Below, piece after piece: positions 1 to 64,000 of a DNA stretch of 64,000 bases. Positions within the stretch are counted from its first letter, which is position 1; each line of letters opens with the position of its first letter. Location: assembly GCA_963838285.1 (NCBI GenBank), contig CAWIQP010000008.1, positions 88,686 through 152,685 on the forward strand, read 5' to 3'. The notes beneath the pieces are model-generated. The model was not told the origin of the DNA and searched no databases. It worked only from the letters and a program-made list of their open reading frames with translations. The position numbers and the translations under genes were made by a program. The DNA is from an uncultured Chloroflexia bacterium. Lineage in GTDB: Bacteria > Chloroflexota > Limnocylindria > Limnocylindrales > CSP1-4.

Positions 1-154
1 GCTGGTCGCCGATGGCCCCGGCCACTCGCGCCGCCACGAGGCGGTGCTGCAGCTGCCAGGCATCGCGATACAGGGTCCGGCCGAGCCACCAGGCGGCGAT
101 CGGCGCAGCCGCAGGAGAGGATCGGAGCGGTGAGTCGTGCATCGGAGCGTCCAT
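1..154 (-). CDS. lipB: lipoyl(octanoyl) transferase LipB, N-terminal fragment running off the window edge
   Basis: Minus-strand translation from the ATG at 152-154 gives MDAPMHDSPLRSSPAAAPIAAWWLGRTLYRDAWQLQHRLVAARVAGAIGDQ... The G-R-x-x-Y-x-x-AW-x-LQ-x-x-L-x-AR pattern is the usual LipB N-terminus. Only about 51 codons lie inside the window. Confidence 0.4.
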   Translation of the reverse strand, partial: MDAPMHDSPLRSSPAAAPIAAWWLGRTLYRDAWQLQHRLVAARVAGAIGDQ

Positions 155-218
155 CGCCGCCACGATAGCAAACGCGAACAGCCCCGCCTGCCGCGCGCGG
201 CCCCGGTTCCGCCCCCGC

Positions 219-2882
219 TCAATCCGCCGGAGCGTCCAGGACTTCGCGAACCTTGCGCGCCAGCCGCTCGGGAGTGAAGGGCTTCGGCAGGAACGCCGCG
301 CCGACATTCACGAGTCCGCCGGGCAGCACCGTCTCTTCCGCGTGCCCCGACACGAGCAACCTTCGCACCCCTGGCGCCACCGTCGCGAGCCGCTTGACGA
401 GCTCCGTGCCGCTCATGCCGGGCATGATCACGTCGCTTACCACGATGTCGATCTCGGATGCGACACGCCCGGCGATCTCGAGCGCTTCGACTCCGCCGGA
501 CGCCTCGATCACCGTATAGCCGTGCGCGCGCAGGCCCAGGACCGCCAGCCGCTTCACGACCGGGTCGTCCTCGACGACGAGGACCGTCTCGGTGCCTGTT
601 GGAGCGGGAGCGGCCGACGCGGCGGCCGGTCGCACGGCGGCCGGGCCCTCGACGCTGGGCAGCAGGATGCGGACCGTGGTCCCGCCCCCGAGCTCCGAGA
701 AAACGCGGATCTGGCCGCCGATCTTGCGCACAATGCCGAGGCACGTCGCCAACCCGAGCCCGGTTCCCTTGCCTCGTTCCTTTGTGGTGAAAAAGGGCTC
801 GAACAGGTGCGACTGGACCTCGTCGCTCATCCCGCAGCCCGTGTCGGTAACGGACAGTCTGGCGTGGGGGCCGGGCGTCGTCCCCGGGTGCGCGGCGGCA
901 TAGGCCGCCGTCACATCCTCCGTGGCCGTTTCGATGATCAGCCGGCCGCCATCCGGCATGGCGTCTCGGGCGTTGACGGTGAGGTTCAGGAGAAGCTGCT
1001 GGATCTGCCCCGGGTCCGCCTCGATCGTACCGATATCGGACTCGAGAACCGTCTCGACGGCGACGTCCTCGCCGAGCAGCGGCCGCAGCATCTTGAGCGA
1101 GTCGGCCACCAGGGCGCTCAGGTCCAGACGGATGGGGGCCACGATCTGCTTGCTGGCAAACGTGAGCAACTGGCGGGTGAGAGTCGCGGCGCGCTCGCCG
1201 GCGGCATGGATCTCGTCAAGGTCGGCTCGAATCGCGTGATCGGCCGGCAGCTCCTCCGCAAGATCGAGCCTGGCCATCTCGACGTAGCCGAGAATCGCCG
1301 TCAGCAGATTGTTGAAGTCGTGCGCGACGCCGCCCGCGAGGTTGCCGATCGCCTCCATCTTCTGCGACTGCAGGAGTTGCTCCTGGAGCGCGTGGCGCTC
1401 GGTGATGTCCTGGATCAGGCCGTCATACGCGACTAGAGAGCCCGACGGATCGAGGCGCGGCACCGCCGTGTTGCGGACCCAGCGGAGCGCGCCGTCCTTT
1501 CGGATGATGCGGTGCTCGATCGGTCCGGGGCGCTCACCGGCGAGGACGCGCCGCGACTGCTCCACGACGATCGCCCGATCGTCGGGCACGACCATCTCGA
1601 GCCAGAGTAGAGGGCTGCTCGACAGGTCTTCCGAGCTGTACCCGGTCACCGCCACGCAGCCGAGACCGTGAGTCGTGGACACTGCCCGACCGTCCACCAC
1701 GACGACACTGAAGACGTAGTCCGTCACCGTCTCGATGATGTGGCGGTAGCGCTCCTCGCTTTCGCGGAGGGCTTGATCGGCCAGCTTTCGATCCGTGATG
1801 TCCTCGGAGATGCCGAGCAGGTAGGCGGGCTTGCCGGCCTCGTCCAGGATCGGGATCTTCTTCGTGTGAATGACTCGACGGCCGAGGAGACCCGAGGTGT
1901 GCACCTCCTCCGGAATGTCGACGGCCTTGCCACTCCGCAGGACCTCTCGGTCGACGGCGGCGAAGGCATCGGCCTCTTCCTTCGGGCTGATGTCGTGGTC
2001 GCGCTTGCCCACCATCTCTGCTCGCGAGCGACCGAGCATCTGCTCCCCGGCCCGGTTGAAGCGCACGAAGCGGAGGTCGCGAGCGTCCTTGACGAAGATC
2101 ATGTGGGGGATGTTTTCGAAGACGGTGTCGAGGAATTGTTCGCTCTCGCGCAGCGCCTCTGCGGCGCGCTTCTGGTCGGTGATGTCCTCGTAGGTCCCCA
2201 GCAGGCCCGTGACGCGGCCGTCGGCTCCTCGGAGCGGGAGCTTGCTCGTCCGCAGCCAGCCCTGGCGGCCGCTCGATCGGAGCTGTGGCTCCTCGAAGTC
2301 GAGCTTAGGGATGCCCGTCCGCATGACCTCCCGATCGTCCGCCCGATAGAGCTCGGCCGTCGGTCGCCACGGCATGTCGAGATCGGTCAGGCCGACCAGC
2401 TCGCTCGGGTGGTCGAAACCCGCATCCTGCGCGAACGGCAGGTTGCAGCCGACGAAGACGGAGTTCGTGTCCTTCCAGAAAACTCGCTGAGGAATTGAGT
2501 CCAGCACGAACTGGAACATCTCCTCTGAGCGAAGACCACTCTCGTCGGCCTGCCAGCGTTCGGTGACATCGCGGAACGCCACGGCGTACCCGTCGCCCAG
2601 CTTCGTGGCACGCAGGTCGAACGAGCGCCACCGTCCGTCGCTCGCCGCGTACGTGACCGCGTCGCGCGCCAGGGATTGACCGGTTTCTACGAGCCGCGCG
2701 TGAGCCTGGAACATGCCGTCGTCGCGCGCACCGGGGAATAGCTCGAGGATCGACCGGCCGACCAGCTCCTCTCGTGCCCGACCGAACATCCGGCAGCCCG
2801 CGTCGTTGATCCAGTCCACCCGGAAGTCGTCTATCGCCCCGTTCCGGCGGACCGCCCCGAGGATCGCAAAGCCGTCGAGCAT
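219..2882 (-). CDS. hybrid sensor histidine kinase: about four PAS domains, HisKA, HATPase_c and a C-terminal REC receiver
   Basis: ORF 219..3098 (-). PAS-like segments carry DIT(D/E)RK boundaries, then HisKA (AHDFNNLLTAILGY), HATPase (DTGCGM...GTGLGL) and REC (VLVVEDD...VSDVIMPGMSG...KPF). The first approximately 70 codons are low-complexity. The in-frame ATG at 2880-2882 (MLDGFAILGAV...) opens the first PAS domain, so I take 2882 as the start; the ORF extends to 3098. Confidence 0.85.
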   Translation of the reverse strand: MLDGFAILGAVRRNGAIDDFRVDWINDAGCRMFGRAREELVGRSILELFPGARDDGMFQAHARLVETGQSLARDAVTYAASDGRWRSFDLRATKLGDGYAVAFRDVTERWQADESGLRSEEMFQFVLDSIPQRVFWKDTNSVFVGCNLPFAQDAGFDHPSELVGLTDLDMPWRPTAELYRADDREVMRTGIPKLDFEEPQLRSSGRQGWLRTSKLPLRGADGRVTGLLGTYEDITDQKRAAEALRESEQFLDTVFENIPHMIFVKDARDLRFVRFNRAGEQMLGRSRAEMVGKRDHDISPKEEADAFAAVDREVLRSGKAVDIPEEVHTSGLLGRRVIHTKKIPILDEAGKPAYLLGISEDITDRKLADQALRESEERYRHIIETVTDYVFSVVVVDGRAVSTTHGLGCVAVTGYSSEDLSSSPLLWLEMVVPDDRAIVVEQSRRVLAGERPGPIEHRIIRKDGALRWVRNTAVPRLDPSGSLVAYDGLIQDITERHALQEQLLQSQKMEAIGNLAGGVAHDFNNLLTAILGYVEMARLDLAEELPADHAIRADLDEIHAAGERAATLTRQLLTFASKQIVAPIRLDLSALVADSLKMLRPLLGEDVAVETVLESDIGTIEADPGQIQQLLLNLTVNARDAMPDGGRLIIETATEDVTAAYAAAHPGTTPGPHARLSVTDTGCGMSDEVQSHLFEPFFTTKERGKGTGLGLATCLGIVRKIGGQIRVFSELGGGTTVRILLPSVEGPAAVRPAAASAAPAPTGTETVLVVEDDPVVKRLAVLGLRAHGYTVIEASGGVEALEIAGRVASEIDIVVSDVIMPGMSGTELVKRLATVAPGVRRLLVSGHAEETVLPGGLVNVGAAFLPKPFTPERLARKVREVLDAPAD

Positions 2883-3267
2883 GCCCGCGAGGGCGGCCCC
2901 CAACAGCCCGCCAGATTGGGCCCGCGGTTCCGTCTTTTCGGCCCCAACCCGCTCACCCTCGAGGCGGGTGCGCTTCGGCGCTCCTGCCGGTTCTTGCGAC
3001 CGGCTCGCCTCCTCGGCGGCCCCGCGTGGACGCCCGGCGTCGCTCGCGGACGCACCGTCGTGCGGGCCATGTTTCGAGCGCAATTGACGAGCCGCCACGA
3101 ATCACCCTCCGACGGGACATGCCGTCTCCGCTTCAGGCTTCGGCCATGCAGGGCCCGCGCTTCAGCCCCGACCCGGCCCAACCGTCCGCGTGGGCCAATT
3201 GTGCACTCCGCCGAGGATATTGCCGAGTGCCCCGCCGGTCAGTATGGGAAGACCGCCGGCAAAGCGA

Positions 3268-3296
3268 CGGGGCCCCGAGCTGCGGCTGGGGCCCCG
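3268..3296 (-). terminator. candidate stem-loop terminator downstream of LCP gene 1
   Basis: Perfect 9-bp inverted repeat cggggcccc / ggggccccg around an 11-nt loop, about 50 nt past the LCP stop. The following U-tract is weak, so function is uncertain. Confidence 0.25.
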
Positions 3297-3344
3297 TTCA
3301 GAGATTCCTGTTCCTGTTCTTGCCGAGTGGCCAGCCGGCCGCGG

Positions 3345-4730
3345 CTACGGACAGGTATTGGCGGGCGCCGGCTTGCCGTACCAGGTGCTGTCCTTGCCGA
3401 AGAGCTGGACCGAAAGCGCCGCGACCTTGGCGTTGATCAGGCAACTCGCCGCGTTCACCGTACTGGTGCCGGTGATGGTGTAGGGCGGCCCCAGCACGAT
3501 CTGGCTGATGTTCCCGCTCGGGATGTCCTGGCCCTTCGCCACGTAGTCCGCCACCTGGTTCGACGGGAAGTCCGTGGTGACGCTGGATCCGAGCGTCGAG
3601 ATCAAGCCCGGGAGTGCCAGCAGCTCGCTCGGTTGCGCCATCTTGTGGAGCAGAGCGACCATCACCTGCTGCTGGCGCGAGGCCCGCTTCCAGTCGCTGT
3701 TGTCGGCGCCGTGGCGAGACCTGACGTAGGCCAGGGCATGTTTGCCGTCGAGGTGCTGCGGTCCGGCGGCCAGGTAGAAACCGTAGGGCGCGCCGTTGAG
3801 CCAGTCGTACGACGGATCGTCGATTACGCTCGGATTGACGACGTCGATCCCGCCGACCTTGTCGATCATCGCCACGAACCCGTCGAGGTCCATGACGGCG
3901 TAGTAGTTGATCGGGATTCCGACCAGGTAGCTGACTTCGTCGACCAGGGTCATGTACGGGCTGTTGGGCGACTTGATCCAGCCGTTGCGGACGTAGGTCG
4001 GCAGCGAGTTGATCTTCACCGAAGCCGAGTCCACGCCACCGAAGTAGAACGGGAAGCTGGCGCTGTCGCGCGGCACGCTGACCATCTGGACGGAGTTCGT
4101 CGACGGGTCGTAGCTGACCACCATGATCGAGTCGTAGAGGTGCTCGCTGCGAGACGGCGCGGCATCCACGCCGGTGAACAGGATGGTGACCCGGCCGCCT
4201 TCGGACGGCGCGGGAAGAGTTTCCTGGGGCGACACGGTCTGCCCGGGAGCCAGGCTCGCCGGGTCGATCAGGTCGGATCCGCTTACGTTGAACGCCTGCG
4301 AACCGGCCCCGGAAGTGACCGCCAGGAGGTAGCCCGCTCCACCGTGGCTGACCAGGATCACGACGACCAGCAAGGCGACGACGAGCCTGTCGAAGAGTCC
4401 GCTCTTCCTGCGACGGTCGCCGGACGCGGACGCGTGCACCACCGACGCGAGCCGCCAGATGCCGAACAGGAGCACGACCGCGACCGCCGCCAGGCTGAAG
4501 GACGGATCGGCGAAGCGCGCCGCGAACACCACGACGCCCTGACGAAGCTCGTAGCCCAGCAGCACGAGCACGAGCAGCGCGGGCACGAAGAAGAGCAGGG
4601 CGGCGCGGCGCTTGCCTGCGTACATCTGTCCGAGGCCGGGCCACAGGAACGAGAGCAGGGCCGCGAGAGAAGGCGACGGCCCTTGAGCCCTGGCGCTCGG
4701 CGTGTTCTTTTCCAAGATGATCCACTCCAT
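3345..4730 (-). CDS. LCP family (LytR-CpsA-Psr) cell-envelope phosphotransferase, paralog 1
   Basis: ORF 3345..4865. ATG at 4728-4730 (MEWIILEKN...), then an N-terminal TM helix (LAALLSFLWPGLGQMY...) and an LCP domain (VMVVSYDP...VSVPRDS...INSLP...VRSRH). It is paralogous to the genes at 19915 and 33442. Confidence 0.85.
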   Translation of the reverse strand: MEWIILEKNTPSARAQGPSPSLAALLSFLWPGLGQMYAGKRRAALLFFVPALLVLVLLGYELRQGVVVFAARFADPSFSLAAVAVVLLFGIWRLASVVHASASGDRRRKSGLFDRLVVALLVVVILVSHGGAGYLLAVTSGAGSQAFNVSGSDLIDPASLAPGQTVSPQETLPAPSEGGRVTILFTGVDAAPSRSEHLYDSIMVVSYDPSTNSVQMVSVPRDSASFPFYFGGVDSASVKINSLPTYVRNGWIKSPNSPYMTLVDEVSYLVGIPINYYAVMDLDGFVAMIDKVGGIDVVNPSVIDDPSYDWLNGAPYGFYLAAGPQHLDGKHALAYVRSRHGADNSDWKRASRQQQVMVALLHKMAQPSELLALPGLISTLGSSVTTDFPSNQVADYVAKGQDIPSGNISQIVLGPPYTITGTSTVNAASCLINAKVAALSVQLFGKDSTWYGKPAPANTCP

Positions 4731-5005
4731 CGGTGCGGGGGAAACGCGTCTGTGACGACCCCGCCGGGCCGGGCGTGATGGTCCTCTGCGGCCGCGCCGA
4801 CCGACCCCACCATATGCCCGATCCGATTTGGCCGCCCTGGGCCGGACCTGGAGCGCGCCGGGCACAGGACCGCAACCGCCCCGTCGGGCTCGAGAATCGG
4901 CCGCGAATCGCCACCCGCCGCCCCGGCAACGGAGATGCCAGAACTACGGCCGGGCGGGCCCAACTCGCTTCCGGCCCGGCCCAGCCCACGCCCGGGTGGC
5001 GCGGT

Positions 5006-5266
5006 CTACATCAGGCGGGCCACCCAGTCGCCGACCGTCGGCGGATGGATGTGGAACGCAGCCTCCTCGGCCATCTCCTCGGCCGACCGCTCGTCGGGCG
5101 CCGTGCCGCCTTCGATCTCGTTGCCCAGGCGGCTCATCACGGCCCAGTGCCACACCTGCCCGCCGAAGCGCTCGACGATCAGCTCGTGGCCGCCGACATG
5201 CGCTCCCAGCAGGTCCCGAACCGGATACCTCGGGTCCGGGGAAATGGAGTGCCAGTAGCCGATCAT
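5006..5266 (-). CDS. hypothetical small protein (86 aa)
   Basis: Balanced, non-shadow composition (MIGYWHSISPDPRYPVRDLLGAHVGGHELIVERFGGQVWHW...). It sits in the divergent region between LCP1 and the helicase gene, with GAGGAG immediately upstream. I recognise no family. Confidence 0.35.
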   Translation of the reverse strand: MIGYWHSISPDPRYPVRDLLGAHVGGHELIVERFGGQVWHWAVMSRLGNEIEGGTAPDERSAEEMAEEAAFHIHPPTVGDWVARLM

Positions 5267-5477
5267 CGGCTCATCTCCTCGCCGCTTGCGCGGCCCGATC
5301 TCACGACTCCAATATCCTCGCGGCGGACCGCCCGGACAAGAGCCGGGTTTCCCGAAAGTGCCCCGGCCACCGAGCTCCGGGCCGGCACGGTCTGCCGCCC
5401 ATAGGGAGGCCGACCGCCGGCGACACGCTAGGTGTCACTGAAGCGTGTGATGATTGTCCGCGATGGTAGGAGTGCGA

Positions 5478-8400
5478 GTGGCTGAGTCCGGCCGCGATTG
5501 GCTCACAGCCGAACAGCGCGCCGCGGTCGAGTGGGGCGATGGACCGCTCATGGTCCTCGCCGGCGCCGGCACGGGCAAGACGACGGTGGTCGTCGAGCGC
5601 GTCCGCTACCTGCTCGAGCAAGACCCGGGCCTCGCCCCCGAGAACGTCCTCGTGCTGACGTACAACGTCCGCGCTGCGGCCGAGTTGGGCCAGCGCCTGG
5701 AGCGCGCCCTCGGCGTCGAGCGGGCCGCGCGCCTGTGGGTCCACAACTTCCACAGTTTCGGCAACCGACTCCTGGCGGCGCACAGCGCGGAGCTCGGCCT
5801 CAGCGACGGCGCACACGTCCTCGACCCGATCGGCCAGCAGCTGCTCCTGTTCGAGCTGCGGCCCCAGATGGGCGGCTTCCTCTACCACGATCTTTCGCTC
5901 AACCCGGGTCCCGTCCTGCGGGGCTTCGTGTCGATGATCGGCCGGGCCAAGGACGAACTCGTCACCCCCGCCGAGTACGCCGCGTTCGCCGAGACGAGAA
6001 GGGTTGCGTTCGAGGCGCAGTTCGGCAGCTGGCAATCGGCGGCGGAGGAGATCGCTCGCCGCCGCGCCGAAAACGACCTCGCGCCGATCCGCGAGGTCCG
6101 ATCCGAGTTGCGGCGGTCGGCCGAAGCCGCCGAGAAGAGAGCGGATCGCGAGGCGAGACGAGGAGCCTCCGGCACCGGTAAGGCCGTCGGCTGGACCCAC
6201 CTGACCCCCGAGCGGCAGGAGGTGGCCTCCGCGCTCAAGGAGACCTACCTGCGCGACGCCGCCGCGTTCGACGTCCTGCGCCTCATCGAGGAGGCGCAGG
6301 TCTACGGCCTCTACCAGCGGACGCTCCACGAACGCGGCCTGGTGGACTTCGGCGAGCAGCAACTCCGTGCCATCGAGCTACTGCGCGACCGGCCGAATCT
6401 GCTTCTTCGCTACCAGCGCCAGTTCCGCCACGTCCTCGTCGACGAGTTCCAGGACGCGAACATGGCCCAGATCCTGCTTCTCGAGCTCGTGGGGCGCGGG
6501 CCCGACAAACCCGACAACGTCGTGGTGGTCGGCGACGACGACCAGTCGATCTACCGTTTCCGCGGCGCCAGCTACGCGGCCTTCCGGCAGTTCGAGGATC
6601 GCTTCTCCGAGCCCCCGGTCTGGGCGCCCGAGCGCGGGCGCGGGGAGGTCCGCCGCCTCCCGCTCCTGGAGAATCGTCGATCGAGCGCGAACATCCTGGC
6701 GGCGGCAAACGCCCTGATACGGCACAACGAATTCCGCCTCAAGGACGGCCTACCGCTCCGGCCGACCCGGGACGCGGGCGCGCCGGTCGAGCTCGTGTAC
6801 GCAAGGGACGAGGAGGACGAGGCGGACGTCGTCGTCGAGCGCCTGCGCTCCGCCTTCGAGGCCCTGCCGCCCCGCCTTCCGAACCACGACGGCACCGGCA
6901 GGCCGAAGCGCTGGAGCGACCTGGCCGTCCTATATCGGCGCCACCGGCATCGCGAGGCGATCGCCGAGCGACTGCGGCGAGCCGATATCCCGTACACGGT
7001 AGTCGGCGGCATGGGGCTGTTCGGGCAGCCCGAGATTCGCGACCTGGAGGCGGCGCTACGCGTCTGCGCCAACCCCGACGACTCGGTGGCCTTCACGCGG
7101 CTGCTGACGGCGGGACCGTGGCGGCTGGACGCGGCGGAGATCCTGCGGCTCACGCGCGACGCCGCCTGGGACGGCCGGCCGGTTTTCCAGGCCGCGGCAG
7201 CTTTCCGGAGAGCGGGCAAGCCGGCCGCGGACGCGAACGACCCGGGCGCGCTCGGCACACCCGCCGAACGAGTCCAGTCCGAGCCTTCCCGCGGCGAGCT
7301 GGCGCAGGCGGCCCTTCGCGCCAAGCTCAACCTTCTGTTCGCCTGCGTCGAGGATCTTGTCCCGCGCGGTCCCCGCGACGGTCCCTCGGCCATCCTGCTG
7401 GAGTACCTCGTCCGGACGAAGCTCCTCGCGGACCTTCTCGCCGTCGAGACGCCCGAGGCGCAGCGGACACTCCTGGCGGTGGCCCGGCTGATGCGCTTCA
7501 CGGCCGACTGGCAGCGCGAGCATCCTGAACGGAGCCTGCTCGACTTCGTGGCCTATCTCGACCTGTTCGAGGAAGCCGGAGGCGATCTCGATGCCGACCG
7601 CGCAACCGGCGTCGAGACCGACGGCGTGCAGCTCATGACGATCTATCAGGCAAAGGGTCTCGAGTACGAGGTCGTCGTGGTGCCGCGCCTGGTGGAGGGG
7701 CAGTTCCCCGACACTCGCGACGAGGACATCCTCATCCCTATCGAGCTCCTGCGCCAGCGCCCGCCCGAGGAATTCGCGATCGCCGAGGAGCGCCGCCTTT
7801 GCTTCGTGGCGATGACCAGGGCGCGCAGCCGGCTCCTGCTCACCGCCATAAATTCGCAGGCAGCGAAGGCGCGTCCCAGCCGGTTCGCCGGCGAGGTCGC
7901 CGAAGAAGGCGGCGTGGTCGTCGAGCGGCGCGAGGACTCGTCCGGGGCGGCGCTCGACGTCGCAGGAGAGGAAGGACGGTCCGCGACGGAAGTCGCCGTC
8001 GCCACGACCGCCTCGATCGAGCGCCTCATGCCCGTGCCCGAGGACTTCGAGCGGCGCTATGCCCTGCGGCGCCGGGCGGTCGAGTTGATAGGCGAACTCG
8101 AGGCGGCGGGCGGCGCCGATCCCGAGGCTGCCGCCGCCCTCACGGATGAGCTGCTGACGGTCGCCCGCGACGCCGCCGGACTCGCCGGCGAGGAACGTCG
8201 CGCCGGCCTCGACCCGGTCACGCTGCGCGTCGCGAGCCGCCACTCACCCGCCGGCTCGGCTTTGCTGGAGGTCGCCTCGCTGCCGCCGGCCTTCAGCCAC
8301 TCGCAGTTCCGCGCCTACAGCGAGTGCCCGCTCGCCTACGCCTTCGGTAACGTCTACCGCATCCCGACGCAAGAGCGGAAGGGCTTCTTCGAGTTCGGCA

Positions 8401-9074
8401 CCGCGATCCACGAGGCTTTCGAGACGTTCACGGTCGCCCGCCGCGAGGCTCGGGCTGCCGGCCTGGCCGACCCCGGCTTCGACGCCCTGGACGCCGGCTT
8501 CGCGAAGGCCTTCGAGCCTACGGCCTTCCCGGACGCGCAGGCGGCCGATCACTACCTCAGCCGATCCGGGCCCACCCTCCGGCGGTTCTACGAGCGCGAG
8601 CTCGCCTCGGCAAGCGAAGCGCTGCTCTTCGAGGCCCGCTTCCTTCTCGAGATCGAGACGCGAGACGGCAGCGAGCCGATCCGCGTGGTCGGCTACATCG
8701 ACCGCATCGATCGGCTGCCGGACGGATCGCTGGAGGTCACCGACTACAAGACCGGCAGGTCGAAGAGCCAGCGCGACGTGGACGAGGACGAGCAGCTGTC
8801 GATGTACGCGCTCGCCCTCCGCGAGGGCTGCATCGCCGATCCGGACACCGGCGAGCCGCTGCCGGCGCCGTCGCGCCTGACCCTCTACTTCGCCGAGTCG
8901 GACCTGGCGCTGTCGACGACCCGCACCGACGAGCAGCTCGACGCATTCCGCGCCCACGTCGTCGAGGTCGCCGGCCGTATACGCTCGGGCGACTTCGCCG
9001 CGACACCCGAATACCGCCGCTGCTCCTGGTGCGACTGGCGCCGCCTCTGCCCGAGTCGCTGGGGAGAGGCGTAG
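5478..9074 (+). CDS. UvrD/Rep-type SF1 helicase fused to a C-terminal PD-(D/E)XK nuclease with a Cas4/AddB-like four-cysteine Fe-S module
   Basis: ORF 5454..9074 (ORF start is TTG). A GTG at 5478 has AGGAG 5 nt upstream. Helicase motifs: Walker A GAGTGKT, VDEFQD, GDDDQSIYRFRGA, TIYQAKGLEYEVVVV and YVAMTRARSRL. Nuclease motifs: GYIDRID...EVTDYKTG and QLSMYALAL, with cysteines at ECPLAY and CSWCDWRRLC. Confidence 0.9.
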   Translation: MAESGRDWLTAEQRAAVEWGDGPLMVLAGAGTGKTTVVVERVRYLLEQDPGLAPENVLVLTYNVRAAAELGQRLERALGVERAARLWVHNFHSFGNRLLAAHSAELGLSDGAHVLDPIGQQLLLFELRPQMGGFLYHDLSLNPGPVLRGFVSMIGRAKDELVTPAEYAAFAETRRVAFEAQFGSWQSAAEEIARRRAENDLAPIREVRSELRRSAEAAEKRADREARRGASGTGKAVGWTHLTPERQEVASALKETYLRDAAAFDVLRLIEEAQVYGLYQRTLHERGLVDFGEQQLRAIELLRDRPNLLLRYQRQFRHVLVDEFQDANMAQILLLELVGRGPDKPDNVVVVGDDDQSIYRFRGASYAAFRQFEDRFSEPPVWAPERGRGEVRRLPLLENRRSSANILAAANALIRHNEFRLKDGLPLRPTRDAGAPVELVYARDEEDEADVVVERLRSAFEALPPRLPNHDGTGRPKRWSDLAVLYRRHRHREAIAERLRRADIPYTVVGGMGLFGQPEIRDLEAALRVCANPDDSVAFTRLLTAGPWRLDAAEILRLTRDAAWDGRPVFQAAAAFRRAGKPAADANDPGALGTPAERVQSEPSRGELAQAALRAKLNLLFACVEDLVPRGPRDGPSAILLEYLVRTKLLADLLAVETPEAQRTLLAVARLMRFTADWQREHPERSLLDFVAYLDLFEEAGGDLDADRATGVETDGVQLMTIYQAKGLEYEVVVVPRLVEGQFPDTRDEDILIPIELLRQRPPEEFAIAEERRLCFVAMTRARSRLLLTAINSQAAKARPSRFAGEVAEEGGVVVERREDSSGAALDVAGEEGRSATEVAVATTASIERLMPVPEDFERRYALRRRAVELIGELEAAGGADPEAAAALTDELLTVARDAAGLAGEERRAGLDPVTLRVASRHSPAGSALLEVASLPPAFSHSQFRAYSECPLAYAFGNVYRIPTQERKGFFEFGTAIHEAFETFTVARREARAAGLADPGFDALDAGFAKAFEPTAFPDAQAADHYLSRSGPTLRRFYERELASASEALLFEARFLLEIETRDGSEPIRVVGYIDRIDRLPDGSLEVTDYKTGRSKSQRDVDEDEQLSMYALALREGCIADPDTGEPLPAPSRLTLYFAESDLALSTTRTDEQLDAFRAHVVEVAGRIRSGDFAATPEYRRCSWCDWRRLCPSRWGEA

Positions 9075-9136
9075 GCCGTGGCGGTCTGCCGCCCGAGTGG
9101 CGGCCGTCCCGGAGACCCCGCAGCGATCGTCCCCGC

Positions 9137-9490
9137 TCAGCAGGTCACGTGGATCACGGCCGCGGTTTCGTCGAGGTCCGCGGACGAGAGCAGTGCGCAC
9201 GCCTCGGCCGTGCGCAGCAGCACCACTTCGATCCCCCGGCGGCCGGCCTCCTCGAACACCTCCGGCGCGACCGGCAGCAGGCCGTCGACTCCCGTCCCGA
9301 CGACGAGCCGGCGGCAGTGCCAGGGCAGCGGCTCGGCCGTCGTCAGCGGCGTGTGGCCGTACCGGTCGCGCTCGGGCTTCGATGCCTTCTTGCGACGGCG
9401 AGACACCTGGCCGCGCTCGACCAGGAGGTCGCGGTCGTACGTCCGGCCGTCGATCTCGACGAGACCGAACTCGACCAGGCGGGCCTTCAC
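9137..9490 (-). CDS. Mth938-like domain protein (DUF498 family)
   Basis: 117 aa, MKARLVEFGLVEIDGRTYDRDLLV...GIEVVLLRTAEA...AAVIHVTC. Size and pattern fit the Mth938-like fold family. It converges on the helicase gene. Confidence 0.65.
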   Translation of the reverse strand: MKARLVEFGLVEIDGRTYDRDLLVERGQVSRRRKKASKPERDRYGHTPLTTAEPLPWHCRRLVVGTGVDGLLPVAPEVFEEAGRRGIEVVLLRTAEACALLSSADLDETAAVIHVTC

Positions 9491-9509
9491 GATGCCGTCC
9501 GCAGGCCTG

Positions 9510-10400
9510 CTACGGCGTCAGCGAGTAGGTGCCCTGCGCCAGGACCTTGCCGCCGGCGTCGACTATCTGCAGCGTGTGAGTTCCCATCGAGATCGAACCG
9601 CTCGTGGCCAGGCTGCAGACGTCGCTCGTCGACAACGGGCTCGAGTTCGTCCAGGTGCCGTCGGTCTGCTGGACGAACCCCGCGGCGCCCACCGTGGTCG
9701 TGGCCTCGACGGAGCCGTCGAGCTTCAAGCTGATCTGGTCGGCGTAGGACAGCGAGGACGGCAGCGTCACGGCCTCCGTAACAGACTCGGAAGACGAGCA
9801 GCTGATGGTCGACGGCGAGAAGACGATGCTGCCCGACCTGGAACTCTGGCCCAGGTAGATCAGGGCGACGACGATGACGGCCAGAACGACGGCGCCGATG
9901 CCCAGCATCCTGGGCGTGATGTCTATTCCGCCCACGGTCGCGATTGGCTTGGCGGGCGCCGTGGGCGCGGAGGCGCCGGGATAGTAGGCCGCGGGTGCGC
10001 CTGGCGTGGGGATCGCGGGCGGAGCTTGCGTGGTCCACTGGGCCGGCGGTGCGGGCGGCGACGCGGACGGCGGGATCGACCAGGCAGGAGGCGCGAGCTG
10101 AGCCCCGTCCGCCGGGATCGACCAGGCCGGAGGCGCCGGCGGCGGGGCGGGCGGCTCGGCAGGCGCGGGCGGCGGCGCGGCAGGCGCGGGCGGCTCGGCA
10201 GGCGCGGGCGGCTCGGCAGGCGCGGGCGGCGGAGCGATTGCCGAAGCCTCCACTGCCGGGGCTATGGACGCAGGCGCCTCGACGACCGGAAGCGCCGCGA
10301 CGACGGCGGACAGGTCGGCGCCGCACCCGGCGCAGAACCGCTGCTCGGCCGCGATCCGCGGCGTGCCGCAGCTGGGGCAAAACCCGAATCCCGTCGTCAT
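9510..10400 (-). CDS. zinc-ribbon domain membrane protein with a Pro/Ala-rich repeat linker and a C-terminal extracytoplasmic domain
   Basis: ORF 9510..10601. ATG at 10398-10400 gives MTTGFGFCPSCGTPRIAAEQRFCAGCGADL (two CxxC pairs), then PAPAEPPAPAEPPAPAAPPPAPAEPP repeats, a TM helix (GIGAVVLAVIVVALIYL) and an outside domain of about 110 aa. Confidence 0.7.
   Translation of the reverse strand: MTTGFGFCPSCGTPRIAAEQRFCAGCGADLSAVVAALPVVEAPASIAPAVEASAIAPPPAPAEPPAPAEPPAPAAPPPAPAEPPAPPPAPPAWSIPADGAQLAPPAWSIPPSASPPAPPAQWTTQAPPAIPTPGAPAAYYPGASAPTAPAKPIATVGGIDITPRMLGIGAVVLAVIVVALIYLGQSSRSGSIVFSPSTISCSSSESVTEAVTLPSSLSYADQISLKLDGSVEATTTVGAAGFVQQTDGTWTNSSPLSTSDVCSLATSGSISMGTHTLQIVDAGGKVLAQGTYSLTP
10140..10245. 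repeat. tandem 21-bp coding repeat (ggctcggcaggcgcgggcggc, about 4-5 copies)
   Basis: Directly visible at 10147-10240. It encodes the PAPAEPP units of the zinc-ribbon protein. Confidence 0.8.
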
Positions 10401-10671
10401 GTCGAGTCTCCCGCACGATTCCAGACCCTCGGAAACGGCCGAAGTCCGATTGAGGCCGAGCGTCGCCGCCCGCCTTGTCGACCGCGGCCTGTCGGCCCGA
10501 GCCGGGGACAGCCTAGCCTCTCGCTTAGCGGGAAACCAGCCCTCGACCACGCGATCGGCGTGCTCGCCGTACTGGCGGTTCGCCGGATCCCCCGGCACCA
10601 TCCTTGCCGAGCCCTGCCATCGAGCCCTCCCCCGTCGCCACTCCCGGACGGCCGACCATGCGGCCTCTCGC

Positions 10672-13600
10672 TCAGCCGCCGGAAGTGGTGAAGTACCCGG
10701 TCAGATCGAAGATGGCCTGAGCTGTCGGTCCGTTGGACGGTGCGACGAAGGTGATCGAGAGGGTGCCGTTCGTGCCGAGCTGCACGGCGACGGCGTTGGC
10801 GCGGTCGTCACCGACGCGGGAAGTTCAGCGTCGAGCTCGTCGGGTTGTTGGTAGCCGATCGGACCGATGTAGCAGATAGCCGCTGCTCGTCTGGCCGGTC
10901 ACGGTCAGGTTGCCGGTTACGGCTGCCGCAGCCGAAGGGACGCTGCCAGGGCAAACGTCCGTGCGGCATGGTTGGTGAAGGGACCAGCCAGGCCGCCGGT
11001 ACCGAGCGGGTGTCGAGGACGCGGTTCGGGCGAAAGCGGGACGTAGAGCGGCCCCGCTGAATGTCCGGCGGTGAAGTAGCCGGTGACATCGAAGATCGCC
11101 TGAGCGGTAGGGCCGTTGGACGGTGCCACGAAGGTGATCGAGAGAGTGTTGCTTGACCCGAGCTGGACCGTCACCGCGTTGGCCCGGTCGTCACCGAGCG
11201 GGAAGTTGAGAGTCGAGCTCGTCGGGTTGTTGGTAGCTACCGGACCGATGTAGAGATAGCCGCTGCTCGTCTGGCCGGTCACGGTCAGGTTGCCGGTGAC
11301 TGCGGTTGCACCGGCGGGAACGCCTGCCACCGTGAACGTTCTGGCGGCATGGTTGGTGAAGGGACCCGACAGGCCGCCTGTACCCGAGCGGGTGTCGAGT
11401 GCTCTAGTCGGTGCGATCGCGTGATACGTGGCACCGCTCGTATCGGGCGTGAAGTAGCCCGTCACATCGAAGATCGCGTGAGCCGTGGGCCCGTTGCCAG
11501 GTGCGACGAAGGTGATCGCCAGGGTGCTCCCGGCTCCTAGCTGCACAGTCACCGCGTTGGCTCGATCATCACCTACCGGGAAGTTGAGAGTCGAACTGGT
11601 CGGGTTGTTGGCAGCGACAGGACCGATGTAGAGATAGCCGCTCGACGTCTGCCCGGTCACGGTCAGGTTGCCTGTGACCGCTGTGGCGTTCGAGGGGACT
11701 CCTGCCACCGTGAACGTTCTCGCGGCATGGTTGGTGAAGGGACCCGAGAGACCGCCCGTGCCGTTGCGGGTGTCTAGGGCTCGCGTCGGGCTGATGGCGT
11801 GGTATGTGGCACCTGAGACGACACCCTGGACGCCGGTGATGGTGAGCTTGGCCGTGCCGATAGCCGTTCCGTCGGTGCCGGTCACGGTGTGATCGCCGGC
11901 AACCGTGGAAGTGCAGGAGTTGGCCGTGCAGGTTCCGCCGGCGATGGTGAAGGTGGTCGCGGAGGTGACGTCGAACAGGTCGTTGCCATAGGCGTCGAAG
12001 CCTTCGGCCGTGAAGGCCTGGGCAATGCCGGGGTTCACCGTCGCAGTAGAGGGGCTGAGAACCAGATGATCGAGAGCACCAGCAACCGCGATGATGGGGC
12101 CGCTCGTGCCGGTCCGAGACGAGGTGTCGGTGGCGGTGACGGTGTAGGTAGTACCCGCGGTCGTGCCGGTGGTGAAGCTCACGGTCGCGAGACCGGCGGC
12201 ATTGGTTGTGCTCGTGCCGGTGGCGAAGGAGCCACCGGAGCCGCTCTTGGACCAGGTGACGACGAGGCCGGATGTAGAGACCGGGTTGCCGTACGTGTCG
12301 GTGAGCTGGGCGCCGATCGTGACGGCGGTGCCGGCGATCGGGCCGTAGCCGCTGGAGGTGACGAGGTACTTGGTGGCGGCACCGGCCGTGCCGGTAGCGC
12401 TGAAGGTTACAGGTGAGCCGGTGAGTCCGGCGCTCGTGGCGGTCAGGGTGTTGGAGCCCGCGGTCTGACCCAGAGTCCAGCTCCCGACAGTCGCGATACC
12501 CGACGAGTTGGTAGTGGTTGAGCCGCCGCTGAGGGAGCCGCCACCGGAGCCGATCGCGAAGGTGACGCTGACACCTGAGACGGCGTTGCCGTAGGCGTCC
12601 TTGACGATGACGCTAGGAGCGATGGAGACGGCTGTGCCGACGGTGGCCGACTGGCCGTTGCCGGCGTTGACCGCGATCTGGGTCGGCGTTCCGGCCGTGC
12701 CTGTGGCGGTGAAGGTTACAGGCGAGCCGGTGAGTCCGGTGCTCGTGGCGGTCAGGGTGTTGGAGCCCGCGGTCTGACCCAGAGTCCAGCTCCCGACAGT
12801 CGCGATGCCCGAGGAGTTGGTAGTGGTCGAGCCACCGCTGAGAGAGCCGCCACCGGAGCCGATCGCGAAGGTGACGGCGACACCTGAGACGGCGTTGCCG
12901 TAGGCGTCCTTGACGATGACGCTGGGAGCGATGGAGACGGCTGTGCCGACGGTGGCCGACTGGCCGTTGCCGGCGTTGACCGCGATCTGGGTCGGCGTTC
13001 CGGCCGTGCCTGTGGCGGTGAAGGTTACAGGCGAGCCGGTGAGTCCGGTGCTCGTGGCGGTCAGGGTGTTGGAGCCCGCGGTCTGACCCAGAGTCCAGCT
13101 CCCGACAGTCGCGATACCCGACGAGTTGGTAGTGGTTGAGCCGCCGCTGAGGGAGCCGCCACCGGAGCCGATCGCGAAGGTGACGCTGACACCTGAGACG
13201 GCGTTGCCGTTGGCGTCCTTGACGATGACGCTAGGAGCGATGGAGACCGCTGTGCCGACGGTGGCCGACTGGCCGTTGCCGGCGTTGACGGCGATCTGGG
13301 TAGCGGCACCGGCGACGGTGGTGATGGGGCCGCTCGTGCCGGTCCGCGACGAGGTGTCGGTGGCGGTGACGGTGTAGGTAGTACCGGCGGTCGTGCCGGT
13401 GGTGAAGCTCACGGTCGCGAGACCGGCGGCATTGGTTGTGCTCGTGCCGGTAGCGAATGAGCCACCGGAGCCTGTCTTGGACCAGGTGACGACGAGGCCG
13501 GATGTAGAGACCGGGTTGCCGTACGTGTCGGCGAGCTGGGCGCCGATCGTGACGGCGGTACCGGCGATCGGGCCGTAGCCGCTAGAGGTAACGAGGTACT

Positions 13601-16600
13601 TGGTTGAGGCACCGGGCGTGGCGGTAGCGCTGAAGGTCACAGGTGAGCCGGTGAGTCCGGCGCTCGTGGCGGTCAGGGTGTTGGAGCCTGCGGTCTGACC
13701 CAGAGTCCAGCTCCCGACCGTGGCGATGCCCGAGGAGTTGGTGGTGGTTGAGCCGCCGCTGAGGGAGCCGCCGCCGGAGCCGATAGCGAAGGTGACGGCG
13801 ACACCTGAGACGGCGTTGCCGTAGGCGTCCTTGACGATGACGCTGGGAGCGATGGAGACGGCTGTGCCGACGGTGGCCGACTGGCCGTTGCCGGCGTTGA
13901 TGGCGATCTGAGTCGGCGGACTCGTCGGCATGATCTGGGACGAGGCGACCGAGGCCGGGCCCGTGCCGGCCGCGTTGGTGGCCGTCACCGTGAATGTGTA
14001 GGCCTTGCCGTACGTGAGGTTCGAGACCGTGCAGCTGAGCGCGCCGCCTGTCGTGCAGGTCTTGCCGTCGGGCGAGCTAGTGACCGTGTAGCCCGTGATC
14101 GTCGAGCCGCCGTTGTCGGCCGGCGCGATCCAGGAGACCAGGGCCGAGAGGTAGCCGGGAGTCGTGGCGCTCACACCCGTCGGCTGACCGGGCACGGTGA
14201 TCACGCTGATCCCTGACTGGGCGCCCGTGATCGAGGAGGTGCCGGTATCGGTGGCCGTCACGGACTGGCTGCCGACCGTCTCGAGCGTGACGCTGAAAGT
14301 ACCCACTCCATGGCTCAGGGTCGCGTCGCCCGAGAGAGTCGCCAGTGGATCCGAGCTGGTCAGATGTACGGTCCCCGTGTATCCGGTGGCCGTGTTCCCG
14401 TATGCGTCGAGAGCGGTAACCGTCGCGTTGTGGGCGACTCCCGCCACGTCGGGGCTCGGCAGCCCGGACACGGTGAGCGTCGCGGCGGCGCCGGCATTGA
14501 CGACGATCGCGCTCTGAGCACCCGAGATCCCGGTATGGACGGTGTCCGTAGCCGTAACCGCCTGCGTGCCCGCGGTCCGCAGCACCAGTGCGGGGCAGAG
14601 CGTGGGCGAACCGCTGCCGCAGGAGTAAGTCGCGAACGTATGCACACCGGCGTCACCGGCCGTGAAGGCGTACGCGGCGGGAAGGGTCGCCTGGGCATCC
14701 GTCGAGGTGAAGGCGACCGTCCCCAGGTAACCCGAGTCGGTGTTGCCGTAGGGGTCCTGCGCCGTGACCGTCACCGAGTCCCACGCCCCCGCGACCGAGG
14801 GATTGGCGATGCCTGAAACGACCAGAGTGGTGGCCGGCGCGGGCGTGACGACAATTCCGCTCTGCGTTCCCGTGGTCAGTGAGTTGGCGGTATCCGTGGC
14901 CGTCACGGACTGAGTGCCGGCCGTTCGCAGCACGACCGCGGGTGGACCGAACGTGTGGGTGCCCGCATCGCCGGCGGTGAACGTGTAGCTGGCGGGGAGA
15001 GTCGACTTCGGATCGGTCGAGGTGAAGGCGATAGTGCCCCGATAGGCCGCGTCGGTCGCCCCGCCCTGGTTCTGCGCCGTGACCGTGACCGAGTCCGACG
15101 CCCCGGCGACGGATGGATTGGCGATGCCCGTCACGGCCAACGTCGGCGCCCACGTGACGGTCACGGCCGAGGACGTTGCCAGTGGCAAGGTGCCGTTGCT
15201 CAGGGCCACGGCCGCGGTGTAGGTCTGGGACGCCGCGGCGCTGGACGTCACCGTAGTGCTGCACGTCGTTCCGGACGTGCAGTCCTTCACGACGGACCCG
15301 CCGCTCAATATCGCCAGGGTGTAGACGCCGGGCCCAACGATCTGGCCGGCCGTCGCGGTCAGCGTGACCGGAGTCCCGACCGTCACGTTCGTCGCGCTCG
15401 CCCCGAGGCTCACCTGCCACCCCATGAACGCGGCGATGCCGTTCGGAGTGCCGAGGCCCGTGGGTCCGTCGTAGCCCATTACTGCGTTGCACAGGTAGTA
15501 GGTGCTGCTGCCACTGGCGCCGCAGCTGCCGTTGCTGCCGGCGGTGACGTCGTTGAGGTTGCCGGTGTGGGAGTACAGCAGGCCGGCCGGGTACGAGCCC
15601 GGATTGCCGGCGAGGGCGTACATCGAGGCGATGATCGGCGACGAGACGCTCGTGCCGCCGAACACGGACCAACCGCCCGCACTGGCATCGTAGACGGCGA
15701 CGCCGGTGTTCGGGTCGGCGACCGCGGAGACGTCCGCGACCGTCCGCCTGGCGCAGCCCGCATCCGTCTGCCACGCCGGCTTCGCGTCGTAGCCTGAGCA
15801 GCCGCTTCCCGCGCCCGACCAGGCAGCCTCGGTCCAACCGCGAGGATTGCTGGCACGCGCGAGCGACGTCCCCCCGACCGCGACGACGTACTGCGACGCC
15901 GCCGGGTATTCGACTCCATAGCCGTCGTCGCCGGTGCTGGCGACGATCGCGACGCCCGGGTGGTGGTAGTAGCTCGAGTCGTAGGTCAGATCGCTCGAGC
16001 TCTCGCCTCCGCCGTAGCTGTTCGAGACGGCGACGGCGCCCAGCGAGACGGCCGTATTGACGGCTGTTCCCAGGTTGGCCACCGTGGCCGAAGCTGGCCT
16101 CGACCAGCAGGATGTGGCAGGCCGGACAGATCGCCGACACCATGTCCAGATCGAGGTCGATCTCTTCTCCCCAGCCAGCGTCGACCGTCGGGAGTGGCGA
16201 ACTGGCGCCGGTCTGATTGACCTTGCGGAAGCAGCCGTTGGCGGTCGTGCAAGCCGGCAGCCCGAACTGGGTCCTATAGGTGCCAAGGTCGGACTCGGCG
16301 TTGGGCTGGTCGTTGGCGTCCACGATCCCGACGGTGAGAGTGCTCGTGGCGGATTGCAGGTTGTAGGCGCTCCGCAGATCGGCCGGGCCAAAGCCACTGG
16401 GCGCCGTCATCGGGGAGATCGCGTCCGCGGCACGAGCGGCGATGTCCGTCCTGATCAGCGACAGGCAGTGGAAGAAACCCGGGCCCGGGTCAGGGCAAAC
16501 CTCGCGGGTCGTAGCGGAGGACGGGGCATTCGGCGCGGCGGAAGACGCGGGTGCGGCAGCTCCCGCGGCCGGCGAGGCCGCGGACACCATCCCTGGCGCG

Positions 16601-16686
16601 AGCCCCAGCGATCCGACGGCCAGCAGGATCCCGCACAGGATCCTCACGGCGGGACTTGCACCGACCGAGACGAGTGGCTTCATCGG
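10672..16686 (-). CDS. giant secreted S53 (sedolisin/kumamolisin-type) peptidase with an Ig-like/FN3 repeat C-terminal extension; reading frame interrupted
   Basis: N-terminal ORF 14653..16773: signal peptide MKPLVSVGASPAVRILCGILLAVGSLGLAPGMVSAA, then S53 pro/catalytic hallmarks (FGPADLRSAYNL, TVGIVDANDQPNAESDLGTYRTQFGLP). Main ORF 10917..16397 holds the catalytic core (AVSNSYGGGE, GGTSVSSPIIASMYA, C-terminal GYDGPTGLGTPNG). Then three approximately 95-aa Ig-like units, an FN3-like unit, Big_1-like units (TQIAVNAGNGQSATVGTAVSIAPSVIVKDAYGNAVSG...), and three approximately 125-aa unassigned repeats. Frame changes fall at about 16090 (ASFG / ATVANL) and at least twice in the last repeat; the uninterrupted C-terminus ...DLTGYFTTSGG ends at TGA 10672-10674. 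Confidence 0.8.
10680..11800. repeat. three tandem approximately 375-bp repeats encoding an unassigned 125-aa module; third copy degenerate or frameshifted
   Basis: Copies 1 and 2 read ATYHAI(S/A)PTRALDTR(N/S)GTGGLSGPFTNHAARTFTVAGVP...NNPTSSTLNFP...FDVTGYF. Copy 3 aligns at DNA level across 10680-11050 but spans three reading frames. Confidence 0.7.
12100..13920. repeat. near-identical tandem coding repeats (about 303-bp A units x4 and about 290-bp B units x2) inside the giant peptidase gene
   Basis: Protein units A1-B1-A2-A3-A4-B2 are above 95% identical. The shadow ORFs 12163..12348 and 13393..13578 are duplicates about 1,230 bp apart. This region is prone to assembly collapse, so copy number is uncertain. 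Confidence 0.8.
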
Positions 16687-17033
16687 ATACCAGACTCCTT
16701 CACCGCGCGGCACCGCACGCTCATGTGGTCGAGCCCTCCCGACCCGGGTCCTGGGACTGCCCGGCGCCTCCACCGCGGCAGACTCTCAAGCACCGCTCGA
16801 TTCACCTGACAGGGGCGGGACGAAGAACGAGCCACGACTCGTCGGCTCCTCGTCCGCCGGTCGGGGGCTCTCCATCGCGCCAACCGTGGCGATCTTACGC
16901 CCGCCACAGGCCGGGCATCCCGGGTTCGGCGCCGCGGGACGAATCGTGGTGCGTGCCGGCACCTACAGAGCTCGCTCCGGCACCGGGGGAACCTGCCGCA
17001 CCCGCCTTGCACCGCTCGGCGTCGACTCCGCCG

Positions 17034-17954
17034 CTACGTCGCGGCCTCGCCCGCGTCCCCGGCGCCCGACGACCGGGAAACCATCAGAATGCCGAGGAAT
17101 GTCGTCCCGGCGCCGACGACGTCCAGCGCCGTCAGCGGTTCGCCGAGCAGGATCCAGGACGAGGCGAGTCCGACTACGGGGACGGCGAGGAAGCCCATCG
17201 TCGTCGCCAGCGGGCTGAGGGAACGCGAGATCGACTGGCTCAGCCAGAAGGCCAGCGCGGTGGCGAGCGGGCCGCTGTACAGCACGGCGACGACGGCGGT
17301 CGGCTCCCAGTGAATCTGGCGGCCCGGCTCGAGTACCAGCGCGGCGATGACGAGCGGCACGAGAGCCACCAGGAGCTGCCACGGCATGAGATCCAGGGGC
17401 GTCGCGCGCCACACGTGGCGGCGAATATGGATCGTCGTGACGGCCCACAGGACCGCGCTCACGAGGAGACCCGCGCTGCCGAGCAGCTGTCCGGAGGATC
17501 CCCAATCGATGGCCCCGGGGTTGAGCAGCACGACGATTCCCGCCATGCCGACGACCAGCCCGGCCACCTGCCGTCGCGCTCCACCGGCGCGCAACGCGGG
17601 AAGCTGGATGAGCGCCACCCAGAGCGGCATCGTGTAGACCAGGATCGACGACCGGCCGGCCGAGATCAGCGGCAGGGCGAAGTTCATCAGCACGATTCCG
17701 GCGGCCATCTGGCCTATGCCCACCGACAGCACCACCGGGACGTCCTGGCGGGAGGGAAGCCGGAGGCCGCGTCGAACCGCCAGAACGCCGACGATCACCG
17801 CCAGCCCCGTGGCGACTCGGAGAGTGCCGTAGGTGAAGGGCGGCAGGTCGCGCAAACCGATCTTCGCGACGGGCCAATGGACGCCCCAGACGAAGGCCAG
17901 GCAGATCAGGAGCAGGTACGGTCGTGCTCGCGCCCCGCCGATCCGCCGTCGCAT
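17034..17954 (-). CDS. DMT-superfamily (EamA-like) transporter
   Basis: ORF 17034..18047. ATG at 17952-17954 (MRRRIGGARARPYLLLICLAFVWG...). About 10 TM segments with two EamA-like halves. Confidence 0.8.
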   Translation of the reverse strand: MRRRIGGARARPYLLLICLAFVWGVHWPVAKIGLRDLPPFTYGTLRVATGLAVIVGVLAVRRGLRLPSRQDVPVVLSVGIGQMAAGIVLMNFALPLISAGRSSILVYTMPLWVALIQLPALRAGGARRQVAGLVVGMAGIVVLLNPGAIDWGSSGQLLGSAGLLVSAVLWAVTTIHIRRHVWRATPLDLMPWQLLVALVPLVIAALVLEPGRQIHWEPTAVVAVLYSGPLATALAFWLSQSISRSLSPLATTMGFLAVPVVGLASSWILLGEPLTALDVVGAGTTFLGILMVSRSSGAGDAGEAAT

Positions 17955-18206
17955 TCCGGACGTCGTCCGGCCCGCGGCGTCGCCGCCGACGCGGACGGCC
18001 GGTTCGGCGGGCCGTGCCGCATTCGTCGAAGCGACGTCGAAGTCCATTGAGGCGACCTGTCCTCCGTGCGGCCGATGCGCCAGCGGCCGGCCAACCCTTC
18101 CGGGGCCGGCGTGGGTGCGCGTTCGAGAAGCCTAAACGAGGATGGCGATCGCCGGGCGACCCACGGATGAAACCTCCCGAGCCGCCGGCCGTCCGGCCGG
18201 GCGAGG

Positions 18207-18917
18207 TCAGAACGAGACGGTCGACCCGGCACGGTGGCGTTCGCGCCGCCGACCCCGCCAGACGGTGACGCGGCCGCGGCCCTGCACCCGCCACACGCCG
18301 TCGCGACCCACCACGGCGGTATCCTCGTCGATCCCCACCACCAGCGCGCCGCTCGGAGCCGCAAGCACCAGCGGAGCCACGAGCGTCTCGGGGATAGCGT
18401 CGTAGTGAGGCACGATCACGAGACCGGGCACCAGGCCCAGTGAGTCCTGCCAGCCCACGGGCAATCCGAGGAACCGCCCGCCACCGGTCCGGAACTGCTG
18501 CCCGCCCAGGACCATCGCACCGGCCGAACAGCCCGCGATTACCGCCCCGCGGGCATGCGCCGCCAGCAGGGCGGCACCTGCCCCGCTGCCCTGGAGCACG
18601 CCGAGGAGGTGGCCCGGCTTCCCGCCGGAGAGGTACACGAAGTCGGCGTCCGAGATGGCCGCGACGGACGCCGCGTCGTCGGCCGACGCCCGGTCCCGGA
18701 TGAGGACCGGCACCGGCTCCGCCCCCAGCGCGGCGAAGTGCGCCTGGCCCATCGCGACCCAACGCATGAAGACGGCCTCGCCATCCGGCCATGAGGCCGC
18801 CGGGACTATGGCGACGCGCGGTCGGTCGCGGCCTGTGATCGCGAGCAGCGCCCGGTCCACCTCGTCCATGGCCGGTGTGAACTCTCCCGAGCCGACCAGC
18901 GCGATGACCCCGTTCAT
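18207..18917 (-). CDS. S51-family peptidase (peptidase E / cyanophycinase-like class I glutamine-amidotransferase fold)
   Basis: ORF 18207..19481 has a long junk N-terminus. ATG at 18915-18917 gives MNGVIALVGSGEFTPAMDEV...DFVYLSGGKPGHL...VIAGCSAGAMVLG...IVPHYD (237 aa). Confidence 0.7.
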   Translation of the reverse strand: MNGVIALVGSGEFTPAMDEVDRALLAITGRDRPRVAIVPAASWPDGEAVFMRWVAMGQAHFAALGAEPVPVLIRDRASADDAASVAAISDADFVYLSGGKPGHLLGVLQGSGAGAALLAAHARGAVIAGCSAGAMVLGGQQFRTGGGRFLGLPVGWQDSLGLVPGLVIVPHYDAIPETLVAPLVLAAPSGALVVGIDEDTAVVGRDGVWRVQGRGRVTVWRGRRRERHRAGSTVSF

Positions 18918-19131
18918 GGCTGCTGAGTCTACCGGAGCCGTGCCGCGGGGTCCGTCGGTGCGACCGGCGGATGCGCGGTCCGAGCCCTGGCCGCGGCGGC
19001 GGGCGCCCGGGGACAGACACCACCCGGGTCGCATCTCCGGCCGGCGGCTAGAATCGCCGATCTCAAGCCCGGCCACGGCGTTTGCGCGCCGGTCGGCCGC
19101 CGGCTCGACATGACTGGAGCGACGACCCCGG

Positions 19132-19560
19132 ATGAGCCTCGAGGATCTCGAGATCGAGTATGCCGCCGAGCTGCCGACAGCTGAGGAGTTCGAGCGCCTG
19201 TTCCGGTCGAGCGGCTGGACCGAGGCTTTCGAGGTGCCTTCCGATCGGGTGGCGGCGTCCCTTGCACACGCCTGGTACGCGGTCTGCGCCCGTCGCGGCG
19301 GCTCGGTCGTGGGCACCGGCCTCGTACTGTCCGACGGGGCTCTGCACGCGTTGATCGTGAACGTGATCGTGCTGCCCGAACTGCGCGGCAACGGCATCGG
19401 GACGGAGATCGTGAAGAGGCTGGTCGCCCGGTGCCGCGAAGCGGGCGTGCTCCAGGTCCAGCTCTTCAGCGCGCGGGGCAAGCGCGGCTTCTACGAACGA
19501 CTGGGTTTCGTCGCCCGCCCGGACGACGGCCCCGGGATGGAGCTCGGCGGGCTGCGCTAG
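19132..19560 (+). CDS. GNAT family N-acetyltransferase
   Basis: 142 aa with acetyl-CoA motif A (LPELRGNGIGTEIVKRLV) and GFYERLGF. Confidence 0.85.
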   Translation: MSLEDLEIEYAAELPTAEEFERLFRSSGWTEAFEVPSDRVAASLAHAWYAVCARRGGSVVGTGLVLSDGALHALIVNVIVLPELRGNGIGTEIVKRLVARCREAGVLQVQLFSARGKRGFYERLGFVARPDDGPGMELGGLR

Positions 19561-19856
19561 GGAATCCGGACGTCGTGCTGGGCGCGGGCCTGGGCGAGCT
19601 CCTCGGGGGTCAGGGTGGATTCGTCCACCTTCTCCACGATCGACCAGTGCCGTCCCACGGGACAGCGCTCGAAGCGGACGTTCCACAGGCGAACGGCCTT
19701 GAAGGACGCTCCGGGCACGAGAGTCGTCGTGAACAGGTGACCCGAGCGGCATCGGACGATCCGCTCGAACCCCCTACCGGGCCGCGCCCGCGCGGAGATC
19801 GCGACCGCGACGAAGACGATGGCGAGGACGACGATGGGCAGCAGAAGGGTCGACAT
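19557..19856 (-). CDS. hypothetical small membrane-anchored protein
   Basis: 99 aa with an N-terminal TM helix (LLLPIVVLAIVFVAVAI) and non-shadow composition. It overlaps the GNAT stop by 4 nt, convergently. Confidence 0.45.
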   Translation of the reverse strand: MSTLLLPIVVLAIVFVAVAISARARPGRGFERIVRCRSGHLFTTTLVPGASFKAVRLWNVRFERCPVGRHWSIVEKVDESTLTPEELAQARAQHDVRIP

Positions 19857-19914
19857 CGGGCGAGTATAGGTTCGCTCTCGCCAGTCTTCCCGGAACCCTG
19901 CCGGCGCCGCGCCG

Positions 19915-21522
19915 CTACGGGCAGGTATTCGCGGGAGCTGGTTTGCCGTACCAGAGACTGTCCTTACCGAACAACTGGACCGACAGCGCGGCTACCTTGT
20001 CGTTGAGCAGGCAGTTGGCCGCGTTGACGGTACTGATGCCAGTGATCGTGTACGGCGGCCCCAGGACGATCTGGGTGATGTTCGAGGACGGCACCTGCTG
20101 GCCGAGGGCCACGTAGTCCGCCACCTGATCCGCCGGGAAGTCGGTCGTGACGGCGGCGCCAAGCGTGGAGATGAGGCTCGGCAGCTTCAGGATCTGGCTC
20201 GGCTGCGACATCTTGTGGAGCAGGGCGACGAGCACGATCTGCTGGCGCGACGACCTCAGCCAGTCGCTCCCGCCTCCGTGGCGGCTCCGGACGAAGGCCA
20301 TCGCCGTACGACCGTCGAGATGATGAGGTCCGGCCGAGAGACTGAAGCCGTACGGGCTGCCGTCGAGCCAGTCGTAGGTCGGGTCGACGATGTCGGACGG
20401 GTTGACCACGTCGATCCCGCCGACCTTGTCGATCATCGTTTCGAAGCCGCCGATGTCCATCACGGCGTAGTAGTTGATCGGGATGCCGACGAGGTACTGG
20501 ACTTCTTTGATCAGCGTCGTGTATGGATCGTCGCCCGACTTGATCGCGCCGGACCGGACATACAGCGGCAGGGAGTTGATCTTGATCGACGGCTTGTCCA
20601 CGCCGCCGAAATAGAACGGGAAGCTGGCGCTGTCGCGGGGAACGCTGATCATCTGGATCGAGTTGGCCTGGGGGTTGAAGCTCACGACCATGATCGAGTC
20701 GTAGGCGTTGTAGCTCGTCCCGCTGCCTCGTCCGGTGAACAGGATGGTGACGCGGCCGTCGTTGACCACCGTCGCGAGAGGCTCCGCGGTGGCCGTTGGA
20801 CCGGCCGTCTGGCCGGGCGACGGGCTCGGCGCCGGCGTGGCCTGCACGATCAGGTCGCTGGTGTTGCTGGCCGGGTTGAAGACCTGCGTACCGGCGTCCG
20901 AGTAGGCCAGCAGGTAGTAGCCGCCGCCGAGGTGCGTCACAGCGATGATCGCGGCGAGCGCGACCAGAACAGCACTGTTGACCACGCGATGGGTAGAAGC
21001 CTTGTGCCCGACGAGGAAGGCCTGGACGACGGACGCGATCCGCCAGGCACCGAACAGGAGAATGATCGCCACGGTCACGAGGCCGACGCCCCGATCGGCG
21101 AAGAGTTGCGCGGCGAGGACGACGGGGCCGCGCCGGAGGGCATAGGCCAGCAGGAGCACGACGAACACGGAAGGCACCGCGAAGATCGCGGCCAGCCGGC
21201 GGTTGCGGAGGTACAGCTGCCCGAGACCCGGCCACAGGAACGAGAGGAAGGCGGCCAGGGCCGGCGACCATCCGCGGAACCTGGGAGCCGGGGAGTCCAA
21301 TTCCGTCGGAGTCGAGGAGCCGGCGTCCGACGGGCTCTGCAATTCCGCGTCCGAGCCGGCCGGCGAGTCGACCTCGGACTCGGCCGCCGAGTCGGCTTCC
21401 GACGGGGCCGACGATCCGCTTGCCCCCGGGGCCGGCGAGTCCGCGTCCAACGGGCCCCGCGGGTCCGCATCGGGCGCGGTCGGCAGCTCCCCGTCCTTCA
21501 TGTTCGGCCGGTCCTTGTCCAC
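19915..21522 (-). CDS. LCP family protein, paralog 2, with an acidic Ser/Asp-rich N-terminal tail
   Basis: 535 aa: DKDRPNMKDG..., low-complexity SxxD tail, TM (LAAFLSFLWPGLGQLYLRNRRLAAIF), LCP domain (ILFTG...VSVPRDSASFPFYFGG...INSLP...VRSRHG). Confidence 0.85.
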   Translation of the reverse strand: MDKDRPNMKDGELPTAPDADPRGPLDADSPAPGASGSSAPSEADSAAESEVDSPAGSDAELQSPSDAGSSTPTELDSPAPRFRGWSPALAAFLSFLWPGLGQLYLRNRRLAAIFAVPSVFVVLLLAYALRRGPVVLAAQLFADRGVGLVTVAIILLFGAWRIASVVQAFLVGHKASTHRVVNSAVLVALAAIIAVTHLGGGYYLLAYSDAGTQVFNPASNTSDLIVQATPAPSPSPGQTAGPTATAEPLATVVNDGRVTILFTGRGSGTSYNAYDSIMVVSFNPQANSIQMISVPRDSASFPFYFGGVDKPSIKINSLPLYVRSGAIKSGDDPYTTLIKEVQYLVGIPINYYAVMDIGGFETMIDKVGGIDVVNPSDIVDPTYDWLDGSPYGFSLSAGPHHLDGRTAMAFVRSRHGGGSDWLRSSRQQIVLVALLHKMSQPSQILKLPSLISTLGAAVTTDFPADQVADYVALGQQVPSSNITQIVLGPPYTITGISTVNAANCLLNDKVAALSVQLFGKDSLWYGKPAPANTCP

Positions 21523-21659
21523 GGCGATCGACTCCCATTCGCGAGGCGAAGACGCAATTCGATGGCGACGACGGCGGCAATCGGACCTCCCCCTCCGGCG
21601 GTTTCGCGCCGCGCGATCGTTCCCTTAACACTAGCCTACTCAGGAGCACGGAGGAGCGT

Positions 21660-22686
21660 CATGAAGGCCGTCGTATACGACCGACCCGGGCAGTTCGAGG
21701 TCCGTGATCTTCCCGACCCGGAGCCCGGGCCGCGCGATGTTCTGCTCCGCGTCCTGATGACCGGCGTCTGCGGCACGGAGCTGCATCTGCACGCGGGCGA
21801 ATTCGGACCCAGGTATCCGCTCGTCCCCGGGCACGAGATCGTCGGCGAGGTGATCGAACTCGGCCCGGAAGCGACTCAGTTGCGGCTCGGCCAGCGGGTC
21901 GTCCTCGACAACACCACGTCCTGCGGCGCGTGCGTCGAATGCCGCCGCGCGCGGCCTGCGTTCTGCCGGCATCTGATCGCCCAGGGCGTCACCGCGCCGG
22001 GCGGCTTTGCCGAGCGCCTCGTCGCCGCCGAGGACCGCTGCTTCCCCGTCGACGACCTGCCCGTCGAGACCGCCGTCTTCGCGGAACCTACCGCCTGCGT
22101 CGTGCACGGTCTCGACGTTCTCGGCCTGAAGCCGGTCGCCGACGTCCTGCTGTTCGGAGCCGGTCCGACCGGGCTGTTGCTGACGCAGCTGCTTGCGCGC
22201 TCCTGCGCCGGCAGCCTCACGGTGGCCGAGGTCGTGCAGACCCGGCTCGATCTCGCGGCCGCCCGCGGCGCCGACCACGCGATCCTGGTCGACCGCGGGG
22301 ATCCCGCCGCGACGCAGCGCCGCCTCCGCGAGATAGCCCCGGACGGCTTCGACGTGGTGATCGACGCGACCGGCACTCTCGGCGTCCTGGAGGGGGCGAT
22401 CGCGCTGACCCGAACCGGCGGAACGATCTTCGCCTACGGGATGACCCCCGAAGCCGCCCGCTGGCAGGTCCCGTCATACGAGATCTTCCGGCGCGAGCTC
22501 ACGATCAAGGGTTCCTTCGCCCAGCAGTTTTCGTTCGACAGGGCGCTCGAGGCCCTGCGGACCGGGCGGATCGACACCACGGGCATGGTCACCCACCGAT
22601 TCGGGCTCGAGCGGTACGGCGAGGCGCTCGCGGCCATCGCCGATGGCAGCTGCATCAAGGCCGTGGTCACGCCGCAGCCGGCCTGA
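21660..22686 (+). CDS. zinc-dependent medium-chain alcohol dehydrogenase (threonine/sorbitol dehydrogenase-like)
   Basis: ATG at 21660 with GGAGGAG upstream. MKAVVYDRPGQFEVRDLPDP..., GVCGTELH, GHEIVGEV, a structural-Zn Cys cluster (CGACVECRRARPAFC) and Rossmann LFGAGPTGLL. Confidence 0.9.
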
Positions 22687-22702
22687 TCGGGAGCCAAGGC
22701 CG

Positions 22703-24079
22703 TCACAGCGGCGCGAACCGCGCGGTGAAGTGGCGCAGCTGCGGCGGCTGCTCCGCGATTCGGAACCCGCGCAGGGCGTCCGCCCTTTCGGCGACCCAGC
22801 GGATCACCTCGATCGCGTAGTCGATGTGGCTCTGCGTGTAGGTCCGGCGCGGGATCGCGAGCCGGACGAGATCCATCGAGGCGGGCGTCTCGCTGCCGTC
22901 CGGATGCAGCCCGAACATGACCGTCCCGATCTCGCAGCCGCGTATGCCGCCTTCTCGGTACAGGGCCGCGGCCAGCGCCTGGCCGGGGTACTGGAGCGGC
23001 GGTATCTGCGGCAGCAACGCCCGCGCGTCGATGTAGACGGCGTGGCCGCCTATCGGCCGGACGACGGGGATGCCGGACTTCACCAGGCTCTCGCCCAGGT
23101 ACTCGGTGGAACGGATGCGGTAGCGCAGGTAGTCCTCATCCACCACCTCTCGCAGACCCTGCGCGATCGCCTCGAGGTCCCGGCCGGCCAGGCCGCCGTA
23201 GGTGATGAAGCCCTCGGTCAGGATCAGCAGGTTGCGGCACTGCTCGGCCAGCCGGTCGTCGTTCATGGCCAGCCAGCCGCCGATGTTCGCCAGGCCGTCC
23301 TTCTTGGCGCTCATCGTCATGCCGTCGGCCAGCGACGCGATCTCGCGAACGATGTCGGGGATGCTTCGATCGGCATAGCCCGGCTCCCGGGACTTGATGA
23401 ACCAGGCGTTCTCGGCGAAGCGGCAGGCGTCCAGGAAGAGCGGAATGCCGTGGCGGTCGCACACGGCGCGCACGCCGCGCAGGTTCTCGAGAGACACCGG
23501 CTGGCCGCCGCCCGAGTTGTTGGTGATGGTGACGAACACGACCGGCACGCGCCCCGGCCCGGCCGCGGCGATGCGTGCCTCGAGCGCATCCAGGTCCATG
23601 TTCCCCTTGAAGGGATGGATGGTCGCCGGCACCAGGCCCTCCGCGATCACGAGGTCCACGGCCTCCGCGCCGGTGACCTCCACGTTGGCCCGAGTGGTGT
23701 CGAAATGGGTGTTGTTCGGGATGACCTTGTCGGGGCCGCCGAGAACGTGGAACAGGATCTTCTCGGCGGCGCGGCCCTGGTGCGTGGGGATGATGTGCCG
23801 GAATGGGAACAGAGTGCGCACCGACTCCTGGAACACGTAGAACGACGGCGATCCGGCGTAGCTCTCGTCGCCGTGCTGGATGGCAGCCCACTGGTCCCGG
23901 CTCATCGCGCCTGTGCCCGAGTCGGTGAGCAGATCGATCAGTACGTCGTCGGCGTGGAGGTTGAACAGATTCCAGCCGGCGGCTTCGAGGGCTCGCTCTC
24001 GCTCGGCCACCGTCGACATGCGGATGGGCTCTACTGAGTGGATCCGAAACGGCTCGAATATCGTCTTCCAGCGGTCCAT
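22703..24079 (-). CDS. beta-eliminating lyase, tryptophanase / tyrosine phenol-lyase family (segments closer to TPL)
   Basis: ORF 22703..24559. ATG at 24077-24079 gives MDRWKTIFEPFRIHSVEPIRM..., colinear with E. coli TnaA and Citrobacter TPL (PEPFRI..., IDLLTDSGTGAMS, IPTHQGRAAE, PLP-lysine context MSAKKDGLANIGG, GGLAGRDLEAIAQGLREV, PRRTYTQSHIDY). 459 aa. Confidence 0.9.
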   Translation of the reverse strand: MDRWKTIFEPFRIHSVEPIRMSTVAERERALEAAGWNLFNLHADDVLIDLLTDSGTGAMSRDQWAAIQHGDESYAGSPSFYVFQESVRTLFPFRHIIPTHQGRAAEKILFHVLGGPDKVIPNNTHFDTTRANVEVTGAEAVDLVIAEGLVPATIHPFKGNMDLDALEARIAAAGPGRVPVVFVTITNNSGGGQPVSLENLRGVRAVCDRHGIPLFLDACRFAENAWFIKSREPGYADRSIPDIVREIASLADGMTMSAKKDGLANIGGWLAMNDDRLAEQCRNLLILTEGFITYGGLAGRDLEAIAQGLREVVDEDYLRYRIRSTEYLGESLVKSGIPVVRPIGGHAVYIDARALLPQIPPLQYPGQALAAALYREGGIRGCEIGTVMFGLHPDGSETPASMDLVRLAIPRRTYTQSHIDYAIEVIRWVAERADALRGFRIAEQPPQLRHFTARFAPL

Positions 24080-24350
24080 CGGCCAAGGATAGATCGCCCC
24101 GCACAAGGCGGGGCGCGCGTGTCCGGGCGCGCGGAGCACCGACGCCGCCGCCGGGCGCGGGGGCAGCGAAGGTACCCGGGCGAGGCCCCCGGAACGGCGG
24201 ATTCTGCGGGACGAGAGCGAGCGTAGACTGAGTCCGGGCACGTGGTGGGCGTTTGCCCGTATCCAGCCGTTGCCCCTCAGGCGGAGTACCGATGGAGGAA
24301 CTGCCGGGCAGCGCGTATGGCGCGGCCCGCCCGCCGACGGGATCGACTCG

Positions 24351-27300
24351 ATGAGCGACCGCAGCGGGGAGACGGCCGGCGACCTGAAGCTCCGGGCCTG
24401 GAACATGGTGCCGGTGGTCGTGGCCGACACGGCCGGCCGCGTGCTCACGTTGACGCCGGCCGCAATGTCCATGTTCGGATGGGACCGGGAAGAGGACCTG
24501 GTCGGCCATCCGGTCACGGACTTCGTGGCCCCCGAGGACAGGGACCGGGCCGTCTCCAAGATAGGCCGACTTGTTGCGGGCGAGGCGGTTGGCCCGGCTC
24601 AATACTTCGGGCTCCGGAAGGATGGGGCCGCCATCGCGATAGAGGTGAGCGGCGAACTACTGCGCGGCGCCGACGGGTCCGCGAGCGGCCTCTCGCTCCT
24701 GATCCGCGAGATGGCCGAGGGGCAGCGCGCGGAGTCGGACCTGATCCAGGAGCGATCGCTGCTGGAAGCGCTGATGGAGAACACGCCGGACCACGTCTAT
24801 TTCAAGGATGCCGACTGCCGCTTCATCATGATCAGCAGGGCCCACGCCAGGGCCTTCGGACTTGCCGATCCCGCTCAGGCCGTTGGCAAGACGGACTTCG
24901 ATTTCTTCACCGAAGAGCACGCCCGGCTGGCCTACGAGAACGAACTCGAGATCATGAGAACCGGGCTTCCCATGGTCGACTTCGAGGAGAAGGAGACACA
25001 TCTCGACGGCCGGGAGACGTGGGTCTCCACGACCAAGCTGGTTCGCACCGACAAGCGCGGGAAGACGCTCGGCACTCTCGGCATCTCGCGGGACATCACC
25101 AGGCGCAAGCAGGACGAGGTTGCCCTGCGCGAGAGCGAGGAGAAGTACCGGACCCTGGTCGAGAAGGCGAACGAGGCCATCTACATCGTCCAGGACGGCG
25201 CATTCGTCTTCGCCAATCGGAGGCTGTCCGACCTGGTGGGCATGCCGGCCGAAGCTCTGCTCGGCAGGCCTTTCCTCGACTTCATCTGCCCCGAGGACAG
25301 GGATCTCGTCCGCGCCAACTACGCGAAGCGGATGGACGGAGAAGAGGTCACCGAAGCCTACGACTTCAGGATGATCGGAGCCGGAGGGGCGACTCTGTGG
25401 GTCTTCCTGTCGGTCGCGAGGATTCAGTGGAACGGCAGGCCGGCGACACTGAACCTTCTCAGCGACATCACCGCGCGCAAGCAGGCGGAGGAGAGGCTCG
25501 CCCAGACCAACCGCGCCCTCGAGGAGGCTACGGCCCGCGCCGAGTCGGCCAACAAGGCCAAGAGCGAATTCCTGGCCAACATGAGCCACGAGATTCGGAC
25601 CCCGATGAACGGCGTGATCGGCATGACCGAGCTGCTTCTCGACACCAGACTCAGCCACGAGCAGCGGCGCTACGCGGAGACGGTGCGCGCCAGCGGCGAG
25701 GCCCTTCTCGGGCTCCTCAACGACATCCTCGACTTCTCCAAGATCGAGGCGGGCAAGCTCGAGCTGGAGACGATCGACTTCGACGTGCGCGCTCTGCTCG
25801 ACGACTTCGCCGCCCTGCTGGCGCGGCGCGCCCAGGACAAGGGGCTCGAGTTCATCTGCGCCGCCGCGCCCGACGTTCCGGCCAACCTCAGCGGCGACCC
25901 GGGCCGCCTGCGCCAGATTCTCCTGAACCTGGCCGGCAACGCGGTCAAGTTCACCCACAGCGGCGAGATCGTGGTGAGAGCGACCGTCGTGTCGGAGTCC
26001 GAGACCGAGGTCGTCCTGCGGTTCTCGGTGAAGGACACCGGCATCGGCATCGCGCCCGACAAGCAGGCGCTCATGTTCCAGAAGTTCACGCAAGCGGACG
26101 CCTCGACAACCCGCCAGTACGGCGGCACCGGTCTCGGGCTGGCCATCTCGAAGCAGCTGGCCGAACTCATGGGCGGCGAGATCGGTCTCGTGAGCGAGGA
26201 GGGGCTCGGTTCGGAGTTCTGGTTCACCGCGCGCTTCGGCAAGCAGGCCGGTCTGGAACGCAACGTCCCGCCGCCGGCCCAGATACACGGGGTCCACATC
26301 CTCGTCGTTGACGACAACCCCACCAATCGCGAGATCCTGGCAGCCCAGCTCAACGCCTGGGGCATGCGGTCCGAGGTGGTCGCCGACGGCCCCTCGGCGC
26401 TCCTGGCCCTCGCGCACGCCAGGGATGCAGGAGATCCTTTCGCGGCGGCGATCCTCGACATGCAGATGCCGGGCATGGACGGAGCGGGCCTCGCCCGGGC
26501 CATCAAGGCCGACGAAACCCTGGCCGGCACCCGCCTGGTGATGATGACTTCGATCGGGCAATCGGGGCGACGCGCGGCAGATGGAGGAGATCGGGTTCTC
26601 CGCCTACCTGGTCAAGCCCGCGCGGCAGTCGGACCTGTTCGACTGCCTGGCCGTCGTGCTGGCCGGCGAAGCCGTTTCCAGGCCGGCACAACCCATAGTC
26701 ACGCGCCACGCGATCCGCGAGATGCGCCGGCAATCGCGTCGCATCCTGCTGGCCGAGGACAACATCACCAACCGCAGGTGGCCCTCGGCATCCTCAAGAA
26801 GTTCGGTCTGCACGCGGATGCCGTATCCAACGGTGCCGAGGCCGTCGCCGCCCTCGAGTCGATCCCGTACGACCTGGTCCTGATGGACGTTCAGATGCCC
26901 ACCATGGACGGCCTCGAGGCGACGATTCACATACGCGACCCGCGGTCGGCCGTCCGGAATCACGACGTACCGATCGTCGCCATGACCGCCCACGCCATGC
27001 AGGGCGACCGTGAGAGGTGCCTCAGAGTCGGAATGAACGACTACGTCAGCAAGCCGGTCTCGCCGGCGGCCCTGGCGGAGGCACTGGATAGATGGCTGCC
27101 CCGCGACGACGCCCCGAGACCGCCGGAGGCGTCCGCCGAGGCCGGTGCGTCGGCCTCCGCGACAGCGGAACCGTCGGCGGCAGACTACTCCGAAAGGTCC
27201 GTGTTCGACCGGACGGGCCTGCTGTCCCGCTTGATGGACGACGAAGACCTGGCGCGCACGGTGGTCGAAGGATTCCTGGAGGACATCCCCAGGCAGGCCG

Positions 27301-27554
27301 CGGCGCTCCGCGGTCATCTGGATGCCGGCGACGCCGAAGGGGCGACGCGCCAGGCTCACACGATCAAGGGCGCATCGGCCAACGTCGGCGGCGAGGCGGT
27401 GCGCGCGGCGGCCCTCGAGATCGAGAAGGCCGCCCGGGCCGGCGATCTCGCCGCGGCCGCGTCGCATCTCCCCGACCTCGAGACGCGCCTGGTCCGACTC
27501 ACCACGGCGATGCGGGCTTTCGTCGGCGAGGGCGGGCCGGAGGCGGCCTCGTGA
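24351..27554 (+). CDS. hybrid sensor histidine kinase: three to four PAS, HisKA, HATPase_c, two REC domains and a C-terminal Hpt
   Basis: ORF 24270..27554 (TTG start); first in-frame ATG is 24351. HisKA ([19 protein letters not shown]), HATPase (DTGIGIAPD...[10 protein letters not shown]), REC1 ([14 protein letters not shown]...DMQMPGMDG), REC2 ([13 protein letters not shown]...KPV) and Hpt ([14 protein letters not shown]). The stretch 26570-26770 is out of frame: the correct frame is ORF 26581..26883 ([13 protein letters not shown]...[12 protein letters not shown]), so two compensating frameshifts. Confidence 0.85.
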
Positions 27555-27570
27555 CGCGGCGGCCGCTCCC

Positions 27571-28494
27571 TTGAAGATCCTCATCGCCGACGACGACGTC
27601 ACCTCGCGCCTGGTCCTGGCCGGAGTGCTGAAGAAGCACGGCAACGAGGTCGCTGTCGCGGTCGACGGCGACGAGGCCTGGGAAGCCATGCAGCAACCGG
27701 ACGCACCGAGGCTGGTCATCCTCGACTGGGTCATGCCCGGGCTCGCCGGCGTGGACGTCTGCCGCCGCGCCCGGACCATCCAGTCCGATCAGCCGCCCTA
27801 CATCATCCTTCTGACCTCTCGGGGTGAGAAGACGGACATCGTGACCGGGCTCGAGGCCGGTGCCGACGACTACCTGGCGAAGCCCTTCGACCCCGGCGAG
27901 CTTCTGGCCCGGGTGGAGGTGGGCCGGCGCATGATCGACCTGCAGGCGAGACTGATCGAGGCCCGGGACGCGCTCGCCCACGAGGCCATGCACGACCCCC
28001 TGACCGGCGTTCTCAATCGCCGCGCGTTCGCCAGCGTCCTGTCGCGCGAACTCTTACGGAAGAAGCGACACCACAACCCGCTGGCCGTCGGGATCTGCGA
28101 CGTCGACAACTTCAAGCAGATCAACGACACGATGGGCCACCAGGCCGGAGACGAGGTACTGTGCGGTCTCGTCCGTCTGATCGAGCGCAACCTGCGCGGC
28201 CACGACGTCCTGGGCCGCCATGGCGGGGATGAGTTCGTGGTGCTCACCGAGCACGCCGCGGAGGACGACGCCGCCGTCCCGTACGAGCGGCTGCGAGCCG
28301 CGGTCGCGGACACTCCAATATCGACGGGCGCCGGAGACGTCCGCATCACGGTCAGCATCGGCGTGAGGATCGGGGCCGAAGGCGAGGACGAGGCGGAGCT
28401 ACTGGCGGCCGCGGACCGGGCCCTGTACCAGGCCAAGAGCGGTGGGCGCAATCGCGTCCAGATCGCTCGCGGTCCGAGCCAACCCGGCACGTAG
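27571..28494 (+). CDS. response regulator with a GGDEF diguanylate cyclase output (PleD/WspR-like)
   Basis: TTG at 27571 (LKILIADDD...). REC with phospho-Asp context (LVILDWVMPG). GGDEF domain with an intact active site (RHGGDEFVVL) and an I-site-like RxxD. Confidence 0.85.
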   Translation: MKILIADDDVTSRLVLAGVLKKHGNEVAVAVDGDEAWEAMQQPDAPRLVILDWVMPGLAGVDVCRRARTIQSDQPPYIILLTSRGEKTDIVTGLEAGADDYLAKPFDPGELLARVEVGRRMIDLQARLIEARDALAHEAMHDPLTGVLNRRAFASVLSRELLRKKRHHNPLAVGICDVDNFKQINDTMGHQAGDEVLCGLVRLIERNLRGHDVLGRHGGDEFVVLTEHAAEDDAAVPYERLRAAVADTPISTGAGDVRITVSIGVRIGAEGEDEAELLAAADRALYQAKSGGRNRVQIARGPSQPGT

Positions 28495-28713
28495 ACGGCC
28501 GCCGCGCGCGGGGCTCCCGGGCGCGTCGACGTATCGGTGCTCGGCCCTATCCGGCCGGACCCGCCGGGCGGGCCGGTCGGCAAGACGGCACGCCTCGTGT
28601 CATTCCGTGGGCCGCCCAGCGATCCATCCCGTGGAAGCGGCCGCCATCCACGTATCCTCGGCTACCCGAGCGTCCCGTCTCCGGGCACTGCCGGTTGGGA
28701 GCAGAGGAACTAG

Positions 28714-29637
28714 ATGGCAGCCGAGTACAACGCAACCGTAGTAGGTCGGGACGAGATCGCGCCCGGATTGATCAGCATCCGCGTCGCACCCGACAATCTC
28801 CCGTTCGAGTTCGAGCCGGGCCAGTACGTGGTGCTGGGGCTGAAGGCCAGCGAACCGCGGGTCTCAGAGGCAGACGCGGCGAGCGTGATGGAGGGAGAGG
28901 CGCCCGCCGGCACGCCGGAGGGCCAGTCGGGCGTAGCCGCGCAGGCTGCTGCCGCGGCACGAGCCGCGGCCAATTCGGATCGGATGATCCGCCGCGCCTA
29001 CTGCATAGCGTCGGACAGCCGCGCCGCCGAGCGTCTCGAGTTCTTCGTCACGCTGATCCTGAGTGGCGAGCTGACGCCGCGTCTGTTCAACCTCAAGGTC
29101 GGAGACCGGCTCTTCGTCGGCCCCAGAGCGGAGGGCGTCTTCACCCTCGACCCGGCGTCGACGAAGCACGTCCTCATGATCGCGACCGGGACCGGCCTGG
29201 CGCCGTACATGTCGATGATCCGCAACGAACTTGTGCTGCGGGTCGACGGGCGCGTCGGACTCCGAGCGATATGGCAGCGCAACGGACCGCGCCACTTCGC
29301 ACTGGTCCACGGAGCGCGCTACTCGTGGGATCTGGGCTACCGGACCGAGCTCACCGGTCTCTCCCGCAGCTGCAACAACTTCCACTACCTGCCGTCGATC
29401 ACCCGGCCCGACGAGGACGCCACCTGGAGCGGCCGGAGCGGCTACGTTCAGGACGTCATCGCCTCAGGCGTGGTCGAGCGTGAATCCGGTCTTGCTCTCA
29501 CGCCGGACAACTTCGACATCCTGCTTTGCGGCAACCCGGGCATGATCGAGACGGTGATCGGCTGGGCGGAGGCACGCGGCTTCACCCGGGACGACGGCCG
29601 CAACGCCGGCACACTCCACGTCGAGAAGTACTGGTAG
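28714..29637 (+). CDS. ferredoxin-NADP reductase family oxidoreductase (FAD/NAD-binding)
   Basis: RBS GGGAGCAGAGGAA upstream. GQYVVLGL...RAYCIASD (RxYS FAD motif) and NAD motif MIATGTGLAPYMSM. A low-complexity insert lies between the two FAD-binding strands. Confidence 0.75.
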   Translation: MAAEYNATVVGRDEIAPGLISIRVAPDNLPFEFEPGQYVVLGLKASEPRVSEADAASVMEGEAPAGTPEGQSGVAAQAAAAARAAANSDRMIRRAYCIASDSRAAERLEFFVTLILSGELTPRLFNLKVGDRLFVGPRAEGVFTLDPASTKHVLMIATGTGLAPYMSMIRNELVLRVDGRVGLRAIWQRNGPRHFALVHGARYSWDLGYRTELTGLSRSCNNFHYLPSITRPDEDATWSGRSGYVQDVIASGVVERESGLALTPDNFDILLCGNPGMIETVIGWAEARGFTRDDGRNAGTLHVEKYW

Positions 29638-29744
29638 CCCGGCCGCGCCCGGCGGTCGGGCCGCTCGGCCGCGGCGCGAGTCCGGCCGCGCCCGGCGACG
29701 GGGGGCGGCTCGGCCCAACAGGCCGAACAGGCCGCTCGACCGGG

Positions 29745-30224
29745 TCAGACCTCGCGCCAGATCCGGTACGGGCGGCTCACCAGATTGGCGTTGTAGTAGC
29801 GGGCGTCGCCCGTCACTTCCTCGCCGATCCAGTCCGGCAGTACGACGGCGGTCTCATCCGAGGGAAGCTCGACCTCGGCGACGACCAGGCCGTCGTTCTC
29901 GCCGCCGAAGACGTCGATCTCCCACACCAGTCCGCCGGAGGGAACGCGATATCGGGTCTTCTCGATCACAGGCCGGAGAGCCAGCCCATCGAGCAGCTCC
30001 TCCGCCTCCCCGACCGGGATCTCGTACTCGAATTCGGCCCGGCTGGTCCCGCTGGCCGAGGTGCGGCCTTTGACGTTCAGGAAGGCTCTCGTCCCGGCCA
30101 CCCGGACACGAACCGTCCGCTCGGGATCGACGGACAGGTAGCCCTGCCTCATGCGAATTCCCGGCAGGCCGGCAACGGCCGAGAGGTCGCGGACCAGGTA
30201 CTTGCGCTCGATTTCGACGCCCAA
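29745..30224 (-). CDS. CYTH-domain protein (CyaB/thiamine-triphosphatase-like triphosphate tunnel enzyme)
   Basis: 159 aa starting MGVEIERKYLV (the EIERKF signature), size typical of CYTH. Confidence 0.8.
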   Translation of the reverse strand: MGVEIERKYLVRDLSAVAGLPGIRMRQGYLSVDPERTVRVRVAGTRAFLNVKGRTSASGTSRAEFEYEIPVGEAEELLDGLALRPVIEKTRYRVPSGGLVWEIDVFGGENDGLVVAEVELPSDETAVVLPDWIGEEVTGDARYYNANLVSRPYRIWREV

Positions 30225-30318
30225 CGTCAGGCTCCTCGCGGCACCGGCCCACCCGGCATCGTCGTCCAGATCGAATTCCGCTCGCGGCCCGCCGGCGCTG
30301 CGGCCGCACGCGCATGAC

Positions 30319-31854
30319 TCAGGCGGAGACGGCGCTCCGGTGAGCGTGTCGCGCGGGACGCGCGGCCGGTTCCGCGTGTGGGTGGATCATCAGCGTCCGG
30401 TCGGCACGTGGGGCCGAGGTCGCGTACAGGTCGCAGAAGAGGTCGACGAGTTCCGGGTCGAACTGCACGTGAGCGAAGCGGCGCAGTTCGGCCACCGCGG
30501 CGTCGTGGCCGACGGCCGAGCGATAGGGCCGGTCGCGAACCATCGCGTCGTACGCGTCGGCGATGGCGACAATCCGCGCACCGAGTGGAATGTCGGCACC
30601 GCGCAAGCCGTAGGGATAGCCGCGGCCCGAGTAGTGCTCGTGGTGGTGGAGGATGATGGCCCGGGCGTCCCCTACCGCCGCCACGCGCTCGAGGATGGCG
30701 TCGCCGGCGCGAGGGTGCTGGACCACGCTCAGCCATTCGTCCGCGTCCAGGGGTCCCGGCTTCTCCAGGATGTACTCGGGCACGGCGAGCTTGCCAACGT
30801 CGTGCAGCAGAGCGGCGACGCGGATGCGCTCGATCTCGGCGTTGGGGAGGCCGAGCTCGACCGCCATCCGGACCGCGATGGCGGCGATGAGCGAGGAGGG
30901 CCGCCCGCTGTAGTGGGCACGCGGGGCGAGCACGGCCGCGAGGGCGGCTTCGGCTGCATGACGGGCCTGGTCACCCACCTCGGTCGCTCGCCGCCTTCCT
31001 TCGGGCGAGATCGGGGCGCGGGGAATGCGCGCCGCGTCGTCGTCGGTCTCGGCGAACACGTAGGTCTGGTTGCGGCCCAGCGACTTGGCGGCGTACATCG
31101 CCGCGTCGGCGTCGCGAAGAAGCTGGTCGACGCGGAGATGCTGCCCGCTCCCGCCGGCAATACCGATCGATACCGACACGCTGAACGCCTCACCTTGAGG
31201 GCCCTCGAACCGCTTGCGCAGGATCAGCTGGCGCACCTTCTCGGCGACGCCGGCGGCTTCCTCGATCCTTGTCTCCGGCAGGACCAGCACGAACTCCTCG
31301 CCGCCGTAGCGGCCGACGAAGTCCGATCCCCGGGTGTGCTCTCGGAAGACGCCCGCGACCTCGTGCAGCACCGCGTCGCCGGCCTCGTGGCCGTACGTGT
31401 CGTTGATCTCCTTGAAGTGGTCGAGATCGATGAAGGCGATGGTCAGCGGCCGATCGTGGCGGGTGGCCCGTTCGACTTCGGTGAAGAGTTGGGCGAGTAG
31501 CGTCGGTCGATTGGCCACCTGGGTCAGGCGATCTGTCGTCGCCTCCTCCCGGGCCACCCGCAGCGCCTCGGAGACGTCCTCGAGGCGGCGCGCGATCGGG
31601 ACGAGCGGCCCGAAGCGCCGGAAGGCGGGCGACGGAGCGGGGGCACCCTGCGCTATCGCCGCCGTCGCGGCGTCGAGTGTCTTCAGGGCGCTGCGAAGCG
31701 CGATCTCCACGCAGGCGATGCCGATGAGTGCGCCGGCGGCCAGCAGGAGCAGCGCTCCGCCGGCGAGAACATCCCCTCTCGAGAATGCCACCGTCCCGAC
31801 CGAAGCGGCCGCGGCCGCCGGAAGCAGCACCATGAATCCCCGCCATCCCGACAT
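30319..31854 (-). CDS. membrane-anchored GGDEF plus HD-GYP protein (c-di-GMP synthesis and hydrolysis domains)
   Basis: 511 aa: two TM helices, GGDEF (RYGGEEFVLVL), HD-GYP (LLHDVGK...HHHEHYSGRGYPYGL). Confidence 0.85.
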   Translation of the reverse strand: MSGWRGFMVLLPAAAAASVGTVAFSRGDVLAGGALLLLAAGALIGIACVEIALRSALKTLDAATAAIAQGAPAPSPAFRRFGPLVPIARRLEDVSEALRVAREEATTDRLTQVANRPTLLAQLFTEVERATRHDRPLTIAFIDLDHFKEINDTYGHEAGDAVLHEVAGVFREHTRGSDFVGRYGGEEFVLVLPETRIEEAAGVAEKVRQLILRKRFEGPQGEAFSVSVSIGIAGGSGQHLRVDQLLRDADAAMYAAKSLGRNQTYVFAETDDDAARIPRAPISPEGRRRATEVGDQARHAAEAALAAVLAPRAHYSGRPSSLIAAIAVRMAVELGLPNAEIERIRVAALLHDVGKLAVPEYILEKPGPLDADEWLSVVQHPRAGDAILERVAAVGDARAIILHHHEHYSGRGYPYGLRGADIPLGARIVAIADAYDAMVRDRPYRSAVGHDAAVAELRRFAHVQFDPELVDLFCDLYATSAPRADRTLMIHPHAEPAARPARHAHRSAVSA

Positions 31855-32015
31855 GCCCCGAGGGTACGGCCTGCGGAGTCGCCAAGCACCCTCCGAAGGT
31901 ACCGCTCCCGTTCACCTGATAGAACCAGGTGAACCGGCCGGCGATGGGGGTCGCCTCGTGACCGGCCGCTGCCTCCACCGCCCGTTCGGATCGGGCGTCG
32001 GAAGGAGCCTGCCGC

Positions 32016-32270
32016 TCACCCCCCGAGGATCGCTCGCGCCAGGGTCTCGAGAGCGTCGGTGCCGACGGTATTTGAGCAGCTGATCAGTATCAAGGAGAGC
32101 GGGTAGACGAAGACATCCAGCCCCGCGTCGGGGACGTAGTAGGCCTGGTCGCCCAGACCCGGCACCTGGGTGGAGCCCTGCATGGCCGCCGCGTTTGCCT
32201 GGGCGGCGGCCGCGTCGTAATCAACGAAACCTTCGGCGGACTTGAGAAGGAACGCTCCGGCGGCTGGCAC
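32016..32270 (-). CDS. possible small hypothetical protein (84 aa), weak
   Basis: Only the C-terminal half has non-shadow composition (GDQAYYVPDAGLDVFVYPLSLILISCSNTVGTDALETLARAILGG). No family recognised. Confidence 0.2.
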   Translation of the reverse strand: MPAAGAFLLKSAEGFVDYDAAAAQANAAAMQGSTQVPGLGDQAYYVPDAGLDVFVYPLSLILISCSNTVGTDALETLARAILGG

Positions 32271-32415
32271 CGGTCCGGGAACGCCCCTGCAGGCGCGCCG
32301 CCTATACTCACCGCTGCCGGCGCCCTAGCCGGTACGGGTCGAGCCGGCCGAGGATCGCAGTCGAAAGCCCTTGGTGGGTCGATCCCAGAACGGGCGCATG
32401 TCGGAGGCTGATCGG

Positions 32416-33282
32416 ATGCGTGCGGGACGACTCCTGGGTGCGACGGCATCGTTCTTGCTGGTGGTGAGCGCCTGCTCGACGGGCGGCTCGTCGCTTCAGG
32501 GTTCCGGCGCGGGTTCGTCGACGTCCGCCTCGAGCCGGCCGGGGGGCGCGCAGGCGACGCTCTCCTTCGTCGGGATGGCAAGCCTGGCGGGCGGTCTCTC
32601 TCGTACCGTGGTCCGATGCCAGTACCCGTCCACGTCGGGAGACGACATCACCGTCAGCGGATACACGCCCGATGGGAGCGTCTCGGTCTACTTGACGGTC
32701 TCGACGAACGAGGTGGGCATCCGCCTGGTCGAGATGTCCGGATCGACCGTGTTCGAGCGCGACTTCGACGGCTCGGGCGTCACCGGCTTCGACGCGGCCC
32801 GCGGGGCGACGATCTCGGGAGCGCTCACGGAGTCGACGCCCGCCGGGACCCCGGCAGGTTCGATAGGTGAGCTCACGTCTTTGTCGGGCTCGATCGACTG
32901 CGCCGGCCAGCAGCGCGGCACGGCTTCGATCCAGCTCAGCGGGACGCTGCCCGAGGGATCGGTCGACGGCCAGATCGAATCAGCGCGGGTCGAATGCGAC
33001 AAGCAGTACGCGGGCGTGTCCATCGACATTACGGGCCTGGTGTCCGTCGGCGGCTCCCACGTCCTCGCGACCATGACGATCGACGACGGGCAGTTCACCC
33101 TCTTCCTGGGAACGAGCCCGAACTTCTACGATCTGACCGCCAACGGACCGGGTACGGGCACGATCGCCGGCTCGGACACCGGCACGGTGAACGGCGACGC
33201 GACCGGGGCCGGCAGCGGTGGCGGCGCCTCGCAGAAGGTCCACGCCACCGGATCGGCGACCTGCGGCAGCACGATCTCGTAG
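32416..33282 (+). CDS. hypothetical lipoprotein
   Basis: ATG at 32416 (MRAGRLLGATASFLLVVSACSTGG, lipobox LVVSAC), then a Gly/Ser/Thr-rich extracytoplasmic domain of about 290 aa. Confidence 0.6.
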   Translation: MRAGRLLGATASFLLVVSACSTGGSSLQGSGAGSSTSASSRPGGAQATLSFVGMASLAGGLSRTVVRCQYPSTSGDDITVSGYTPDGSVSVYLTVSTNEVGIRLVEMSGSTVFERDFDGSGVTGFDAARGATISGALTESTPAGTPAGSIGELTSLSGSIDCAGQQRGTASIQLSGTLPEGSVDGQIESARVECDKQYAGVSIDITGLVSVGGSHVLATMTIDDGQFTLFLGTSPNFYDLTANGPGTGTIAGSDTGTVNGDATGAGSGGGASQKVHATGSATCGSTIS

Positions 33283-33441
33283 GTCGAACGGGGAGTCCGA
33301 CGTCGCCCGAGGCGCACATGGGGCCGACATGGCACCCTATCGCCAGACGTGGCCCCGAGATCGCGAAGGATCATTGCGGCTTACTCGTCTCAACGTCTGG
33401 CGAGGCCAGGCTTGCGGAGGATTCCGGTACTTGCCTGGTAA

Positions 33442-35081
33442 ATGGAGTCGATCGTGAGTGACAAGGACCAGCCAAACACGAAGGGCGGATACGGGCCAGC
33501 CGCGTCGGCGGCCGCATCGAAGCCGTCGAAGGCGGACTCGCGGGGGTCGTTGGACGCGGAATCGCCCGAGTCTCCGGCCGCCGACCCTTCGACGCCCCCG
33601 GACGCCGACGTGACGACCTCGTCGGAGTCCGACCCTTCGACCTCGTCGGAGTCCGACCCTTCGACCTCGTCGGAGTCCGACTCGCCCGACCTGCCCGACA
33701 CGAACTCCAACGCCCCGGAGCGTCCCGGCCGGTCGCCGTCACTGGCGGCTTTCCTGTCATTCGTTTGGCCGGGCCTCGGGCAGCTGTATCTCCGCAACCG
33801 CCGGTTGGCGGCGGTCTTCGCGGTTCCTTCCCTCGTGGTGGTGGCGCTGCTGGCCTACGCCCTGCGGCGCGGTCCCGTGGTTCTGGCGGCGCAGCTTTTC
33901 GCCGAGCGGGGCGTCGGCCTGCTCACGGTGGCGATCATCATCCTGTTCGGGGCATGGCGTATCGCCTCGGTCGTTCTCGCGTTCCTCGGCGGGAACCGCA
34001 ACTCTCACAGAGTCGTGAACCGTGCGGTCCTGGGGGCGCTGGCGGCGATCATCGTCGTGATCCATCTCGGCGGCGGCTACTACCTGCTGGCCTATTCGGA
34101 TGCCGGGACTCAGGTCTTCAACCCCACCGACACCCATCTGATCGTCCAGGCCACGCAGGCGCCGAGCCTCGCTCCGGGTCAGACCCCTGGGCCTGCGGGC
34201 ACACCCGAGCCACTCGCGACCGTCGCCGGCGACGGTCGGGTGACCATCCTGTTCACCGGGACGAGCAGCGGGGCGAGTTCCAACCTCTACGACTCGATCA
34301 TGGTCGTCAGCTACGACCCTCAGGCCAACTCAATTCAGATGGTCAGCGTGCCCCGCGACAGCGCCAGCTTCCCCTTCTACTTCGGCGGCGTGGATGACCA
34401 CGTCTGTACAAGATCAACGCGCTGCCGACGTACGTCCGCAGCGGACGCATCAAGTCTCCGGACGATCCATACACGACGCTGATCAAAGAGGTCCAGTACC
34501 TCGTCGGCATCCCGATCAACTACTACGCCGTGATGGACATCGGCGGCTTCGAAACGATGATCGACAAGGTCGGCGGGATCGACGTGGTCAACCCCTACCC
34601 GATCGACGACCCGTCGTACGACTGGCTAGACGGCAGCCCGTACGGCTTCAGTCTCTCGGCCGGACCTCACCATCTCGACGGTCGTACCGCGATGGCCTTC
34701 GTGCGGAGCCGCCACGGCGTCGGGGATAGCGACTGGAAGCGGGCGTCGCGTCAGCAGCTGGTGCTCGTCGCCCTGCTGCACAAGATGGCTCGGCCGAGCG
34801 AGATCCTGAAGCTGCCGAGCCTCATCTCCACGCTGGGCGCGAGCGTCACGACCGACTTCCCGGCGGACAAGGTGGCGGACTTCGTGGCCCTCGGCCAGGA
34901 TGTCCCCTCCTCGAACTTCAGCCAGGTCGTCCTGGGGCCGCCCTACACCGTCACTGGCGTCAGCACCGTCAACGCGGCCAACTGCCTGCTCAACGACAAG
35001 GTCGCCGCGCTCTCGGTCCAGCTGTTCGGTACGGACAGTCTCTGGTCCGGCAAGCCCGCGCCCGCGAACACCTGTCCGTAG
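33442..35081 (+). CDS. LCP family protein, paralog 3 (close duplicate of paralog 2); frameshifted
   Basis: ORFs 33442..34482 and 34530..35081 are colinear with paralog 2 (same DKDQPN... start, SESDPSTS tail, TM, LCP motifs). There is a single-base frame change in gatgaccacgtctgtacaagatc (about 34400): downstream reading ...KINALPTYVRSGRIKSPDDPYTTLIKEVQYLVGIP is in the +1 frame. Confidence 0.75.
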
Positions 35082-35225
35082 GGAGACACGGGCAGCCGTA
35101 GCCACACCCACGTCGACTGGCCGAGGCTCGGAGGCCCGGGCTCGGGGCGTGTCGAGGAGGAGCTCACCATCGCGTCTGCGCCGGCGAGCGGCCACACGTC
35201 GCCGCCGACCGGGACCGGTCGCCGA

Positions 35226-36284
35226 TCACGTGGCCGGTGCGGTCACCTTGTTCGCCGGGTCGTTCACGTTCGTGATATCGAAGGAGATCTCGTACGGCTT
35301 ACCGCCGTCGCTCTCCTGGGCCACGACGTCCATGCTGATCGGGTAGCCGCCGGCTTTGGCCAGCCAGAGGTCGGCCGACCAGGTGTCGTACTGGCCGCCT
35401 TCGACCTCCTCGTCCAGAGCCTGGTCCGACCGATAGTGGTCGGTGCTCACGCCGTCCTTAGTCTCCGAACCGACCAGGGTGTAGTGCGAGGCCAGGTGCG
35501 GGTCCACGTACGACTCGACCAGGTGAGCCGGCGAGAGGAAGTCGAGTTCGTAGGGGTCGTCGAGCGGTCTCTCACTGAACTTACCGGTCCCGCCCTGGTC
35601 GACGTACATGGAGCTGCCGACCTTGATGATGTGGAGACCGGGGCAGGTAATGTCGGCGTCGAAGACCGACTCGAAGTTCGCGGTGGGGCCCGCCTGCTGG
35701 TTCGCGATGGTGCCCTTGACCGTATACGGGGCGCCGCCGCAGGAAGCGCTGGGGGCGAGCTGCGAGAGCGCGTAGGCAAAGTCGGCGCCCGGTGTGTTGG
35801 GGTCGGCGGCCGCGCCAACCAAGGTCATGCTGAACTTGTAGCTGGTGGCCTGCCTCAGGGAGTTCACCGCGACGAACATTCCGGTGCTGGGCTGAGGTGT
35901 GAGCAGCCCGCATTCGAGGCCCCCGCCGCAGGATCCCTGGTCGTTGTCGTCGCCGCTCGACCCTGAGCTCGCCGTAGCAGTCGCGCTGGACGTGGGGGTC
36001 GGGCTCTCGCTCGAGGTGACCGTCGGGCTCTCGCTCGCCATCTCGGTCGCCGTCGGGGCAATCGAGGCGGGCACTACGGTCAAGCCGCTCGGGCTCGGCG
36101 ACGGTAGGGGTGGCGGCGTGGGCGTGGGCGTGGCGGCGGAGGACGAACAGGCCGCGAGCGCGAGGGCCAGGAGCAGGACCGCCAGCGCAAGGGAAGCCAT
36201 CTGCGATCTACGCCGTCGGCCGGACCCGGGAGTCCCGCTGCGAAGCCCGACAACGCCACGACCGGTTCGAGAACGGGTCGCCAT
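35226..36284 (-). CDS. hypothetical lipoprotein with a Pro/Thr/Ser-rich linker
   Basis: ORF 35226..36479. Likely start MATRSRTGRG...RRRRSQMASLALAVLLLALALAACSSS (lipobox LAAC); an alternative ATG is at 36200. A Cys-containing globular domain follows. Confidence 0.6.
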   Translation of the reverse strand: MATRSRTGRGVVGLRSGTPGSGRRRRSQMASLALAVLLLALALAACSSSAATPTPTPPPLPSPSPSGLTVVPASIAPTATEMASESPTVTSSESPTPTSSATATASSGSSGDDNDQGSCGGGLECGLLTPQPSTGMFVAVNSLRQATSYKFSMTLVGAAADPNTPGADFAYALSQLAPSASCGGAPYTVKGTIANQQAGPTANFESVFDADITCPGLHIIKVGSSMYVDQGGTGKFSERPLDDPYELDFLSPAHLVESYVDPHLASHYTLVGSETKDGVSTDHYRSDQALDEEVEGGQYDTWSADLWLAKAGGYPISMDVVAQESDGGKPYEISFDITNVNDPANKVTAPAT

Positions 36285-36454
36285 GTGCGGCTCCCTCTGG
36301 CGCCTCGCGGAGGCGCCGGCCCTGTCCCGGGCCGGGGTGCCCCGACCCCTGAGAAGAGCAAGTGTAGCGAGGCGCACGTCGCCGATGGCGTCAAGTCGCG
36401 TGGTTGGCGCGAGTAGACTTTGCAGGTTGATCCGCCAGTGCCGGAGACGGGCCC

Positions 36455-37540
36455 TTGAAGCGGTACCCACAAAAGGCAACGACCATCGGCGACCTCGCGG
36501 CCGCCCTCGGCCTGTCGCCGGCTGCAGTCTCGGTGGCGCTCCGCGGCAAGCCCGGAGTCTCCAGCGCGACCAGGGCCCGCGTCATCGAGGCGTCGGCCAA
36601 GATGGGCTACCAGCTCGCGTCCACGGCCTCCAGACGCCGCCGCGATCCCATGACCGTGACGCTGGTGATTCGGGCGCTCCCCGAACAGCCGGCCACTAAC
36701 GTCTTCTACGGCCCGATTCTCTCCGGCATCGAGCAGCGGTGCCGCGGACTCGATGTCCGTTTGGTCTTCGCCATCATGCCGGTAGACGAGCGCAATCACC
36801 CTCTCGAAGTTCCGCGGTCGGTGACCGACCATCCCACCGATGGGTTGATTTTGGTCGGCGCCGACATCGGCACTCGGTGGGCGTCGTTGCTCCGCGTCGG
36901 CGCGGTTCCCACGGTGCTCGTGGACGGGTATGCCGAGGACGAGGGGCTCGACTCGGTCGATATCGACAACGCCTCCGGCGCTCGCACTGCGGTGCGCTAC
37001 CTGATCGGCCGCGGGCATAGCGAGATCGCGATCGTCGGTACCGCGCCCAACGCATTCCCCAGCGTCCGTGAGCGTCGAGTCGCATACGAGCAGGTGATGA
37101 GCGAGGCTCGCCTGACGCCGCACTATGTGGACGTCCCCTACTACGATCACGAACGCGCCGCGGAGGCGGCCGTCCAGTACGTCCTCGCCCACCCGGAGGT
37201 GACGGCCCTCTTCTGCGCCAACGACCTGACCGCGATCACATTCCTGCAAGGTGCTCGCGTGGCCGGGATATCGGTCCCCGACCAGGTTTCGGTAGTCGGC
37301 TTCGACGACATCGACCTGGCCAGCATCATCCTTCCGGGGCTCACCACGATGGCGGTGGACAAACCTGGCATGGGCCGCCTTGCCGTCACGCTCCTGCTGC
37401 ACCAGCTCGAGTTCGGGAAGATCGCCGGGTGCACCACCCTGGTCAAGCCGACGCTGGTCGAGAGGGCGACGGTCCGCACGATCGCACGAGAGGCGCCGGA
37501 GGTGAGCACGGCGCCTGTCTCCGAATCGGCATCCGCATAG
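36455..37540 (+). CDS. LacI family transcriptional regulator
   Basis: N-terminal HTH (TIGDLAAALGLSPAAVSVALRG...ATRARVIEASAKMGYQ) plus a periplasmic-binding-protein-like sugar-binding domain. Confidence 0.85.
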   Translation: MKRYPQKATTIGDLAAALGLSPAAVSVALRGKPGVSSATRARVIEASAKMGYQLASTASRRRRDPMTVTLVIRALPEQPATNVFYGPILSGIEQRCRGLDVRLVFAIMPVDERNHPLEVPRSVTDHPTDGLILVGADIGTRWASLLRVGAVPTVLVDGYAEDEGLDSVDIDNASGARTAVRYLIGRGHSEIAIVGTAPNAFPSVRERRVAYEQVMSEARLTPHYVDVPYYDHERAAEAAVQYVLAHPEVTALFCANDLTAITFLQGARVAGISVPDQVSVVGFDDIDLASIILPGLTTMAVDKPGMGRLAVTLLLHQLEFGKIAGCTTLVKPTLVERATVRTIAREAPEVSTAPVSESASA

Positions 37541-37668
37541 GCTTCGCGCGCCGTCTCCCCTGCCGCCTTCGCGATCTGCTCCCCGACCTCCTCCCGACCC
37601 CCATCGATGTCCCCGAGCGGACAGGACCGTCGCCGGGCTGACCATCGATCCTGGCCCTCGGGACGAAC

Positions 37669-39600
37669 GTGCTATTACGTATGGGCGGCCGTCGGTACTA
37701 CCGTCGTCTCGTGATTGCGGACGAGGAGCTGGCACTTGCAAGGGCGGCCCTTCGCTCAGCCGACGCCCTCTCCGACCCCCTCTTCGCGACCTCGCTGGTA
37801 GGCTCGCAGCGGCGCCGTTTCGGCTTCGACGTGGATACCGCCGCGCTCCTCGTCTCGTGGTCCGAGCGACACACCGGCGGCGTGGAGCGCCGCTACCCGT
37901 GGCCGATCACCACCCGCCATGTTTGGGAGTGGCCCGCGTACGTCGGCCCGCGGGAAGGTTGGCGTCCCTGGCGCCCCCGCGACGAAACCACGCTCGACGA
38001 CGAGGACCGGAGAGCCTTCGAGGACAGATTCCTGGTCCCGTTGATCCTCTCCGAAACGGTCGAGTTCCTCGCGGCCACCGGGGAGAAGGCGGGCCGTGTC
38101 GGCGACCTCGCGCGCCACCTGCTCGAGCCGGCCCGCAGCAAGGTCCGCCGTGACGCTTCCGCGCATACACGCGAGGCCCACGCCTGGGGCGACACCTGGG
38201 CGCTGTGGTGCTTTGCCCGTCGCCCGCACATGCTGCGTCTCGTCTACCCCTTCGCCCTCGCCATCGCCGACGCCTACGCCGAGGCGACCTGGCGCAACGG
38301 AGGTCATGAGGTTCTGGGAACCCGCTACCCGTTCCACGGCGAGCCTCTCGTCTCGGCCTCGGCGCAGCTCGCCTCGGGCCTTGCCGCCCTTGGATACCAC
38401 CCGCAGCTGGTCGCTGCACTCACGACTTACGTCGCCGCCCACCAGGATGTTCGCGGTGGCTGGGGCGATGCCGACGGCCGGCCGGATCTGCTCACCACTT
38501 TGGTTGCGGCTGAACTCCTCGCCGGCCTCGATCCCGACTACGACCCCGCACCAACGGCCGCCTTCCTGGCGCGTCGCCAGCGTCGGGACGGCTGGTGGAC
38601 GGCCTACGGGCCCGAAACGGCCTGGCTGACCACGGAGGTCGAAGCCTGGCTGGAGAGAGTGGACCTTCCCTTCTCAGCCCGGTTCCGCTGGCCGCAGCTG
38701 GCATTGGCCCAGCGCGACAGACGCACTCACTTGCCGCTCTACGGCTACTACGAGGACCTGGCAGCGCTTTGCAACGCGCTGCCGGGGCTGTCCGCGTCGA
38801 ACGTCGAACTCGCCTTCCTGGACCTGGTCGGCTTCCGCGAGGTCAACAACCGCCTCGGGATGGCCGCCGGCGACGAGGTCCTTGTCGCCTTCGCCGCGGC
38901 GCTCGCCGCAATACCCGAGGCGATGGCCGTTCGCGACGGCGGCGACGAGTTCCTCGTGCTGGGAGCCCCGGGCGGAAGCGGCCTTGCGAGAAGACTGGAC
39001 GACTTCCGCCAGAGCTGGCCGGCGGTCTACCACGCCCAGTTCGGGGTCGACGCGCCTCCGGTCGCCCCACGCGTCCTTGTCGCCCAGACCGAGGGCCGTC
39101 ATCTCGTATGGCTCCGAGACGAGCTTGGACGGCGGGTCGGCGAGCTCAAGGACCGAGTGCGCGATGTCGGAGCTGAGGGCGTACAGGTCGACCTTGGGAT
39201 GCAGTGGCCGGGGACCGCGCCGACTGCTTCTGAAGGGACGGGCGCGCAGACCGCGACTTTGGCGGCTCTGGCCGGCGGCCCGAAGCCTGCTCGCTACGTC
39301 GAAGGGGCCGACCTGGTTCCGCTGCAGACGCATCCGATCGAAGGCGCCGAGGTGCAGAAGGTCGTCGTTGTCGGCGGTCGAGCCTACTTCGGCAGCGGGG
39401 CCAACCATCGGGAGCTGATACGGGGCGCCGGGCTGGAGGCGTCCGCCGTGGAGGCGACGGGGATCGCCTACTTCTCACGGAGTCGGTCGACGTCCGGCGC
39501 CGTGGCCTCGAAGACGGAAGACGGTGTTGACCGGACGGCGCAACCGGGCGCGGGCCTTGCCGAGGCGTCGCGCCCCACGGGTCGCGGGCGATCGCCCTGA
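37669..39600 (+). CDS. GGDEF-domain protein with an N-terminal alpha/alpha-toroid (prenyltransferase / squalene-cyclase-repeat-like) region and an unassigned C-terminal region
   Basis: 643 aa. Central GGDEF with intact motifs (LDLVGFREVNNRLGMAAGDEVL...RDGGDEFLVLG). Upstream are repeats of the type VRGGWGDADGRPDLLTTLVAAELLAGL and RRDGWWTAYGPETAWLTTEVEAWL. The last approximately 170 aa are unassigned. Confidence 0.75.
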   Translation: MLLRMGGRRYYRRLVIADEELALARAALRSADALSDPLFATSLVGSQRRRFGFDVDTAALLVSWSERHTGGVERRYPWPITTRHVWEWPAYVGPREGWRPWRPRDETTLDDEDRRAFEDRFLVPLILSETVEFLAATGEKAGRVGDLARHLLEPARSKVRRDASAHTREAHAWGDTWALWCFARRPHMLRLVYPFALAIADAYAEATWRNGGHEVLGTRYPFHGEPLVSASAQLASGLAALGYHPQLVAALTTYVAAHQDVRGGWGDADGRPDLLTTLVAAELLAGLDPDYDPAPTAAFLARRQRRDGWWTAYGPETAWLTTEVEAWLERVDLPFSARFRWPQLALAQRDRRTHLPLYGYYEDLAALCNALPGLSASNVELAFLDLVGFREVNNRLGMAAGDEVLVAFAAALAAIPEAMAVRDGGDEFLVLGAPGGSGLARRLDDFRQSWPAVYHAQFGVDAPPVAPRVLVAQTEGRHLVWLRDELGRRVGELKDRVRDVGAEGVQVDLGMQWPGTAPTASEGTGAQTATLAALAGGPKPARYVEGADLVPLQTHPIEGAEVQKVVVVGGRAYFGSGANHRELIRGAGLEASAVEATGIAYFSRSRSTSGAVASKTEDGVDRTAQPGAGLAEASRPTGRGRSP

Positions 39601-39719
39601 CGATGCCGGCCGTGGTGGCGCCATAGCCCGCTCGGTCGTCCTTCTCCAATCCAACCGGGGTTGTCCACGAGCCGCGCGACCACTTCATCTGAGCGTCCGA
39701 GAAACCAAGTGGGGAGGTT

Positions 39720-40964
39720 TTGCACATGCCGGTCGTCAGAGCAGGTCCAAACCAATACCTGTTGGTTGGCCACCGAGGGAGGCTGCAGAACCGGGGCTCG
39801 GCCGTGCAGGCCATCTTGCTCCCCGGCGCCATCTATGTGCTCGTGCCGGCGACGAAGCAGGAGGCCGCCTTCGAGTTCACGCAGGAAACCAGGGATGGCA
39901 TTCCGTTGCGCTTCAAGGGAATCGTCATCTATCGCATCACCGACCCTGCGGCGGCGGCCCGGCTGTTCGACTTCAGCGCCGGAGTTGGTCTGACGCAGAT
40001 CAGCGCACTCCTGACGCACGTGTGCCTGGGAGAACTGCGCCACGCCGTCTCCCACATGACCATGGTCGAATGCATCGAGCAGCGCAAGACCACGCTGAGT
40101 GGAGTCGTCGAAACCGCTTTGCGCTCGACCATTCACAACGAGGACGGTCAGGCGAACGACTGGGGGATAAGCGTCGAGGTCGCCCAGGTGGCGCAGGTGT
40201 TCATCGTGGACGCCCAGCTGCGCCAGCAACTGGAAGCCGAGGTCCGCAACGAGATCAAGCTCAAGAGCGACCAGTCGAACATCCTGGCTCAGCAGGAGAC
40301 TCGACTGGCGGAGATGGAATCCGCGGGGCGAGTCGAAGAGAAGCAGCTGGCAAACGACAGGGAGAGCTTGCGGCGCAAGGAAGAGATGGAGCTGGCTCAG
40401 CTGGCTCGCCAACGGCGTATGCAGGCAGAGAACCTGGCAACCGAACGCCAGGCCCTCCAGCTCGAACAGGAGAAGTTCCACGCCCAATTGGACGTGGAAC
40501 AGGATCGGGTGAATACGGAAACGCCGGTTCGACTGCTCAGAATCGCGAAGGAGAGCGGAGTCCTTCGCGAGGAACTGGAGCTTCGGAAGCTGCAGAACCA
40601 GGCCAAGGCGTTCGAAGTGGAGGGCGAACTGCAGCTAACTCGTGCCCAGCAGGAGCTTCGTCGCGAGATGCTGCCGCTGGAGCAGGCACCGCGGATCGTG
40701 GAATCGGCCTCGCAGGTGCTGCGTGGCACGAACCTGTCCATCTACGGAGAGAACAGCCAACTCCTCGGTCAACTCGCTCCCATCTTCGAATACCTGACGC
40801 GCGCAGTTCAGCAGGCGACACAGGGCAGTACCCAGCGGGCACCGGAACCTGACGAGTCTCCCGTCGCGGCGGCGCCCACTTCCTCTGAGGGCCCGGGAGA
40901 AGTCGCCGGCGTTCGCGCCGGACGCAGGCTGCAGACACCGCGCGAAACCGACCGGCCGAAATAG
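39720..40964 (+). CDS. SPFH/band-7 family protein (flotillin-like) with a long coiled-coil
   Basis: 414 aa: SPFH core (IPLRFKGIVIYRITDPAAAARLF...), then heptad-rich EAEVRNEIKLKSDQSN...ELELRKLQNQAKAFEVEGELQL. Confidence 0.8.
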   Translation: MHMPVVRAGPNQYLLVGHRGRLQNRGSAVQAILLPGAIYVLVPATKQEAAFEFTQETRDGIPLRFKGIVIYRITDPAAAARLFDFSAGVGLTQISALLTHVCLGELRHAVSHMTMVECIEQRKTTLSGVVETALRSTIHNEDGQANDWGISVEVAQVAQVFIVDAQLRQQLEAEVRNEIKLKSDQSNILAQQETRLAEMESAGRVEEKQLANDRESLRRKEEMELAQLARQRRMQAENLATERQALQLEQEKFHAQLDVEQDRVNTETPVRLLRIAKESGVLREELELRKLQNQAKAFEVEGELQLTRAQQELRREMLPLEQAPRIVESASQVLRGTNLSIYGENSQLLGQLAPIFEYLTRAVQQATQGSTQRAPEPDESPVAAAPTSSEGPGEVAGVRAGRRLQTPRETDRPK

Positions 40965-41220
40965 AGCTGCGGTCGCTGTCGAGATCTGCCTCCACGGCCG
41001 CGACACATCCGCGCTCCAGGGGCTGGCAAGGTCTTGACTCCACTGGCACAATCTTTCCGTGCTCGGCAATCCGAGATCGGGGACCCTCTTCGCCGGCTTC
41101 GCGGGCCATCGCCGCGCGAGCCAGGCAGGCCGGCGGTGACAGCCACCCGATGGTCTCGGCCGAGGCTCGACTATCGCCACCGCCGCGTGGCAGGCAGAGC
41201 AAGCCAGCAGGTGACGCAAG

Positions 41221-42300
41221 ATGAAGATTCTGGTTGTTGGTGACTCTTACTGCCCGTGGCGCGCGCTCGGACCGGCGATCGATAGCCTCGCCGTGGACCA
41301 CGAGGTCACCAAGTTCGACGTCGTGGACGAGCCGGCATGGCGCCCGACCACACCGTCGGAGCAGAAAGTGCGGGAGTACCTCGGCAGCCCTCGCCAGGTC
41401 ATCGAGAGACTCGACGGCCACGAGGTCCTGATCGTCCAGGGGGCGCCGGTGACCGACGCCGTGATGGACGCGTCCCCGGCGTTGAAGCTCGTGTGCGTCG
41501 CCCGCGGCGGTCCCGTCAACGTGGACATCGCCGCGGCCACGGAGCGCGGCATCGCCGTCGTCACGACGCCCGGCAAGAACGCTCAGGCCGTGGCGGAGCT
41601 GACGATCGCCTTCATGGTGATGCTGGCCAGGCGGCTGCCCGAGGTGGTCCGGTTCCTCGAGGGCGGGGGCGAACTGGCCCGCGACAACTACGAGGGCGCC
41701 AAGTGGATGGGCCACGACCTAGATGGCCACGTCCTCGGTCTCATCGGCTACGGGCAGATCGGTCATCGCGTGGCACGCATCGCCAGGGCGATCGGCATGC
41801 ATGTGATCGTCTCGGACCCGTACGTTCCGGCTGCCCGGATCGAGGCGGATGGGGCGGAGCCGGTCGACCTGGACACGCTGCTGGCTACCGCCGACTACGT
41901 CTCGATCCACGCCCGCGCAACAGCGGACAACAAGGGCATGATCGGGCGGGCCCAGATAGCGCTGATGAAGAAGGGCGCCTGCCTGATCAACACTGCTCGC
42001 GACACGCTCGTAGATGAAGATGCGGTCTACGACGCTCTCCGTTCCGGCCACCTCGCCGGCGGCGGCTTCGACGTCGTCCGCATCCCCGACCTCTCGATTC
42101 CGCCGGAGCTGGGCCGGCGCCACCGCCTCTACGACGCCCCGAACGTAGTCATCGCCACTCACGTCGGCGGCGCCACGTTCGAGACGATGGGCCACGGCGG
42201 GGAGATGGCCGCAGCCGAGATCGGCCGGCTGGCCGCCGGCGAGCCGTTCGTCAACCTGGCCAATCCGGCCGCGCTCGAGAAGGTGGGAAACCATGCCTGA
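41221..42300 (+). CDS. D-isomer-specific 2-hydroxyacid dehydrogenase (phosphoglycerate / 4-phosphoerythronate dehydrogenase-like)
   Basis: AGGTGA RBS. Rossmann GLIGYGQIGHRVARIA, plus catalytic R/E/H-type residues in ...NTARDTLVDEDAV...ATHVGGAT. The stop overlaps the FGGY kinase start. Confidence 0.85.
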   Translation: MKILVVGDSYCPWRALGPAIDSLAVDHEVTKFDVVDEPAWRPTTPSEQKVREYLGSPRQVIERLDGHEVLIVQGAPVTDAVMDASPALKLVCVARGGPVNVDIAAATERGIAVVTTPGKNAQAVAELTIAFMVMLARRLPEVVRFLEGGGELARDNYEGAKWMGHDLDGHVLGLIGYGQIGHRVARIARAIGMHVIVSDPYVPAARIEADGAEPVDLDTLLATADYVSIHARATADNKGMIGRAQIALMKKGACLINTARDTLVDEDAVYDALRSGHLAGGGFDVVRIPDLSIPPELGRRHRLYDAPNVVIATHVGGATFETMGHGGEMAAAEIGRLAAGEPFVNLANPAALEKVGNHA

Positions 42301-43855
42301 TGCGCACGTCATGGCGATCGACCTGGGAACCGGGAGCTGCCGCGCCCTCATCTTCGACCAAGATGGTCACCAGGTGGCGATGGCCCAGCGCGAGTGGTCG
42401 CACCCGCCTCTCGCGGGAGCGCCCGGCTCGCAGCAGTTCGAGACCGCCCGCAACTGGCCGCTGATCTGCGAGTGCATCCACGAAGCCCTCGCGATGAGCG
42501 GCCTGCCCGCCGACGCGATCAAGGGTGTTTCGAGCACGGCCATGCGCGAGGGCATGGTCCTCTACGACGCGTCCGGAGCCGAGATCTGGGCGTGTCCAAA
42601 TGTCGACTCGCGTGCCGGTGACGAAGCGACTCAGCTGATTGCCGCGGGGGACGCGCGGAGGATCTACGACACCGGCGGCGACTGGGTCTCTATCACCTCC
42701 CCTGCCCGCTTCCTCTGGATCAAGAACCACCAACCGGACGTCTTCGCCCGCATCGCCCACATGGGCATGCTCAGCGACTGGGTTCTCACCAGGCTGTCGG
42801 GCAAGTTCGCCACCGATCCCTCGATCGGCGCAAGCTCAGGCCTGTTCGATCTGGCGAAGGCCGACTGGTCGCCCGAGCTGATCCGCCTGATCGGCCTCGA
42901 GCCCGGGATCTTTCCGGAGGTTCGCCAGCCGGGCACGGTCCTGGGCGATGTGACGGGCAAGGCCGCCGCAGAGACGGGCCTGGCCGCCGGAACGCCGGTC
43001 GTGGTCGGCGGCGCCGACACTCAGCTGGGTCTGCTGGGGATCGGCCGGACCACGCCGAACGCGTTCACGCTCGTGGGCGGCAGCTTCTGGCAGAGCACAG
43101 TCGTCGTGGATAGGCCGCTCATCGATCCGGAGGCGCGGCTCCGCTCCCTCTGCCACGTCATGCCGGGGCAGTGGATGGTCGAGGGCATCGGCTTCTACTG
43201 CGGCCTGACGATGCGCTGGTTCCGCGACGCCTTCTGCGACCTGGAGAAGGCCCGGGCCGCCGAGCGCGGAGTGGATCCGTTCATGGTCATGGAAGAGGAA
43301 GCGGCCACGGTCCCACCGGGATCGAATGGCGTGCTGCCCATCTTCGGCAACATCATGGATGCCAAGCGCTGGGTGCAGGCGTCGCCCTCGTTCGTTCAGT
43401 TCGACATCGACAATCCCGGCACCTCGGGCCGCAAGGAGTGCGTTCGGGCCATCGAGGAGAGTGCCGCCTACGTCGCCCTGGGGCACCTGCGGATCATCGA
43501 GAGCCTGACGGGCTACAGGTTCGAGGAGATCGTGTTCACCGGCGGTGGGGCCAAGGGACACCTCTGGCCGCAGGTTATCGCCGACGTGCTGGGCGTCTCC
43601 GTCAAGGTCCCCGAGGTCAAGCAATCCACCGCCCTGGGCGCCGCGCTGTGCGCCGGCCTGGGCGCGGGCATCTACGGCGATCTGGCAGCCACTGCCGCCG
43701 AGGTCGTCCGTTTCGAGCGGACGTTCGAGCCCGACGCGGCCGCCCACGCCGCCTACCTCACTCTTTTCGACCTGTGGCACGCCGTCTACGGCCGTTTCCT
43801 CGAGATGGGCGACGCCGGCCTGCTGCGCCCGCTCTGGAAGCCCGCCGGAGCCTGA
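42293..43855 (+). CDS. FGGY-family carbohydrate kinase (LsrK / xylulokinase / L-erythrulose-kinase-like)
   Basis: 520 aa: [16 protein letters not shown] (FGGY N-terminal phosphate-1 motif), C-terminal [20 protein letters not shown]. Confidence 0.9.
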
Positions 43856-43929
43856 CCCACACGAACTCAGTACAGCCCACCGATCAGTTCGCCATCCCCA
43901 CCCAGGGACCGGGCAGAAAGAGGAGCGAG

Positions 43930-44825
43930 ATGCCGGAAGCCGACAACGCCGAAGAGAAGAGCTACTACGAAGACGTTCCGCAGCGAAACAGCGCCTTCTT
44001 CCTCAAGGGCGCCGGGGCATACGACTGGGGCATGCAGAACCGCCTGGCCCGGGTCTTCAACCCGGAGAGCGGCAAGACGGTCATGCTGGCCGTCACTACG
44101 GTTACTTCATGGGCCCGACGTCGGGCCTCGAGCGGATCGACGTCAACATCGTGCCGCTCGTCCCCTACACCGACGCCCTCTTCTGCACACGCGGCATCCT
44201 GCGGACAGTCGTACCCGCGGCGACCCGTACGCCGAACGTCCTTCGCGCAAGCGGCGGTCCCTCGATCCTCAAGGAGCTGTCGAACGAGCAGATCGCCATG
44301 GACATGGAGGATGCCGTCCGGCTGAACAGCTGCGGGGTCGGCGTCCAGGTCTTCGTCGGTGGTGAGTTCGAGACCCAGTCCATCCACAACATGACCCGCC
44401 TGGTGGACGCCGGGCTCCGGGTAGGACTGCCCGTCCTGGGCGTCACCGCCGTCGGCAAGGACATGGTCCGCGACGCCAAGTACTTCCGCCTCGCGACCCG
44501 CATCTGCGCCGAGCTGGGCGCCCAGATGGTCAAGACCTACTACGTGCCCGACGGTTTCGAGACCGTCACGGCGTCGTGCCCGGTGCCGATCGTCATGGCC
44601 GGCGGCAAGAAGCTGCCCGAGATCGAGGCCCTGACGATGGCCTATCGGGCCGTCCAGGAAGGCGCCGCCGGAGTCGACATGGGCCGCAACATGTTCCAGA
44701 GCGAGTCGCCCGTAGCCATGATCCAGGCCGTCCGCAAGGTGGTGCACGAGGCCATGAAGCCCGAGCACGCGCTGGAGCTGTTCAAGACGCTCACGTCCGA
44801 GTCCAAGCAGCCCGTCGGCGCGTAG
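43930..44825 (+). CDS. class I aldolase of the DhnA/LsrF (DeoC-fold) family; one frameshift
   Basis: ATG at 43930 ([35 protein letters not shown]...GKTVMLAV). It continues in ORF 43545..44825 as [12 protein letters not shown]...KTYY...MAGGKK (Schiff-base lysine region). One base is missing in gtcactacggttac near 44096. Confidence 0.75.
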
Positions 44826-44834
44826 GCACCCGCG

Positions 44835-45566
44835 ATGGCGACGACAGCGCACCTGCCGTTTCTCGACGGCAGGGCTCGCCTGACCATCGGGATCAACACC
44901 GCCGACCTGGGGCACCTTGCCGACGAGGTCCGCGTCCTCGAGGACGCCCGGGCCGAGATCGTCCACGTCGACGTCATGGACGGCGTCTTCTGCCCGGCGA
45001 CCACCGTCGGGCCGCCCTTCATCAAGGCGATCAGGACGCCGCTTCTCAAGGACGCCCACCTTATGATCGTCGACCCGATCGAGAAGGTGGCCGACTACGT
45101 CGCGGCGGGCGCCGACATCGTCACCTTCCAGGTCGAGTCCACTCGCCATTCCTATCGGGGCCTGCAGGTCCTCGGCAAGGCCGAGAACGCCAACGACCCG
45201 GCCCGCGGGATCGTCCGGGGAGTGGCGCTCAACCCGGGGACGCCCGTATCGGCGGTGGAGCCGCTGCTCGACGAGATCGGGAGTACGTGCTCATCCTGGC
45301 CGTCAATCCCGGCTGGGGCGGCCAGAAGTTCATCGAGTCCACCGAACGCCGCATGGCCGAAGCGGAAGGTTCTATCAAGCGCTCCGGCCGGCAGATCATG
45401 CTCGGCGCCGACGGCGGCGTGACGAAGGACAACATCGCCAGAGTCGCCGGCCATGGGGCCGAACCTCATCGTCACCGGCAGCGCCGTCTTCGACGGCAAG
45501 ACTCCGGCCGACAACGCCCGTTTCATGCTCGACGCGGTCCGGGGCATCGCGGTGGCGACGACGTAG
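44835..45566 (+). CDS. ribulose-phosphate 3-epimerase family protein; two compensating frameshifts
   Basis: N-terminal part (IVHVDVMDGVFCP, ...ALNPGTPV) in ORF 44835..45422. Middle (EYVLILAVNPGWGGQKFIESTERRMAEA...IMLGADGGV) lies in the frame of ORF 44576..45631. The C-terminus (GPNLIVTGSAVFDGKTPADNARFMLDAVRGIAVATT*) returns to the first frame, with stop at 45564-45566. Confidence 0.75.
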
Positions 45567-45643
45567 GCCAACGCCGCTCCGGAATCGAAAGGACGGGGTC
45601 GCGACGCCGGTCGGGCCCCGTCCTTTTGTAGTTGCCGGAGCCG

Positions 45644-46414
45644 TCAGAGCTCGGCGTTCACGATGAAGCCGCCGTCGACGAGGAGCGTCGCGCAGGTCAC
45701 GTACGTCGCGTCGTCCGAGAGGAGATAGGTGATCGCGCCGGCCATCTCCTCGGGCTCTCCGGGCCGGTGGATCGCGATCCGGTCGATGTAGTACTTCCAG
45801 ACCTCGGGGGCAGCGTCGAACATCGGCGCGCTCATGTTGGTCTTGATCCAGCCCGGCTCGACGGCGTTGACGCGGATGCCGTGCTCGCCGAGGTTGCATC
45901 CGAGCGCCTTGGCCAGCATGGAGATCGCGCCCTTGGTCCCGCAGTAGGCGGTCTGGTACGGGGCGCCGACGTGAGCGGAGATGGAGCTGGTGCAGCAGAT
46001 CGCGCCGCCGTGGCCCTCCTTGATCATCTGCTTGGCACCTTCCGTGACCACGACCCAGGTGCCGCGGACGTTGGTCTCCATGAGGTTGTTGAAGTCTTCG
46101 AGGCTCGTCTCGTCCCACTTCATGAACGGGTTGATGGCCGCGTTGGAGACCACGTAGTCGAGCCGGCCGCCCTTCTCGGCGACCTCGTGGACCATCCGAA
46201 TGACCTGTTCGGGGTCGCGCATGTCGGCCACGACCGGGAAGCCCTCCCCGCCCGCCTCCTTGATGCGGCGAAGTGTCTCGGTGGGATCGCCGGTCGGCCG
46301 CTGATTGACGCCGACCAGCGCCCCTTCGGCGGCCAGTCGCACTGCCGTCGCCTGTCCGATTCCATTCGTGGCCCCCGTCACGAGCGCCACCTTGCCGACG
46401 AATCGCTTCTCCAT
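45644..46414 (-). CDS. SDR family oxidoreductase (candidate polyol/ketose dehydrogenase)
   Basis: ATG at 46412-46414 with GGAGGA upstream. TGATNGIG Rossmann motif, NAAI, catalytic YxxxK (YCGTKGA). Confidence 0.9.
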   Translation of the reverse strand: MEKRFVGKVALVTGATNGIGQATAVRLAAEGALVGVNQRPTGDPTETLRRIKEAGGEGFPVVADMRDPEQVIRMVHEVAEKGGRLDYVVSNAAINPFMKWDETSLEDFNNLMETNVRGTWVVVTEGAKQMIKEGHGGAICCTSSISAHVGAPYQTAYCGTKGAISMLAKALGCNLGEHGIRVNAVEPGWIKTNMSAPMFDAAPEVWKYYIDRIAIHRPGEPEEMAGAITYLLSDDATYVTCATLLVDGGFIVNAEL

Positions 46415-46478
46415 TGGAACTCCTCCGAGTGGTCCTGCCGTGAGTGCCATGGTCGATGCCGCTATCGGGACGCCGGAA

Positions 46479-47237
46479 TCAGTGCATGCCGCGGCCGCCC
46501 GCGACGATCAACAACTCGCCGGTGATGAAAGCCGCCTCGTCCGAGGCGAGGAATACGGCCGACGACGCGACGTCGTCGGGAGTGCCCCAGCGCTTGAGGG
46601 CGGTTTCCTCGAGGATCCTCTGCTGCACCTCCGGGTCGATCTCCTCGACCATGTCCGTCCTGATCCAGCCCGGGCAGATGGCGTTGATCCTGACCTGGGG
46701 TCCGAGGGCGAGGGCCATCGCCTTGGTCAGGCCGTTCATGCCCGCCTTCGAGACGACGTACTCCGTGAAGCGCATCGCCGACGGGTGGTATAGGCCGGAG
46801 TTCGACGACATGTTGATGATCGAGCCGGACCCCTGGCGGATCATCACCGGCGCGACTTCCTTGGAGCACAGGTAGGCGCCCTTGAGGTTGACGTCGATGG
46901 TGACGTCCCAGTCGTCCTCGGTCGTCTCGAGGACGCCCTTGGCGACCATCACGCCGGCGTTGTTGACCAGGATGTCCACGCGGCCAAACCGTTCGAGCGT
47001 CCGCTCGACCAGGCGCCGGACGTCCGCGCTCCGCGACACGTCCGCTTGCACGTCGATCGCGGTTCCGCCCGCCGCTTCTATCCCGGCGACGACGGCGGCC
47101 GCGTTCTTCGACCCGGCGGTGTAGTTGACGACGACGGCCGCACCCTCGACCGCGAACCGCTCCGCGACCGCGCGGCCGATGCCTCTTGACGCACCGGTGA
47201 CTATCGCGACTTTGCCCGCCAAGCGCCCTTCGGCCAT
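46479..47237 (-). CDS. SDR family oxidoreductase (second paralog)
   Basis: ATG at 47235-47237. TGASRGIG, NNAG, catalytic YVVSKAG. Confidence 0.9.
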   Translation of the reverse strand: MAEGRLAGKVAIVTGASRGIGRAVAERFAVEGAAVVVNYTAGSKNAAAVVAGIEAAGGTAIDVQADVSRSADVRRLVERTLERFGRVDILVNNAGVMVAKGVLETTEDDWDVTIDVNLKGAYLCSKEVAPVMIRQGSGSIINMSSNSGLYHPSAMRFTEYVVSKAGMNGLTKAMALALGPQVRINAICPGWIRTDMVEEIDPEVQQRILEETALKRWGTPDDVASSAVFLASDEAAFITGELLIVAGGRGMH

Positions 47238-47404
47238 GGCCGTCTCCTTCCAAATCGCCCTGTTCGAAATCGAACGTGACCAGAACCCGGCCCCGGCCAT
47301 CGCGGGCTCCTCTCGCCGGACACTCCGCGAGCGGCGGCAGACGCCGGGCCGGCCGAAGCGGCAACTGGAGGATGCCCTCCGGCCGAGCCCCGCTGCCCGG
47401 GTAT

Positions 47405-47911
47405 CTACTTGGCCGGAGGGTACTGGCGGACCGGTGTCAGCTCGATCGCGTGACCGCTGCCCGACTCCGCGACGAAGTGGGCGTCTTTGGCCGTGTCGAG
47501 GTAGTAGAACTCGATCGTCTCGCCGATGCGGCCGCCCATCGACATCTCATACCCAGCGTCGCCGAAGCGCTTCTTGAACGCATCGGACTCTTCCTGGCTG
47601 TGACTCATCAGGGCAATGTGCTGTACGCCCTCGCCGTATCTGGCCAGGTGTTCCTTGTAGATCGAGTCGCCTTCCAGCGGCTGGATCAGTTCGAAGATGA
47701 GGCCCGGCTGGACTTCGCATTCCGCGCCGATCATCGAGTAGTCCGCCGGCTTGCCGTGCAGGTGCTGGTGGTGGAGCTTCGGCGGCACGTGCTCGTAGAC
47801 GTTCCAGGGGCCCCACCCGAACATCTCGTGATAGGTCTTCATCGCCGCGTCGATGTCCTTGACGACGACCGCGATCTGGCTGATCCGGTACGGCTTCTCG
47901 GGCGGGTTCAT
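47405..47911 (-). CDS. VOC family protein (glyoxalase / bleomycin-resistance / dioxygenase fold)
   Basis: ORF 47405..48202. ATG at 47909-47911 with GGAGGA upstream gives MNPPEKPYRISQIAVVVKDIDAAMKTYHEMFGWGPW...GVQHIAL (169 aa). Confidence 0.7.
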   Translation of the reverse strand: MNPPEKPYRISQIAVVVKDIDAAMKTYHEMFGWGPWNVYEHVPPKLHHQHLHGKPADYSMIGAECEVQPGLIFELIQPLEGDSIYKEHLARYGEGVQHIALMSHSQEESDAFKKRFGDAGYEMSMGGRIGETIEFYYLDTAKDAHFVAESGSGHAIELTPVRQYPPAK

Positions 47912-48174
47912 GGTCTCCTCCAGGTCATCGGTTCCAGGGGCCGGACCGCGCACCGTTGCGGCGACCTCGCCTTCCAGCGCAAAGGCCGACGTTGCGCCAT
48001 CGATCGGAAAGATTGTGCCACCAGGGTCAAGGTCATGCCATACTGGGATGCGTCGCGATACGGTGCCGGCCGAACGGGTAATCTGCAACTCGAAACGCAT
48101 GCCGGCTCGAGTGGCCAGGTGGCAGGCCGATGGGACCGCCGCCGACCGGGCCCGGGCCCGATTGGATGGGAGAC

Positions 48175-49143
48175 ATGGCGACAGGGCAGTCTTCACGGGC
48201 AACGCCGGCGGCCGGCGGCCGCGTCACAGATCTGCTCGTCGAGGTCGCCCGGCGCTTCTACCTTGTCGGTGAGACCCAGGTCGAGATCGCCCGCGATCTC
48301 GGGCTCGATCCGTCGACGGTCTCGAGGTACCTGAAGCGCGCTCGAGACGAGGGAGTCGTCCGAGTCGAGATCCGGCCGCCTCTCCGCCGGAACGTAGACC
48401 TGGGCCGGCAACTCGCCGACGCCTTTCACCTGTCCCGCGTGGTCGTCGCCTCGACCGAAGAGGAGGGCGATCTCTCGTGCCTGGCGGATGTGGCGGCAGA
48501 CTACGTCGGAACTCTTCTCCGCAACGGCATGAGGGTCGGCCTCGGCTGGGGATCCACGCTCTCGGCCACGGTCGGATGCATGGAACCGGGCGCCGTATCC
48601 GACCTGATCATCACGCAGCTGGCGGGCGGCTTGAGCGATCCCGTTCCGGGCATTCAGGGCCACGAGCTGGCCCGCCACCTGGCCAGCCTCTACCCAGGGA
48701 GCCTGGTCCACTACCTGCACGCTCCGTCGATCGTGGACTCGCCGGCCATCAAGGAGGCGATGCTCAGCGATTCCTCCGTCCAGGCCGCCCTGGCGCTGGC
48801 AACTCAGAGCGAATTGGCCCTGGTCGGGATCGGCGAAATAGGCCCGGAGGCGACGCTCCTGCGGTCGTCTCAGGTGACCCGAGGCGACCTTGAGCTGCTG
48901 CTGGCTGACGGGGTCGTGGGCAGCATGAACGGGCGCTTCTTCGGCCGCGACGGCAGGCCCGCCGGCCACCTCGACGAGCGCACCATCGCCATCGAGTGGG
49001 CCCAGCTGGCGGCGATCCCGACCGTCGTCGCCATTGCCGGCGGTCGGACGAAGGCCGATGCGATCCTCGGCGCCCTCCGCTCCGGTTGCGTCGACATCCT
49101 GATCACCGACGAGGCAACCGCGACGGCCCTGGCAGAGCGCTAG
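48175..49143 (+). CDS. SorC/DeoR-type sugar-binding transcriptional regulator (EryD/LsrR-like)
   Basis: GGGAGA RBS then the ATG at 48175. N-terminal HTH (LLVEVARRFYLVGETQVEIARDLGLDPSTVSRYLKRA), C-terminal sugar-phosphate-binding domain (GLGWGSTL...VGIGEIGPEA...). Confidence 0.85.
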   Translation: MATGQSSRATPAAGGRVTDLLVEVARRFYLVGETQVEIARDLGLDPSTVSRYLKRARDEGVVRVEIRPPLRRNVDLGRQLADAFHLSRVVVASTEEEGDLSCLADVAADYVGTLLRNGMRVGLGWGSTLSATVGCMEPGAVSDLIITQLAGGLSDPVPGIQGHELARHLASLYPGSLVHYLHAPSIVDSPAIKEAMLSDSSVQAALALATQSELALVGIGEIGPEATLLRSSQVTRGDLELLLADGVVGSMNGRFFGRDGRPAGHLDERTIAIEWAQLAAIPTVVAIAGGRTKADAILGALRSGCVDILITDEATATALAER

Positions 49144-49429
49144 CAGAGCGCGCGGAGCCGCCGCCCGACGCCCCTCGGCAGAGCCCGTAGCGGCCCGCCC
49201 GACGCCCCTCGGACCGCTGGCGGGCACACTTCACGCAGTTACGTGCGACGCCATGCAACATCTTGACGCGGGCACGACCAACTCCCTATGCTCTATCCGT
49301 TGTCCGACTAGTCCTGGATTCCCACGGAGGTCCGGAGACGGAGTCCACCCGAGCCGGATGGAGCTTCGATGCGTGCCCGGGCCGCAGGTCCGAGGCGGCG
49401 CTCTCGCGAAGGAAGAGGAGCTCTGGGCG

Positions 49430-50590
49430 ATGACGCTTACTCCTGGCCGTCCCGCCGTCATCGAGACCGCGACCGCACGGGTGCTGGGCATGTATGGCGG
49501 GGCGATCGGCCGCCGGCGCGAGGAACTGATCACGCCGGCGCTCGTGCTCGACGTCGATGCGGCGCAACGGAACATCGATCGCATGGCGGCACGGATAGCG
49601 CAGCTGCCGGCCGGCATCAGGCCGCATATCAAGGTTCACAAGAGTCCGGAGCTCAGCCGGCGCCAGATGGCCGCCGGGGCGCTCGGGCTGTGCACCGCTA
49701 CCGTCTGGGAAGCCATGGTCATGTTCGAAGCCGGCATCGACGACCTCTTCGTCGCCAACACGATCGCCGGACCGGACAAGATCCGCGCCATCGCCGAACT
49801 AGCCCGCGAGGCCAGCATCCGAGTGGCCGTCGACGACGCCGCGAATGCGGACGCCCTGTCCGCGGCAGCCGGAGCGGCCGGTTCGACCCTCGGCGTGATG
49901 ATCGAAGTCGATACCGGCATGGATCGTGCCGGAGTGGACGACGGGGACGCCGCCCTGGCCCTGGCGCGGCATCTCATGGACCTGCCCAACCTCCGGCTCG
50001 ACGGGATCACGGGCTACGAGGGTCACTGTTCCCTGACGCCGGAGCGAGATCTCCGGCTGGAGAAGCAGCGCGCGGCCATGGCGCTATTCACGGGCGTCGC
50101 CGACAGGCTGATCGCGGCCGGCATCCCCGTGAAGGTCCTCTCGGCCGGCGGAACTGGTACGTGGGAATGGACGGCTTCCCATCCAAGGCTGACGGAAGTC
50201 CAGGCCGGTACCTATGCGGTCATGGACATGTTCCACGGCCACATGTCGCCGGGGTTCGAGCACTCGCTGACTGTCCAGGCCACGGTCATCAGCAAGCCGC
50301 ATGGGCACGTGATCGTCGACGCCGGCAACAAGTCGATGGGCGCGGGCGGGCTCGCCACGATCGTCGGCTATCCGTACGAGTCGTTCCGCTTCGACGAGGA
50401 GCACGGCATCTTCAATGCCCCGGACGACGCGCCCCTCAAGGTCGGCGACTCGGTCGCCCTGGTGCCGGGCTACTCCCCGGGCACGGTCAACTGGTACGAC
50501 GCCTATCACGTCGTCAAGGACGACCTGGTCGTGGACATCTGGCCCGTCGTACCGCGCGGACCGGGCCACAACGGGCTGCTGGCCAGCTGA
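49430..50590 (+). CDS. PLP-dependent enzyme of the alanine-racemase-fold DSD1 / D-threonine aldolase family
   Basis: ORF 49253..50590. ATG at 49430 gives MTLTPGRPAVIE...PALVLDVDAAQRNIDRMA...IRPHIKVHKSPELSR (PLP lysine in KVHK)...GYEGH...C-terminal beta-domain. Confidence 0.85.
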   Translation: MTLTPGRPAVIETATARVLGMYGGAIGRRREELITPALVLDVDAAQRNIDRMAARIAQLPAGIRPHIKVHKSPELSRRQMAAGALGLCTATVWEAMVMFEAGIDDLFVANTIAGPDKIRAIAELAREASIRVAVDDAANADALSAAAGAAGSTLGVMIEVDTGMDRAGVDDGDAALALARHLMDLPNLRLDGITGYEGHCSLTPERDLRLEKQRAAMALFTGVADRLIAAGIPVKVLSAGGTGTWEWTASHPRLTEVQAGTYAVMDMFHGHMSPGFEHSLTVQATVISKPHGHVIVDAGNKSMGAGGLATIVGYPYESFRFDEEHGIFNAPDDAPLKVGDSVALVPGYSPGTVNWYDAYHVVKDDLVVDIWPVVPRGPGHNGLLAS

Positions 50591-50665
50591 CTCGGAAGGC
50601 ACCGGCGACCAGCTATCCGCCACTTGCCCCAGGCCGGGACACCGAACCAGGAGGCGAAGTCAGAA

Positions 50666-51627
50666 ATGGCAACCAATGCGGCAGCCCCGAAGGTAAGCCT
50701 GGCGGAGTTCGACCGCATCTTCGAGTCGGTCAAGAACTGGGGGAAATGGGCTCGGACGACCAGCTCGGAACCCTGAACTACATCACCCGCGACAAGGTTC
50801 GTCAGGCGGCGGGCCTGGTCAAGTCGGGCCGGCAGGTCTCAATGGAGATCCCCATCAACAAGGCGGCCGGCCCGGACAATCCCAACCAGGCTTTCCACTA
50901 TCTCACCCAGGGGCACGACATCGACATCGGCTCGAGCGGACTCACTTTCGCGCTCGACTTCCTGGGAATGGCGTGCCACGGCGACTGCCACACCCACATC
51001 GACGCGCTCTGCCATATCGCCTACAAAGGCCTCACCTACAACGGCAAGCCCGCCAACGAGGTCATCACCTCGAAGGGCGCGACCACGCTGGACATCACCA
51101 GCTACGCGAACGGCCTGGTCGGCCGCGGCGTACTCCTGGATATCCCGCGCCTGCGAGGCGTCAAGTGGCTCGAGCCCGGCGAGGCCGTCCGGCGCGACGA
51201 ACTCGAAGCGTGCGAGAAGAGCATCGGCCTCACGCTGGGCGAAGGCGACATCCTGGTATTCCGAACAGGCCACCACCGCCGCCGGCCTCGAGCTCGGCGC
51301 GTGGAGCAACGATCCGCCGCCGGCCGGCGAAGGCAAGGCCGGCCTTCACGTCGACACGATCCCCTGGATGCACGAGCGCAGGATCGCCGCCTTCCTTCCC
51401 GATGGCGACGGCGAAGCGGTGCCCAGCGTGGTCGAGGGAATGATCTATCCGATCCACCCGCTGCAGATAACAGCGATGGGCATGCTCGCCTCGGACAGCC
51501 TCCAGTTCGAGGACCTGGCCCGCGCCTGCGAGGAAGAGGGCCGATGGGAGTTCATGGTCGTGGGTCTGCCACTCCGCCTCCCCGGCGGCACGGGCTCTCC
51601 CTGGAATCCGATAGCGATCTTCTGATG
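50666..51627 (+). CDS. cyclase-family protein (kynurenine-formamidase / isatin-hydrolase-like metal hydrolase); two frameshifts
   Basis: Start MATNAAAPKVSLAEFDRIFESVKNWGKW; G-homopolymer loss near 50745; middle in the ORF 49369..51690 frame (SDDQLGTLNYITRDKV...HGDCHTHIDALCHIAYKG: the H-x-D / H metal motif); C-terminus in ORF 51368..51625 (MHERRIAAF...). Confidence 0.7.
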
Positions 51628-51779
51628 GAGGCGCCGTGGGGGTCCAACTCGAAGCGAGGGAGGAGGACGCCTAACGCGAGCGAGGTCTGACCTCCGGGGT
51701 TGCGGCGACGGTCCGTCCGGAGACCTACGTTGAGGTCGACCCAGGTCGACTCGGGTAGAAAGGCAGGAGAGAGGTCCAA

Positions 51780-53345
51780 ATGGCACAAGCATTGCCAGCT
51801 GTGTCGGTAGCCGAAACCAACCTAAAGGCAGGCGCCCTGAAGCTGCCATCCCATCTTCATGCAGAGCCTGACGATGGTCGCGCCGGGCATCGCCGCGGTG
51901 TTCTACACGCCCGTCGTCGTCAGCCAGGCCGGGCTCGCCGCGCCGCTGGCGTATCCAATCGCGGGCATCATCGTCCTCCTCACCGCCATCGTTCTCGCGC
52001 GGACTGGCGCGGGCAGTACCGTCCGCGGGCGGCTACTACACCTACGTTGCCAAGGGCATCCACCCGCGTGCCGGGTTCATCGTTCTCCTGGCTGAACATC
52101 ATCTACGCCCCGCTCGTGCTGGGCGCCGTGACCGTCTTCGGCGGCTATGTGATCTCCAGCTCGCTCAGCTGGACCGGTTTCTTCCAGGACTGGTTCCCGC
52201 TCCTGTTCGGTCTGGTCGCGGTCACGGTGGTGGCCTTCATCCAGTACCTGGGAGTCCAGCTGTCAGGCAAGACCCTGGTCGTCCTCGGCGGCATTGAGCT
52301 GATCGTCGTCTTCATCCTCGGCCTGTGGGGCCTCGCCAGCCCCGGACCGGGCGGTTTGAACCTCAAGCCGTTCGATCCGGGCAACGCGGTCAGCGCCTCC
52401 GGCCTTTTCCTGGCCGCCGTGTTCGCCATCCAGGCGTTCACCGGATGGGAAGGCGCCGCTCCGATGGCCGAGGAGACCGAGAACCCGCGCCGGAACGTTC
52501 CGCGCGCGCTCATCGGCTCGGTGATCCTCTTGGGCATCTTCATCATCGTCGTCCAGTGGGGCGTGATGGTCGGCTGGGGCACGGACAACCTCAAGACCAT
52601 TGCCAGTTCCACGGTGCTGCCGGGCATCGCGCTCGCGCAGAGGTTCTGGGGTGGTGCCTGGGGCATCCTCCTGCTGATGCTCTGCTCCTCCGTGGTGGCC
52701 GTGTCCATCGCCTGCGCCAACGTCGGCACCCGGATGTGGTACCGCATGGGCGTGGACGGCGCGTTCCCCAAGTGGTTCGCCAAGGTCGACTCGACCCGCA
52801 AGACCCCGATCAACGCGATCATCGCCCAGTGGGTCCTGGCCATCGCGACCGTTCTCGGCCTGACGCTCCTCGCCTATGTGGCCAGCCCGGCTCCGACGGG
52901 CGGCTCGGTCAACATGACCCTGGCCTACCAGAACCAGTACTACTTCGACGGCTACCTCATCGGCTACGTCGTCCTGGCGATCTACACGCTGGGCAACGTC
53001 GCGGCCTTCATGCTGTACTGGAACCAGCGCCGCTCCGAGTTCAACTGGATCCTGCACGGGCTCTTCCCGCTGCTTTCCACCCTCGGCATGATCGCCGTCC
53101 TGCTGTTCTCGCTGAACATCATCGGCGGCGATCCGCTGACGTTCCAGCCGGGCAGCGCCAGCCTGCCGCCGGCGCCGTTCAACATCGCCGTCGTGTTCGT
53201 CGCGGTCTGGATCGTCGTGGCCTGCGCACTCGTCGTGTACATGCGATTGGCCGGCCACGAGGACTGGATCGCCAAGGCGGCGGAGGCTGCTTCCGAGCGG
53301 CCCGCGACGCCGGAGGAGATCGCCGAGGCAGCCAGCAAGTGGTAA
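51780..53345 (+). CDS. APC-superfamily amino-acid permease; about three frameshifts in the first 300 bp
   Basis: 12-TM profile in ORF 51780..53345 from SWLNIIYAPLVLGAVTVFGG onward. The N-terminus is spread across frames (ORF 51859..52095 MQSLTMVAPGIAAVFYTPVVVSQAGLAAPLAYPIAGIIVLLTAIVLAR; a third frame gives PSAGGYYTYVAKGIHPRAGFIV). Confidence 0.75.
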   Translation: MAQALPAVSVAETNLKAGALKLPSHLHAEPDDGRAGHRRGVLHARRRQPGRARRAAGVSNRGHHRPPHRHRSRADWRGQYRPRAATTPTLPRASTRVPGSSFSWLNIIYAPLVLGAVTVFGGYVISSSLSWTGFFQDWFPLLFGLVAVTVVAFIQYLGVQLSGKTLVVLGGIELIVVFILGLWGLASPGPGGLNLKPFDPGNAVSASGLFLAAVFAIQAFTGWEGAAPMAEETENPRRNVPRALIGSVILLGIFIIVVQWGVMVGWGTDNLKTIASSTVLPGIALAQRFWGGAWGILLLMLCSSVVAVSIACANVGTRMWYRMGVDGAFPKWFAKVDSTRKTPINAIIAQWVLAIATVLGLTLLAYVASPAPTGGSVNMTLAYQNQYYFDGYLIGYVVLAIYTLGNVAAFMLYWNQRRSEFNWILHGLFPLLSTLGMIAVLLFSLNIIGGDPLTFQPGSASLPPAPFNIAVVFVAVWIVVACALVVYMRLAGHEDWIAKAAEAASERPATPEEIAEAASKW

Positions 53346-53463
53346 TCGCCTCGTCAAGTCCGGTCTAGCAATTCGAACGAGCGGCGCCGACCGAGAGGAC
53401 GGCGCCGCTCCTCTTCCCGGGCATCGAAGGCTGCCCGCCCGGAAGGTCTCCTGGAGGTGCGCA

Positions 53464-54583
53464 ATGCCTGAGCTATTCGGCAGTTCCTACTCTCGGTCGG
53501 ATCTCCTTCGCCACGTCGGTAGGCTCGAGCAGGTGGCCGGCGTCCGGCTGGTCACTCTCGGCGACAGCATCGGTCGTGGCGTCAGGGTGCTCGAGTTCCG
53601 GACGGGCTCGGGCTTCTCGTTCGATATCGTGGTGGATCGCTGCTTCGACATCGGCCGGTGCGAGATGGACGGCCGGCCGCTCAACTGGCAGGGCAACCCC
53701 GGCATCACCGGGCCGTGGTACTACGAGAACGACGAATGGGGCTGGTTCCGCTCCTGGGGCGGCGGGATGGTCGTGACCTGCGGCCTGGATCACACGCTGG
53801 GCCTCCGGCGAGGACGACGCCAGCGACTACCACCAGCCCCACATCTTCAAGACGGTCCACTACTCGCTCCACGGCCGAGTCGGCGGTCTGCCGGCCCGGC
53901 TCGTCGGCTACGGCGAGCGCTGGGACGGCGACGAGTGCGTCCTCTGGGCCGAGGGCGAAGTGCTCCAGTCGGCGATCTTCGGCGAGCATCTGCTGTTGCG
54001 ACGCCGAGTCGAGGCTCGCGTCGGCGAGGCTCACTTCACGATCCACGACGAGGTCGAGAACGTCGGGCACAACCGCACCTCGCACATGCTCCTGTATCAC
54101 TGCAACGCCGGCTTCCCGGTGATGGACGAGGGGTCGCGACTGCTGGTCCCATCACTCAAGACGACCACCGACTACGACGTGACGCCCGAATTGATGGCGA
54201 GCTACCGCACGCTCACCGGACCCATCAAGGACTACAGCGAGAAGTGCTTCGAGCACGAGCTGGTGGCCGAGAAGGACGGCAAGGTGCCGGTCGCCATCGT
54301 GAACCGGAAGCTCGGCTTGGGCGTCTACCAGGTCTTCCGCATCGACCAGCTGCCGCATCACACGGTCTGGCGGATGATGGGCGAGGACAGCTACGCCATG
54401 GCCATGGAGCCCGGCACCAATCGCGACGCGGGCCGCTGGGACGCCAAGCAGCGCGGCGAACTCCAGCACATGGAGCCCGGCGACGTCCGGCGCTACGACC
54501 TGGAGATCGGCGCCCTGGTGGGCGATACGGCGATCGATGGCTTCGCGGCCCGAGTCGAGAAGCTCGTGCCGGATCCGAAGTAG
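53464..54583 (+). CDS. DUF4432-family protein (aldose-1-epimerase-like fold, commonly in sugar catabolic loci); one frameshift
   Basis: N-terminus in ORF 53464..54927 up to ...VVTCGLDHTLG. Frame change near 53815 (homopolymer). It continues through EDDASDYHQPHIFKTVHYSLHGRVGGLPARLVGYGERWDGDECVLWAEGEV into ORF 53960..54583. Confidence 0.6.
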
Positions 54584-54707
54584 GCGGCGGCCGGTCCAAC
54601 GGCTCCGACCAGACGGCGGTCTGTTCGGCCGCGGCGGAGACGCCTAGATTTGCCCGGCTGAGCGAGCGTTCGGAACCGCCCGAGAGCGCTCCGTCTGGAG
54701 TTCCAGG

Positions 54708-55034
54708 GTGTCGTACGGGTTTCTCCACCGCTGGACCGAATCGGCGAGATCGTCGGTCGTGCGGCCGAGCCGGCCGTTCCGGCGCGTCGTCGGGCGCGCC
54801 GAGATCGAGCCCGGCTGGCTGGTGGCGGACGTCAACGGACAGGGCGTGGGAAAGGTGCGGGGCCGAGAGGGCGACTTCATCGCCGTCTCGCGTGGCCTGG
54901 GCCGCTCCCCGCTCTACGTTCCACTGACCGCGATCGCGGAGGTCAGGGACGGCACGATCCGGCTGAACCTCAGCGCGAGCTCGATGGGCGATCGGCGCTG
55001 GTCGGAAAAGCCTCGGAGCGCCGGCCGGCAGTAG
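54708..55034 (+). CDS. DUF2171 / PRC-barrel-like small protein
   Basis: 108 aa: ...GWLVADVNGQGVGKVRGREGDFIAVSRGLGRSPLYVPLTAIAEVRDGTIRLNLSAS. The true start is probably an internal GTG. Confidence 0.45.
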   Translation: MSYGFLHRWTESARSSVVRPSRPFRRVVGRAEIEPGWLVADVNGQGVGKVRGREGDFIAVSRGLGRSPLYVPLTAIAEVRDGTIRLNLSASSMGDRRWSEKPRSAGRQ

Positions 55035-55114
55035 CGGTGGCGCGGGACCGAGGACGTCATGCCGCGCGAACGCCGAGTCGGGTCGCCGATGCCGGCCGGG
55101 TCGTTTGGCTGCCG

Positions 55115-55897
55115 TCAGCCGGCCGCGGAATCCTCCGCCGTGAGCGTGCGACTGGCAATGCTTCCCGCGTGGGCTATCCGGGCGAATTCGGCCGGGTCGA
55201 GCGCGCTCCGCCCGACGAACAGGCCGTTCACCCCGGGTTGGACCAGGATGCCCCCGGCAATGTCCGCGCTCACGCTGCCGCCGTAGATCACCGGCACCTC
55301 GGCCCCGCGCCCGACGTTCTCCCGCAACCAGGTGTGGATCGCGCCGTGGACCTCGCCGACCCACCCGGGTTCCGCGGGCGCCGACCCGACGCCGATCGCC
55401 CAGACGGGCTCGTACGCCAGCACGAGACGGCTCGCGTCGGCGGACGCCAGCAGCTCCAGCTGGCGGCGGACGCGGGTAATGACCCCGGCCAGGGGCTCCC
55501 GCTGCCGGTTGGCCGACGCACACTATCGCCGTCATGCCCCAACGCTGGATCGCGGAGACCTGGGCCGGGACTCGCTCGTCGGACGCGCCCTGCATCGCAC
55601 CGCCGCTGCGCAGATGGCCGACCTCGACGTACGTGCAGCCAAGATCGGCCAGCATCGGGGCGGACACGTCCCCCGTGTGAGCGCCCGAGTCCTCCGGGGT
55701 CCACGTCCTGCGCTCCCCACGCGACCCGGCTCCCCGCGGAGCCCCTGGGCGACCGCCCAGATCGCCGTGAATGGCGGAAGCACGAAGAGATCACAATCCA
55801 CGACGTCGTCCACCAGGGGCCGCGGCGCCCAGCAGATATCGCGAGGCCTCACTCGAGGTGAATTTTTAGTCCAGCTCGTGCCAATGAGCATGCACAT
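55115..55897 (-). CDS. triosephosphate-isomerase paralog (TIM-like; candidate tetrulose-phosphate isomerase, LerI/EryH-like); multiple frameshifts
   Basis: N-terminus M(C)MLIGTSWTKNS...VLPPFTAIWAVAQGL (ORF 55532..55897); middle GAHTGDVSAPMLADLGCTYVEVGHLRSGG...IVCVG (frame of ORF 54225..55667); C-terminus LVLAYEPVWAIGVG...VIYGGSV...GLFVGRSAL (ORF 55115..55423). At least three indels at about 55690, 55670 and 55510. Confidence 0.75.
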
Positions 55898-55905
55898 GCC
55901 GCCGC

Positions 55906-56538
55906 CTATTCCCGAGCCGTCGGACTGCCGCGGAGGGCGGCCGCCATCGCCTCGACGATGATGGCGAACGAAGTCGCTCCGGGATCAGCCGAGCCGCGGC
56001 TAAGCTCGCCGAGCTTGCTGGCCCGCCCGACCGTGGCGATCATGCCGGCGGTCGAGTCCGCTCCCCTGCGCGCGGCCGCCGCGGCCGCATCGATTCCCAC
56101 CAAGAGATCGTCGCCTCGGACCTCGGAGGCACGCAGCGATTCGACCAGCGGGTGAAGCGCGTCGAGGACGGTCTTGTCGCCGGGTTTGGCCTTTCCGCGC
56201 TCGGCGATTCCGGCTTCGGCTGCCTCGGCACAGGCGCGAAGCTGGCCCACCGTCACCGGCGGGGCCGGGGCCAACGCCGCGATCTTCAGCAGACCCGTCA
56301 TGTAGATCGGACCGATGGCACCGCCGACGGAGCCGATGCCGAGGGCGACCTGTCGGATCAGATCCGGCCCGGAGGCGTCGGGGGACGCCGTCAGCTTCTG
56401 CCGGACGCTTCGCGCGGCGATCGCCATCGTCATCCCGTGGTCGCCGTCGCCGGCCCTTGCGTCGAGGACGCCGAGTTCGTCTCGGGCTGCCTCCAACGCG
56501 TCGGCGGCGGCAAGGATGCAGCTTCGTAGCTCGCTCAT
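55906..56538 (-). CDS. dhaL: dihydroxyacetone-kinase ADP-binding subunit DhaL-like
   Basis: ATG at 56536-56538 overlaps the dhaK stop (ATGA). MSELRSCILAAADALEAARDELGVLDARAGDGDHGMTM (DGDHG motif), about 210 aa. Confidence 0.85.
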   Translation of the reverse strand: MSELRSCILAAADALEAARDELGVLDARAGDGDHGMTMAIAARSVRQKLTASPDASGPDLIRQVALGIGSVGGAIGPIYMTGLLKIAALAPAPPVTVGQLRACAEAAEAGIAERGKAKPGDKTVLDALHPLVESLRASEVRGDDLLVGIDAAAAAARRGADSTAGMIATVGRASKLGELSRGSADPGATSFAIIVEAMAAALRGSPTARE

Positions 56539-57557
56539 CGGGCGTACCCGACAGCTCGGGCCGTGGCGTCGAGCAGCTCGCGCAGCTCCGCGTCGAGGTC
56601 CATCACGGTCACGGACGCTCCGGTCATCTCGAGCGAGGTGATGAACTCTCCGACGTGACTCCGCGTGACGGTGTTGCCCGCCGCCTCGAGCGCCTTGCGC
56701 GCACCCCGATAGAGGATGTACTGGTCCAGGTGAGCCGTGGCGCCAAGGCCGTTCACCATGAGCGCGAACTCGTGCCCGGACGGCGAGTCCATGTCCGAGA
56801 GGATGACGTCCACGAGCGACGCCGCGATCTCGTCGGCGGTCACCAGGGGCCCGCGGCGCATGCCCGGCTCGCCGTGAACCCCCATCCCGATCTCCATCAT
56901 GTCCGCGGGGATCTCGAAGGTGGGCCTGCCCGAGCCGGGGACCTCGCACGGAGAGAGCGCAACGCCCATGCTGCGAGTGGCCGCGTTCGCCTTCCGGGCA
57001 ACCCGGTCTACCTCGTCGAGTGTGGCGCCGCGTTCGGCCATCGCGCCGATGCACTTGAACACGTAGATGTCGCCCGCGGTGCCGCGCCGCTTCTCAGCCT
57101 CTGCCCGCGGGGAGGAGGCGACGTCGTCCATCACCCGGACCTCGCGGACGTCGATGCCCTCGGCTTCGGCGAGTTCCCTGGCAAGGCCGAAGTTGAGCAC
57201 GTCGCCGCTGTAGTTCCCGTAGCTCATGACCACGCCACGGCCCGTGTCAGCGGCCCGGATCGCATCGAGGCATACGTCGGGGGGCGGCGAGGCGAAGACG
57301 TTGCCGCACGCGGCCGCGTCGGCGAACCCGACTCCGACGTACCCCGCGAACGCGGGCTCGTGGCCGGAGCCGCCGCCCACGACGAACCCCACCTTCGGTC
57401 CGGCGGGAGTGCGCCGCGCAACGACGCGCGGCGCGGCCAGGCGCACCAGGTCCGCGTTGGCCGCGACGAAGCCTTCGAGCATCTCGTCGACCGCGTCGAA
57501 CGGGTCGTTGATGATCTTCTTGAGAACCCCGCGGGAGACCTCCGGCTGCTGTGGCAT
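56535..57557 (-). CDS. dhaK: dihydroxyacetone-kinase substrate-binding subunit DhaK-like (candidate D-erythrulose / DHA kinase)
   Basis: AGGAGGA then ATG at 57555-57557. ...GFVVGGGSGHEPAFAGYVG...VVMSYGNYSGDVLNFG...HGEPG. Canonical DhaK motifs. Confidence 0.9.
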   Translation of the reverse strand: MPQQPEVSRGVLKKIINDPFDAVDEMLEGFVAANADLVRLAAPRVVARRTPAGPKVGFVVGGGSGHEPAFAGYVGVGFADAAACGNVFASPPPDVCLDAIRAADTGRGVVMSYGNYSGDVLNFGLARELAEAEGIDVREVRVMDDVASSPRAEAEKRRGTAGDIYVFKCIGAMAERGATLDEVDRVARKANAATRSMGVALSPCEVPGSGRPTFEIPADMMEIGMGVHGEPGMRRGPLVTADEIAASLVDVILSDMDSPSGHEFALMVNGLGATAHLDQYILYRGARKALEAAGNTVTRSHVGEFITSLEMTGASVTVMDLDAELRELLDATARAVGYAR

Positions 57558-57604
57558 CTCCATCCTCCTGGTCGAGCGCCCCGACCGCGGGCGCCTGCTG
57601 CCGG

Positions 57605-58075
57605 TCAGACTCGGCCTGAGTCGGGCGTGCGTTCGCCGGCCGTGATCTTATTCACCTTGCGCTCGGATTCCCCGCCGGAGAACTCGGAGGCGAGCCAGAT
57701 GCGCACCAGCGACTTCGCGAGCTCGGGCCCGACGACGCGCGCGCCCATGGTCATGATCTGGGTGTTGTTCGACTTCCGCGACCGCTCGGCCGAATAGGGG
57801 TCGTGCACCTGGGCGGCCCGGATCGGGCACCTTGTTGGCCGTGATTGCCATGCCGATCCCGGTGCCGCAGATGAGGACCCCCTATCGTGCTCGCCGCGAG
57901 CGATGGCGTGGGCGACCTCGTAGCCGATGTCCGGGTAGTCGACGCTGTCGAGCGAGTAGCAGCCGTAGTCCTTGACCTCGATCTCCTCATCGTGCAGCAG
58001 CTCGATCACCGTTTGCTTGAGTGCGAAGCCCGCCTCGTCGCATCCGATGGCAATCTCACGGTACTTGGAAGTCAC
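57605..58075 (-). CDS. RpiB/LacA/LacB-family sugar-phosphate isomerase (candidate D-erythrulose-4-P / ribose-5-P isomerase, DerI/EryI-like); two compensating frameshifts
   Basis: GTG at 58073-58075 with AGGTG 5 nt upstream gives VTSKYREIAIGCDEAGFALKQ...DYPDIGYEVAHAIARGEHDRG. Then G-homopolymer loss; (V)LICGTGIGMAITANKVP in the frame of ORF 57648..57851; back in frame for IRAAQVHDPYSAERSRKSNNTQIMTMGARVVG...RKVNKI. Confidence 0.8.
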   Translation of the reverse strand: MTSKYREIAIGCDEAGFALKQTVIELLHDEEIEVKDYGCYSLDSVDYPDIGYEVAHAIARGEHDRGSSSAAPGSAWQSRPTRCPIRAAQVHDPYSAERSRKSNNTQIMTMGARVVGPELAKSLVRIWLASEFSGGESERKVNKITAGERTPDSGRV

Positions 58076-58184
58076 GCTCGCACCTGCGCGAGTTGGTCCT
58101 CGAGATCGTCGCCCGTCAGGGTCCGGCCATCGACGGCCGGCGTCGATTGCGCTGCCTCCATTCTCTCTCTTCTCCTCGTCGGCC

Positions 58185-59753
58185 ATGGAAATGTCGCCGC
58201 CCGCCCGACCTGCGGTCCGAGGTCGATCTGCTACCGTTCCCGGTCGTGGAGCAGCGCAGCCGACCTCGTCGGGCAGACGACCGACCCCCTTCGGGCCGGA
58301 AGCCGGGGTAGCCACGGTCGCGGACGCGGCCGCCTCGGGCCCGACCGCTGAGCTCGATCTGTCGGCGCTCGCCTCGGCGCTCGCGACGTCCGACCCCTCC
58401 GGCCGTCGTCATCCGATCGGGCTGCGTCGGATCCTGATCGGCGACGACGCGCTGACATCCCTGCCGGGCGTCGTGGCCGAGCTGAAGCAGGTCGGGCCGG
58501 TCGTGATGCTGACCGACCCTACCCCCATGAACAGGCGCGGCGAGGACCTCAAGCCTGCCGTCCTGCGACTCCTGGCCGGCACGTTTCCGTGCCGGTGGGA
58601 GATCGTTCGGGGCAGCGCGGCCCAGCTGCACGCGGAAGAGGGTTCCATCGCCGAGGCTCAGACCCTGGTGGCCGGAGCCGGCTGCGTCGTCGTCGTCGGC
58701 TCGGGCACCATCACCGACATCGGCAAGGAGGCCACCCGGCGCGCGGGCGGCATCCCGCTCGTCGCCGTCCAGACGGCGGTTTCCGTCAACGCCTTCTCCG
58801 ACGACATGGCAGTCCTCCTCATCGACGGGGTGAAGCGAACCGTGCCGTCGCGCTGGCCGGATGCCCTCGTGGTCGATCTGTCGGTCATCGCGGATGCGCC
58901 TGTCGAGATGAACAGGGCCGGGTTCGGCGAGCTGGCCTCGATGTATACCGCGCCCGCGGACTGGTACCTCGCCGGCGCGGCCGGCATGGACGACGGCTGG
59001 CTCGGGGCCCCGGTGGAGCTGGCACGCCGGGAGGCCGAGGCACTGCTGGCGGCGGCCGTGCGGATCCACGACCGGGAGCGCGACGCCCTGGCGCTGCTGG
59101 TCCGGGCCATGACGATGAGCGGGATCGCGCTCGGAATCGCGGGCAAGACGGCCCCCCTGTCGGGGAGCGAGCATCTCATAAGCCACATGCTCGACATGGA
59201 CGCGGCGGCGACTGGCCGGGAGGCGGCCTTCCACGGCGCGCAGGTCGGCGTTGGGTCGATCCTGATGGCGATCGTCTGGCGCGAGACACTCGCCCGCTGG
59301 TACGCGGGCGGGTTCGAGATCGGACGACTGTATCCGTCCGCGACCGATCTGGAACCGCAGGTTCGGGCGGCATTCTCGCGCCTGGATCCGTCGGGCCGGG
59401 CCGCGGACGAATGCTGGCGCGACTACTCGCGTAAGCTGGATCGCTGGCACGCGGCGAGACCGCGATTCGAAGCTTTCGTGCGCGATTGGCCGAGGCACAG
59501 GGCGGCGCTCGGATCGCTGGTCGCGGATCCGGCCACGCTCGCCGCGGCCATCGAGCGATCCGGTGCGCCGGCGCGCTTCTCGCAGCTTCGACCGGCGGTT
59601 TCCCCGGACGTCGCCCGCTGGGCTCTCCGCCACTGCCACCTCATGCGCGACCGGTTCACGGTCATGGACCTGCGCTTCTTCGCGGGAAGCTGGGGCGACG
59701 AGGACGTCGAGTCGGCGCTGGGTGTCGCGGCCGGGTTGGGGGCCGGCCTGTGA
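58185..59753 (+). CDS. iron-containing alcohol dehydrogenase superfamily protein, glycerol-1-phosphate dehydrogenase (EgsA/AraM)-like
   Basis: ORF 57972..59753; start uncertain (ATG 58185, or internal starts up to about 58330). Conserved core from IGLRRILIGDDAL...VVVGSGTITDIGKEA (nucleotide loop)...D...H...H metal ligands (SEHLISHMLD...FHGAQVG). Confidence 0.7.
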   Translation: MEMSPPARPAVRGRSATVPGRGAAQPTSSGRRPTPFGPEAGVATVADAAASGPTAELDLSALASALATSDPSGRRHPIGLRRILIGDDALTSLPGVVAELKQVGPVVMLTDPTPMNRRGEDLKPAVLRLLAGTFPCRWEIVRGSAAQLHAEEGSIAEAQTLVAGAGCVVVVGSGTITDIGKEATRRAGGIPLVAVQTAVSVNAFSDDMAVLLIDGVKRTVPSRWPDALVVDLSVIADAPVEMNRAGFGELASMYTAPADWYLAGAAGMDDGWLGAPVELARREAEALLAAAVRIHDRERDALALLVRAMTMSGIALGIAGKTAPLSGSEHLISHMLDMDAAATGREAAFHGAQVGVGSILMAIVWRETLARWYAGGFEIGRLYPSATDLEPQVRAAFSRLDPSGRAADECWRDYSRKLDRWHAARPRFEAFVRDWPRHRAALGSLVADPATLAAAIERSGAPARFSQLRPAVSPDVARWALRHCHLMRDRFTVMDLRFFAGSWGDEDVESALGVAAGLGAGL

Positions 59754-60622
59754 GCGACCGCAAGACGGCCCGAGGGTCCGCGGGCGACTCGGAACGAGGG
59801 CACAATTCGATCGGGTCGCCCCTCCGGCCGGACCGGCTCTACGACGGCTACGTCATCGATCTGGACGGGACGGTCTACCTGGGCAACGCGCTGCTGCCCG
59901 GTGCGCGCCAGACGATCGAGCAGCTGCGCCGGGCCGGGCGCCGCCTGGTCTTCCTCACCAACAAGCCCCTCGAGCGCTCCTCCGACTACGCCGCCAAGCT
60001 GACTCGCCTGGGGCTCCCGACAACGCCAGCGGAGATCGTCTCCTCTACCGACGCGCTGCTGCGCTACCTCGGCGAGAGAGCGGCCGGAGCGCGGATCTTC
60101 CCCGTGGCCGAGCCGCTGCTGTGGGAGCTCCTGGCGGAGGCCGGGTTCGAGACGACGGACCGGCCCGAGCGCGTGGACGTCGTGGTTGCGTCGTTCGACC
60201 GAACCTTCGACTACGCGAAGCTGAAGATCGCCTTCGACGCCATTCGGGCGGGGGCGCGTCTCGTCGCGACGAATCCGGACGCGTTCTGCCCTACTCCCGA
60301 CGGCGGGCTGCCCGACTGCGCGGCAATGCTGGGAGCGATCGAGGGCTGCACCGGGGTGCGAGCCGAGGCGATAGTGGGCAAGCCCTCGCCGCACATGGCG
60401 GCGACGCTGCTGGAGCGTCTGCACGTCGACGCGGCGGAGACGTTGCTCGTGGGCGACCGCCTCGCGACGGACGTGCGGATGGCCGCCGAGGCAGGGATGG
60501 CGAGCGCGCTGGTACTCACGGGAGCCACGCGCGGCAGCGACCTGGCGGCCTCGCCGATCCGGCCGGACTACGTGCTTGAGGAGATCGGCGACCTCCTGCC
60601 GAGGCCCAAGCCATTGCGGTAG
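59750..60622 (+). CDS. HAD-IIA family hydrolase (NagD-like sugar-phosphate phosphatase)
   Basis: GTG at 59750 overlaps the upstream stop. YVIDLDGTVY (DxDGT), FLTNKP, ...VGDRLATDV (motif IV). Confidence 0.8.
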   Translation: MSDRKTARGSAGDSERGHNSIGSPLRPDRLYDGYVIDLDGTVYLGNALLPGARQTIEQLRRAGRRLVFLTNKPLERSSDYAAKLTRLGLPTTPAEIVSSTDALLRYLGERAAGARIFPVAEPLLWELLAEAGFETTDRPERVDVVVASFDRTFDYAKLKIAFDAIRAGARLVATNPDAFCPTPDGGLPDCAAMLGAIEGCTGVRAEAIVGKPSPHMAATLLERLHVDAAETLLVGDRLATDVRMAAEAGMASALVLTGATRGSDLAASPIRPDYVLEEIGDLLPRPKPLR

Positions 60623-60695
60623 CGGTGGCCTTCACCTTTCCCGCCGCGGGAGATACGAGGCCATCGGTCGGCCTCAGGCAATTGCCTGCGGGGCG

Positions 60696-60941
60696 TCAGG
60701 TCCCGGGCGAGTTCGCGGACCGGTCTCCCCGGACGCGTCCGAGCAGAAAGCCCAGCGCGATGCCGAGTCCGAACACGGCGGCCGCGGTCGCGAGCTCGCG
60801 ACGCCAGGTGAGTCCGAAGCGGGCCGTCAGCCGCAGATACCAGAGCGGGGGGTCGGCGTAGTAGACCTGGTCGACTCCGAACTCGGCCGCGAGCTTCGCC
60901 TTCTCCTCGGCGTGGCGGTCGTGACGGTGAAAGAGCTTCAC
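60696..60941 (-). CDS. hypothetical small membrane protein
   Basis: GTG start at 60939-60941 with AGGAGA 7 nt upstream. 81 aa with a C-terminal TM helix (AAAVFGLGIALGFLLG). Confidence 0.5.
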   Translation of the reverse strand: MKLFHRHDRHAEEKAKLAAEFGVDQVYYADPPLWYLRLTARFGLTWRRELATAAAVFGLGIALGFLLGRVRGDRSANSPGT

Positions 60942-61078
60942 GGCTACGTCTCCTGATTGCCCACGCCGTTGCGGCAGGGTCCGATCGGAGGTCTATCTAG
61001 CCGGGGCTCGTCATAGATCGATCATGCCACACCTGATAGATGCTTGATCCCCGCGGGGACCCACCGACTGCGCGCGGA

Positions 61079-61792
61079 CTACCCGGCCGGGTTTGGTTTC
61101 AGGCTGCAGAGCAATGTGCCCGTTCCGACCGCAGTGCGGGTGCCGTCCGTCGCCGTGACGACTACCGTCTGGTCGGTCGTCTGGTAGACGCCGTAGCCGT
61201 CGACGCAGTTCTCCAGGCCGTTCCAGGCGAAGTTCCCGGACCCATCGGCAGGTGTGGTGGTGCCGTAGATGTAGCCGCCCCACGCGTAGGACCAGCTGAT
61301 CGTGATGGGACCGGCGCTGAAGCCAGACCCGCTCACATACGTCGGCAGCCAGTTGTTGTAGCCGAGTGCCGGGCCACTGGAGAACGTCACCGTGGGGCCG
61401 CCCGTGATGGCGACCGCCGTCGGTGAGCTCGTTGCGGTCCAGGACTGCCAGACCGCGGTCGCAGTGTATGTGTAGGTGCCGTTGGACAGCCCGTTGTCGG
61501 TGCAGGTGAGGACCGAGGTCGGCGCGGCCTGGGTCGGGCAGTCGCCGGCGGGGTTCCCGCCGCTTCGCTGCACGTAGTACAGGACGGAGCCCGACCCCGG
61601 TGGCGTGACCGCGGTCCACGCGAGGTTCGCCGTTCCGGCGCCCGCGCTGCCGCTGAGTGCTGGAGCGGCGAGCGTTCCGACCGCGCCACTGCCGCTACCG
61701 ACACCGGTCGCCGTCCAGTGAGCAGTGGCGCCGCCGACCATGACCAGCGCCAACGTCAGGCCGCCCAGCATCGACAGCCACGCGTTCTTCAC
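61079..61792 (-). CDS. secreted protein with a SipW-cognate-type (TasA/camelysin-like) signal peptide, FN3-like body
   Basis: ORF 61079..61882. Likely GTG start at 61792 (VKNAWLSMLGGLTLALVMVGGATAHWTATG; compare the TasA signal ...GGGTWAAF). Gly/Thr/Ser-rich beta-type domain with two Cys. Confidence 0.55.
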   Translation of the reverse strand: MKNAWLSMLGGLTLALVMVGGATAHWTATGVGSGSGAVGTLAAPALSGSAGAGTANLAWTAVTPPGSGSVLYYVQRSGGNPAGDCPTQAAPTSVLTCTDNGLSNGTYTYTATAVWQSWTATSSPTAVAITGGPTVTFSSGPALGYNNWLPTYVSGSGFSAGPITISWSYAWGGYIYGTTTPADGSGNFAWNGLENCVDGYGVYQTTDQTVVVTATDGTRTAVGTGTLLCSLKPNPAG

Positions 61793-61830
61793 GAACGGCG
61801 GCGTGCGCTTCGCGGAAACGGCCGCCGCGT

Positions 61831-62463
61831 TCACGAATGGGCACTTCCGCTGTATGTGAGGGCGAAGCTCTTGTTCTTGCACACGTCCTGGTTCACGCCG
61901 GGCAGGTTGAGGAGCGTGATCTGCGGCGCGCCCGGTGCGCGCGTGAGTGCCACGCTGCCTTTCGCCGGGATGGTTACCGGGTTAGCGGCCGATACGTTCG
62001 ACTGCGTGAGCCGAACGTTGCTCGCGGTGGTGCAGCCCGGTGGAGTACTGTCCGCCGCAATCGCGACGGTCAGGCTCGTCACGACAACCGGCACGCCGTT
62101 CGGGTTCGTGAGGGTTAGCCGAATGGGCGTCGAAACACCGAGCATCAGGTTGCCCACCCCGCCCGCGATGGTGAAGGCCGAGCCGCCGACCTGAGCCACG
62201 TCGCCTCCGCTGCCGGCCACTGTGGGCGATGGCGTCGCCTGGACCAGCACGCCCTGGACGATCTGAGTGCCGGCGGCGGTAGGCACGGCCGGCGACGCCG
62301 GCGTGACCGACGGCGTGCCCTGCGGGACAGCCTTGGGTTCCCCGAGCAGCAGGCCGATCGAGAGCCCGCCGAGCGTGAACGGAAGCAGAAGCAGGAGAGG
62401 GAGCAGCAGGGCGCGGCGCCTCCTGTCCTTGTTGCGGTCTCTGCCGTTGGGCTCGCCCATCAC
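61831..62463 (-). CDS. secreted protein, second member of the TasA-like trio
   Basis: 210 aa: N-terminal RRRALLLPLLLLLPFTLGGLSIGLLLGEP, body related to the third member (…TSLTVAIAADSTPPGCTTASNVRLTQ..., C-terminal NQDVCKNKSFALTYSGS). Confidence 0.5.
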   Translation of the reverse strand: MMGEPNGRDRNKDRRRRALLLPLLLLLPFTLGGLSIGLLLGEPKAVPQGTPSVTPASPAVPTAAGTQIVQGVLVQATPSPTVAGSGGDVAQVGGSAFTIAGGVGNLMLGVSTPIRLTLTNPNGVPVVVTSLTVAIAADSTPPGCTTASNVRLTQSNVSAANPVTIPAKGSVALTRAPGAPQITLLNLPGVNQDVCKNKSFALTYSGSAHS

Positions 62464-62493
62464 CTGCGTGACATCCTCTCGAGCTTCCCCCGA

Positions 62494-63027
62494 CTAACTG
62501 CCTGTAGGGCGACCCTGTTCAGGGCCGCCCTCATCGGCAGTCGGGGTTACGGGACCGAATAGGCGAGGTTGACCGTCGCGCCCTTGCAGGCATCCTGGTT
62601 CGACGCCTTGTCGTTGAACTTGATCTGCGGGCCGCTCCAGGCTTCCCACGCCGGTCCCGGCCAGGATCTCGGCGTTCACGGTTGCCTGCGTCGGCGAGAG
62701 CGTGAAGTCGGTGGGGTCGCAGGTTCCAGAAGGTGCCCCGGCCGCTTTGGTGACCGAGACGATGCTGACGGTCACGGTAGAGATATAGACCGGGCCGGCG
62801 TTCCCGTTGTCGAAGTCGCCGCTGAGCGTCTGGGCGTTGCCACCCGGGTACATCGGGCTGAGCGCGGGGCGGTCTCGTGGACGACGACGTTGACTACCGT
62901 TACCGGCGCTGGCGGTTCCAGTGCCGGACCCGCTCGCCGTCCAGAACGCATAGGCGACCCCGCTGGCAGCGACAACCGCCAGCAGACCGATCGCCAGCGG
63001 AAGGAGCAGCCGCTTCTTCATCCTCAT
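62494..63027 (-). CDS. secreted protein with a SipW-cognate-type signal peptide (TasA-like), first gene of the trio; frameshifted
   Basis: AAAGGGGAGAAG RBS then MRMKKRLLLPLAIGLLAVVAASGVAYAFWTASG. The body (GDFDNGNAGPVYISTVTVSIVSVTKAAGAPSGTCDPTDFTL) parallels gene 2. The C-terminus is probably in another frame (AWEAWSGPQIKFNDKASNQDACKGATVNLAYSVP*, TAA at 62547-62549), and there is a short out-of-frame stretch near 62870-62895. Confidence 0.55.
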   Translation of the reverse strand: MRMKKRLLLPLAIGLLAVVAASGVAYAFWTASGSGTGTASAGNGSQRRRPRDRPALSPMYPGGNAQTLSGDFDNGNAGPVYISTVTVSIVSVTKAAGAPSGTCDPTDFTLSPTQATVNAEILAGTGVGSLERPADQVQRQGVEPGCLQGRDGQPRLFGPVTPTADEGGPEQGRPTGS

Positions 63028-63323
63028 GTTCGTCTTCTCCCCTTTGTGATGAACCCGGGCTCATGAGAGCCCGGATCGCCATGAGATCGATGTCCCACCG
63101 ATTGCCGGGGCCGGGAACCCCAGCGTGGCGGGACTGGGAGAAAGGGACGGCGCGGTGCTCATGATCGCCAGGTCGTTGACCCTTGCTACCCGATAGGCCG
63201 TATCAGACCGCCGGATGCATGAGGCCACAACGTGACCTCGGGATATGCGCCGCCGGTACCTTGGTCACATGAGAGGCACAACTTGTCAGGACCGTCACGG
63301 GCGGTCTCTCCCCGGCGCGAGTC

Positions 63324-63846
63324 TCAGCCTCCCAGAGCGAACCGCTCCGCGACCGTCCACGACCCCTCCTCCTCGCTACCGACCATCAGCCAGACTTGGT
63401 CGACCGAGGATCGAATCGGGAGACCCGGCGTGACCTCCGCCTCGGCGACGGCGATCTCCTCGAGCGTGGCACCGGCGGCGATCGAGAGATGCGGGATCAC
63501 CTCGCGAAAAGACCCTCCGTAAGGCGGGTAGTCTGGGAACTCCCGCACGATGATTCTCGGTCAGGGTGCGAAAGGGTCCGTCTGGCGACGGCGCAAGATA
63601 CAGGACTTGGTTGCCAAAGCGGCGAGGTCCCACGAGCGAGAAGGCGAACGGCTCCGCCCCGCCCACCAGGGTTCGCAGGCGAGAAACCGCGCCGGCGTCG
63701 ACGGTCTCCGGCGGCGCAAATGGATAGACCAGGGTGATGTGTGCGGGAATGCCCCAGCGCGCACTCCGGTCCAGCTGCCAGCGCCACGAGCCGACGAGTT
63801 GCTCCGCCGCAGGGACCGGGACGATCAACGCGCTCAAGGTTGGCAT
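63324..63846 (-). CDS. 2H phosphoesterase superfamily protein (LigT / 2'-5' RNA ligase-like); one frameshift
   Basis: ORF 63376..63846 (MPTLSALIVPVPAAE...GIPAHITLVYPF: first H-x-T motif) continues after an A-homopolymer frame change near 63540 into ORF 63324..63548 (...REFPDYPPYGGSFREVIPHLSIA: second H-x-S motif). Confidence 0.6.
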
Positions 63847-64000
63847 GTCGTCCGAATCTCGGCGAGCTCAATCACTTTGTCAATTGCCGGCGGCGGCGGC
63901 TCGAAGAGGTCCCAGGAGCAGCGAGCACCGGCGGTCGAGCAAGTCCCCCCACCCGCCACGACGCCGCGATGGCACCGGCGATTCTCGTGCGGCCGGTGGA

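Follow-up and report, generated by a model that had tools for sequence, protein, structure and literature searches.

Small indels interrupting 13 genes of a Limnocylindria-like Chloroflexota contig very probably reflect consensus errors rather than gene decay

RESULTS

Frame disruptions across the window

The window, i.e., the whole 64,000-nucleotide stretch analysed here, belongs to a 152,685-bp contig of a Candidatus Limnocylindria-like Chloroflexota metagenome-assembled genome (MAG). It encodes a giant secreted repeat protein, a hybrid histidine kinase and, between 44 and 58 kb, a sugar/dihydroxyacetone catabolic island. By combining a codon-usage frame caller, the continuity of Pfam matches and alignments of relatives, we found approximately 37 small indels of 1 or 2 nucleotides (nt) across 13 genes, from 10.7 to 63.6 kb (Table 1). 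The pervasive frame disruptions reported in a preliminary description of this DNA, which counted at least 25, are thus real but were undercounted. All but one of its 22 explicit sites are no more than 18 nt away from an indel; the remaining one, at "about 55670", has no exact counterpart. That description did not list several events of the triosephosphate isomerase-family (TIM) gene, nor that at the start of the Fe-dependent alcohol dehydrogenase (Fe-ADH) gene.

The Viterbi frame caller, which is independent of the preliminary description, placed same-strand frame switches at nearly all the sites listed. When the pieces were stitched together, one continuous Pfam match ran over each junction for LytR_cpsA_psr, Ribul_P_3_epim, Cyclase, AA_permease, DUF4432, TIM and LacAB_rpiB. 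Tblastn searches with the ORFs of up to 33 related loci revealed frame jumps at positions 44095, 50744, 51286, 51852, 52003, 52079 and 53801. A scan of genome contigs yielded different species only, with at most 89% amino acid identity, and these matches therefore serve to locate the frame jumps, not to tell error from decay. The exact events were fixed by base-level alignment to near-identical sister contigs. The repaired genes contain neither nonsense substitutions nor internal stops, and the lesions of the window are exclusively 1- to 2-nt indels, apart from one in-frame hexamer repeat difference. The density of indels is 3.5 times higher in the 44- to 58.3-kb region than elsewhere in the window.

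Table 1. Genes and sites affected by small indels in the window. Positions are those of the window; + and - before a number denote inserted and missing bases.
Feature	Coordinates	Strand	Indels and associated changes	Intact product
Giant secreted repeat protein	10675..16683	-	16091 (+1 A), and nine events in third C-terminal tandem repeat	2001 aa, single ORF in contig_79000
Giant protein, C-terminal events (pairwise alignment)	10815, 10855, 10873, 10944, 11004, 11023, 11048, 11059, 11070	-	-1 each at 10944 and 11004; +1 each at the others	
Hybrid histidine kinase (PAS, HisKA, HATPase_c, two REC domains, Hpt)	24351..27554	+	26559 (+1 C), 26772 (-1 A)	1067 aa in contig_79000
LCP-family protein (LCP3)	33454..35081	+	34402-34403 (+2); LytR_cpsA_psr match spans junction	541 aa in P0126 (ENA) and contig_79000
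DeoC/LacD-family aldolase	43930..44825	+	44094 (-1, G); adjoining substitution at 44097	298 aa in L081, L082, L084
Ribulose-phosphate 3-epimerase (RPE)	44835..45566	+	45276-45277 (+2), 45447 (+1); garbled blocks 45150-45160, 45365-45373	242 aa in L082, L083
Putative cyclase	50666..51625	+	50747 (-1, G4 to G3), 51284 (+1 G); wrong-frame stop 50774-50776	319 aa in L081, L083, L084, L085
Intergenic insertion private to window	51696	.	+1 (G3 to G4)	
Amino acid permease	51780..53345	+	51850 (+1 C), 52003 (+1 A), 52083 (+1 T)	520 aa in L081, L083, L084, L085
DUF4432 protein	53464..54583	+	53804 (+1, T), private to window; Pfam match 1-302/304 across junction	
TIM-family gene	55115..55897	-	Seven events; garbled blocks 55590-55614, 55862-55869	258-259 aa in L081, L083, L085
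TIM gene, events	55504, 55593, 55611-2, 55696, 55732, 55836, 55861	-	+2 at 55611-2; -1 at 55861; +1 each at the others	
RpiB/LacAB isomerase	57605..58075	-	57822 (-2), 57883 (-1)	157 aa in 5/5 sister contigs
Fe-ADH	58246..59753	+	58278 (-1); first 11 codons out of frame	502 aa in sister contigs
Small secreted protein ("secreted gene 3")	62547..63027	-	62640 (+1), 62869 (-1), 62900 (+1)	159 aa in contig_79000
2H phosphoesterase (2_5_RNA_ligase2)	63324..63846	-	63552 (+1, G)	173 aa in contig_79000, full Pfam match

Consequences for individual genes

The consequences differ from gene to gene. The frame caller placed the upstream switch in the gene for the giant protein at 16086/16087. This gene had been assigned to the S53 family, a name that we have not adopted because Pfam gives no match for the N-terminal 422 residues. 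The kinase ORF stays open (24270-27554), but the last part of REC1 and the first part of REC2, 73 residues in all, are out of frame. With this segment restored, the Response_reg match scored 141.8 bits instead of 123.8, and the second receiver domain was complete. Ten JGI relatives among the matches listed carry the restored segment in the frame of its flanks, and the window reading occurs in them only off-frame. The metagenome contig scan gave no near-identical contig for the kinase C terminus among the matches listed, the best reaching 81%.

For LCP3, the intact ENA protein and two partial JGI proteins that cross the site without a frame change (P0122 and P0123) all change frame at 34398/34407 when aligned to the window. 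The two halves have been deposited as separate proteins of the source contig (P0045, 342 residues, and P0125, 182 residues), as expected from the earlier prediction that annotation would fragment such genes. The Pfam DeoC match on the stitched aldolase stops short of the junction; the break in this gene rests on tblastn with related loci and on the sister-contig alignment, not on Pfam continuity. The wrong frame of RPE reaches a stop at 45420-45422, ahead of the second indel.

The permease ORF stays open as well, encoding 521 residues of which about 78 are out of frame. The RpiB ORF is also open (57605-58411), with about 20 residues, including the conserved active-site loop, out of frame. The frame jump in the DUF4432 gene was seen with 33 related loci. 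This gene also harbors 21 evenly spaced substitutions private to the window, which look like true strain variation.

Comparison with sister contigs

Five sister contigs with 98.8 to 99.3% nucleotide identity together span positions 7 to 64 kb of the window: one ENA contig of 94 kb, three ENA contigs of about 19.5 kb, and one JGI contig. None of the window indels is present in them at any checkable site. The population is also represented by a 2.6-kb contig of the Logan run ERR11594402, 99.5% identical and free of gaps, by JGI 3300081534, and by a further ENA sister contig of 66,600 bp that encodes P0128 and P0250. In a six-way alignment of the 41- to 59-kb region, 20 indel events are private to the window, which has none in common with the other contigs. 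The private events of the other contigs number 0 for the JGI contig (L085), 7 for L083, 13 for L084, 42 for L082 and 4 for L081, and 12 further events are common to L081 and L084, both of which come from the same assembly. A single gene of one ENA sister carries up to 21 frameshifts. Over the 13.2 kb from 45.1 to 58.3 kb, the window has 19 private events versus none for the JGI contig, in which every gene is full length. The indel load of the window is therefore far above background.

In the majority consensus of the six contigs, each of the 17 genes has a length that is a multiple of 3 and is free of internal stops. Because this consensus gives all 17 genes intact, the sugar island is predicted to be functional in the population. 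The real decay of this region that the preliminary description had left open is not borne out, the genes being intact in the JGI contig also. The single-frame genes of the sister contigs and related loci provide the frame continuity that it had proposed to look for in close relatives.

Between 10.7 and 41 kb and between 59 and 64 kb, the comparison was made mainly with one sister contig, and polarity was deduced from coding logic, not from a majority. Contig_79000 is intact where the window is broken, in the genes for the giant protein, the kinase, LCP3, the small secreted protein and the 2H phosphoesterase. It has errors of its own at sites that are correct in the window. A UvrD-like gene has three +1 insertions, and an NAD_binding_1 gene is split by a deletion at 29369.

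Many frame-switch calls were also obtained for related MAGs from Nanopore-only Flye + Medaka assemblies. That count is crude, with a false-positive floor of about 1 to 2 per 10 kb from overlapping genes, and we thus used it only qualitatively. The sugar island was assembled as a separate contig of about 19.5 kb in three assemblies, twice in one of them. We looked in the window for repeats flanking the 41.1- to 60.7-kb segment that would explain this separate assembly and found none.

Signature of the indels

According to the preliminary description, several of the lesions were losses of one base from G or A runs. This was not confirmed: insertions make up 28 of the 38 events, and runs of 3 or more bases are involved in only 4. 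The homopolymer association that is the classic signature of Nanopore or 454 data is thus lacking, although error in a low-coverage consensus does not require it.

Miscalled bases accompany the indels. Of 75 substitutions private to the window, 24 are located within 10 nt (alignment columns) of a private indel, compared with an expectation of about 2. These 24 show no codon-position bias (10/6/8 for the three positions), whereas strain differences gather at third positions (8/5/47 for L083 and 12/4/30 for L085). Multi-base garbled blocks are found with the indels as well. The indels are clustered, with 61% of successive gaps shorter than 300 nt versus 18% expected (P < 0.0002) and a variance-to-mean ratio of 2.9. 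Bursts lie at 10.8-11.1, 26.5-26.8, 45.1-45.5, 50.7-52.1, 55.5-55.9, 57.8-58.3 and 62.6-62.9 kb. Between the indels, the third-position GC periodicity keeps the original frame, indicating that the frame changes are very recent or not real.

Frame-compensating sets

In seven of the eight window genes that were hit more than once, the net indel length is divisible by 3. Error that is blind to frame would not predict such a proportion (roughly P = 0.003 to 0.01, judged after the fact). Among 11 multi-hit genes of the sister contigs, only 4 have a net length of this kind, a proportion at chance level; this argues against the earlier reading of compensating pairs as a signature of polishing error. 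We consider it improbable that the kinase, permease and RpiB sets are real compensated variants or that the excess in the window stems from an unrecognised, frame-sensitive bias of consensus building or polishing. A frame-aware correction tool was considered as the source of the distant compensating indels and rejected, as there are no N bases and distances of 200 to 550 nt would be too large.

DISCUSSION

Taken together, sequence comparisons make it very likely that the frame disruptions are consensus errors of the assembled contig and not marks of decaying genes, in line with the preference stated in the preliminary description. The contig would carry small consensus indels, often with a few wrong bases alongside. 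These errors would fall in bursts of roughly 200 to 550 nt, for which too few reads, or mixed ones, probably went into the consensus. The genes of the organism, including the whole 44- to 58-kb island, would be intact in the population. From the sister contig names, which are of the form contig_N, we infer a long-read, Flye-type assembly platform. The cause may have been low or mixed coverage where the assembly graph was tangled, the island being assembled as a separate contig. A literature search for the ENA, JGI and Logan accessions, made to establish the platform, yielded nothing. Three features expected of consensus error were observed: the window indels are lacking in independent sequences of the same population, assemblies of the same style bear different indels while the JGI contig from another pipeline bears none, and the indels are accompanied by adjacent miscalls without codon-position bias.

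Private indels are also what strain-specific decay is expected to look like. The window strain might truly be pseudogenising, with dozens of recent frameshifts, densest in the sugar island, in genes that related strains elsewhere have kept. The higher density of indels in the island and the resemblance of some private substitutions to strain variation, such as those in the DUF4432 gene, fit with this possibility, which we nevertheless regard as very unlikely. Every ENA sister has an unrelated set of frameshifts, the two contigs from one assembly have events in common, and the JGI contig has none; the pattern thus tracks assembly, not lineage. No lesions appear to be inherited and nested, and there are neither nonsense mutations nor larger deletions. 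Substitutions crowd beside the indels irrespective of codon position and in garbled blocks, genes outside the island are struck too, namely those for the kinase, the LCP protein and the giant surface protein, and some 37 indels at roughly 1% substitution divergence would represent an implausible mutation spectrum. Even less probable are true compensated frameshift variants, in which the kinase, the permease and RpiB would be full-length proteins with a short recoded segment. Their open ORFs and the excess of net multiples of 3 speak for such variants, but open off-frames are common at 69% GC, and the sister contigs have net-zero sets only at chance level. The recoding would ruin conserved motifs, i.e., the end of REC1, the "ILLAEDN" sequence at the start of REC2 and the RpiB active-site loop, and the codon periodicity remains that of the old frame. 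In RPE, the cyclase and the TIM gene, the wrong frames stop before the next indel, and restoration of the frame there cannot have been selected. Programmed ribosomal frameshifting or other recoding, to which nothing points beyond the frame changes inside conserved genes, is barely conceivable, given that the sites have no slippery motif in common, are not conserved even at 99% identity, and correspond to single-frame orthologues in the sister contigs and in dozens of relatives.

Consensus indels of long-read assemblies (Nanopore or PacBio CLR) truncate or split predicted proteins, which is measured by the IDEEL test, and homopolymer deletions are the classic pattern of Nanopore error. The window resembles such cases in its 1- to 2-nt indels in conserved genes and in the split gene calls deposited for LCP3. 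It departs from the classic pattern in that the events are mostly insertions outside homopolymers and occur in bursts with wrong bases adjoining, on a platform that is itself deduced. Genomes undergoing reductive evolution, such as those of Mycobacterium leprae and recent symbionts, are rich in pseudogenes. The window shares with them the large number of conserved genes with frameshifts and their local concentration in a dispensable catabolic island; unlike them, it lacks nonsense mutations, larger deletions and lesions nested among 99%-identical relatives, and the sets differ from assembly to assembly. The likeness to compensated +1/-1 frameshifts, with several genes at a net multiple of 3 and three ORFs open, is offset by the recoded conserved motifs, the stops that intervene in three genes and the codon-position signal in the old frame. 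Indel-driven frameshifts are documented in Nanopore consensus sequences, which need polishing, especially for bins below approximately 40-fold coverage (PMC9262707). The present case, in which the indels vary from one assembly of the population to the next and the contig of another pipeline has none, fits with low-coverage bins of this kind (PMC9262707).

The importance of these disruptions is practical rather than biological, as they represent an artefact. At least 13 genes of the window would be annotated as fragments, as pseudogenes or as proteins with garbled segments, affecting a complete sugar/dihydroxyacetone catabolic cluster, a hybrid histidine kinase and a giant surface protein. As the kinase, the permease and RpiB keep open ORFs, length-based checks such as IDEEL would miss them. 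A corrected consensus can be built from the sister contigs. It would be wrong to conclude from the present contig that the genome is decaying, that metabolic functions have been lost or that there are new short ORFs.

Frame disruptions in the window

Reading frames were called in the window (66-71% GC) from third-position GC phase and by Viterbi segmentation on codon usage, with the window itself as training set. Both methods placed same-strand frame switches, away from stop codons, at almost every position where the preliminary description had proposed a disruption. Proteins stitched across the junctions gave one unbroken Pfam match each (LytR_cpsA_psr, Ribul_P_3_epim, Cyclase, AA_permease, DUF4432, TIM and LacAB_rpiB), the sole exception being the aldolase, whose DeoC match stops short of the junction. 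The 73-residue segment restored in the hybrid kinase forms a typical receiver-domain end followed by a receiver-domain start; with it, Response_reg scores 141.8 bits instead of 123.8.

With the repaired DUF4432 protein as query, the window grouped with MAGs of Chloroflexota carrying the label Candidatus Limnocylindria or Limnocylindrales. Amino-acid identity is 84-89% for the top-ranking loci (L001, L002 and L003), and positions 43.4-54.9 kb are syntenic with L001 and L003 at ~82% nucleotide identity. Comparison with ORFs of up to 33 related loci revealed frame jumps at seven points, where nucleotide alignments show gaps of 1-2 nt. The frame switches, the continuity of the Pfam matches and the jumps and gaps relative to relatives thus establish that the disruptions are real; an indel lies within 18 nt of 21 of the 22 coordinates originally proposed. 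Thirteen genes are affected, including one missing from the initial list, Fe-ADH, with an indel at its start (58278).

Frame switches and indels in affected genes of the window
Gene	Called frame switches	Frame jumps (related loci)	Indels relative to contig_79000	Net-multiple-of-three set
Giant secreted protein	16086		16091 +1; nine events in 10815-11070	+6
Hybrid kinase	26553/26772		26559 +1, 26772 -1	+1-1
LCP3	34404		34402-3 +2	
Aldolase	44094	44095		
RPE	45276/45438			+2+1
Cyclase	50736/51261	50744, 51286		-1+1
Permease	52023/52089	51852, 52003, 52079		+1+1+1
DUF4432	53805	53801		
TIM	55518			+6
RpiB	57825/57876			-2-1
Secreted protein	62634/62865/62898		62640 +1, 62869 -1, 62900 +1	exception
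2H phosphoesterase			63552 +1	

The giant gene (10675-16683, minus strand) encodes a secreted protein of ~2000 residues with internal Big_1/fn3-type repeats of 93-98% nucleotide identity (12079-13918) and three C-terminal tandem repeats of ~127 residues each. Its N-terminal 422 residues gave no Pfam match at E<=0.01, so the earlier label of S53 peptidase is not supported.

Broken genes differ between contigs of the same population

An exact-protein search with an intact regulator gene (48130-49143) retrieved five contigs of the same population, 97.6-99.3% identical to the window: the 94-kb ENA contig_79000 (ERZ25039480), three ENA contigs of ~19.5 kb each (from ERZ25039479, ERZ25039473 and ERZ25039480) and a 13-kb contig from JGI sample 3300081534. 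When all six sequences were aligned over 41-59 kb, 20 indel events (14 insertions and 6 deletions) proved private to the window, and none of its indels is common to any other contig. Each ENA contig has 4 to 42 private events at other sites, and the JGI contig has none, yet 52 private substitutions. Twelve events are common to both ERZ25039480 contigs, 11 of them insertions in a single Ala_racemase_N gene. The set of broken genes varies from contig to contig, and in the majority consensus all 17 genes have a length divisible by three and lack internal stops.

Coverage by contig_79000 was widened to 7-64 kb of the window by further exact-protein look-ups. Where the window is broken, contig_79000 encodes intact forms of the giant protein (2001 residues), the kinase (1067), LCP3 (541), the secreted protein (159) and the 2H phosphoesterase (173); two partial JGI proteins (P0122 and P0123) also cross the LCP3 site in an unchanged frame. 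Conversely, the window is correct where contig_79000 has three +1 insertions in a UvrD-like helicase gene (equivalent to 7856, 8106 and 8154), which recode ~100 residues and leave the ORF open, and a 1-nt deletion (equivalent to 29369) that cuts a NAD_binding_1 reductase into 276 and 31 residues.

Further differences between the two are single bases in intergenic or 5′ positions (29700, in a G5 run; 32389, +A; 41083, +A), where either contig may be wrong, and a frame-preserving length difference of 6 nt in a (GGCGTG)n hexamer repeat (36115-36120), the sole indel of the comparison that resembles ordinary repeat-number variation. At 32217/32218, contig_79000 has 613 additional nt (8153-8765 of its L088 part), 363 of which match window 36011-36373 at 96% identity; the gene there encodes 536 residues in contig_79000 and 303 in the window, reflecting either duplication in one assembly or collapse in the other. 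Just beyond the 2H phosphoesterase, past the 3′ end of the window, contig_79000 (L089 1-8400) carries a Phage_integrase fragment, an AbiEi/zeta-toxin-like protein, a PadR regulator and an ECF sigma factor, which may represent an adjoining mobile-element context.

Consensus error versus gene decay

Of the 75 window-private substitutions, 24 occur at a distance of at most 10 alignment columns from a private indel (~2 expected), and these are evenly spread over codon positions (10/6/8). Private substitutions of two sister contigs favor third positions (8/5/47 in the ENA contig L083, 12/4/30 in the JGI contig), as true strain variation should. Multi-base blocks are garbled at 45365-45373, 55590-55614, 55862-55869 and 58088-58093. 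Events are strongly clustered, with 61% of successive distances below 300 nt where 18% would be expected (P<0.0002), and bursts are mostly one-directional: 21 deletions in the permease of the ENA contig L082, 11 insertions in the racemase-like gene of both ERZ25039480 contigs, and six insertions in the window TIM gene. The homopolymer argument of the preliminary description fails, as insertions make up 28 of the 38 window events and only four events involve a homopolymer of at least three bases.

DUF4432 (53491-54413) also has 21 evenly spaced private substitutions (11 synonymous, 10 mostly conservative non-synonymous), almost all distant from its single indel (53804); this pattern suggests a recombination tract or genuine divergence between strains rather than error.

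The broken genes are assembly-specific, a different pipeline produced a contig free of such errors, wrong bases adjoin the indels, and the consensus of the population keeps the genes intact. Taken together, these findings make consensus error, the reading preferred from the outset, very probable as the cause of the disruptions, rather than gene decay. Decay of the sugar island had been considered for its high density of disruptions, which is indeed the highest (1.40 indels per kb in 44-58.3 kb, 0.40 elsewhere in the window). The window frameshifts come with neither nonsense mutations nor larger deletions. True decay of the island appears very improbable in the window's strain and is effectively excluded at the population level. 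The relatives include MAGs assembled from Nanopore reads alone with Flye and Medaka; the names of the sister contigs (contig_N form) are similar to theirs, and we infer a long-read Flye-type assembly for the window's contig; frameshift-causing indels are documented in low-coverage Nanopore bins (PMC9262707). In three ENA assemblies, the segment from 41.1 to ~60.7 kb forms a ~19.5-kb contig of its own, and the raised density plausibly reflects a tangled assembly graph. That segment occurs twice in ERZ25039480 (contig_79000 and contig_138931, with the 12 common events), suggesting a strain-variable or duplicated segment or reads used twice; a search within the window found no flanking repeats.

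As errors come in bursts, several indels per gene are expected. Compensating sets, proposed earlier as a mark of polishing error, do occur: net indel length is a multiple of three in seven of eight multi-hit window genes (P roughly 0.003-0.01, assuming about 1/3 to 0.4 per gene and judged post hoc). As evidence for such error they do not hold, the sister contigs being at chance level (4 of 11). Selection on translation is ruled out as the cause of the excess because a wrong-frame stop precedes the next indel in RPE, the cyclase and TIM, and recoding destroys conserved motifs in the kinase and RpiB. The excess is probably chance.

Consequences for annotation

Gene fragmentation by annotation, as had been forecast, is seen in the deposited 152,685-bp source contig (NCBI and ENA), where LCP3 is split into P0045 (342 residues) and P0125 (182 residues). 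Length-based checks would miss the damage in the kinase, the permease and RpiB, whose ORFs remain open although segments within them are garbled. The frame disruptions themselves are of low biological interest.

Follow-up and report, generated by a model that had tools for sequence, protein, structure and literature searches.

The gene at 37669-39600 on the forward strand of the analysed window (the whole 64,000-nt stretch of DNA) probably encodes a cytoplasmic diguanylate cyclase in which an (alpha/alpha)6 toroid serves as the regulatory input, and the SPFH protein encoded downstream would organise or localise such cyclases. The open reading frame specifies a soluble protein of 643 aa, shows a coding GC3 pattern throughout and has at least 288 homologues. 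In one public record, P0001, the identical protein is called at 639 aa, a length that would suit an alternative start at ATG 37681 (Met5). The protein consists, in this order, of the toroid, a GGDEF domain and a C-terminal extension. The sensor domains known from GGDEF cyclases number in the dozens. The original prediction had not recognised the present architecture, and searches did not find it in Pfam, which has no model for it, or in NCBIfam, PADLOC or the PDB. Searches of the accessible literature for GGDEF together with toroid, prenyltransferase or terpene cyclase returned nothing relevant, and no report of a GGDEF cyclase governed by an alpha/alpha toroid was found. Beyond GGDEF and Band_7, PADLOC, NCBIfam and PDB sequence searches placed neither this protein nor the SPFH protein in a named family.

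The toroid spans approximately aa 1-340 (37669-38688). Its AlphaFold model (pLDDT 93) comprises 12 barrel helices together with one further helix at the N-terminus and the conserved loop RYRW...WxPWRP. The predicted structure is an (alpha/alpha)6 barrel of the terpenoid cyclase/protein prenyltransferase toroid superfamily, as had been proposed for the N-terminal half, rather than the GAF- or HAMP-type sensor that would have refuted that proposal. Among solved structures, its fold most resembles class II terpene cyclases, the beta subunits of prenyltransferases, thioester domains and AGE epimerases, and the proposed kinship was borne out in that terpene cyclases and prenyltransferases are the nearest relatives both by sequence and by structure. 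Two tandem QW/prenyltransferase-like repeats (38398-38670), namely aa 244-291 with QDVRGGWGDADGRPDLLTTLVAAELL and aa 292-334 with RQRRDGWWTAYGPETAWLTTEV, matched each other with an E value of 2e-4 when the two sub-alignments were compared with hhalign. Sub-threshold matches to the Pfam models Prenyltrans, SQHop_cyclase_N and SQHop_cyclase_C were obtained for 7, 5 and 5 of 45 family members, respectively (best E 0.007-0.01), and the window protein itself had no match to the Prenyltrans and SQHop_cyclase models at E<=1. A PDB profile search with the toroid-GGDEF protein returned, for the toroid, only a weak match to 7xkx (E 0.35).

The toroid is very strongly conserved, with approximately 60 positions at 85% or more in an alignment of 121 sequences. 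Highly conserved residues include R75, R160, R161, D162, D175, D267, D273, D288 and E316, and a large number of invariant Arg, Asp and Trp residues sit on the loops from which the inner helices begin. The general-acid motif DxDD is missing (no D.DD occurs anywhere in the protein), and the conserved loop reads G-D267-x-D-G-x-x-D273-x-L-T-T. Across the 121 aligned sequences, neither DDxxD/E nor the CGEQ thioester motif was found in the toroid, no toroid column exceeded 40% Cys, and no His was invariant (at most 83% conserved). Because the toroid lacks every catalytic signature checked (DxDD, DDxxD/E, CGEQ and a conserved Cys), a ligand-binding regulatory module is its most likely role. It is unlikely that the toroid carries out catalysis of its own, for instance as a non-canonical terpene cyclase, a prenyl-diphosphate-utilising enzyme or a sugar isomerase, which would make the protein bifunctional or leave the GGDEF domain to regulate or report that chemistry. 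Active sites typically show conservation of this degree, the nearest folds are nearly all enzymes, and C-terminal His_Phos_1 phosphatase domains in three independent family members (P0012, P0154 and P0179) hint at a phosphorylated small-molecule substrate. However, the toroid has none of the motifs listed above and no invariant His, no terpenoid or sugar pathway gene was found to be conserved beside the toroid-GGDEF gene, and the domain never occurs alone or with other partners.

The same fusion was recovered from other genomes as a small family: a set of 1.84 billion representatives contained 118 clusters of it, every one from uncultured Chloroflexota or Myxococcota and nearly all about 500 aa long. 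Within these clusters the toroid was found essentially only fused to GGDEF, as expected of a dedicated regulatory domain. Neighbour clustering across genome loci, run on ORFs filtered by GC3 (these are high-GC genomes with wrong-frame Arg/Pro-rich ORFs), revealed no partner gene conserved family-wide. Thioredoxin-reductase-like (14-19 loci), LLM oxidoreductase, DnaX and ABC neighbours reflected clade-local synteny. The genome of the window protein also carries, 6-10 kb upstream, one REC-GGDEF gene and one GGDEF+HD-GYP gene, which indicates that c-di-GMP turnover exists there. An anti-phage defence system was also considered and dropped: the flanks are housekeeping genes with no mobile-element context, and neither the toroid-GGDEF nor the SPFH protein matched a PADLOC model at E<=0.1.

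The toroid-GGDEF gene is followed by an intergenic spacer (39601-39725) and the SPFH/Band 7 protein gene (39726-40964), both given on the forward strand. ATG 39726 is the more likely start of the latter, since a GGAGG (39713-39717) lies 8 nt upstream, and a scan of the spacer for promoter and terminator consensus found no terminator-like or sigma70-like site. The SPFH protein matched Pfam Band_7 over aa 8-191 (53.7 bits against a gathering threshold of 23.6) and no other Pfam family at E<=0.1. The SPFH domain is followed by a helical segment of 145 aa (approximately aa 190-335) rich in E, Q, R and L, a flotillin-like layout. Its hydropathy maximum is 1.6 (19-residue window) and falls inside the SPFH domain; membrane association is not evident. 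Solved SPFH structures gave no sequence match to the protein.

It had been suggested that the two genes hint at a signalling pair, and the pairing is partly borne out. Counted by tblastn (the GC3-filtered ORF list had missed the SPFH ORF beside the toroid-GGDEF gene of locus L044), an SPFH gene lies within 10 kb of the toroid-GGDEF gene in 4 of 80 genome loci, is absent from the remaining 76 and accompanies none of the Myxococcota loci, so that, read strictly, family-wide co-conservation fails, an outcome that the original prediction had named as refuting it. The linked members nonetheless fall in five separate Chloroflexota sub-clades with varying gene order: the two genes are adjacent in the window and in loci L004 and L044, and their order is reversed in L010. 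SPFH orthologues with 50-88% identity were present in 57 metagenome loci, and the gene upstream of the orthologue encodes a GGDEF protein in 13 of 37 distinct loci (four of the toroid type and nine of a multi-TM type). Given this recurrence in five sub-clades and upstream of the SPFH gene with two GGDEF architectures, the pairing of SPFH protein and diguanylate cyclase is real but limited to the clade. A literature search for a reported link between SPFH/flotillin and GGDEF/diguanylate cyclase proteins found nothing relevant. The toroid might instead be a platform for protein-protein docking or oligomerisation, for example for docking the SPFH protein or holding a constitutive cyclase dimer, and sense no small molecule at all; we regard this too as improbable. 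SPFH-specific docking cannot account for conservation across the family, as most members, including all those from Myxococcota, have no SPFH neighbour, and conservation is seen at charged or aromatic residues on repeat-motif loops, a pattern that would rather be expected of a pocket.

Between toroid and cyclase lies an interdomain linker, PFxxRFRWP (aa 334-342, 38668-38694), whose residues P334, F335, R338, F339, W341 and P342 are 89-100% conserved. The GGDEF domain (approximately aa 345-512, 38701-39204) is complete but divergent, with a five-stranded core and flanking helices forming a fold of about 160 aa that ends near aa 512. Its Pfam match (PF00990, 31.1 bits against a gathering threshold of 23.8) covers only positions 29-87 of the 161 in the profile. 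The original prediction held the domain to be catalytically intact, and the alignment of 121 sequences agrees as far as catalytic and guanine-binding residues are concerned. The active-site motif RDGGDEF (aa 422-428, 38932-38952) is invariant. D385 (the metal-binding Asp of strand 1), N393 and D402 (the residues specifying guanine), R422 and GGDEF 424-428 are 100% conserved, and with K494 added the whole set stands at 97-100%. In the Thermotoga cyclase 4urs, the positions D, N, GD and R-x-GGDEF align with D385, N393, D402 and R422-GGDEF, and we take D385, N393, D402 and R422 to be equivalent to PleD D327, N335, D344 and R366. The FK-motif Lys (D-x-D-x-F-K; PleD K332) is replaced by Arg390 in the window protein and by Gly in the family consensus, and the canonical GH motif reads GM, with the His lost in most members. 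The RxxD I-site, an optional feature, is missing from its place five residues before GGDEF, where the protein has I-P-E-A and the consensus is I-P-G-x. The protein is a probable c-di-GMP-making enzyme on the strength of its conserved catalytic residues; since the Pfam match is partial and both the Lys of FK and the His of GH are replaced, it may be slow, altered or non-catalytic. The same features, together with the divergent C-terminal half and the phosphatase fusions of some members, would suit a degenerate nucleotide receptor or a synthase of another product (linear pppGpG or a different cyclic dinucleotide), but this is very doubtful in view of the near-complete conservation of the catalytic set, for degenerate GGDEF receptors usually lose the GGDEF motif and in Hypr-type cGAMP synthases another residue takes the place of the Asp retained here as D402.

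At the C-terminus, some 170 aa had been left outside known domains; this figure shrinks to about 130 aa, the GGDEF fold reaching approximately aa 512. In the full-length AF2 model, the extension (aa 513-643, 39205-39597) begins with disordered sequence (513-555), followed by a beta-beta-alpha-beta mini-domain of approximately 50 aa (556-604, 39334-39480; pLDDT 72-80) and a disordered tail (605-643). It is kept only in the closest clade (P0001-P0006), and a search with the extension alone found no homologues. A match of locus L039 to aa 510-641 was discarded as spurious because the alignment crosses stop codons.

Taken as a regulatory input, the toroid of terpenoid-cyclase/prenyltransferase type would replace the usual PAS, GAF, REC or TM sensors. 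From the abundance of invariant Arg, Asp and Trp on the loops leading into the inner helices, we infer that its ligand would be small and probably anionic or lipid-like. Binding may then change the pairing of two GGDEF domains, a step that controls c-di-GMP synthesis in all diguanylate cyclases that, to our knowledge, have been characterised. As the SPFH gene adjoins the toroid-GGDEF gene here and a multi-TM GGDEF cyclase gene elsewhere, its product could organise or localise one or two diguanylate cyclases and thereby support local c-di-GMP signalling. A bolder scheme, in which a flotillin-like SPFH scaffold assembles both multi-TM and toroid cyclases, the toroid responds to a prenyl diphosphate or an isoprenoid lipid and c-di-GMP reports the lipid state of the flotillin-organised membrane microdomains, is decidedly unlikely. 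If the toroid is a sensor, it would constitute a new class of c-di-GMP input, possibly responding to isoprenoids or other bulky anionic metabolites, and one of the few cases in which a barrel of the terpene-cyclase type serves signalling rather than catalysis. Local c-di-GMP signalling is debated mostly in Proteobacteria. The recurrent SPFH-cyclase neighbourhood, with its two unrelated cyclase architectures, is a concrete and testable candidate for a scaffolded form of it. Furthermore, the family, drawn entirely from uncultured soil Chloroflexota and Myxococcota, offers a handle on signalling in these poorly studied phyla.

Compared with the single-domain class II terpene cyclases (8pak/8paj, MstE 6sbb and drimenyl diphosphate synthase 7xq4/8zg0), the toroid has no DxDD, reaches only sub-threshold SQHop_cyclase and Prenyltrans matches (best E about 0.007), and is fused to a signalling domain with no terpenoid genes nearby. 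The entries 8pak/8paj are myxobacterial 'squalene-hopene cyclases'. Unlike the beta subunits of protein prenyltransferases (FTase, GGTase-I and RabGGTase), the toroid lacks the conserved Zn-site Cys/His, and the toroid-GGDEF protein has no alpha-subunit partner. Flotillins act as scaffolds for signalling proteins, the kinase KinC being one of them. The neighbouring SPFH protein resembles FloT/YuaG and YqiK in having an N-terminal Band_7 domain followed by a helix of about 145 residues rich in E, Q, R and L, and differs from them in having no clear N-terminal membrane hairpin. In comparison with the cyclases PleD, WspR, DgcZ, YfiN/TpbB and TM1788, the toroid-GGDEF protein lacks the RxxD I-site, does not conserve the FK Lys or GH His, and has a GGDEF domain whose C-terminal half is so divergent that Pfam matches the central third only; at its N-terminus, it carries a toroid rather than a REC, CZB, PAS, GAF, HAMP or TM module.

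Two ORFs occupy one strand of the interval: one of 643 aa (37669-39600, +), with an N-terminal half followed by a GGDEF domain, and one of 414 aa (39720-40964, +), encoding a flotillin-like SPFH protein. Long chance ORFs are common in the window because of its G+C content (~69%). Both ORFs were accepted as real genes given their coding-like GC1/GC2/GC3 pattern up to the last codons, at least 288 homologues for the 643-aa protein, and 57 orthologous metagenome loci for the SPFH protein. The likelier SPFH start is ATG 39726, since GGAGG (39713-39717) lies 8 nt upstream of it. A search for a terminator-like or sigma-70-like site between the two genes found none.

GGDEF was the sole Pfam match in the 643-aa protein (31.1 bits, aa 375-431). 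Pfam detected no sensor domain, PADLOC gave no match, and NCBIfam returned only sub-threshold diguanylate cyclase equivalogs. The N-terminal half had been predicted to form an alpha/alpha toroid, and this proved correct. For aa 1-348, a 107-sequence alignment gave a very confident AlphaFold2 model that is all-helical (pLDDT 93.3, pTM 0.92), and terpene cyclases and prenyltransferases took the top ranks in Foldseek, whose ranking draws on sequence as well as structure (e.g., the single-domain class II terpene cyclase 8pak; E 7e-4, probability 1.0, TM 0.48). Sub-threshold matches to Prenyltrans (7/45 family members), SQHop_cyclase_N (5/45), and SQHop_cyclase_C (5/45) suggest a weak sequence-level tie that recurs across members; among the other non-GGDEF Pfam families listed, only T2SSK occurred in more than one member (4/45). 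Furthermore, the Q-x-x-x-G-G-W-G and D-G-W-W motifs sit on the last two hairpins (aa 244-291 and 292-334), which show detectable homology with one another (hhalign E 2e-4). Together, these results exclude a GAF- or HAMP-type sensor.

The best-supported reading, to which we give moderate confidence, is that of a soluble cyclase whose toroid would bind a ligand and thereby govern productive dimerisation of the GGDEF domain. We infer ligand binding, the direction of regulation, and the nature of the ligand. Around 60 toroid positions are conserved at ≥85%, and many of these are Arg, Asp, Trp, Ser, or Thr residues located where loops lead into the inner helices; the Arg/Asp-rich loops and the phosphatase fusions described below hint at a phosphorylated or diphosphorylated ligand. 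Two other roles of the toroid appear less probable, a protein-docking module and a catalytic domain. Most family members lack an SPFH neighbour on which to dock. The closest folds are nearly all those of enzymes, but the toroids of the aligned family are without a DxDD, DDxxD/E, or CGEQ motif and without a conserved Cys.

The GGDEF domain was originally predicted to be catalytically intact, and its catalytic residues are conserved in the alignment. D385, F389, N393, G397, G401, D402, R422, and D423-G-G-D-E-F428 are invariant in 121 aligned sequences, and K494 is 97% conserved. Alignment to the Thermotoga diguanylate cyclase structure 4urs placed the invariant residues at the canonical D-x-x-x-F, N, G-D, and R-x-GGDEF positions, which, via the characterised cyclase PleD, we take to include the Asp that binds metal and the Asn and Asp that specify guanine. 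The C-terminal half of the domain is divergent, so Pfam matches only its centre. The FK lysine position is Gly in most family members and Arg in the window protein, GM replaces the GH motif, and the RxxD I-site is absent; apart from the FK lysine and this optional I-site, the sequence and fold features of GGDEF family membership are present. Judging by these residues, the domain is probably an active, atypical cyclase, and a non-cyclase role, for which the substituted motifs might speak, is the weakest alternative. Beyond the GGDEF end (aa 512), a predicted disordered stretch (aa 513-555), a small beta-beta-alpha-beta unit (aa 556-604, pLDDT 72-80), and a predicted disordered tail follow. This extension is confined to the closest relatives (P0001-P0006, 73-100% identical), and a search with it alone returned no homologues; an apparent match at locus L039 was rejected as it reads through stop codons.

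A phmmer search of 1.84 billion cluster representatives with the toroid alone (E≤1e-3) matched 118 proteins, nearly all ~500-aa toroid-GGDEF proteins or fragments thereof; among these matches the toroid occurs essentially only in fusion with GGDEF. Three separate cluster representatives, P0012 (locus L084, 6001-8232), P0154, and P0179, end in a His_Phos_1 phosphatase domain that follows GGDEF. P0167 (955 aa) has an extra canonical GGDEF (aa 251-401) ahead of the toroid-GGDEF unit, and the distant match P0216 shows weak SQHop_cyclase_C similarity. A scan of species-representative genomes yielded 80 kept loci, all from metagenome-assembled genomes and most from Chloroflexota (Limnocylindria-like "Chloroflexia") or Myxococcota (Polyangia); a His_Phos_1 protein is also one downstream neighbour among them. 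The nearest relative is from a Chloroflexia MAG (L001, 76% identity), where the flanks differ (serpin and HAD hydrolase).

The predicted pairing with the SPFH gene held only in part. Using tblastn with the window SPFH protein over 10 kb around each of the 80 genome loci, we found a homologue at only four: immediately downstream of the toroid-GGDEF gene in L004 and L044, immediately upstream in L010, and 7 kb away in L006. Counted from the cyclase side alone, the SPFH gene shows no co-conservation. Pfam scanning of the closest genes downstream at 76 loci likewise revealed no shared partner; neighbours of the thioredoxin-reductase-like, DnaX, and ABC types reflect clade-local synteny and were rejected as conserved partners. 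From the SPFH side, however, 13 of the 37 distinct genes that neighbour SPFH orthologues on the upstream side contain a GGDEF domain. Four are toroid-GGDEF (L085, L111, L112, and L137), and the other nine come from an unrelated family that combines a multi-TM N-terminus with a canonical GGDEF domain (each of five full-length ORFs examined has at least five TM-like segments; RxxD I-site visible by eye in L098, the sole sequence inspected; no Pfam match to the TM region). At one further linked locus, L108, the toroid gene lies on the downstream side of SPFH. In three different Chloroflexota MAGs all three genes co-occur, in the order TM-GGDEF, SPFH, toroid-GGDEF (L010, 7381-11500), in the order TM-GGDEF, toroid-GGDEF, SPFH (L044, 7469-11359), or within 9 kb (L006, 10001-19602). 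In a neighbour-joining tree, SPFH-linked toroid genes fell into five separate Chloroflexota sub-clades and none into the Myxococcota clade. The SPFH-side counts and the five sub-clades therefore identify the conserved unit, within one Chloroflexota lineage, as this SPFH protein together with a diguanylate cyclase. Two cyclase types fill the partner role, alternatively or jointly, and the toroid cyclase is one of them. The link is clade-limited yet non-random, and this neighbourhood suggests that the two proteins may be functionally connected. In the window, the TM-type partner is not adjacent to the pair. The SPFH sequence contains no convincing membrane segment, and a sequence search gave no close relative of known structure.

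A two-component and c-di-GMP cluster (24093-31911) lies 6-13 kb upstream of the toroid-GGDEF gene, comprising a hybrid PAS-HisKA-HATPase-REC-Hpt kinase (24093-27551, +), REC-GGDEF (27235-28491, +), a CYTH-domain protein (29748-30386, -), and GGDEF+HD-GYP (30322-31911, -). Given the REC-GGDEF and GGDEF+HD-GYP proteins, c-di-GMP is both made and broken down in this organism. The pair sits between a LacI-family regulator (36455-37540), just upstream, and a cluster that looks to be of sugar-metabolism type (41221-45422), just downstream, with a 2-hydroxyacid dehydrogenase, a 520-aa ORF, and a DeoC-type aldolase. Separately, a LytR-CpsA-Psr (LCP) gene is apparently split over overlapping frames (33442-34482 and 34398/34530-35081). 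Its LCP domain seems to run on from the first frame into the second; this could be a frameshift, pseudogene, or assembly error. A 417-aa ORF (35226-36479, -) without a Pfam match has Pro/Ser/Thr-rich linkers and a lipoprotein-like N-terminus (LALALAACSSS).

The architecture had been described as unfamiliar, and we found no Pfam model, solved structure, or paper for the toroid-GGDEF fusion, nor a paper on the SPFH-GGDEF association, in literature coverage that is incomplete, so that absence is not proof. We regard the feature as real, a probable diguanylate cyclase whose putative sensor has a fold undescribed in that role. The toroid shares the fold of the terpenoid-cyclase/prenyltransferase superfamily, whereas the family-specific sequence and catalytic features are absent or matched below threshold; it behaves as a member of that fold class, and we would not classify it as a terpene cyclase or prenyltransferase.

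Follow-up and report, generated by a model that had tools for sequence, protein, structure and literature searches.

The Lsr quorum-sensing system takes up and destroys the autoinducer-2 (AI-2) of neighbouring cells. Its canonical form uses the LsrACDB transporter, the kinase LsrK and the aldolase LsrF, and in E. coli the ketol shift is performed by LsrG. Erythritol and threitol are catabolised through islands such as Brucella Ery or the LerK-LerI-DerI system of M. smegmatis, and an oxidative route from glucosamine through glucosaminate to an ammonia-lyase has been proposed elsewhere (PMC12343721).

The locus described here lies in a stretch of 64,000 nucleotides from an uncultured Chloroflexia bacterium, the whole of which is referred to as the window. 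Positions 41025-58060 make up a single copy of a predicted catabolic regulon that is conserved among uncultured microbes of soil and peat. A literature search found no published description of this gene combination. A first-pass annotation had read 41221-60622 as a variant or hybrid pathway and a good candidate for an undescribed one; this is borne out in part, but C4-polyol catabolism as its core function does not survive comparison with related genomes.

Gene content and extent of the cluster

Pfam and NCBIfam profile scans of 41221-60622, with PDB sequence matches for key proteins, found every family named in the first-pass annotation in its place and, in agreement with it, no ABC or PTS sugar transporter in the island. 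The features are as follows.

41025..41058, +, tandem direct-repeat element, copy 1, ~165 nt upstream of the 2-hydroxyacid dehydrogenase gene
41221..42300, +, D-isomer 2-hydroxyacid dehydrogenase (2-Hacid_dh), PGDH-like (Pfam 2-Hacid_dh_C, 158 bits)
42293..43855, +, FGGY kinase, predicted LsrK ortholog, intact (NCBIfam NF008187 equivalog)
43930..44825, +, DeoC/LsrF-type aldolase, predicted LsrF ortholog, DhnA class I aldolase fold (NCBIfam NF006081)
44835..~45564, +, ribulose-phosphate-3-epimerase-like (RPE-like) protein (Pfam Ribul_P_3_epim)
45644..46414, -, SDR oxidoreductase 1 (Pfam adh_short_C2, 195 bits)
46479..47237, -, SDR oxidoreductase 2 (Pfam adh_short_C2, 221 bits)
47405..47911, -, VOC-fold protein (Pfam Glyoxalase_4)
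48006..48039, -, tandem direct-repeat element, copy 2, in the divergent VOC/SorC intergenic region
48130..49143, +, SorC-family regulator, HTH and sugar-binding domain (Pfam Sugar-bind, 208 bits)
49430..50590, +, DSD1-like fold-type III PLP enzyme (Pfam Ala_racemase_N and D-ser_dehydrat)
50666..51625, +, cyclase-family (PF04199, kynurenine-formamidase-like) metal hydrolase (Pfam and frameshift-aware alignment)
51780..53345, +, APC-superfamily permease (Pfam AA_permease_2, 103 bits)
53464..54583, +, DUF4432 protein (Pfam DUF4432, split over two frames)
55134..55897, -, TIM paralog, LerI-like (LerI signatures, NJ tree)
55906..56541, -, DhaL (Dak2) kinase subunit (Pfam Dak2, 135 bits)
56535..57563, -, DhaK (Dak1) kinase subunit (Pfam Dak1, 390 bits)
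57605..58060, -, RpiB/LacAB-family isomerase, D-erythrulose-4-phosphate-isomerase-like (Pfam LacAB_rpiB)
58350..59753, +, Fe-ADH_2, G1PDH-like (domain scan; outside the conserved unit)
59783..60622, +, HAD-IIA (domain scan; outside the conserved unit)

The neighbourhood comparison was anchored on LsrK and covered 80 loci of species-representative genomes, 43 of them with full 10-kb flanks. The carriers are uncultured MAGs throughout and belong to the Chloroflexota, Actinomycetota, Dormibacterota, Acidobacteriota, Bathyarchaeia and Nitrososphaerales; the closest relatives of the window cluster are Candidatus Limnocylindrales (Chloroflexota). VOC protein, 2-hydroxyacid dehydrogenase, LsrF and PLP enzyme form a near-universal core with LsrK, these four partners occurring in 39, 37, 36 and 34 of the 43 full-flank loci, followed by the RPE-like gene in 31, APC in 22, SorC in 21, the cyclase in 19, DhaK in 18, TIM in 13, and RpiB and DUF4432 in 12 each. 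Over all 80 loci the VOC gene is the most constant companion of LsrK (67), the PGDH-like gene is directly 5' of LsrK in 65 and the RPE-like gene is 3' of LsrF in 44. Between phyla the content (VOC, PGDH-like, LsrF, RPE, PLP enzyme, SDRs, cyclase, APC, DUF4432, SorC) is kept while the order changes. In archaeal and Bacillota loci, LsrK and VOC are paired not with LsrF but with a set of acetoin/2-oxoacid-dehydrogenase-like E1/E2 genes, which offers another way of turning a methyl ketone into acetyl-CoA.

The first-pass annotation had named a cluster that is not kept together in related genomes as grounds for dropping its reading; across phyla the genes do stay together as one unit. With at least four transcription units in the window, lying in both orientations, it might be thought that unrelated operons merely lie side by side. 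This is very improbable and is contradicted because the one gene set, with its order rearranged, recurs in several phyla and in over 60 species-level genomes; a regulatory element is, moreover, common to two of the units. In one locus (L062) the genes for the PLP enzyme, an SDR, the cyclase, VOC, 2-hydroxyacid dehydrogenase, LsrK, LsrF, RPE and an SDR are packed into a single operon, and the cluster genes are likewise fused in many Chloroflexota. The PLP enzyme, cyclase, APC permease and DUF4432 protein, earlier regarded as unexplained extras, lie in one operon with the core genes in related genomes, together with one or more SDRs. The Fe-ADH_2 and HAD-IIA genes (58350-60622) are indeed unrelated neighbours, adjoining the cluster in none of the 80 related loci, so that the G1PDH-like dehydrogenase and HAD phosphatase drop out of it and the ~20-kb island is one unit only as far as ~58060.

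The repeat element has the pattern GGCA-N4-CTT... and contains TGGCACAATCTTTCC. It matches exactly twice in the 64-kb window (0.01 expected), before the two core operons. Its exact 15-mer recurs in the corresponding position in L001, L002, L004, L006, L007 and L008, and 10 loci that are further removed have degenerate copies upstream of VOC/2Hacid; no copy was found at the promoter of the window's tetrulose module (TIM, RpiB, DhaK and DhaL). The element is probably the operator of the SorC regulator, copy 1 probably serving as operator/promoter of the 2Hacid-LsrK-LsrF-RPE operon.

The core enzymes and a proposed pathway

The window LsrK scores 617.6 bits against the NF008187 equivalog (cut-off 528) and 493 bits against LsrK of PDB 5YA0, with xylulokinase at 114, and shares 44.6% identity with E. 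coli LsrK in an alignment that spans 98% of its length. The window LsrF reaches 410 bits against NF006081 (cut-off 297) and shares 64% identity with E. coli LsrF, cluster LsrF proteins across phyla being 61-64% identical; an intact ortholog matches E. coli LsrF (3GKF) with 412 bits, the next match having 116. The LsrK/LsrF-like module of the first-pass annotation thus passes the equivalog cut-offs and tops the PDB matches, and by sequence the two proteins are genuine LsrK and LsrF orthologs. The kinase would be of the autoinducer-2/DPD (4,5-dihydroxy-2,3-pentanedione) type and the aldolase of the CoA-dependent 3-hydroxy-5-phosphonooxypentane-2,4-dione thiolase type. Such orthology is no proof of DPD as the physiological substrate.

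The PGDH-like dehydrogenase has PGDH as its top NCBIfam match, below cut-off, and as its top PDB match (1WWK, 160 bits). The VOC protein finds only weak PDB matches, to glyoxalase- and methylmalonyl-CoA-epimerase-type proteins. SDR 1 and SDR 2 are 98% and 88% identical to their L002 orthologs; SDR3 reaches the cut-off of the glucose-1-dehydrogenase subfamily (217.5 against 215), and the AraD-like protein exceeds that of its own subfamily (302 against 257). The family of the PLP enzyme is specific for D-amino acids, and the enzyme's top PDB match is D-threonine aldolase 4V15 (212 bits), but where the VPSHVDPT motif (His347/Asp349) should stand, the window copy and 47 of 48 cluster homologs have VPGYSPGT. 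The earlier label 'DSD1-like' is right as to family but not as to the family's metal ligands, which are absent, and the enzyme represents a new DSD1/D-threonine-aldolase subfamily that lacks them. The sole PDB relative of the cyclase is the uncharacterised 5IBZ. The APC permease, the only transporter in the cluster, reaches no NCBIfam cut-off.

The best model, to which we give slightly less than even credence, runs from an amino compound through a DPD-type C5 diketose, LsrK, the VOC protein/dehydrogenase and LsrF to DHAP and acetyl-CoA, with an optional L-erythrulose branch. In this scheme the APC permease would import an organocation, the candidate being an amino sugar or a similar amino compound that has a reducing end. 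The DUF4432 protein, SDR, hydrolase and PLP enzyme would oxidise and deaminate it, leaving a DPD-type 1-deoxy-keto sugar of five carbons. After phosphorylation at C5 by LsrK, the VOC protein would carry out the ketol shift and/or the PGDH-like enzyme would oxidise a 1-deoxypentulose 5-phosphate at its C4 hydroxyl, while the RPE-like and AraD-like epimerases would funnel stereoisomers, the product being 3-hydroxy-2,4-pentanedione 5-phosphate. LsrF would then pass the acetyl group of this compound on to CoA, so that acetyl-CoA and DHAP are formed. In the optional branch L-erythrulose, a chemically homologous C4 ketose, would be phosphorylated and isomerised to erythrose 4-phosphate (E4P) by DhaKL, the LerI-type TIM and the DerI-type RpiB. 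The parts of this scheme differ in standing. That LsrK followed by LsrF yields DHAP and acetyl-CoA is likely. The VOC protein has an even chance of being the ketol isomerase in place of LsrG; this, like the C4-oxidation role proposed for the PGDH-like enzyme, is drawn from co-occurrence and reaction logic only. An amino-sugar origin of the substrate is rather doubtful.

The probable tetrulose module

The TIM paralog falls with LerI, the isomerase that acts on L-erythrulose 1-phosphate, and not with housekeeping TIM, as the first-pass annotation had anticipated. Three active-site signatures, GTS[WSF]KMN, IG[VAE]xG and GLF[VI]GRxA[LW], are common to it and the solved LerI (PDB 11ef) but not to canonical TIMs, and a neighbour-joining tree separates cluster TIMs and LerI from canonical TIMs with 74% bootstrap; the overall scores, 142 bits with LerI and 165 bits with Thermus TIM, put the cluster TIM no nearer to the former. 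The RpiB paralog also falls on the expected side, being closest to the RpiB that adjoins a LerI ortholog (57% identity, against 49% to canonical RpiB), and a LerI ortholog in Rhizobium likewise forms a TIM-RpiB gene pair. The RpiB paralog does not reach the cut-off of the rhizobial DerI model (150 against 240), and DhaK is below that of the dihydroxyacetone kinase family (440 bits against 492). A route from L-erythrulose to E4P is a fairly probable function for TIM, RpiB and DhaKL.

The four-gene module is present in about a quarter of the loci. The window's copy differs in place and orientation from those of its nearest relatives and is 53-71% identical to them, compared with 85-98% for the other genes, which suggests a second, independent recruitment.

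State of the window copy

Frameshift-aware alignment of the window genes to intact orthologs mapped at least 15 single-base indels in six genes: one in LsrF (a 1-nt deletion at ~44095), two in the RPE-like gene (~45281 and ~45453), two in the cyclase gene (~50755 and ~51287), one in DUF4432 (~53804), two in RpiB and 7-8 in TIM. After repair the LsrF protein reads D-Y-G where D-H-G is invariant (62 of 62 homologs). The window copy, with these indels and a tyrosine for the invariant histidine, may be non-functional. The number of frameshifts, the adjacency of deletion and His-to-Tyr change in LsrF, and the several long genes unbroken elsewhere in the window would fit a decaying pseudogene island, its indels real and the pathway lost in this organism. 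We consider this unlikely. Corrected proteins keep 83-90% identity where close orthologs exist (the RPE-like protein 82.6% and the cyclase 90% to L002; more distantly, to L019, DUF4432 77%, RpiB 65.5% and TIM 57.5%), and identity either side of the shifts is as high as in unbroken neighbours. Homopolymers adjoin 12 of the 15 indel sites against a background of 54%, domains are also split outside the island (LytR at 34398-35081, GGDEF at 37669-39600), and long-read MAG projects are the source of many close relatives. The indels are probably long-read errors, and whether or not they are real, the relatives still hold the conserved cluster.

Comparison with known systems

An Entner-Doudoroff-like amino-sugar-acid pathway would dispense with the DPD-type intermediate: oxidation of an amino sugar would give a 2-amino-2-deoxy-aldonate, and either this aldonate or the 2-keto-3-deoxy product formed from it would be phosphorylated by the FGGY kinase; ammonia would be released by the PLP enzyme, and the LsrF-like class I aldolase would perform a simple aldol cleavage. 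The glucose-1-dehydrogenase-like SDR, the single operon holding DUF4432, hydrolase, D-amino-acid-type PLP enzyme and organocation-type permease, the occurrence of gluconokinase among FGGY kinases and the proposed oxidative glucosamine route (PMC12343721) all suit such a scheme. It is nevertheless improbable, as LsrF identity at the level found here, with both proteins above equivalog cut-offs, usually means the same reaction; the near-universal VOC and PGDH-like enzymes and the RPE/AraD-like epimerases would also be left without a role. An island primarily for erythritol or threitol, with LsrK/LsrF as an add-on, is slightly more improbable. DhaK/DhaL, the LerI-type TIM and the RpiB paralog do lie side by side, SDRs and a SorC regulator are present, and a TIM homolog with 71% identity is named L-erythrulose 1-phosphate isomerase at JGI. 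Against this, TIM and RpiB occur together in only 20 of the 80 loci, the promoter of their module is without the repeat element, and the pair serves other pathways, for example beside OiaX/OiaK in Rhizobium. The cluster has no polyol ABC transporter or binding protein, and no recognisable tetritol dehydrogenase, its SDRs staying below the GolD/DthD family cut-off (179 against 286).

The likeness to the canonical Lsr system extends beyond LsrK and LsrF to a SorC-family regulator, a relative of LsrR, and to an RPE-like gene reminiscent of Salmonella lsrE; in a Bacillota variant (L083) a ribose-type binding protein and ABC transporter adjoin LsrK. That the cluster serves to take up and destroy AI-2 is unlikely all the same. 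The regulator, whose homolog alignment begins at 48175 and not at the annotated 48130, is 28% identical to E. coli LsrR and is below cut-off for both DeoR (185) and LsrR (120, cut-off 486). The PLP enzyme, hydrolase, dehydrogenases and tetrulose module would be superfluous for AI-2 processing, and the cluster extends to Bathyarchaeia and Nitrososphaerales. LsrG is absent from the window and from all 83 loci compared, and LsrACDB from the window and, weak ABC or LsrB-like binding-protein matches in three aside, from these loci too. Where E. coli has LsrG the window cluster has a VOC protein, and where canonical Lsr has LsrACDB it has an APC permease as sole transporter. The association of LsrK and LsrF relatives with modules for four-carbon sugars and amino-compound uptake suggests that these 'quorum-sensing' enzymes work here in an ordinary food pathway.

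Gene content of the island

The window has a G+C content of ~69%, and its genes were called by codon-position G+C and then checked with Pfam and NCBIfam. Every family named in the first-pass annotation of the carbohydrate catabolic island (41221-60622) was found in its place, and Pfam scans of the island agree with its statement that a sugar ABC or PTS transporter is absent. The conserved cluster occupies 41025-58060.

Features of the island in order along the window (genes by Pfam/NCBIfam)
41025-41058 (+), tandem repeat, copy 1, upstream of the dehydrogenase-LsrK-LsrF-RPE operon
(+), 2-hydroxyacid dehydrogenase, FGGY kinase (LsrK), DeoC/LsrF-type aldolase (LsrF) and RPE-like protein, in this order
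(-), SDR, SDR and VOC protein, in this order; second SDR at 46479-47237 (Pfam match in this frame), VOC at 47405-47911
48006-48039 (-), tandem repeat, copy 2, in the divergent VOC/SorC region
(+), SorC regulator, DSD1-like PLP enzyme (49430-50590), PF04199 cyclase, APC permease and DUF4432 protein, in this order
54648-55034 (+), ORF of 128 residues
(-), TIM, DhaL, DhaK and RpiB, in this order
58350-60622 (+), Fe-ADH_2 (G1PDH-like) and HAD-IIA phosphatase, in this order and side by side

The 128-residue ORF between the DUF4432 and TIM genes has a gene-like codon bias, and its sole match is a sub-threshold one to DUF2171 (23.7 bits, cut-off 25). The upstream flank of the island carries signalling proteins, a LacI regulator and an SPFH protein. 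The segment 24093-31911 is rich in signalling genes, encoding a hybrid PAS histidine kinase with receiver and Hpt domains, a receiver-GGDEF protein, a CYTH protein and a GGDEF-HD protein. An ORF of 1830 residues at 10917-16406 (-) has an atypical codon-position G+C, position 2 exceeding position 1, and sits within a strong positive GC skew (0.12-0.20).

LsrK and LsrF without the remainder of the Lsr system

The FGGY kinase and the DhnA-type aldolase, initially described as LsrK/LsrF-like, are indeed orthologs of LsrK (autoinducer-2 kinase) and LsrF (3-hydroxy-5-phosphonooxypentane-2,4-dione thiolase). The kinase scores 617.6 bits with the NCBIfam equivalog NF008187 (cut-off 528), its best PDB match is LsrK 5YA0 at 493 bits with the runner-up at 114 bits, and it is 44.6% identical to E. 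coli LsrK. The aldolase scores 410 bits with equivalog NF006081 (cut-off 297), its best PDB match is E. coli LsrF 3GKF at 412 bits with the runner-up at 116 bits, and it is 64% identical to the E. coli protein. The partners of these two enzymes in E. coli are missing. LsrG, the phospho-DPD isomerase, was sought by tblastn with the E. coli protein, and at E<=1e-3 neither the window nor any of 83 related loci from other genomes matches it; LsrACDB has no match in the window, and an LsrB-like binding protein appears in 3/83 loci only, at 22% identity. Identity between the SorC regulator and LsrR is 28%, and the regulator scores 120 bits with the NCBIfam LsrR model (cut-off 486).

Conservation of the cluster

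The closest homologs of the LsrK come from metagenomes. Scanning species-representative genomes for LsrK gave 80 loci, the nearest of which (89-92% identical) come from peat and soil MAGs of Candidatus Limnocylindrales and Chloroflexia. Those further removed are found in the Actinomycetota (Gaiellaceae, Thermoleophilia, Solirubrobacterales, Acidimicrobiales), Dormibacterota, Acidobacteriota, Bathyarchaeia, Nitrososphaerales and one member of the Bacillota. Neighbours were counted in those 43 loci whose 10-kb flanks are complete, using a tblastn matrix of presence together with maps of gene order.

Neighbours of LsrK in 43 loci with full 10-kb flanks, which undercount distant partners
VOC, 39/43
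2-hydroxyacid dehydrogenase, 37/43
LsrF, 36/43
PLP enzyme, 34/43
RPE, 31/43
APC permease, 22/43
SorC, 21/43
Cyclase, 19/43
DhaK, 18/43
TIM, 13/43
RpiB, 12/43
DUF4432, 12/43
AraD-like class II aldolase, 9/43
Fe-ADH, 0/43
HAD, 0/43

The matrix and the maps agree that the cluster is kept as a unit in related genomes. The usual order in Chloroflexota is RpiB<TIM<DhaL<DhaK<(SDR)<SorC< followed divergently by VOC>(AraD)>2-hydroxyacid dehydrogenase>LsrK>LsrF>RPE>PLP>SDR>cyclase>APC>DUF4432, and a Solirubrobacterales locus has nine of the cluster's enzymes in a single operon. The Fe-ADH_2 and HAD-IIA genes, which the first-pass annotation had counted within the island, do not belong to it. Neither occurs within 10 kb of LsrK in any of the 80 loci, the former scores only 145 bits with the G1PDH model (cut-off 413), and both are unrelated neighbours of the cluster. 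The pair is reminiscent of AraM/AraL of Bacillus subtilis, and the Fe-ADH ORF is extended at its C-terminus by ~90 residues devoid of Pfam matches.

Some loci depart from the usual composition. The class II aldolase of other loci scores above the AraD subfamily cut-off, and an SDR adjoining the PLP enzyme in other loci (SDR3) lies barely at the glucose-1-dehydrogenase subfamily cut-off; both genes are absent from the window and its nearest relatives. In archaeal and Bacillota variants (L058:8717-14852, L052, L060 and L083:8955-18242), LsrK and VOC are accompanied by a class II aldolase and by an E1-alpha/E1-beta/E2 set of the acetoin/2-oxoacid-dehydrogenase type, which replaces LsrF. A ribose-type (Peripla_BP_4) ABC transporter adjoins LsrK in the Bacillota locus, L083. 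A protein of ~676 residues with no Pfam match lies beside the cluster at L032:2889-4919 (-) and in 12 other loci, being placed between an SDR and the 2-hydroxyacid dehydrogenase in Ktedonobacteraceae. Occasional neighbours are a RuBisCO-like protein (L010:16722-18026, -), a DAO-family FAD oxidase (L066:12974-14173, +) and a YhfZ-like regulator (8 loci, e.g. L032:1834-2865, +).

Frameshifts

Alignment of the window with intact orthologs on related contigs mapped single-base indels to the genes for LsrF (1), RPE (2), the cyclase (2), DUF4432 (1), RpiB (2) and TIM (7-8). The frameshift-corrected proteins retain 83-90% identity to close orthologs, and a homopolymer adjoins 12 of 15 indel sites against a background of 54%. 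Two genes outside the island also look frameshift-split: the LytR_cpsA_psr domain in 33442-35081 is without the first 51 profile positions, and only profile positions 29-87 of 161 are matched by the GGDEF domain in 37669-39600. Because corrected identity is kept, the sites are biased to homopolymers and domains are split outside the island as well, we read most of the indels as long-read errors, although decay of the genes is possible. After repair of the 1-nt deletion in the LsrF gene, 44089-44103 reads A-V-D-Y-G-Y-F, with D-Y-G where all 62 LsrF homologs have D-H-G-Y-F, so an invariant motif has two lesions, the deletion and a His-to-Tyr change, lying within a span of 4 nt. It is nonetheless unlikely that the indels are real and that the window copy is undergoing pseudogenisation, and even this would leave the nature of the cluster unchanged.

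A shared repeat element

The 64 kb hold exactly two copies of a direct repeat in tandem, GGCA-N4-CTT-N2-C-N5-TGGCA-N4-CTT, where 0.01 occurrences are expected, and both copies precede genes of the cluster. Its 15-mer core is identical, and in the same places, in 6 related loci and is recognisable in 10 more distant ones. Within the window, neither the Dha module nor the Fe-ADH gene has the element upstream of it. Direct-repeat operators are known for CggR, a member of the SorC family, and the repeat probably serves the SorC regulator as its operator. A reading of TGGCAC-N-TTGC as a sigma-54 promoter was rejected, the GG-to-GC spacing being 9 rather than 10 and an enhancer-binding protein being lacking.

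The tetrulose module

The TIM and RpiB paralogs, initially taken as signature enzymes of C4-polyol catabolism, are not separated from housekeeping enzymes by generic models. [quoted passage not shown] Overall similarity did not set the TIM paralog apart, its score being 142 bits with LerI (PDB 11ef) and 165 bits with Thermus TIM, but loop signatures and a small tree did. In the alignment, three active-site-loop signatures of the cluster TIMs are common only to LerI 11ef and its Rhizobium ortholog (385 bits with 11ef).

Loop signatures of LerI and cluster TIMs compared with canonical TIM
Loop 1, GTS[WSF]KMN; canonical GNWKMN
Loop 6, IG[VAE]xG; canonical IGTG
Loop 8, GLF[VI]GRxA[LW]; canonical VGGASL

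The canonical loops GNWK, IGTG and VGGASL are not found in the TIMs of the window and cluster, where GTSWK, IGVG and VGRSAL stand instead. A small neighbour-joining tree of the cluster TIMs and LerI against four canonical TIMs agrees (74% bootstrap), so that the paralog groups with LerI and not with housekeeping TIM. The Rhizobium LerI ortholog has an RpiB gene beside it, together with OiaX and OiaK of the apionate pathway, and in D-apionate catabolism the LerI-DerI pair is used after 3-oxo-isoapionate-4-phosphate decarboxylase. The corrected RpiB of the window is 57% identical to the RpiB beside the LerI ortholog, with which it has the motif HD.YSAER..KSN[ND].Q in common, and 49% to canonical RpiB; it scores 150 bits with the rhizobial DerI model (cut-off 240) and passes generic RpiB models. 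The Dak-type kinase is present as separate DhaK and DhaL subunits, and none of the SDRs reaches the GolD/DthD cut-off (179 against 286). Judged from these sequences, the module probably converts L-erythrulose to erythrose 4-phosphate.

The module is an optional accessory of the cluster. It lies upstream of the dehydrogenase in the nearest relatives and is downstream and inverted in the window, and its proteins are only 53-71% identical to theirs, compared with 85-98% for the other genes. The copy in the window thus looks like a second recruitment, which argues for a functional link to the cluster.

The PLP enzyme and other members

The PLP enzyme has the Ala_racemase_N and D-ser_dehydrat domains of fold-type III and a conserved PLP-lysine motif, RPH[IV]KVHKSP. 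Among proteins of solved structure, the closest to it are D-threonine aldolases (212 bits) and D-3-hydroxyaspartate aldolase, with dehydratases scoring lower. According to PMC4401734, the metal ligands of D-threonine aldolase are His347 and Asp349, and what the family does physiologically is for the most part still not known. These two residues are replaced by Tyr and Pro (VPGYSPGT) both in the window protein and in 47 of 48 cluster homologs. The DSD1-like label therefore stands as far as the domains and the PLP lysine are concerned and fails for the metal ligands; with the ligands replaced and the lysine kept, the cluster proteins form, on sequence criteria, a distinct subfamily of the D-threonine aldolase/DSD1 family. 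Action as a canonical D-threonine aldolase, yielding glycine and a tetrose, was rejected since the metal ligands are absent. Several Chloroflexia genomes have three tandem DSD1-like PLP paralogs downstream of the cluster (L010, L016, L021, L029, L031 and L064; e.g. L010:18087-21433), which are ~48-52% identical to the window protein.

The dehydrogenase of the cluster is phosphoglycerate-dehydrogenase-like. The VOC protein has only weak matches, to glyoxalase- and methylmalonyl-CoA-epimerase-type proteins, and we take DUF4432 to be mutarotase-like from its clan assignment.

A proposed pathway and its alternatives

All of the evidence is computational, and the carriers are uncultured organisms. 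In the proposed scheme, LsrK would phosphorylate a C5 1-deoxy-keto sugar of the type of 4,5-dihydroxy-2,3-pentanedione (DPD), and the product would reach 3-hydroxy-2,4-pentanedione 5-phosphate by either of two routes. One would be a ketol shift by the VOC protein, which is plausible for this step as the shift is glyoxalase I chemistry. The other would be oxidation of a 1-deoxypentulose 5-phosphate at the hydroxyl beside CH2-O-phosphate, which is the regiochemistry of phosphoglycerate dehydrogenase, with C3/C4 adjusted by the RPE-like and AraD-like epimerases. LsrF would then yield acetyl-CoA and DHAP, and the E1/E2 variants fit the same logic, in which a methyl ketone is turned into acetyl-CoA. 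The two phospho-diketoses would have their C4 homologs in L-erythrulose 1-phosphate and D-erythrulose 4-phosphate, and this C4/C5 homology of substrates may be why the tetrulose and LsrK/LsrF modules travel together.

An upstream module would comprise the APC permease, DUF4432, the sugar-1-dehydrogenase-like SDR, the hydrolase and the D-amino-acid-type PLP enzyme. Its composition suggests that the substrate might be a reducing sugar of cationic character, for instance an amino sugar, though the probability of this is rather low; a hexosamine could balance as CO2, NH3, acetyl-CoA and DHAP. The enzyme set was not tied to the other candidates considered, namely S-ribosylhomocysteine, 5-deoxyribose, D-apiose, 6-deoxy-amino sugars and pentose Amadori compounds.

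Several other explanations deserve consideration. LsrK and LsrF are what a canonical Lsr quorum-sensing system would contribute, but such a system requires LsrG and LsrACDB, which are lacking, and would leave the extra enzymes and the archaeal hosts unexplained, so it is improbable. The LerI signatures could point to an island devoted primarily to tetritol catabolism; this is quite unlikely, as the tetrulose module is optional and neither a polyol dehydrogenase nor a transporter accompanies it. An amino-sugar-acid route resembling the Entner-Doudoroff pathway and bypassing DPD could use the upstream module, but it has little probability given that LsrF resembles its E. coli counterpart too closely and that the VOC protein, dehydrogenase and epimerases would be idle. 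Chance juxtaposition of unrelated operons is contradicted by the comparative data and is very improbable indeed.

A joint reading of all the parts can be offered tentatively, with the odds against its holding in full. LsrK and LsrF would be the end of an ancient, widespread catabolic pathway of soil bacteria and archaea that is not primarily quorum-sensing, in which an imported amino sugar or glycated amine would be converted through phospho-DPD to DHAP and acetyl-CoA. The VOC-fold protein would be a non-homologous replacement for LsrG, the metal-independent DSD1/D-threonine-aldolase subfamily would have a new reaction, the C4 homolog would be handled by the LerI/DerI branch, and enterobacterial Lsr would be a late, transporter-swapped derivative of the soil pathway.

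To our knowledge, work on LsrK and LsrF has treated them almost exclusively as targets in quorum sensing and anti-virulence. Their orthologs here lie in a conserved catabolic operon of uncultured soil and peat lineages, archaea included, with neither an AI-2 transporter nor LsrG. This points to DPD-type diketoses as ordinary intermediates of metabolism, and 'AI-2 quorum sensing' annotations in the metagenomes of such organisms may mislead. The cluster also provides specific hypotheses for poorly understood families: the VOC-fold protein, DUF4432, the PF04199 hydrolase and the new subfamily of D-threonine-aldolase-like enzymes. Should the substrate prove to be an amino sugar or else a product of glycation, its breakdown by the pathway would be relevant to the turnover of carbon and nitrogen in soil and peat.

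Comparison with known systems

The lsr operon of E. coli and Salmonella (lsrRK, lsrACDBFG(E)) serves uptake and breakdown of AI-2 (DPD). The cluster has in common with it LsrK, LsrF, a SorC-family regulator, an RPE-like gene (lsrE in Salmonella) and the expected end products, DHAP and acetyl-CoA. It differs in being without LsrG and LsrACDB, the transporter being an APC permease, in having the VOC-fold protein and the PGDH-like dehydrogenase as constant partners, and in adding the PLP enzyme, the hydrolase, SDRs, DUF4432 and the optional tetrulose module. Its hosts are soil Chloroflexota, Actinomycetota and archaea, whereas those of the lsr operon are enteric bacteria.

With the erythritol/L-threitol pathway of M. 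smegmatis (EltD, LerK, LerI, DerI) the cluster shares a DhaK/DhaL-type kinase, the LerI signatures, an RpiB-family isomerase and a predicted output of erythrose 4-phosphate. Unlike in that pathway, the kinase consists of two subunits, an EltD/DthD-type polyol dehydrogenase and an ABC transporter are absent, and the module is an optional subordinate of the LsrK/LsrF core; the cluster TIM is only 37-40% identical to the solved LerI.

Members of the cluster that recall the oxidative amino-sugar route (glucosamine to glucosaminate, ammonia-lyase, then 2-keto-3-deoxy-gluconate) are a sugar-1-dehydrogenase-like SDR, a putative lactone-opening hydrolase, a D-amino-acid-type PLP enzyme and DUF4432. 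The cluster lacks the PfkB kinase and Eda aldolase of that route and has LsrK and LsrF downstream instead, and a link between the two is put forward as a hypothesis only. The cluster PLP enzyme shares domain architecture and the PLP-lysine motif with the D-threonine aldolase/DSD1 family, but it has Tyr and Pro where D-threonine aldolase has His and Asp and dehydratases have Cys for Asp, and it is embedded in a sugar operon, unlike known members. A description of this gene combination was not found in the literature searched, which included DUF4432, LsrK/LsrF in archaea and Chloroflexota, and glucosaminate lyases. The parts of the cluster are known families and two known modules; their combination appears to be new.

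Follow-up and report, generated by a model that had tools for sequence, protein, structure and literature searches.

Enzymes of the LsrK and LsrF families are known for AI-2 destruction in the quorum-sensing Lsr system of E. coli and Salmonella (lsrRK, lsrACDBFG and, in Salmonella, lsrE). Tetritol and erythritol catabolism, as in Mycobacterium smegmatis (EltD, LerK, LerI, DerI and DerK) and the ery loci of Brucella and rhizobia, has erythrose 4-phosphate as its known end product. In the 5-deoxyribose DHAP shunt, and in FucK/FucA-type routes, a deoxy ketose is phosphorylated and yields DHAP and a two-carbon unit. Complexes of the pyruvate/acetoin-dehydrogenase type split CH3-CO-CHOH-R, which yields an acetyl thioester; conversion of a methyl ketol to acetyl-CoA and an aldehyde is DXP formation reversed oxidatively. 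LsrF orthologues also occur in cultured bacteria, on plasmid p1 of Shinella and on Aureibacter plasmid pAT4; we know of no characterisation of either system. Here, we describe an LsrK/LsrF-type operon that may be a catabolic route for a 1-deoxypentulose-like sugar, and not a quorum-sensing Lsr system (probability roughly 0.5).

The window, a 64-kb stretch of DNA, derives from an uncultured Limnocylindria-type Chloroflexota bacterium. Judged by its sequence, the locus is a conserved catabolic operon within a soil-associated family of loci. Features are listed in Table 1. The plus-strand gene order is D-2-hydroxyacid dehydrogenase, FGGY kinase, DhnA-type enzyme and RPE-family epimerase. The dehydrogenase and kinase genes overlap by 8 nt (ATGCCTGA), the aldolase-fold gene starts 74 nt past the kinase stop, and the epimerase ATG follows after a 9-nt gap. 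Hence, the gene positions and near-contiguous spacing given in the original prediction were borne out. Pfam E-values for the four genes are between 1e-15 and 1e-47, far beyond chance. Past the last epimerase codon there is a hairpin with a predicted RNA folding energy of −50.7 kcal/mol (z = −5.43); equal stability was seen in 0 of 200 shuffles. The hairpin is likely to be a bidirectional terminator that ends the operon.

Table 1. Features of the operon and its surroundings, numbered from the first nucleotide of the window.
Feature	Position	Strand	Basis or description
D-isomer 2-hydroxyacid dehydrogenase, 359 aa, intact	41221..42300	+	Pfam 2-Hacid_dh_C 2e-46
LsrK-family FGGY kinase, 520 aa, intact	42293..43855	+	NF008187, 617.6 bits (cut-off 528)
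LsrF-family DhnA-type enzyme, 298 aa after repair	43930..44825	+	NF006081, 487.4 bits (cut-off 297)
RPE-family epimerase, 243 aa after repair	44835..45566	+	Pfam Ribul_P_3_epim 6e-44
Hairpin and U-run	45591..45629	.	GC-rich, then UUUUGU; epimerase and SDR genes converge on it
SDR1, short-chain dehydrogenase	45647..46450	-	Pfam adh_short_C2 2e-57
SDR2, short-chain dehydrogenase	46482..47300	-	Pfam adh_short_C2 2e-65
VOC protein (glyoxalase/methylmalonyl-CoA-epimerase fold)	47411..47911	-	Pfam Glyoxalase_4 4e-11
SorC/DeoR-type sugar-binding transcription regulator	48130..49143	+	Pfam Sugar-bind 2e-61
Fold-type III PLP enzyme, D-threonine-aldolase-like	49430..50590	+	Pfam Ala_racemase_N and D-ser_dehydrat
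Cyclase-family (kynurenine-formamidase-like) hydrolase	50666..51625	+	Pfam Cyclase on the middle piece
APC-family amino-acid-type permease	51780..53345	+	Pfam AA_permease_2 2e-29
RpiB-like, Dak1, Dak2 and TIM-like genes	55115..58054	-	tblastn and NCBIfam matches; ketotetrose/triose kinase and isomerase set

The kinase passes the NCBI LsrK equivalog cut-off, and other FGGY models fail by wide margins. Thus, it does not group with xylulokinases (211 bits, cut-off 380) or glycerol kinases (124 bits, cut-off 590), either of which would have spoken against the LsrK/LsrF-like pair originally proposed. Similarly, the aldolase-fold protein passed the LsrF model and scored 103 bits with the archaeal FBP aldolase model (cut-off 430). 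By these models, the two proteins are genuine LsrK- and LsrF-family enzymes. The kinase is 44.6% identical to E. coli LsrK, and the repaired LsrF-family protein 62.6% identical to E. coli LsrF. These values match or exceed those for the canonical lsr operon of Lacticaseibacillus (44.2% and 51.4%, respectively). In a neighbour-joining tree without support values, the kinase lies in a separate soil clade, apart from canonical LsrKs. No LsrK structure with bound substrate was found for a check of specificity residues. The LsrF assignment had also been tied to the active site. Residues Asp57, His58, Lys203, Gly226, Gly227, Asp251, Met252, Gly253 and Arg254, with roles described previously (PMC2728841), are all kept in eight relatives, archaeal ones included. 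The window copy alone carries His58Tyr, which alters a phosphate-binding position conserved in every other sequence compared.

The dehydrogenase is closest to short phosphoglycerate dehydrogenases. Its top NCBIfam model is PGDH (204.7 bits, under the 454 cut-off) and its top PDB match is the P. horikoshii phosphoglycerate dehydrogenase 1wwk. The earlier description of this protein as PdxB-like does not hold in the specific sense; the PdxB model (cut-off 434) scored 82 bits and aligned only with the NAD domain. The epimerase scores 168.5 bits with TIGR01163, under the cut-off of 212.6. It had been read as an argument against AI-2. That argument fails because the Salmonella lsr operon also ends with such a gene, lsrE, whose product is 33% identical.

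Among the neighbours, SDR1 is very strongly conserved (98% amino acid identity to relatives; dN/dS ~0.03). Its closest NCBIfam models, all under cut-off, are sugar 1-dehydrogenases and butanediol/acetoin reductases. SDR2 passes a single model, a broad one for the glucose 1-dehydrogenase subfamily (252 bits, cut-off 215). PDB matches of the VOC protein are weak, and are to glyoxalase-like and methylmalonyl-CoA epimerase structures; the top match of the PLP enzyme is D-threonine aldolase (4v15, 8.5e-62). A SorC regulator is present near the operon, as anticipated. With 120 bits for the LsrR model (cut-off 486), and 28% identity to E. coli LsrR, it is by sequence a relative of LsrR and not an orthologue. 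No LsrA, B, C, D or G homologues were found in the 64-kb window. LsrACDB and LsrG were likewise not found in 84 related loci, barring weak matches to generic ABC permeases.

The four-gene block is syntenic in Chloroflexota, Actinomycetota and archaeal soil metagenome-assembled genomes. Conserved synteny, the lack of which would have undermined the original prediction, thus extends to dozens of genomes. Counts cover the 49 loci flanked by 6 kb or more on either side. These are phylogenetically related metagenome-assembled genomes and not independent samples, and a gene was taken as present if it passed arbitrary tblastn thresholds. The dehydrogenase gene is immediately 5' of the kinase gene in 44 of these loci (90%), with LsrF found in 43 and the epimerase in 36. 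Dehydrogenase and LsrF co-vary: both occur in 42 loci, neither in 4 and one alone in 3. The companions of the block are the VOC-fold protein, the D-threonine-aldolase-like enzyme (43 loci; 88%), SDRs and the APC permease. The VOC protein accompanies the kinase most constantly (47/49; 96%). Genes of the RpiB-like/Dak1/Dak2/TIM-like set occur in 35-47% of loci (Dak1 in 23 of 49) and AraD/FucA-family genes in 31%. In seven Bathyarchaeia or Acidobacteriota-type loci without the dehydrogenase and LsrF, an AraD-like class II aldolase-family gene flanks the kinase. Genes for E1-alpha, E1-beta and E2 (pyruvate/acetoin-dehydrogenase type) adjoin the kinase in the same seven loci, directly 3' in six and on the opposite strand in one. 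Their model scores are under or near the cut-offs for both acetoin- and pyruvate-type complexes. The 64-kb window has no E1/E2 complex genes beside the kinase.

The locus resembles the Lsr system in that kinase and thiolase are from the same equivalog families, the LsrF active-site residues are shared (in relatives), a SorC-family regulator is nearby and an RPE-family gene ends the operon, as in Salmonella. Conversely, the LsrACDB transporter and LsrG isomerase are absent, the regulator is not orthologous to LsrR and the kinase, from a separate clade, is translationally coupled to a 2-hydroxyacid dehydrogenase. The genes that constantly accompany it encode a VOC protein, SDRs, an APC permease and a D-threonine-aldolase-like enzyme. 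Tetritol and erythritol catabolism shares FGGY and Dak-type kinases, TIM/RpiB-family isomerases, and polyol dehydrogenases with a SorC/DeoR regulator in the same neighbourhood. However, those routes lack an LsrF-type thiolase and a 2-hydroxyacid dehydrogenase and do not end in DHAP and acetyl-CoA; the Dak/TIM/RpiB set is optional here. The logic of the DHAP shunt and FucK/FucA-type routes is the same, and class II aldolase-family genes are found in some loci, but the two-carbon unit would here exit as acetyl-CoA after oxidation, not as acetaldehyde, and the kinase is of LsrK type, not MtnK/DrdK or FucK. The LsrF orthologues of Shinella and Aureibacter are 54-57% identical and accompany a sugar kinase and dehydrogenases, not LsrG/LsrB. 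The Shinella plasmid has an FGGY kinase too, but the partners otherwise differ from those described here: a long SDR, a GlpD-type (glycerol-3-phosphate-dehydrogenase-type) enzyme and an ABC transporter in Shinella, and DhaK with DhaL in Aureibacter.

All four genes of the operon are real. However, two of them are not continuous reading frames in the window, which had been overlooked. In the LsrF gene, the frame changes at 44094/44095, where one G of the Asp57 codon is absent compared with every relative (a 1-nt deletion). The epimerase gene has ~2 surplus nt at 45276-45280 and 1 surplus nt at ~45447-45450. Hence, ~57 codons are out of frame, with a frame-0 stop at 45420-45422. Window-only indels also affect at least four neighbouring genes. 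The cyclase gene is broken by two frame changes (tblastn pieces in frames 2, 1 and 2), the permease gene has three window-only 1-nt insertions in its initial 300 nt and remains open, the TIM-like gene has its middle out of frame, with two stops in the translation, and the DUF4432 gene is also affected. These may be real mutations, so that the pathway in this genome is a recently decaying island; we consider this possible, though not probable, and independent of the readings of function. The indels are unique to the window and lie outside long homopolymers. They concentrate in a single catabolic island, in the genes for LsrF, the epimerase, the cyclase, the permease, DUF4432 and the TIM-like protein; outside it, three genes of about 3 kb have no breaks. 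LsrF also carries His58Tyr. Against this, dN/dS of the repaired genes compared with the closest relative, L006, is 0.05 for LsrF and 0.14 for the epimerase, the same as for intact neighbours. Such strong purifying selection makes assembly error, or very recent decay, likely. In several cases, the indels found within 100-250 nt together total a multiple of three, which looks more like consensus or alignment error. Furthermore, GGDEF and LytR genes beyond the island also appear split, and the close relatives are all metagenome-assembled genomes. We therefore favour assembly error over long-standing inactivation.

The sequences directly support the family assignments, the conserved active site, the organisation of the operon, its synteny and the co-variation of genes, and on these we build the following route. 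The SDR dehydrogenases beside the operon would make a methyl-keto sugar with five carbons, most probably a 1-deoxypentulose, and the LsrK-family kinase would phosphorylate its terminal CH2OH. Substrates of the RPE and AraD families are 2-ketopentose 5-phosphates; the RPE-family enzyme, with the AraD-like enzyme in some genomes, might interconvert stereoisomers of a 2-ketopentose 5-phosphate analogue. Oxidation of the C4 hydroxyl, the carbinol adjoining CH2-O-P, by the phosphoglycerate-dehydrogenase-like enzyme would then generate 3-hydroxy-5-phosphonooxypentane-2,4-dione (P-HPD). From this, the LsrF-family enzyme would move the acetyl group to CoA, releasing DHAP and acetyl-CoA. Starting from one kinase product, the dehydrogenase plus LsrF route and the E1/E2 route would therefore end in products of the same kind, acetyl-CoA plus a triose phosphate. 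The route is also supported by the plasmid-borne LsrF orthologues, which are paired with an FGGY kinase, an SDR and a glycerol-3-phosphate-dehydrogenase-type enzyme in Shinella and with DhaK and DhaL in Aureibacter. The original prediction of a phosphorylated keto sugar as substrate, in place of imported AI-2, fits the lack of LsrACDB and LsrG, the pairing of the dehydrogenase with LsrF and the replacement of both by E1/E2 in some genomes; we infer the identity of the sugar. The four-carbon option did not fare as well, being hard to square with an LsrF that shares 63% identity and its active site with the E. coli enzyme. Some observations sit awkwardly with the proposed route. The PLP enzyme, APC permease and cyclase-family hydrolase fall outside it and hint at an amino-compound feed, and the route has no step for the VOC protein either.

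The high similarity to LsrK and LsrF makes DPD a simple alternative substrate. AI-2 (DPD) might be scavenged without signalling apparatus, entering by another carrier; the kinase would form P-DPD, the VOC protein would replace LsrG as isomerase, and LsrF would release DHAP and acetyl-CoA. Both enzymes exceed their equivalog cut-offs, and a canonical Gram-positive lsr operon encodes proteins no closer than these to the E. coli enzymes. The VOC fold, present in 96% of loci, supports enediol-type isomerisations, and Salmonella lsr likewise has an RPE-family gene and a SorC-family regulator. E1/E2 complexes could, in principle, equally cleave a hydrated alpha-diketone such as P-DPD. Even so, we think DPD scavenging unlikely. 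The DPD route requires no redox step (PMC8016206); it gives no reason for 90% of loci to couple a dehydrogenase translationally to the kinase, or for dehydrogenase and LsrF to vary together. Moreover, no locus examined has an LsrB-type receptor/transporter or LsrG, the kinases form their own clade, the hosts are peat/soil Chloroflexota, Actinomycetota and archaea, and the cluster includes polyol-type dehydrogenases and a permease of another class.

The same chemistry might act on a different ketose phosphate: a pentulose 5-phosphate, a 5-deoxypentulose 1-phosphate (from 5-deoxyribose) or a 6-deoxyhexulose phosphate, giving glycolyl-, acetyl- or lactyl-CoA. From the LsrF mechanism (PMC2728841), a dehydrogenase and LsrF-type thiolase would suit any R-CO-CHOH-CO-CH2OP. 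The AraD/FucA-family genes, and the pairing of Shinella and Aureibacter LsrF orthologues with different kinases and dehydrogenases, are consistent with such breadth. We nevertheless find these substrates rather improbable; the LsrF active site matches the acetyl-transferring E. coli enzyme residue for residue, E1/E2 complexes of the pyruvate/acetoin-dehydrogenase type mostly take acetyl (methyl-ketone) donors, and the pentose phosphate pathway already serves ordinary pentulose phosphates. A tetritol/erythrulose pathway is very improbable. Here, the FGGY enzyme would be an L-erythrulose kinase that, together with the nearby Dak, TIM-like and RpiB-like enzymes, yields erythrose 4-phosphate, and a ketotetrose phosphate would be cleaved by the aldolase-fold enzyme. 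The RpiB-like/Dak1/Dak2/TIM-like set lies nearby, at 55.1-58.05 kb, and the same enzyme families make up the M. smegmatis tetritol route (LerK, LerI, DerI; PMC10733421). However, the kinase fits the LsrK model and no pentulose or other FGGY model, a C4 substrate cannot yield the acyl-DHAP skeleton cleaved by LsrF, and the RpiB-like protein scores 150 bits against the DerI equivalog cut-off of 240. Furthermore, the Dak/TIM/RpiB set is missing from about half of the loci, whereas dehydrogenase and LsrF are near-constant.

In the literature searched, we found no paper on this cluster, which is weak evidence of absence. If the 1-deoxypentulose route is correct, enzymes known for the destruction of AI-2 would be reused to feed a methyl-keto sugar into central metabolites.

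The four plus-strand genes lie where the original prediction placed them, as open reading frames and domain matches bear out, and a domain search leaves their assignments unambiguous (see the table). The kinase ATG and the dehydrogenase stop codon share 8 nt, ATGCCTGA. The gap between the kinase stop and the start of the LsrF-family gene is 74 nt, and 9 nt separate the latter gene from the epimerase ATG. The original prediction did not note that two of them, the LsrF-family gene and the epimerase, are broken in the window sequence (G+C content ~69%). Between the epimerase and a convergent SDR gene, RNA folding identified a highly stable hairpin that has a U-run (about 45591-45629; -50.7 kcal/mol, z = -5.4). 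A scan of 40.8-48.3 kb for consensus promoters and terminators returned nothing useful and overlooked this hairpin.

Coordinates of the features discussed, counted within the window except for the last row
Feature	Position	Strand	Remarks
D-2-hydroxyacid dehydrogenase	41221-42300	+	359 aa
FGGY kinase	42293-43855	+	520 aa
DhnA-type aldolase-fold (LsrF-family) gene	start 43930, end 44825	+	
RPE-family epimerase	ATG 44835, final codon ends 45566	+	
Cyclase-family gene	50666-51625		frames 2, 1, 2; window-only indels
APC permease	51780-52086 (first 300 nt)		three 1-nt insertions, window-only
DUF4432 gene	53464-54583		interrupted by window-only indels
TIM-like gene	55115-55930		interrupted by window-only indels
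RpiB-like, Dak1, Dak2, TIM-like operon	55115-58054	-	enzyme families of a ketotetrose (erythrulose) phosphate route
Fe-ADH_2 domain protein	within 57972-59753	+	after the RpiB-like/Dak/TIM-like operon
HAD hydrolase	59486-60622	+	after the RpiB-like/Dak/TIM-like operon
Multi-PAS hybrid histidine kinase	two of 219-3098 (-), 5454-9074 (+), 24270-27554 (+)		intact
UvrD/PD-(D/E)XK helicase-nuclease	one of 219-3098 (-), 5454-9074 (+), 24270-27554 (+)		intact
VOC, AraD-like, kinase, E1-alpha, E1-beta, E2 block	8717-14852 of related locus L061		

Some further features of the window were observed. SDR1 (45647-46450, minus strand) retains 97-98% amino acid identity to its relatives despite a synonymous divergence of 0.5-0.6; its dN/dS is about 0.03, a constraint far above that of any neighbour. 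Two related loci, L001 and L002, have an SDR gene that separates the D-threonine-aldolase-like gene from the cyclase gene; the window lacks it at 50590-50631. Because L006 and L008, the closest relatives, gave no match to this gene at the equivalent place either, its loss looks like a lineage-level deletion. Between 10000 and 14000 the GC skew is strongly positive (0.12-0.20). The sole long open reading frame there (10917-16397, 1826 aa) is on the minus strand, opposite to the plus-strand coding suggested by a noisy third-position GC frame plot.

Judged by sequence, the kinase and thiolase are members of the LsrK and LsrF families, in line with the original prediction. The kinase scored 617.6 bits with the LsrK model NF008187 (NCBIfam equivalog cut-off 528) and failed all other NCBIfam FGGY models by wide margins. 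It is 44.6% identical to E. coli LsrK over 518 aa and its best PDB match is 5ya0 (9e-147). An exact-match look-up of the window kinase sequence returned no record. A DPD-bound LsrK structure, sought for its substrate-binding residues, does not exist. After repair, meaning correction of the indels found only in the window, the LsrF-family protein scored 487.4 bits with the LsrF model (cut-off 297) and is 62.6% identical to E. coli LsrF. Assignments as an archaeal-type class I FBP aldolase (102.8 bits against a cut-off of 430) or ADH synthase (159.9 against 299) were rejected. Hence, neither protein goes with the groups that would have spoken against the prediction, namely xylulokinases or glycerol kinases and archaeal FBP aldolases. 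For comparison, the LsrK and LsrF that a Lacticaseibacillus plasmid encodes in a canonical lsr operon are 44.2% and 51.4% identical to the E. coli proteins, no closer than those of the window. In neighbour-joining trees, drawn without support values, the cluster kinases form a clade apart from E. coli and Lacticaseibacillus LsrK, and E. coli LsrF branches beside the bacterial soil clade.

The active-site residues of LsrF are Asp57, His58, Lys203 (which forms the Schiff base), Gly226/227, Asp251 and Arg254 (PMC2728841). All are invariant in eight bacterial and archaeal LsrF-family relatives. Retention of the lysine and the LsrF residues, the check originally proposed, thus holds among the relatives; the window copy has a 1-nt deletion in the Asp57 codon and tyrosine in place of His58.

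PDB comparison places the dehydrogenase as a generic D-2-hydroxyacid dehydrogenase, nearest to short phosphoglycerate dehydrogenases, and it is below the cut-off of the SerA-type model TIGR01327 (204.7 bits against 454). It is not specifically PdxB-like, as had been proposed: the PdxB model NF001309 gave 82 bits against 434 and matched residues 161-280 only. The RPE-like label of the epimerase survives at the level of the family. The Pfam domain is complete and, after repair, HVDVMDG, DAHLM and GADGG motifs can be made out, but scores with the Rpe equivalogs TIGR01163 (168.5 against 212.6) and NF004076 (155 against 165) are below the cut-offs. These comparisons mark the protein as a divergent paralogue of RPE. 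With LsrE, the terminal epimerase of the Salmonella lsr operon, it shares 33% identity (E = 4e-36). With NF010658, a 254-position 'epimerase' model that we take to be of the LsrE type, it scored 103 bits against 530. Thus, the two epimerases belong to the same superfamily but are not orthologues.

The frame changes are local. In the LsrF-family gene the frame shifts at 44094/44095, where the Asp57 codon is one G short of that in six relatives. The epimerase has ~2 surplus nt at 45276-45280 and 1 surplus nt near 45447-45450; ~57 codons are out of frame and a frame-0 stop occurs at 45420-45422. None of these indels occurs outside the window, and at each site the relatives are consistent among themselves. 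Neighbouring genes are hit too, which rules out a defect peculiar to lsr-type genes. ORFs cover the LytR_cpsA_psr and GGDEF domains (33442-35081 and 37669-39600) in part, and this partial coverage points to frame errors beyond the catabolic island as well. A GC3 frame plot was too noisy for a window-wide count of frameshifts.

Consensus or assembly error is the more likely cause, rather than decay, because several sets of indels total a multiple of three within 100-250 nt, dN/dS against the closest relative is low after repair (0.05 for the LsrF-family gene and 0.14 for the epimerase, with dS about 0.5), and the close relatives are all metagenome-assembled genomes (MAGs). The repaired dN/dS values are within the range of intact neighbours. 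Very recent inactivation is less likely, though several observations would suit it. The indels are clustered, and the errors are unevenly spread, since three genes of ~3 kb each elsewhere in the window are intact. In addition, the His58Tyr change in the window LsrF-family copy alters a phosphate-binding residue that is invariant elsewhere. For a second substitution, Gln62Met, a sequence error was rejected because the closest relatives also have methionine. With many local frame errors in the sequence, gene calls in the window need care.

The block resembles the degradative arm of the Lsr system in its LsrK- and LsrF-family enzymes. Conversely, with the importer, LsrG and an LsrR orthologue all missing, it does not qualify as a complete Lsr system. 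Queries with E. coli LsrA, LsrB, LsrC and LsrD found no match in the 64-kb window. Across 84 related loci the importer queries yielded just LsrC matches, at 28-30% identity, to generic ABC permeases in three loci. LsrG (tblastn with the E. coli protein) had no match in the window or the 84 loci. The SorC-family regulator at 48130-49143 is 28% identical to E. coli LsrR and was rejected as its orthologue (LsrR model, 120 bits against 486). Our literature searches found no description of the four-gene cluster, and those on LsrK or LsrF with erythrulose, deoxy sugars or D-threonine aldolase returned nothing on it.

The closest kinase homologues are all metagenomic and named "autoinducer-2 kinase" at source. 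A scan with a single genome taken for each species gave 287 relatives, of which the best 80 are from Limnocylindria and other Chloroflexota, Ktedonobacteraceae, Thermoleophilia (Gaiellaceae, Solirubrobacterales), Acidimicrobiales, Dormibacterota and Acidobacteriota, and include thirteen archaeal MAGs (Bathyarchaeia, Nitrososphaerales). The window is nearest to Limnocylindrales MAGs (92%). The gene order dehydrogenase-kinase-LsrF-epimerase is the same in four neighbourhoods at 65-85% identity. Synteny was counted in the 49 loci with at least 6 kb either side of the kinase. The dehydrogenase is present in 44, always directly upstream of the kinase, and LsrF in 43, directly downstream of the kinase in 40. 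A VOC-fold protein occurs in 47 of the 49, a D-threonine-aldolase-like PLP enzyme in 43, an SDR of any kind in 41 and the epimerase in 36. Less frequent are the APC permease (27), SorC regulator (26), cyclase-family hydrolase (24) and Dak1 (23). LsrACDB or LsrG accompany none. The block order is therefore conserved, where lost synteny would have counted against the original prediction. The dehydrogenase co-varies with LsrF, as 42 loci have the two together, 4 have neither and 3 have one alone. All-against-all clustering of unassigned ORFs from the 84 loci gave no further family common to more than 10 loci.

Cultured bacteria also carry LsrF orthologues in settings other than lsr operons. On Shinella plasmid p1 (L089, 8986-18864) one accompanies a 651-aa SDR, an FGGY kinase, a GlpD-type dehydrogenase and a sugar ABC transporter. 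On Aureibacter plasmid pAT4 (L086, 7197-9867) another follows straight after DhaK and DhaL in a DhaK-DhaL-LsrF operon. Hence, the combination of kinase, dehydrogenase and LsrF-type thiolase seems to be a recurrent catabolic design.

Seven loci, from six Bathyarchaeia MAGs and one Acidobacteriota MAG, lack both dehydrogenase and LsrF (L025, L043, L054, L061, L063, L070 and L084). Their kinase still meets the LsrK model (668 bits in L061). In these loci a VOC gene and an AraD-like class II aldolase-family gene precede the kinase, and genes for E1-alpha, E1-beta and E2 of the pyruvate/acetoin-dehydrogenase type adjoin it in all seven, directly downstream in six and on the opposite strand in L025. 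A 2-oxoacid/acetoin-dehydrogenase-type complex is itself unusual in these archaea. A cleaving role for the class II aldolase-family gene was rejected, as it matches L-ribulose-5-phosphate 4-epimerase models best.

Complexes of the pyruvate/acetoin-dehydrogenase type split CH3-CO-CHOH-R, with CoA as the acceptor of the acetyl group. LsrF moves the acetyl group of P-HPD (3-hydroxy-5-phosphonooxypentane-2,4-dione), CH3-CO-CHOH-CO-CH2OP, onto CoA and DHAP is released (PMC8016206). The simplest substrate common to both sets of loci would be a 1-deoxy-2-ketopentose 5-phosphate, CH3-CO-CHOH-CHOH-CH2OP. E1/E2 would yield acetyl-CoA and glyceraldehyde 3-phosphate from it directly. For LsrF, the C4 hydroxyl beside the phosphate ester would first have to be oxidised, presumably by the phosphoglycerate-dehydrogenase-like enzyme. 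Phosphoglycerate dehydrogenase performs the same type of reaction on its own substrate. A need for prior C4 oxidation would explain the obligate pairing of dehydrogenase and LsrF. Similarly, the RPE-type and AraD-type enzymes may act as C3 and C4 epimerases of the deoxypentulose phosphate. Both types use 2-ketopentose 5-phosphates, and a substrate analogous to these would account for their presence. In NCBIfam comparisons, the SDRs next to the operon are similar to sugar 1-dehydrogenases and to butanediol/acetoin reductases, and could make the methyl ketol out of a deoxy polyol or deoxy sugar. For the VOC protein, conceivable roles are those of an LsrG-like isomerase, of an epimerase and of a lyase. 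We infer the whole route, in all its steps, from gene context.

The PLP enzyme (best structural relative D-threonine aldolase 4v15, 8.5e-62), APC permease and cyclase-family hydrolase accompany the kinase across phyla and domains, which hints at an amino-acid-like compound as the form in which the carbon skeleton may be taken up. As ways to tie these three proteins to the kinase substrate, we weighed aminoaldonate cleavage, Amadori compounds and S-ribosylhomocysteine; none was convincing.

The main alternative is a module that scavenges AI-2/DPD and lacks a transporter of its own. This fits the enzyme families but leaves the dehydrogenase unexplained. It is possible that the same chemistry is applied to other ketose phosphates. 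A role for the kinase in a tetritol pathway is unlikely, given that it meets the LsrK model. In one relative, the RpiB-like protein scored 150 bits against 240 with the model for DerI, the D-erythrulose-4-phosphate isomerase, and passed generic RpiB models. The gene neighbourhoods, we argue, favour a route that is catabolic, includes a redox step and relies on import of another kind.

A more far-reaching reading, with a probability of roughly 0.3, is that acting on a quorum signal is not the primary role of LsrK and LsrF. At the centre of their activity would instead be a widespread but undescribed CoA-dependent catabolism of 1-deoxypentuloses or closely related methyl keto sugars in uncultured soil and peat bacteria and archaea, the sugars possibly arriving in an amino-acid-like compound. 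A dehydrogenase/LsrF version would give DHAP and acetyl-CoA, and an archaeal E1/E2 version triose phosphate and acetyl-CoA; the enterobacterial AI-2 arm would be a derived offshoot.

Annotation pipelines label these genes "autoinducer-2 kinase" and "P-HPD thiolase". Such labels invite the view that AI-2 is sensed or quenched by Chloroflexota, Actinomycetota and even archaea of peat and soil. If true, the proposed chemistry would be a new conversion of a deoxy keto sugar to DHAP and acetyl-CoA. It would give a function to the conserved dehydrogenase, VOC protein and epimerase, and an evolutionary origin to the AI-2 degradation arm. A quorum-sensing annotation that is widespread in soil metagenomes would be corrected as well.
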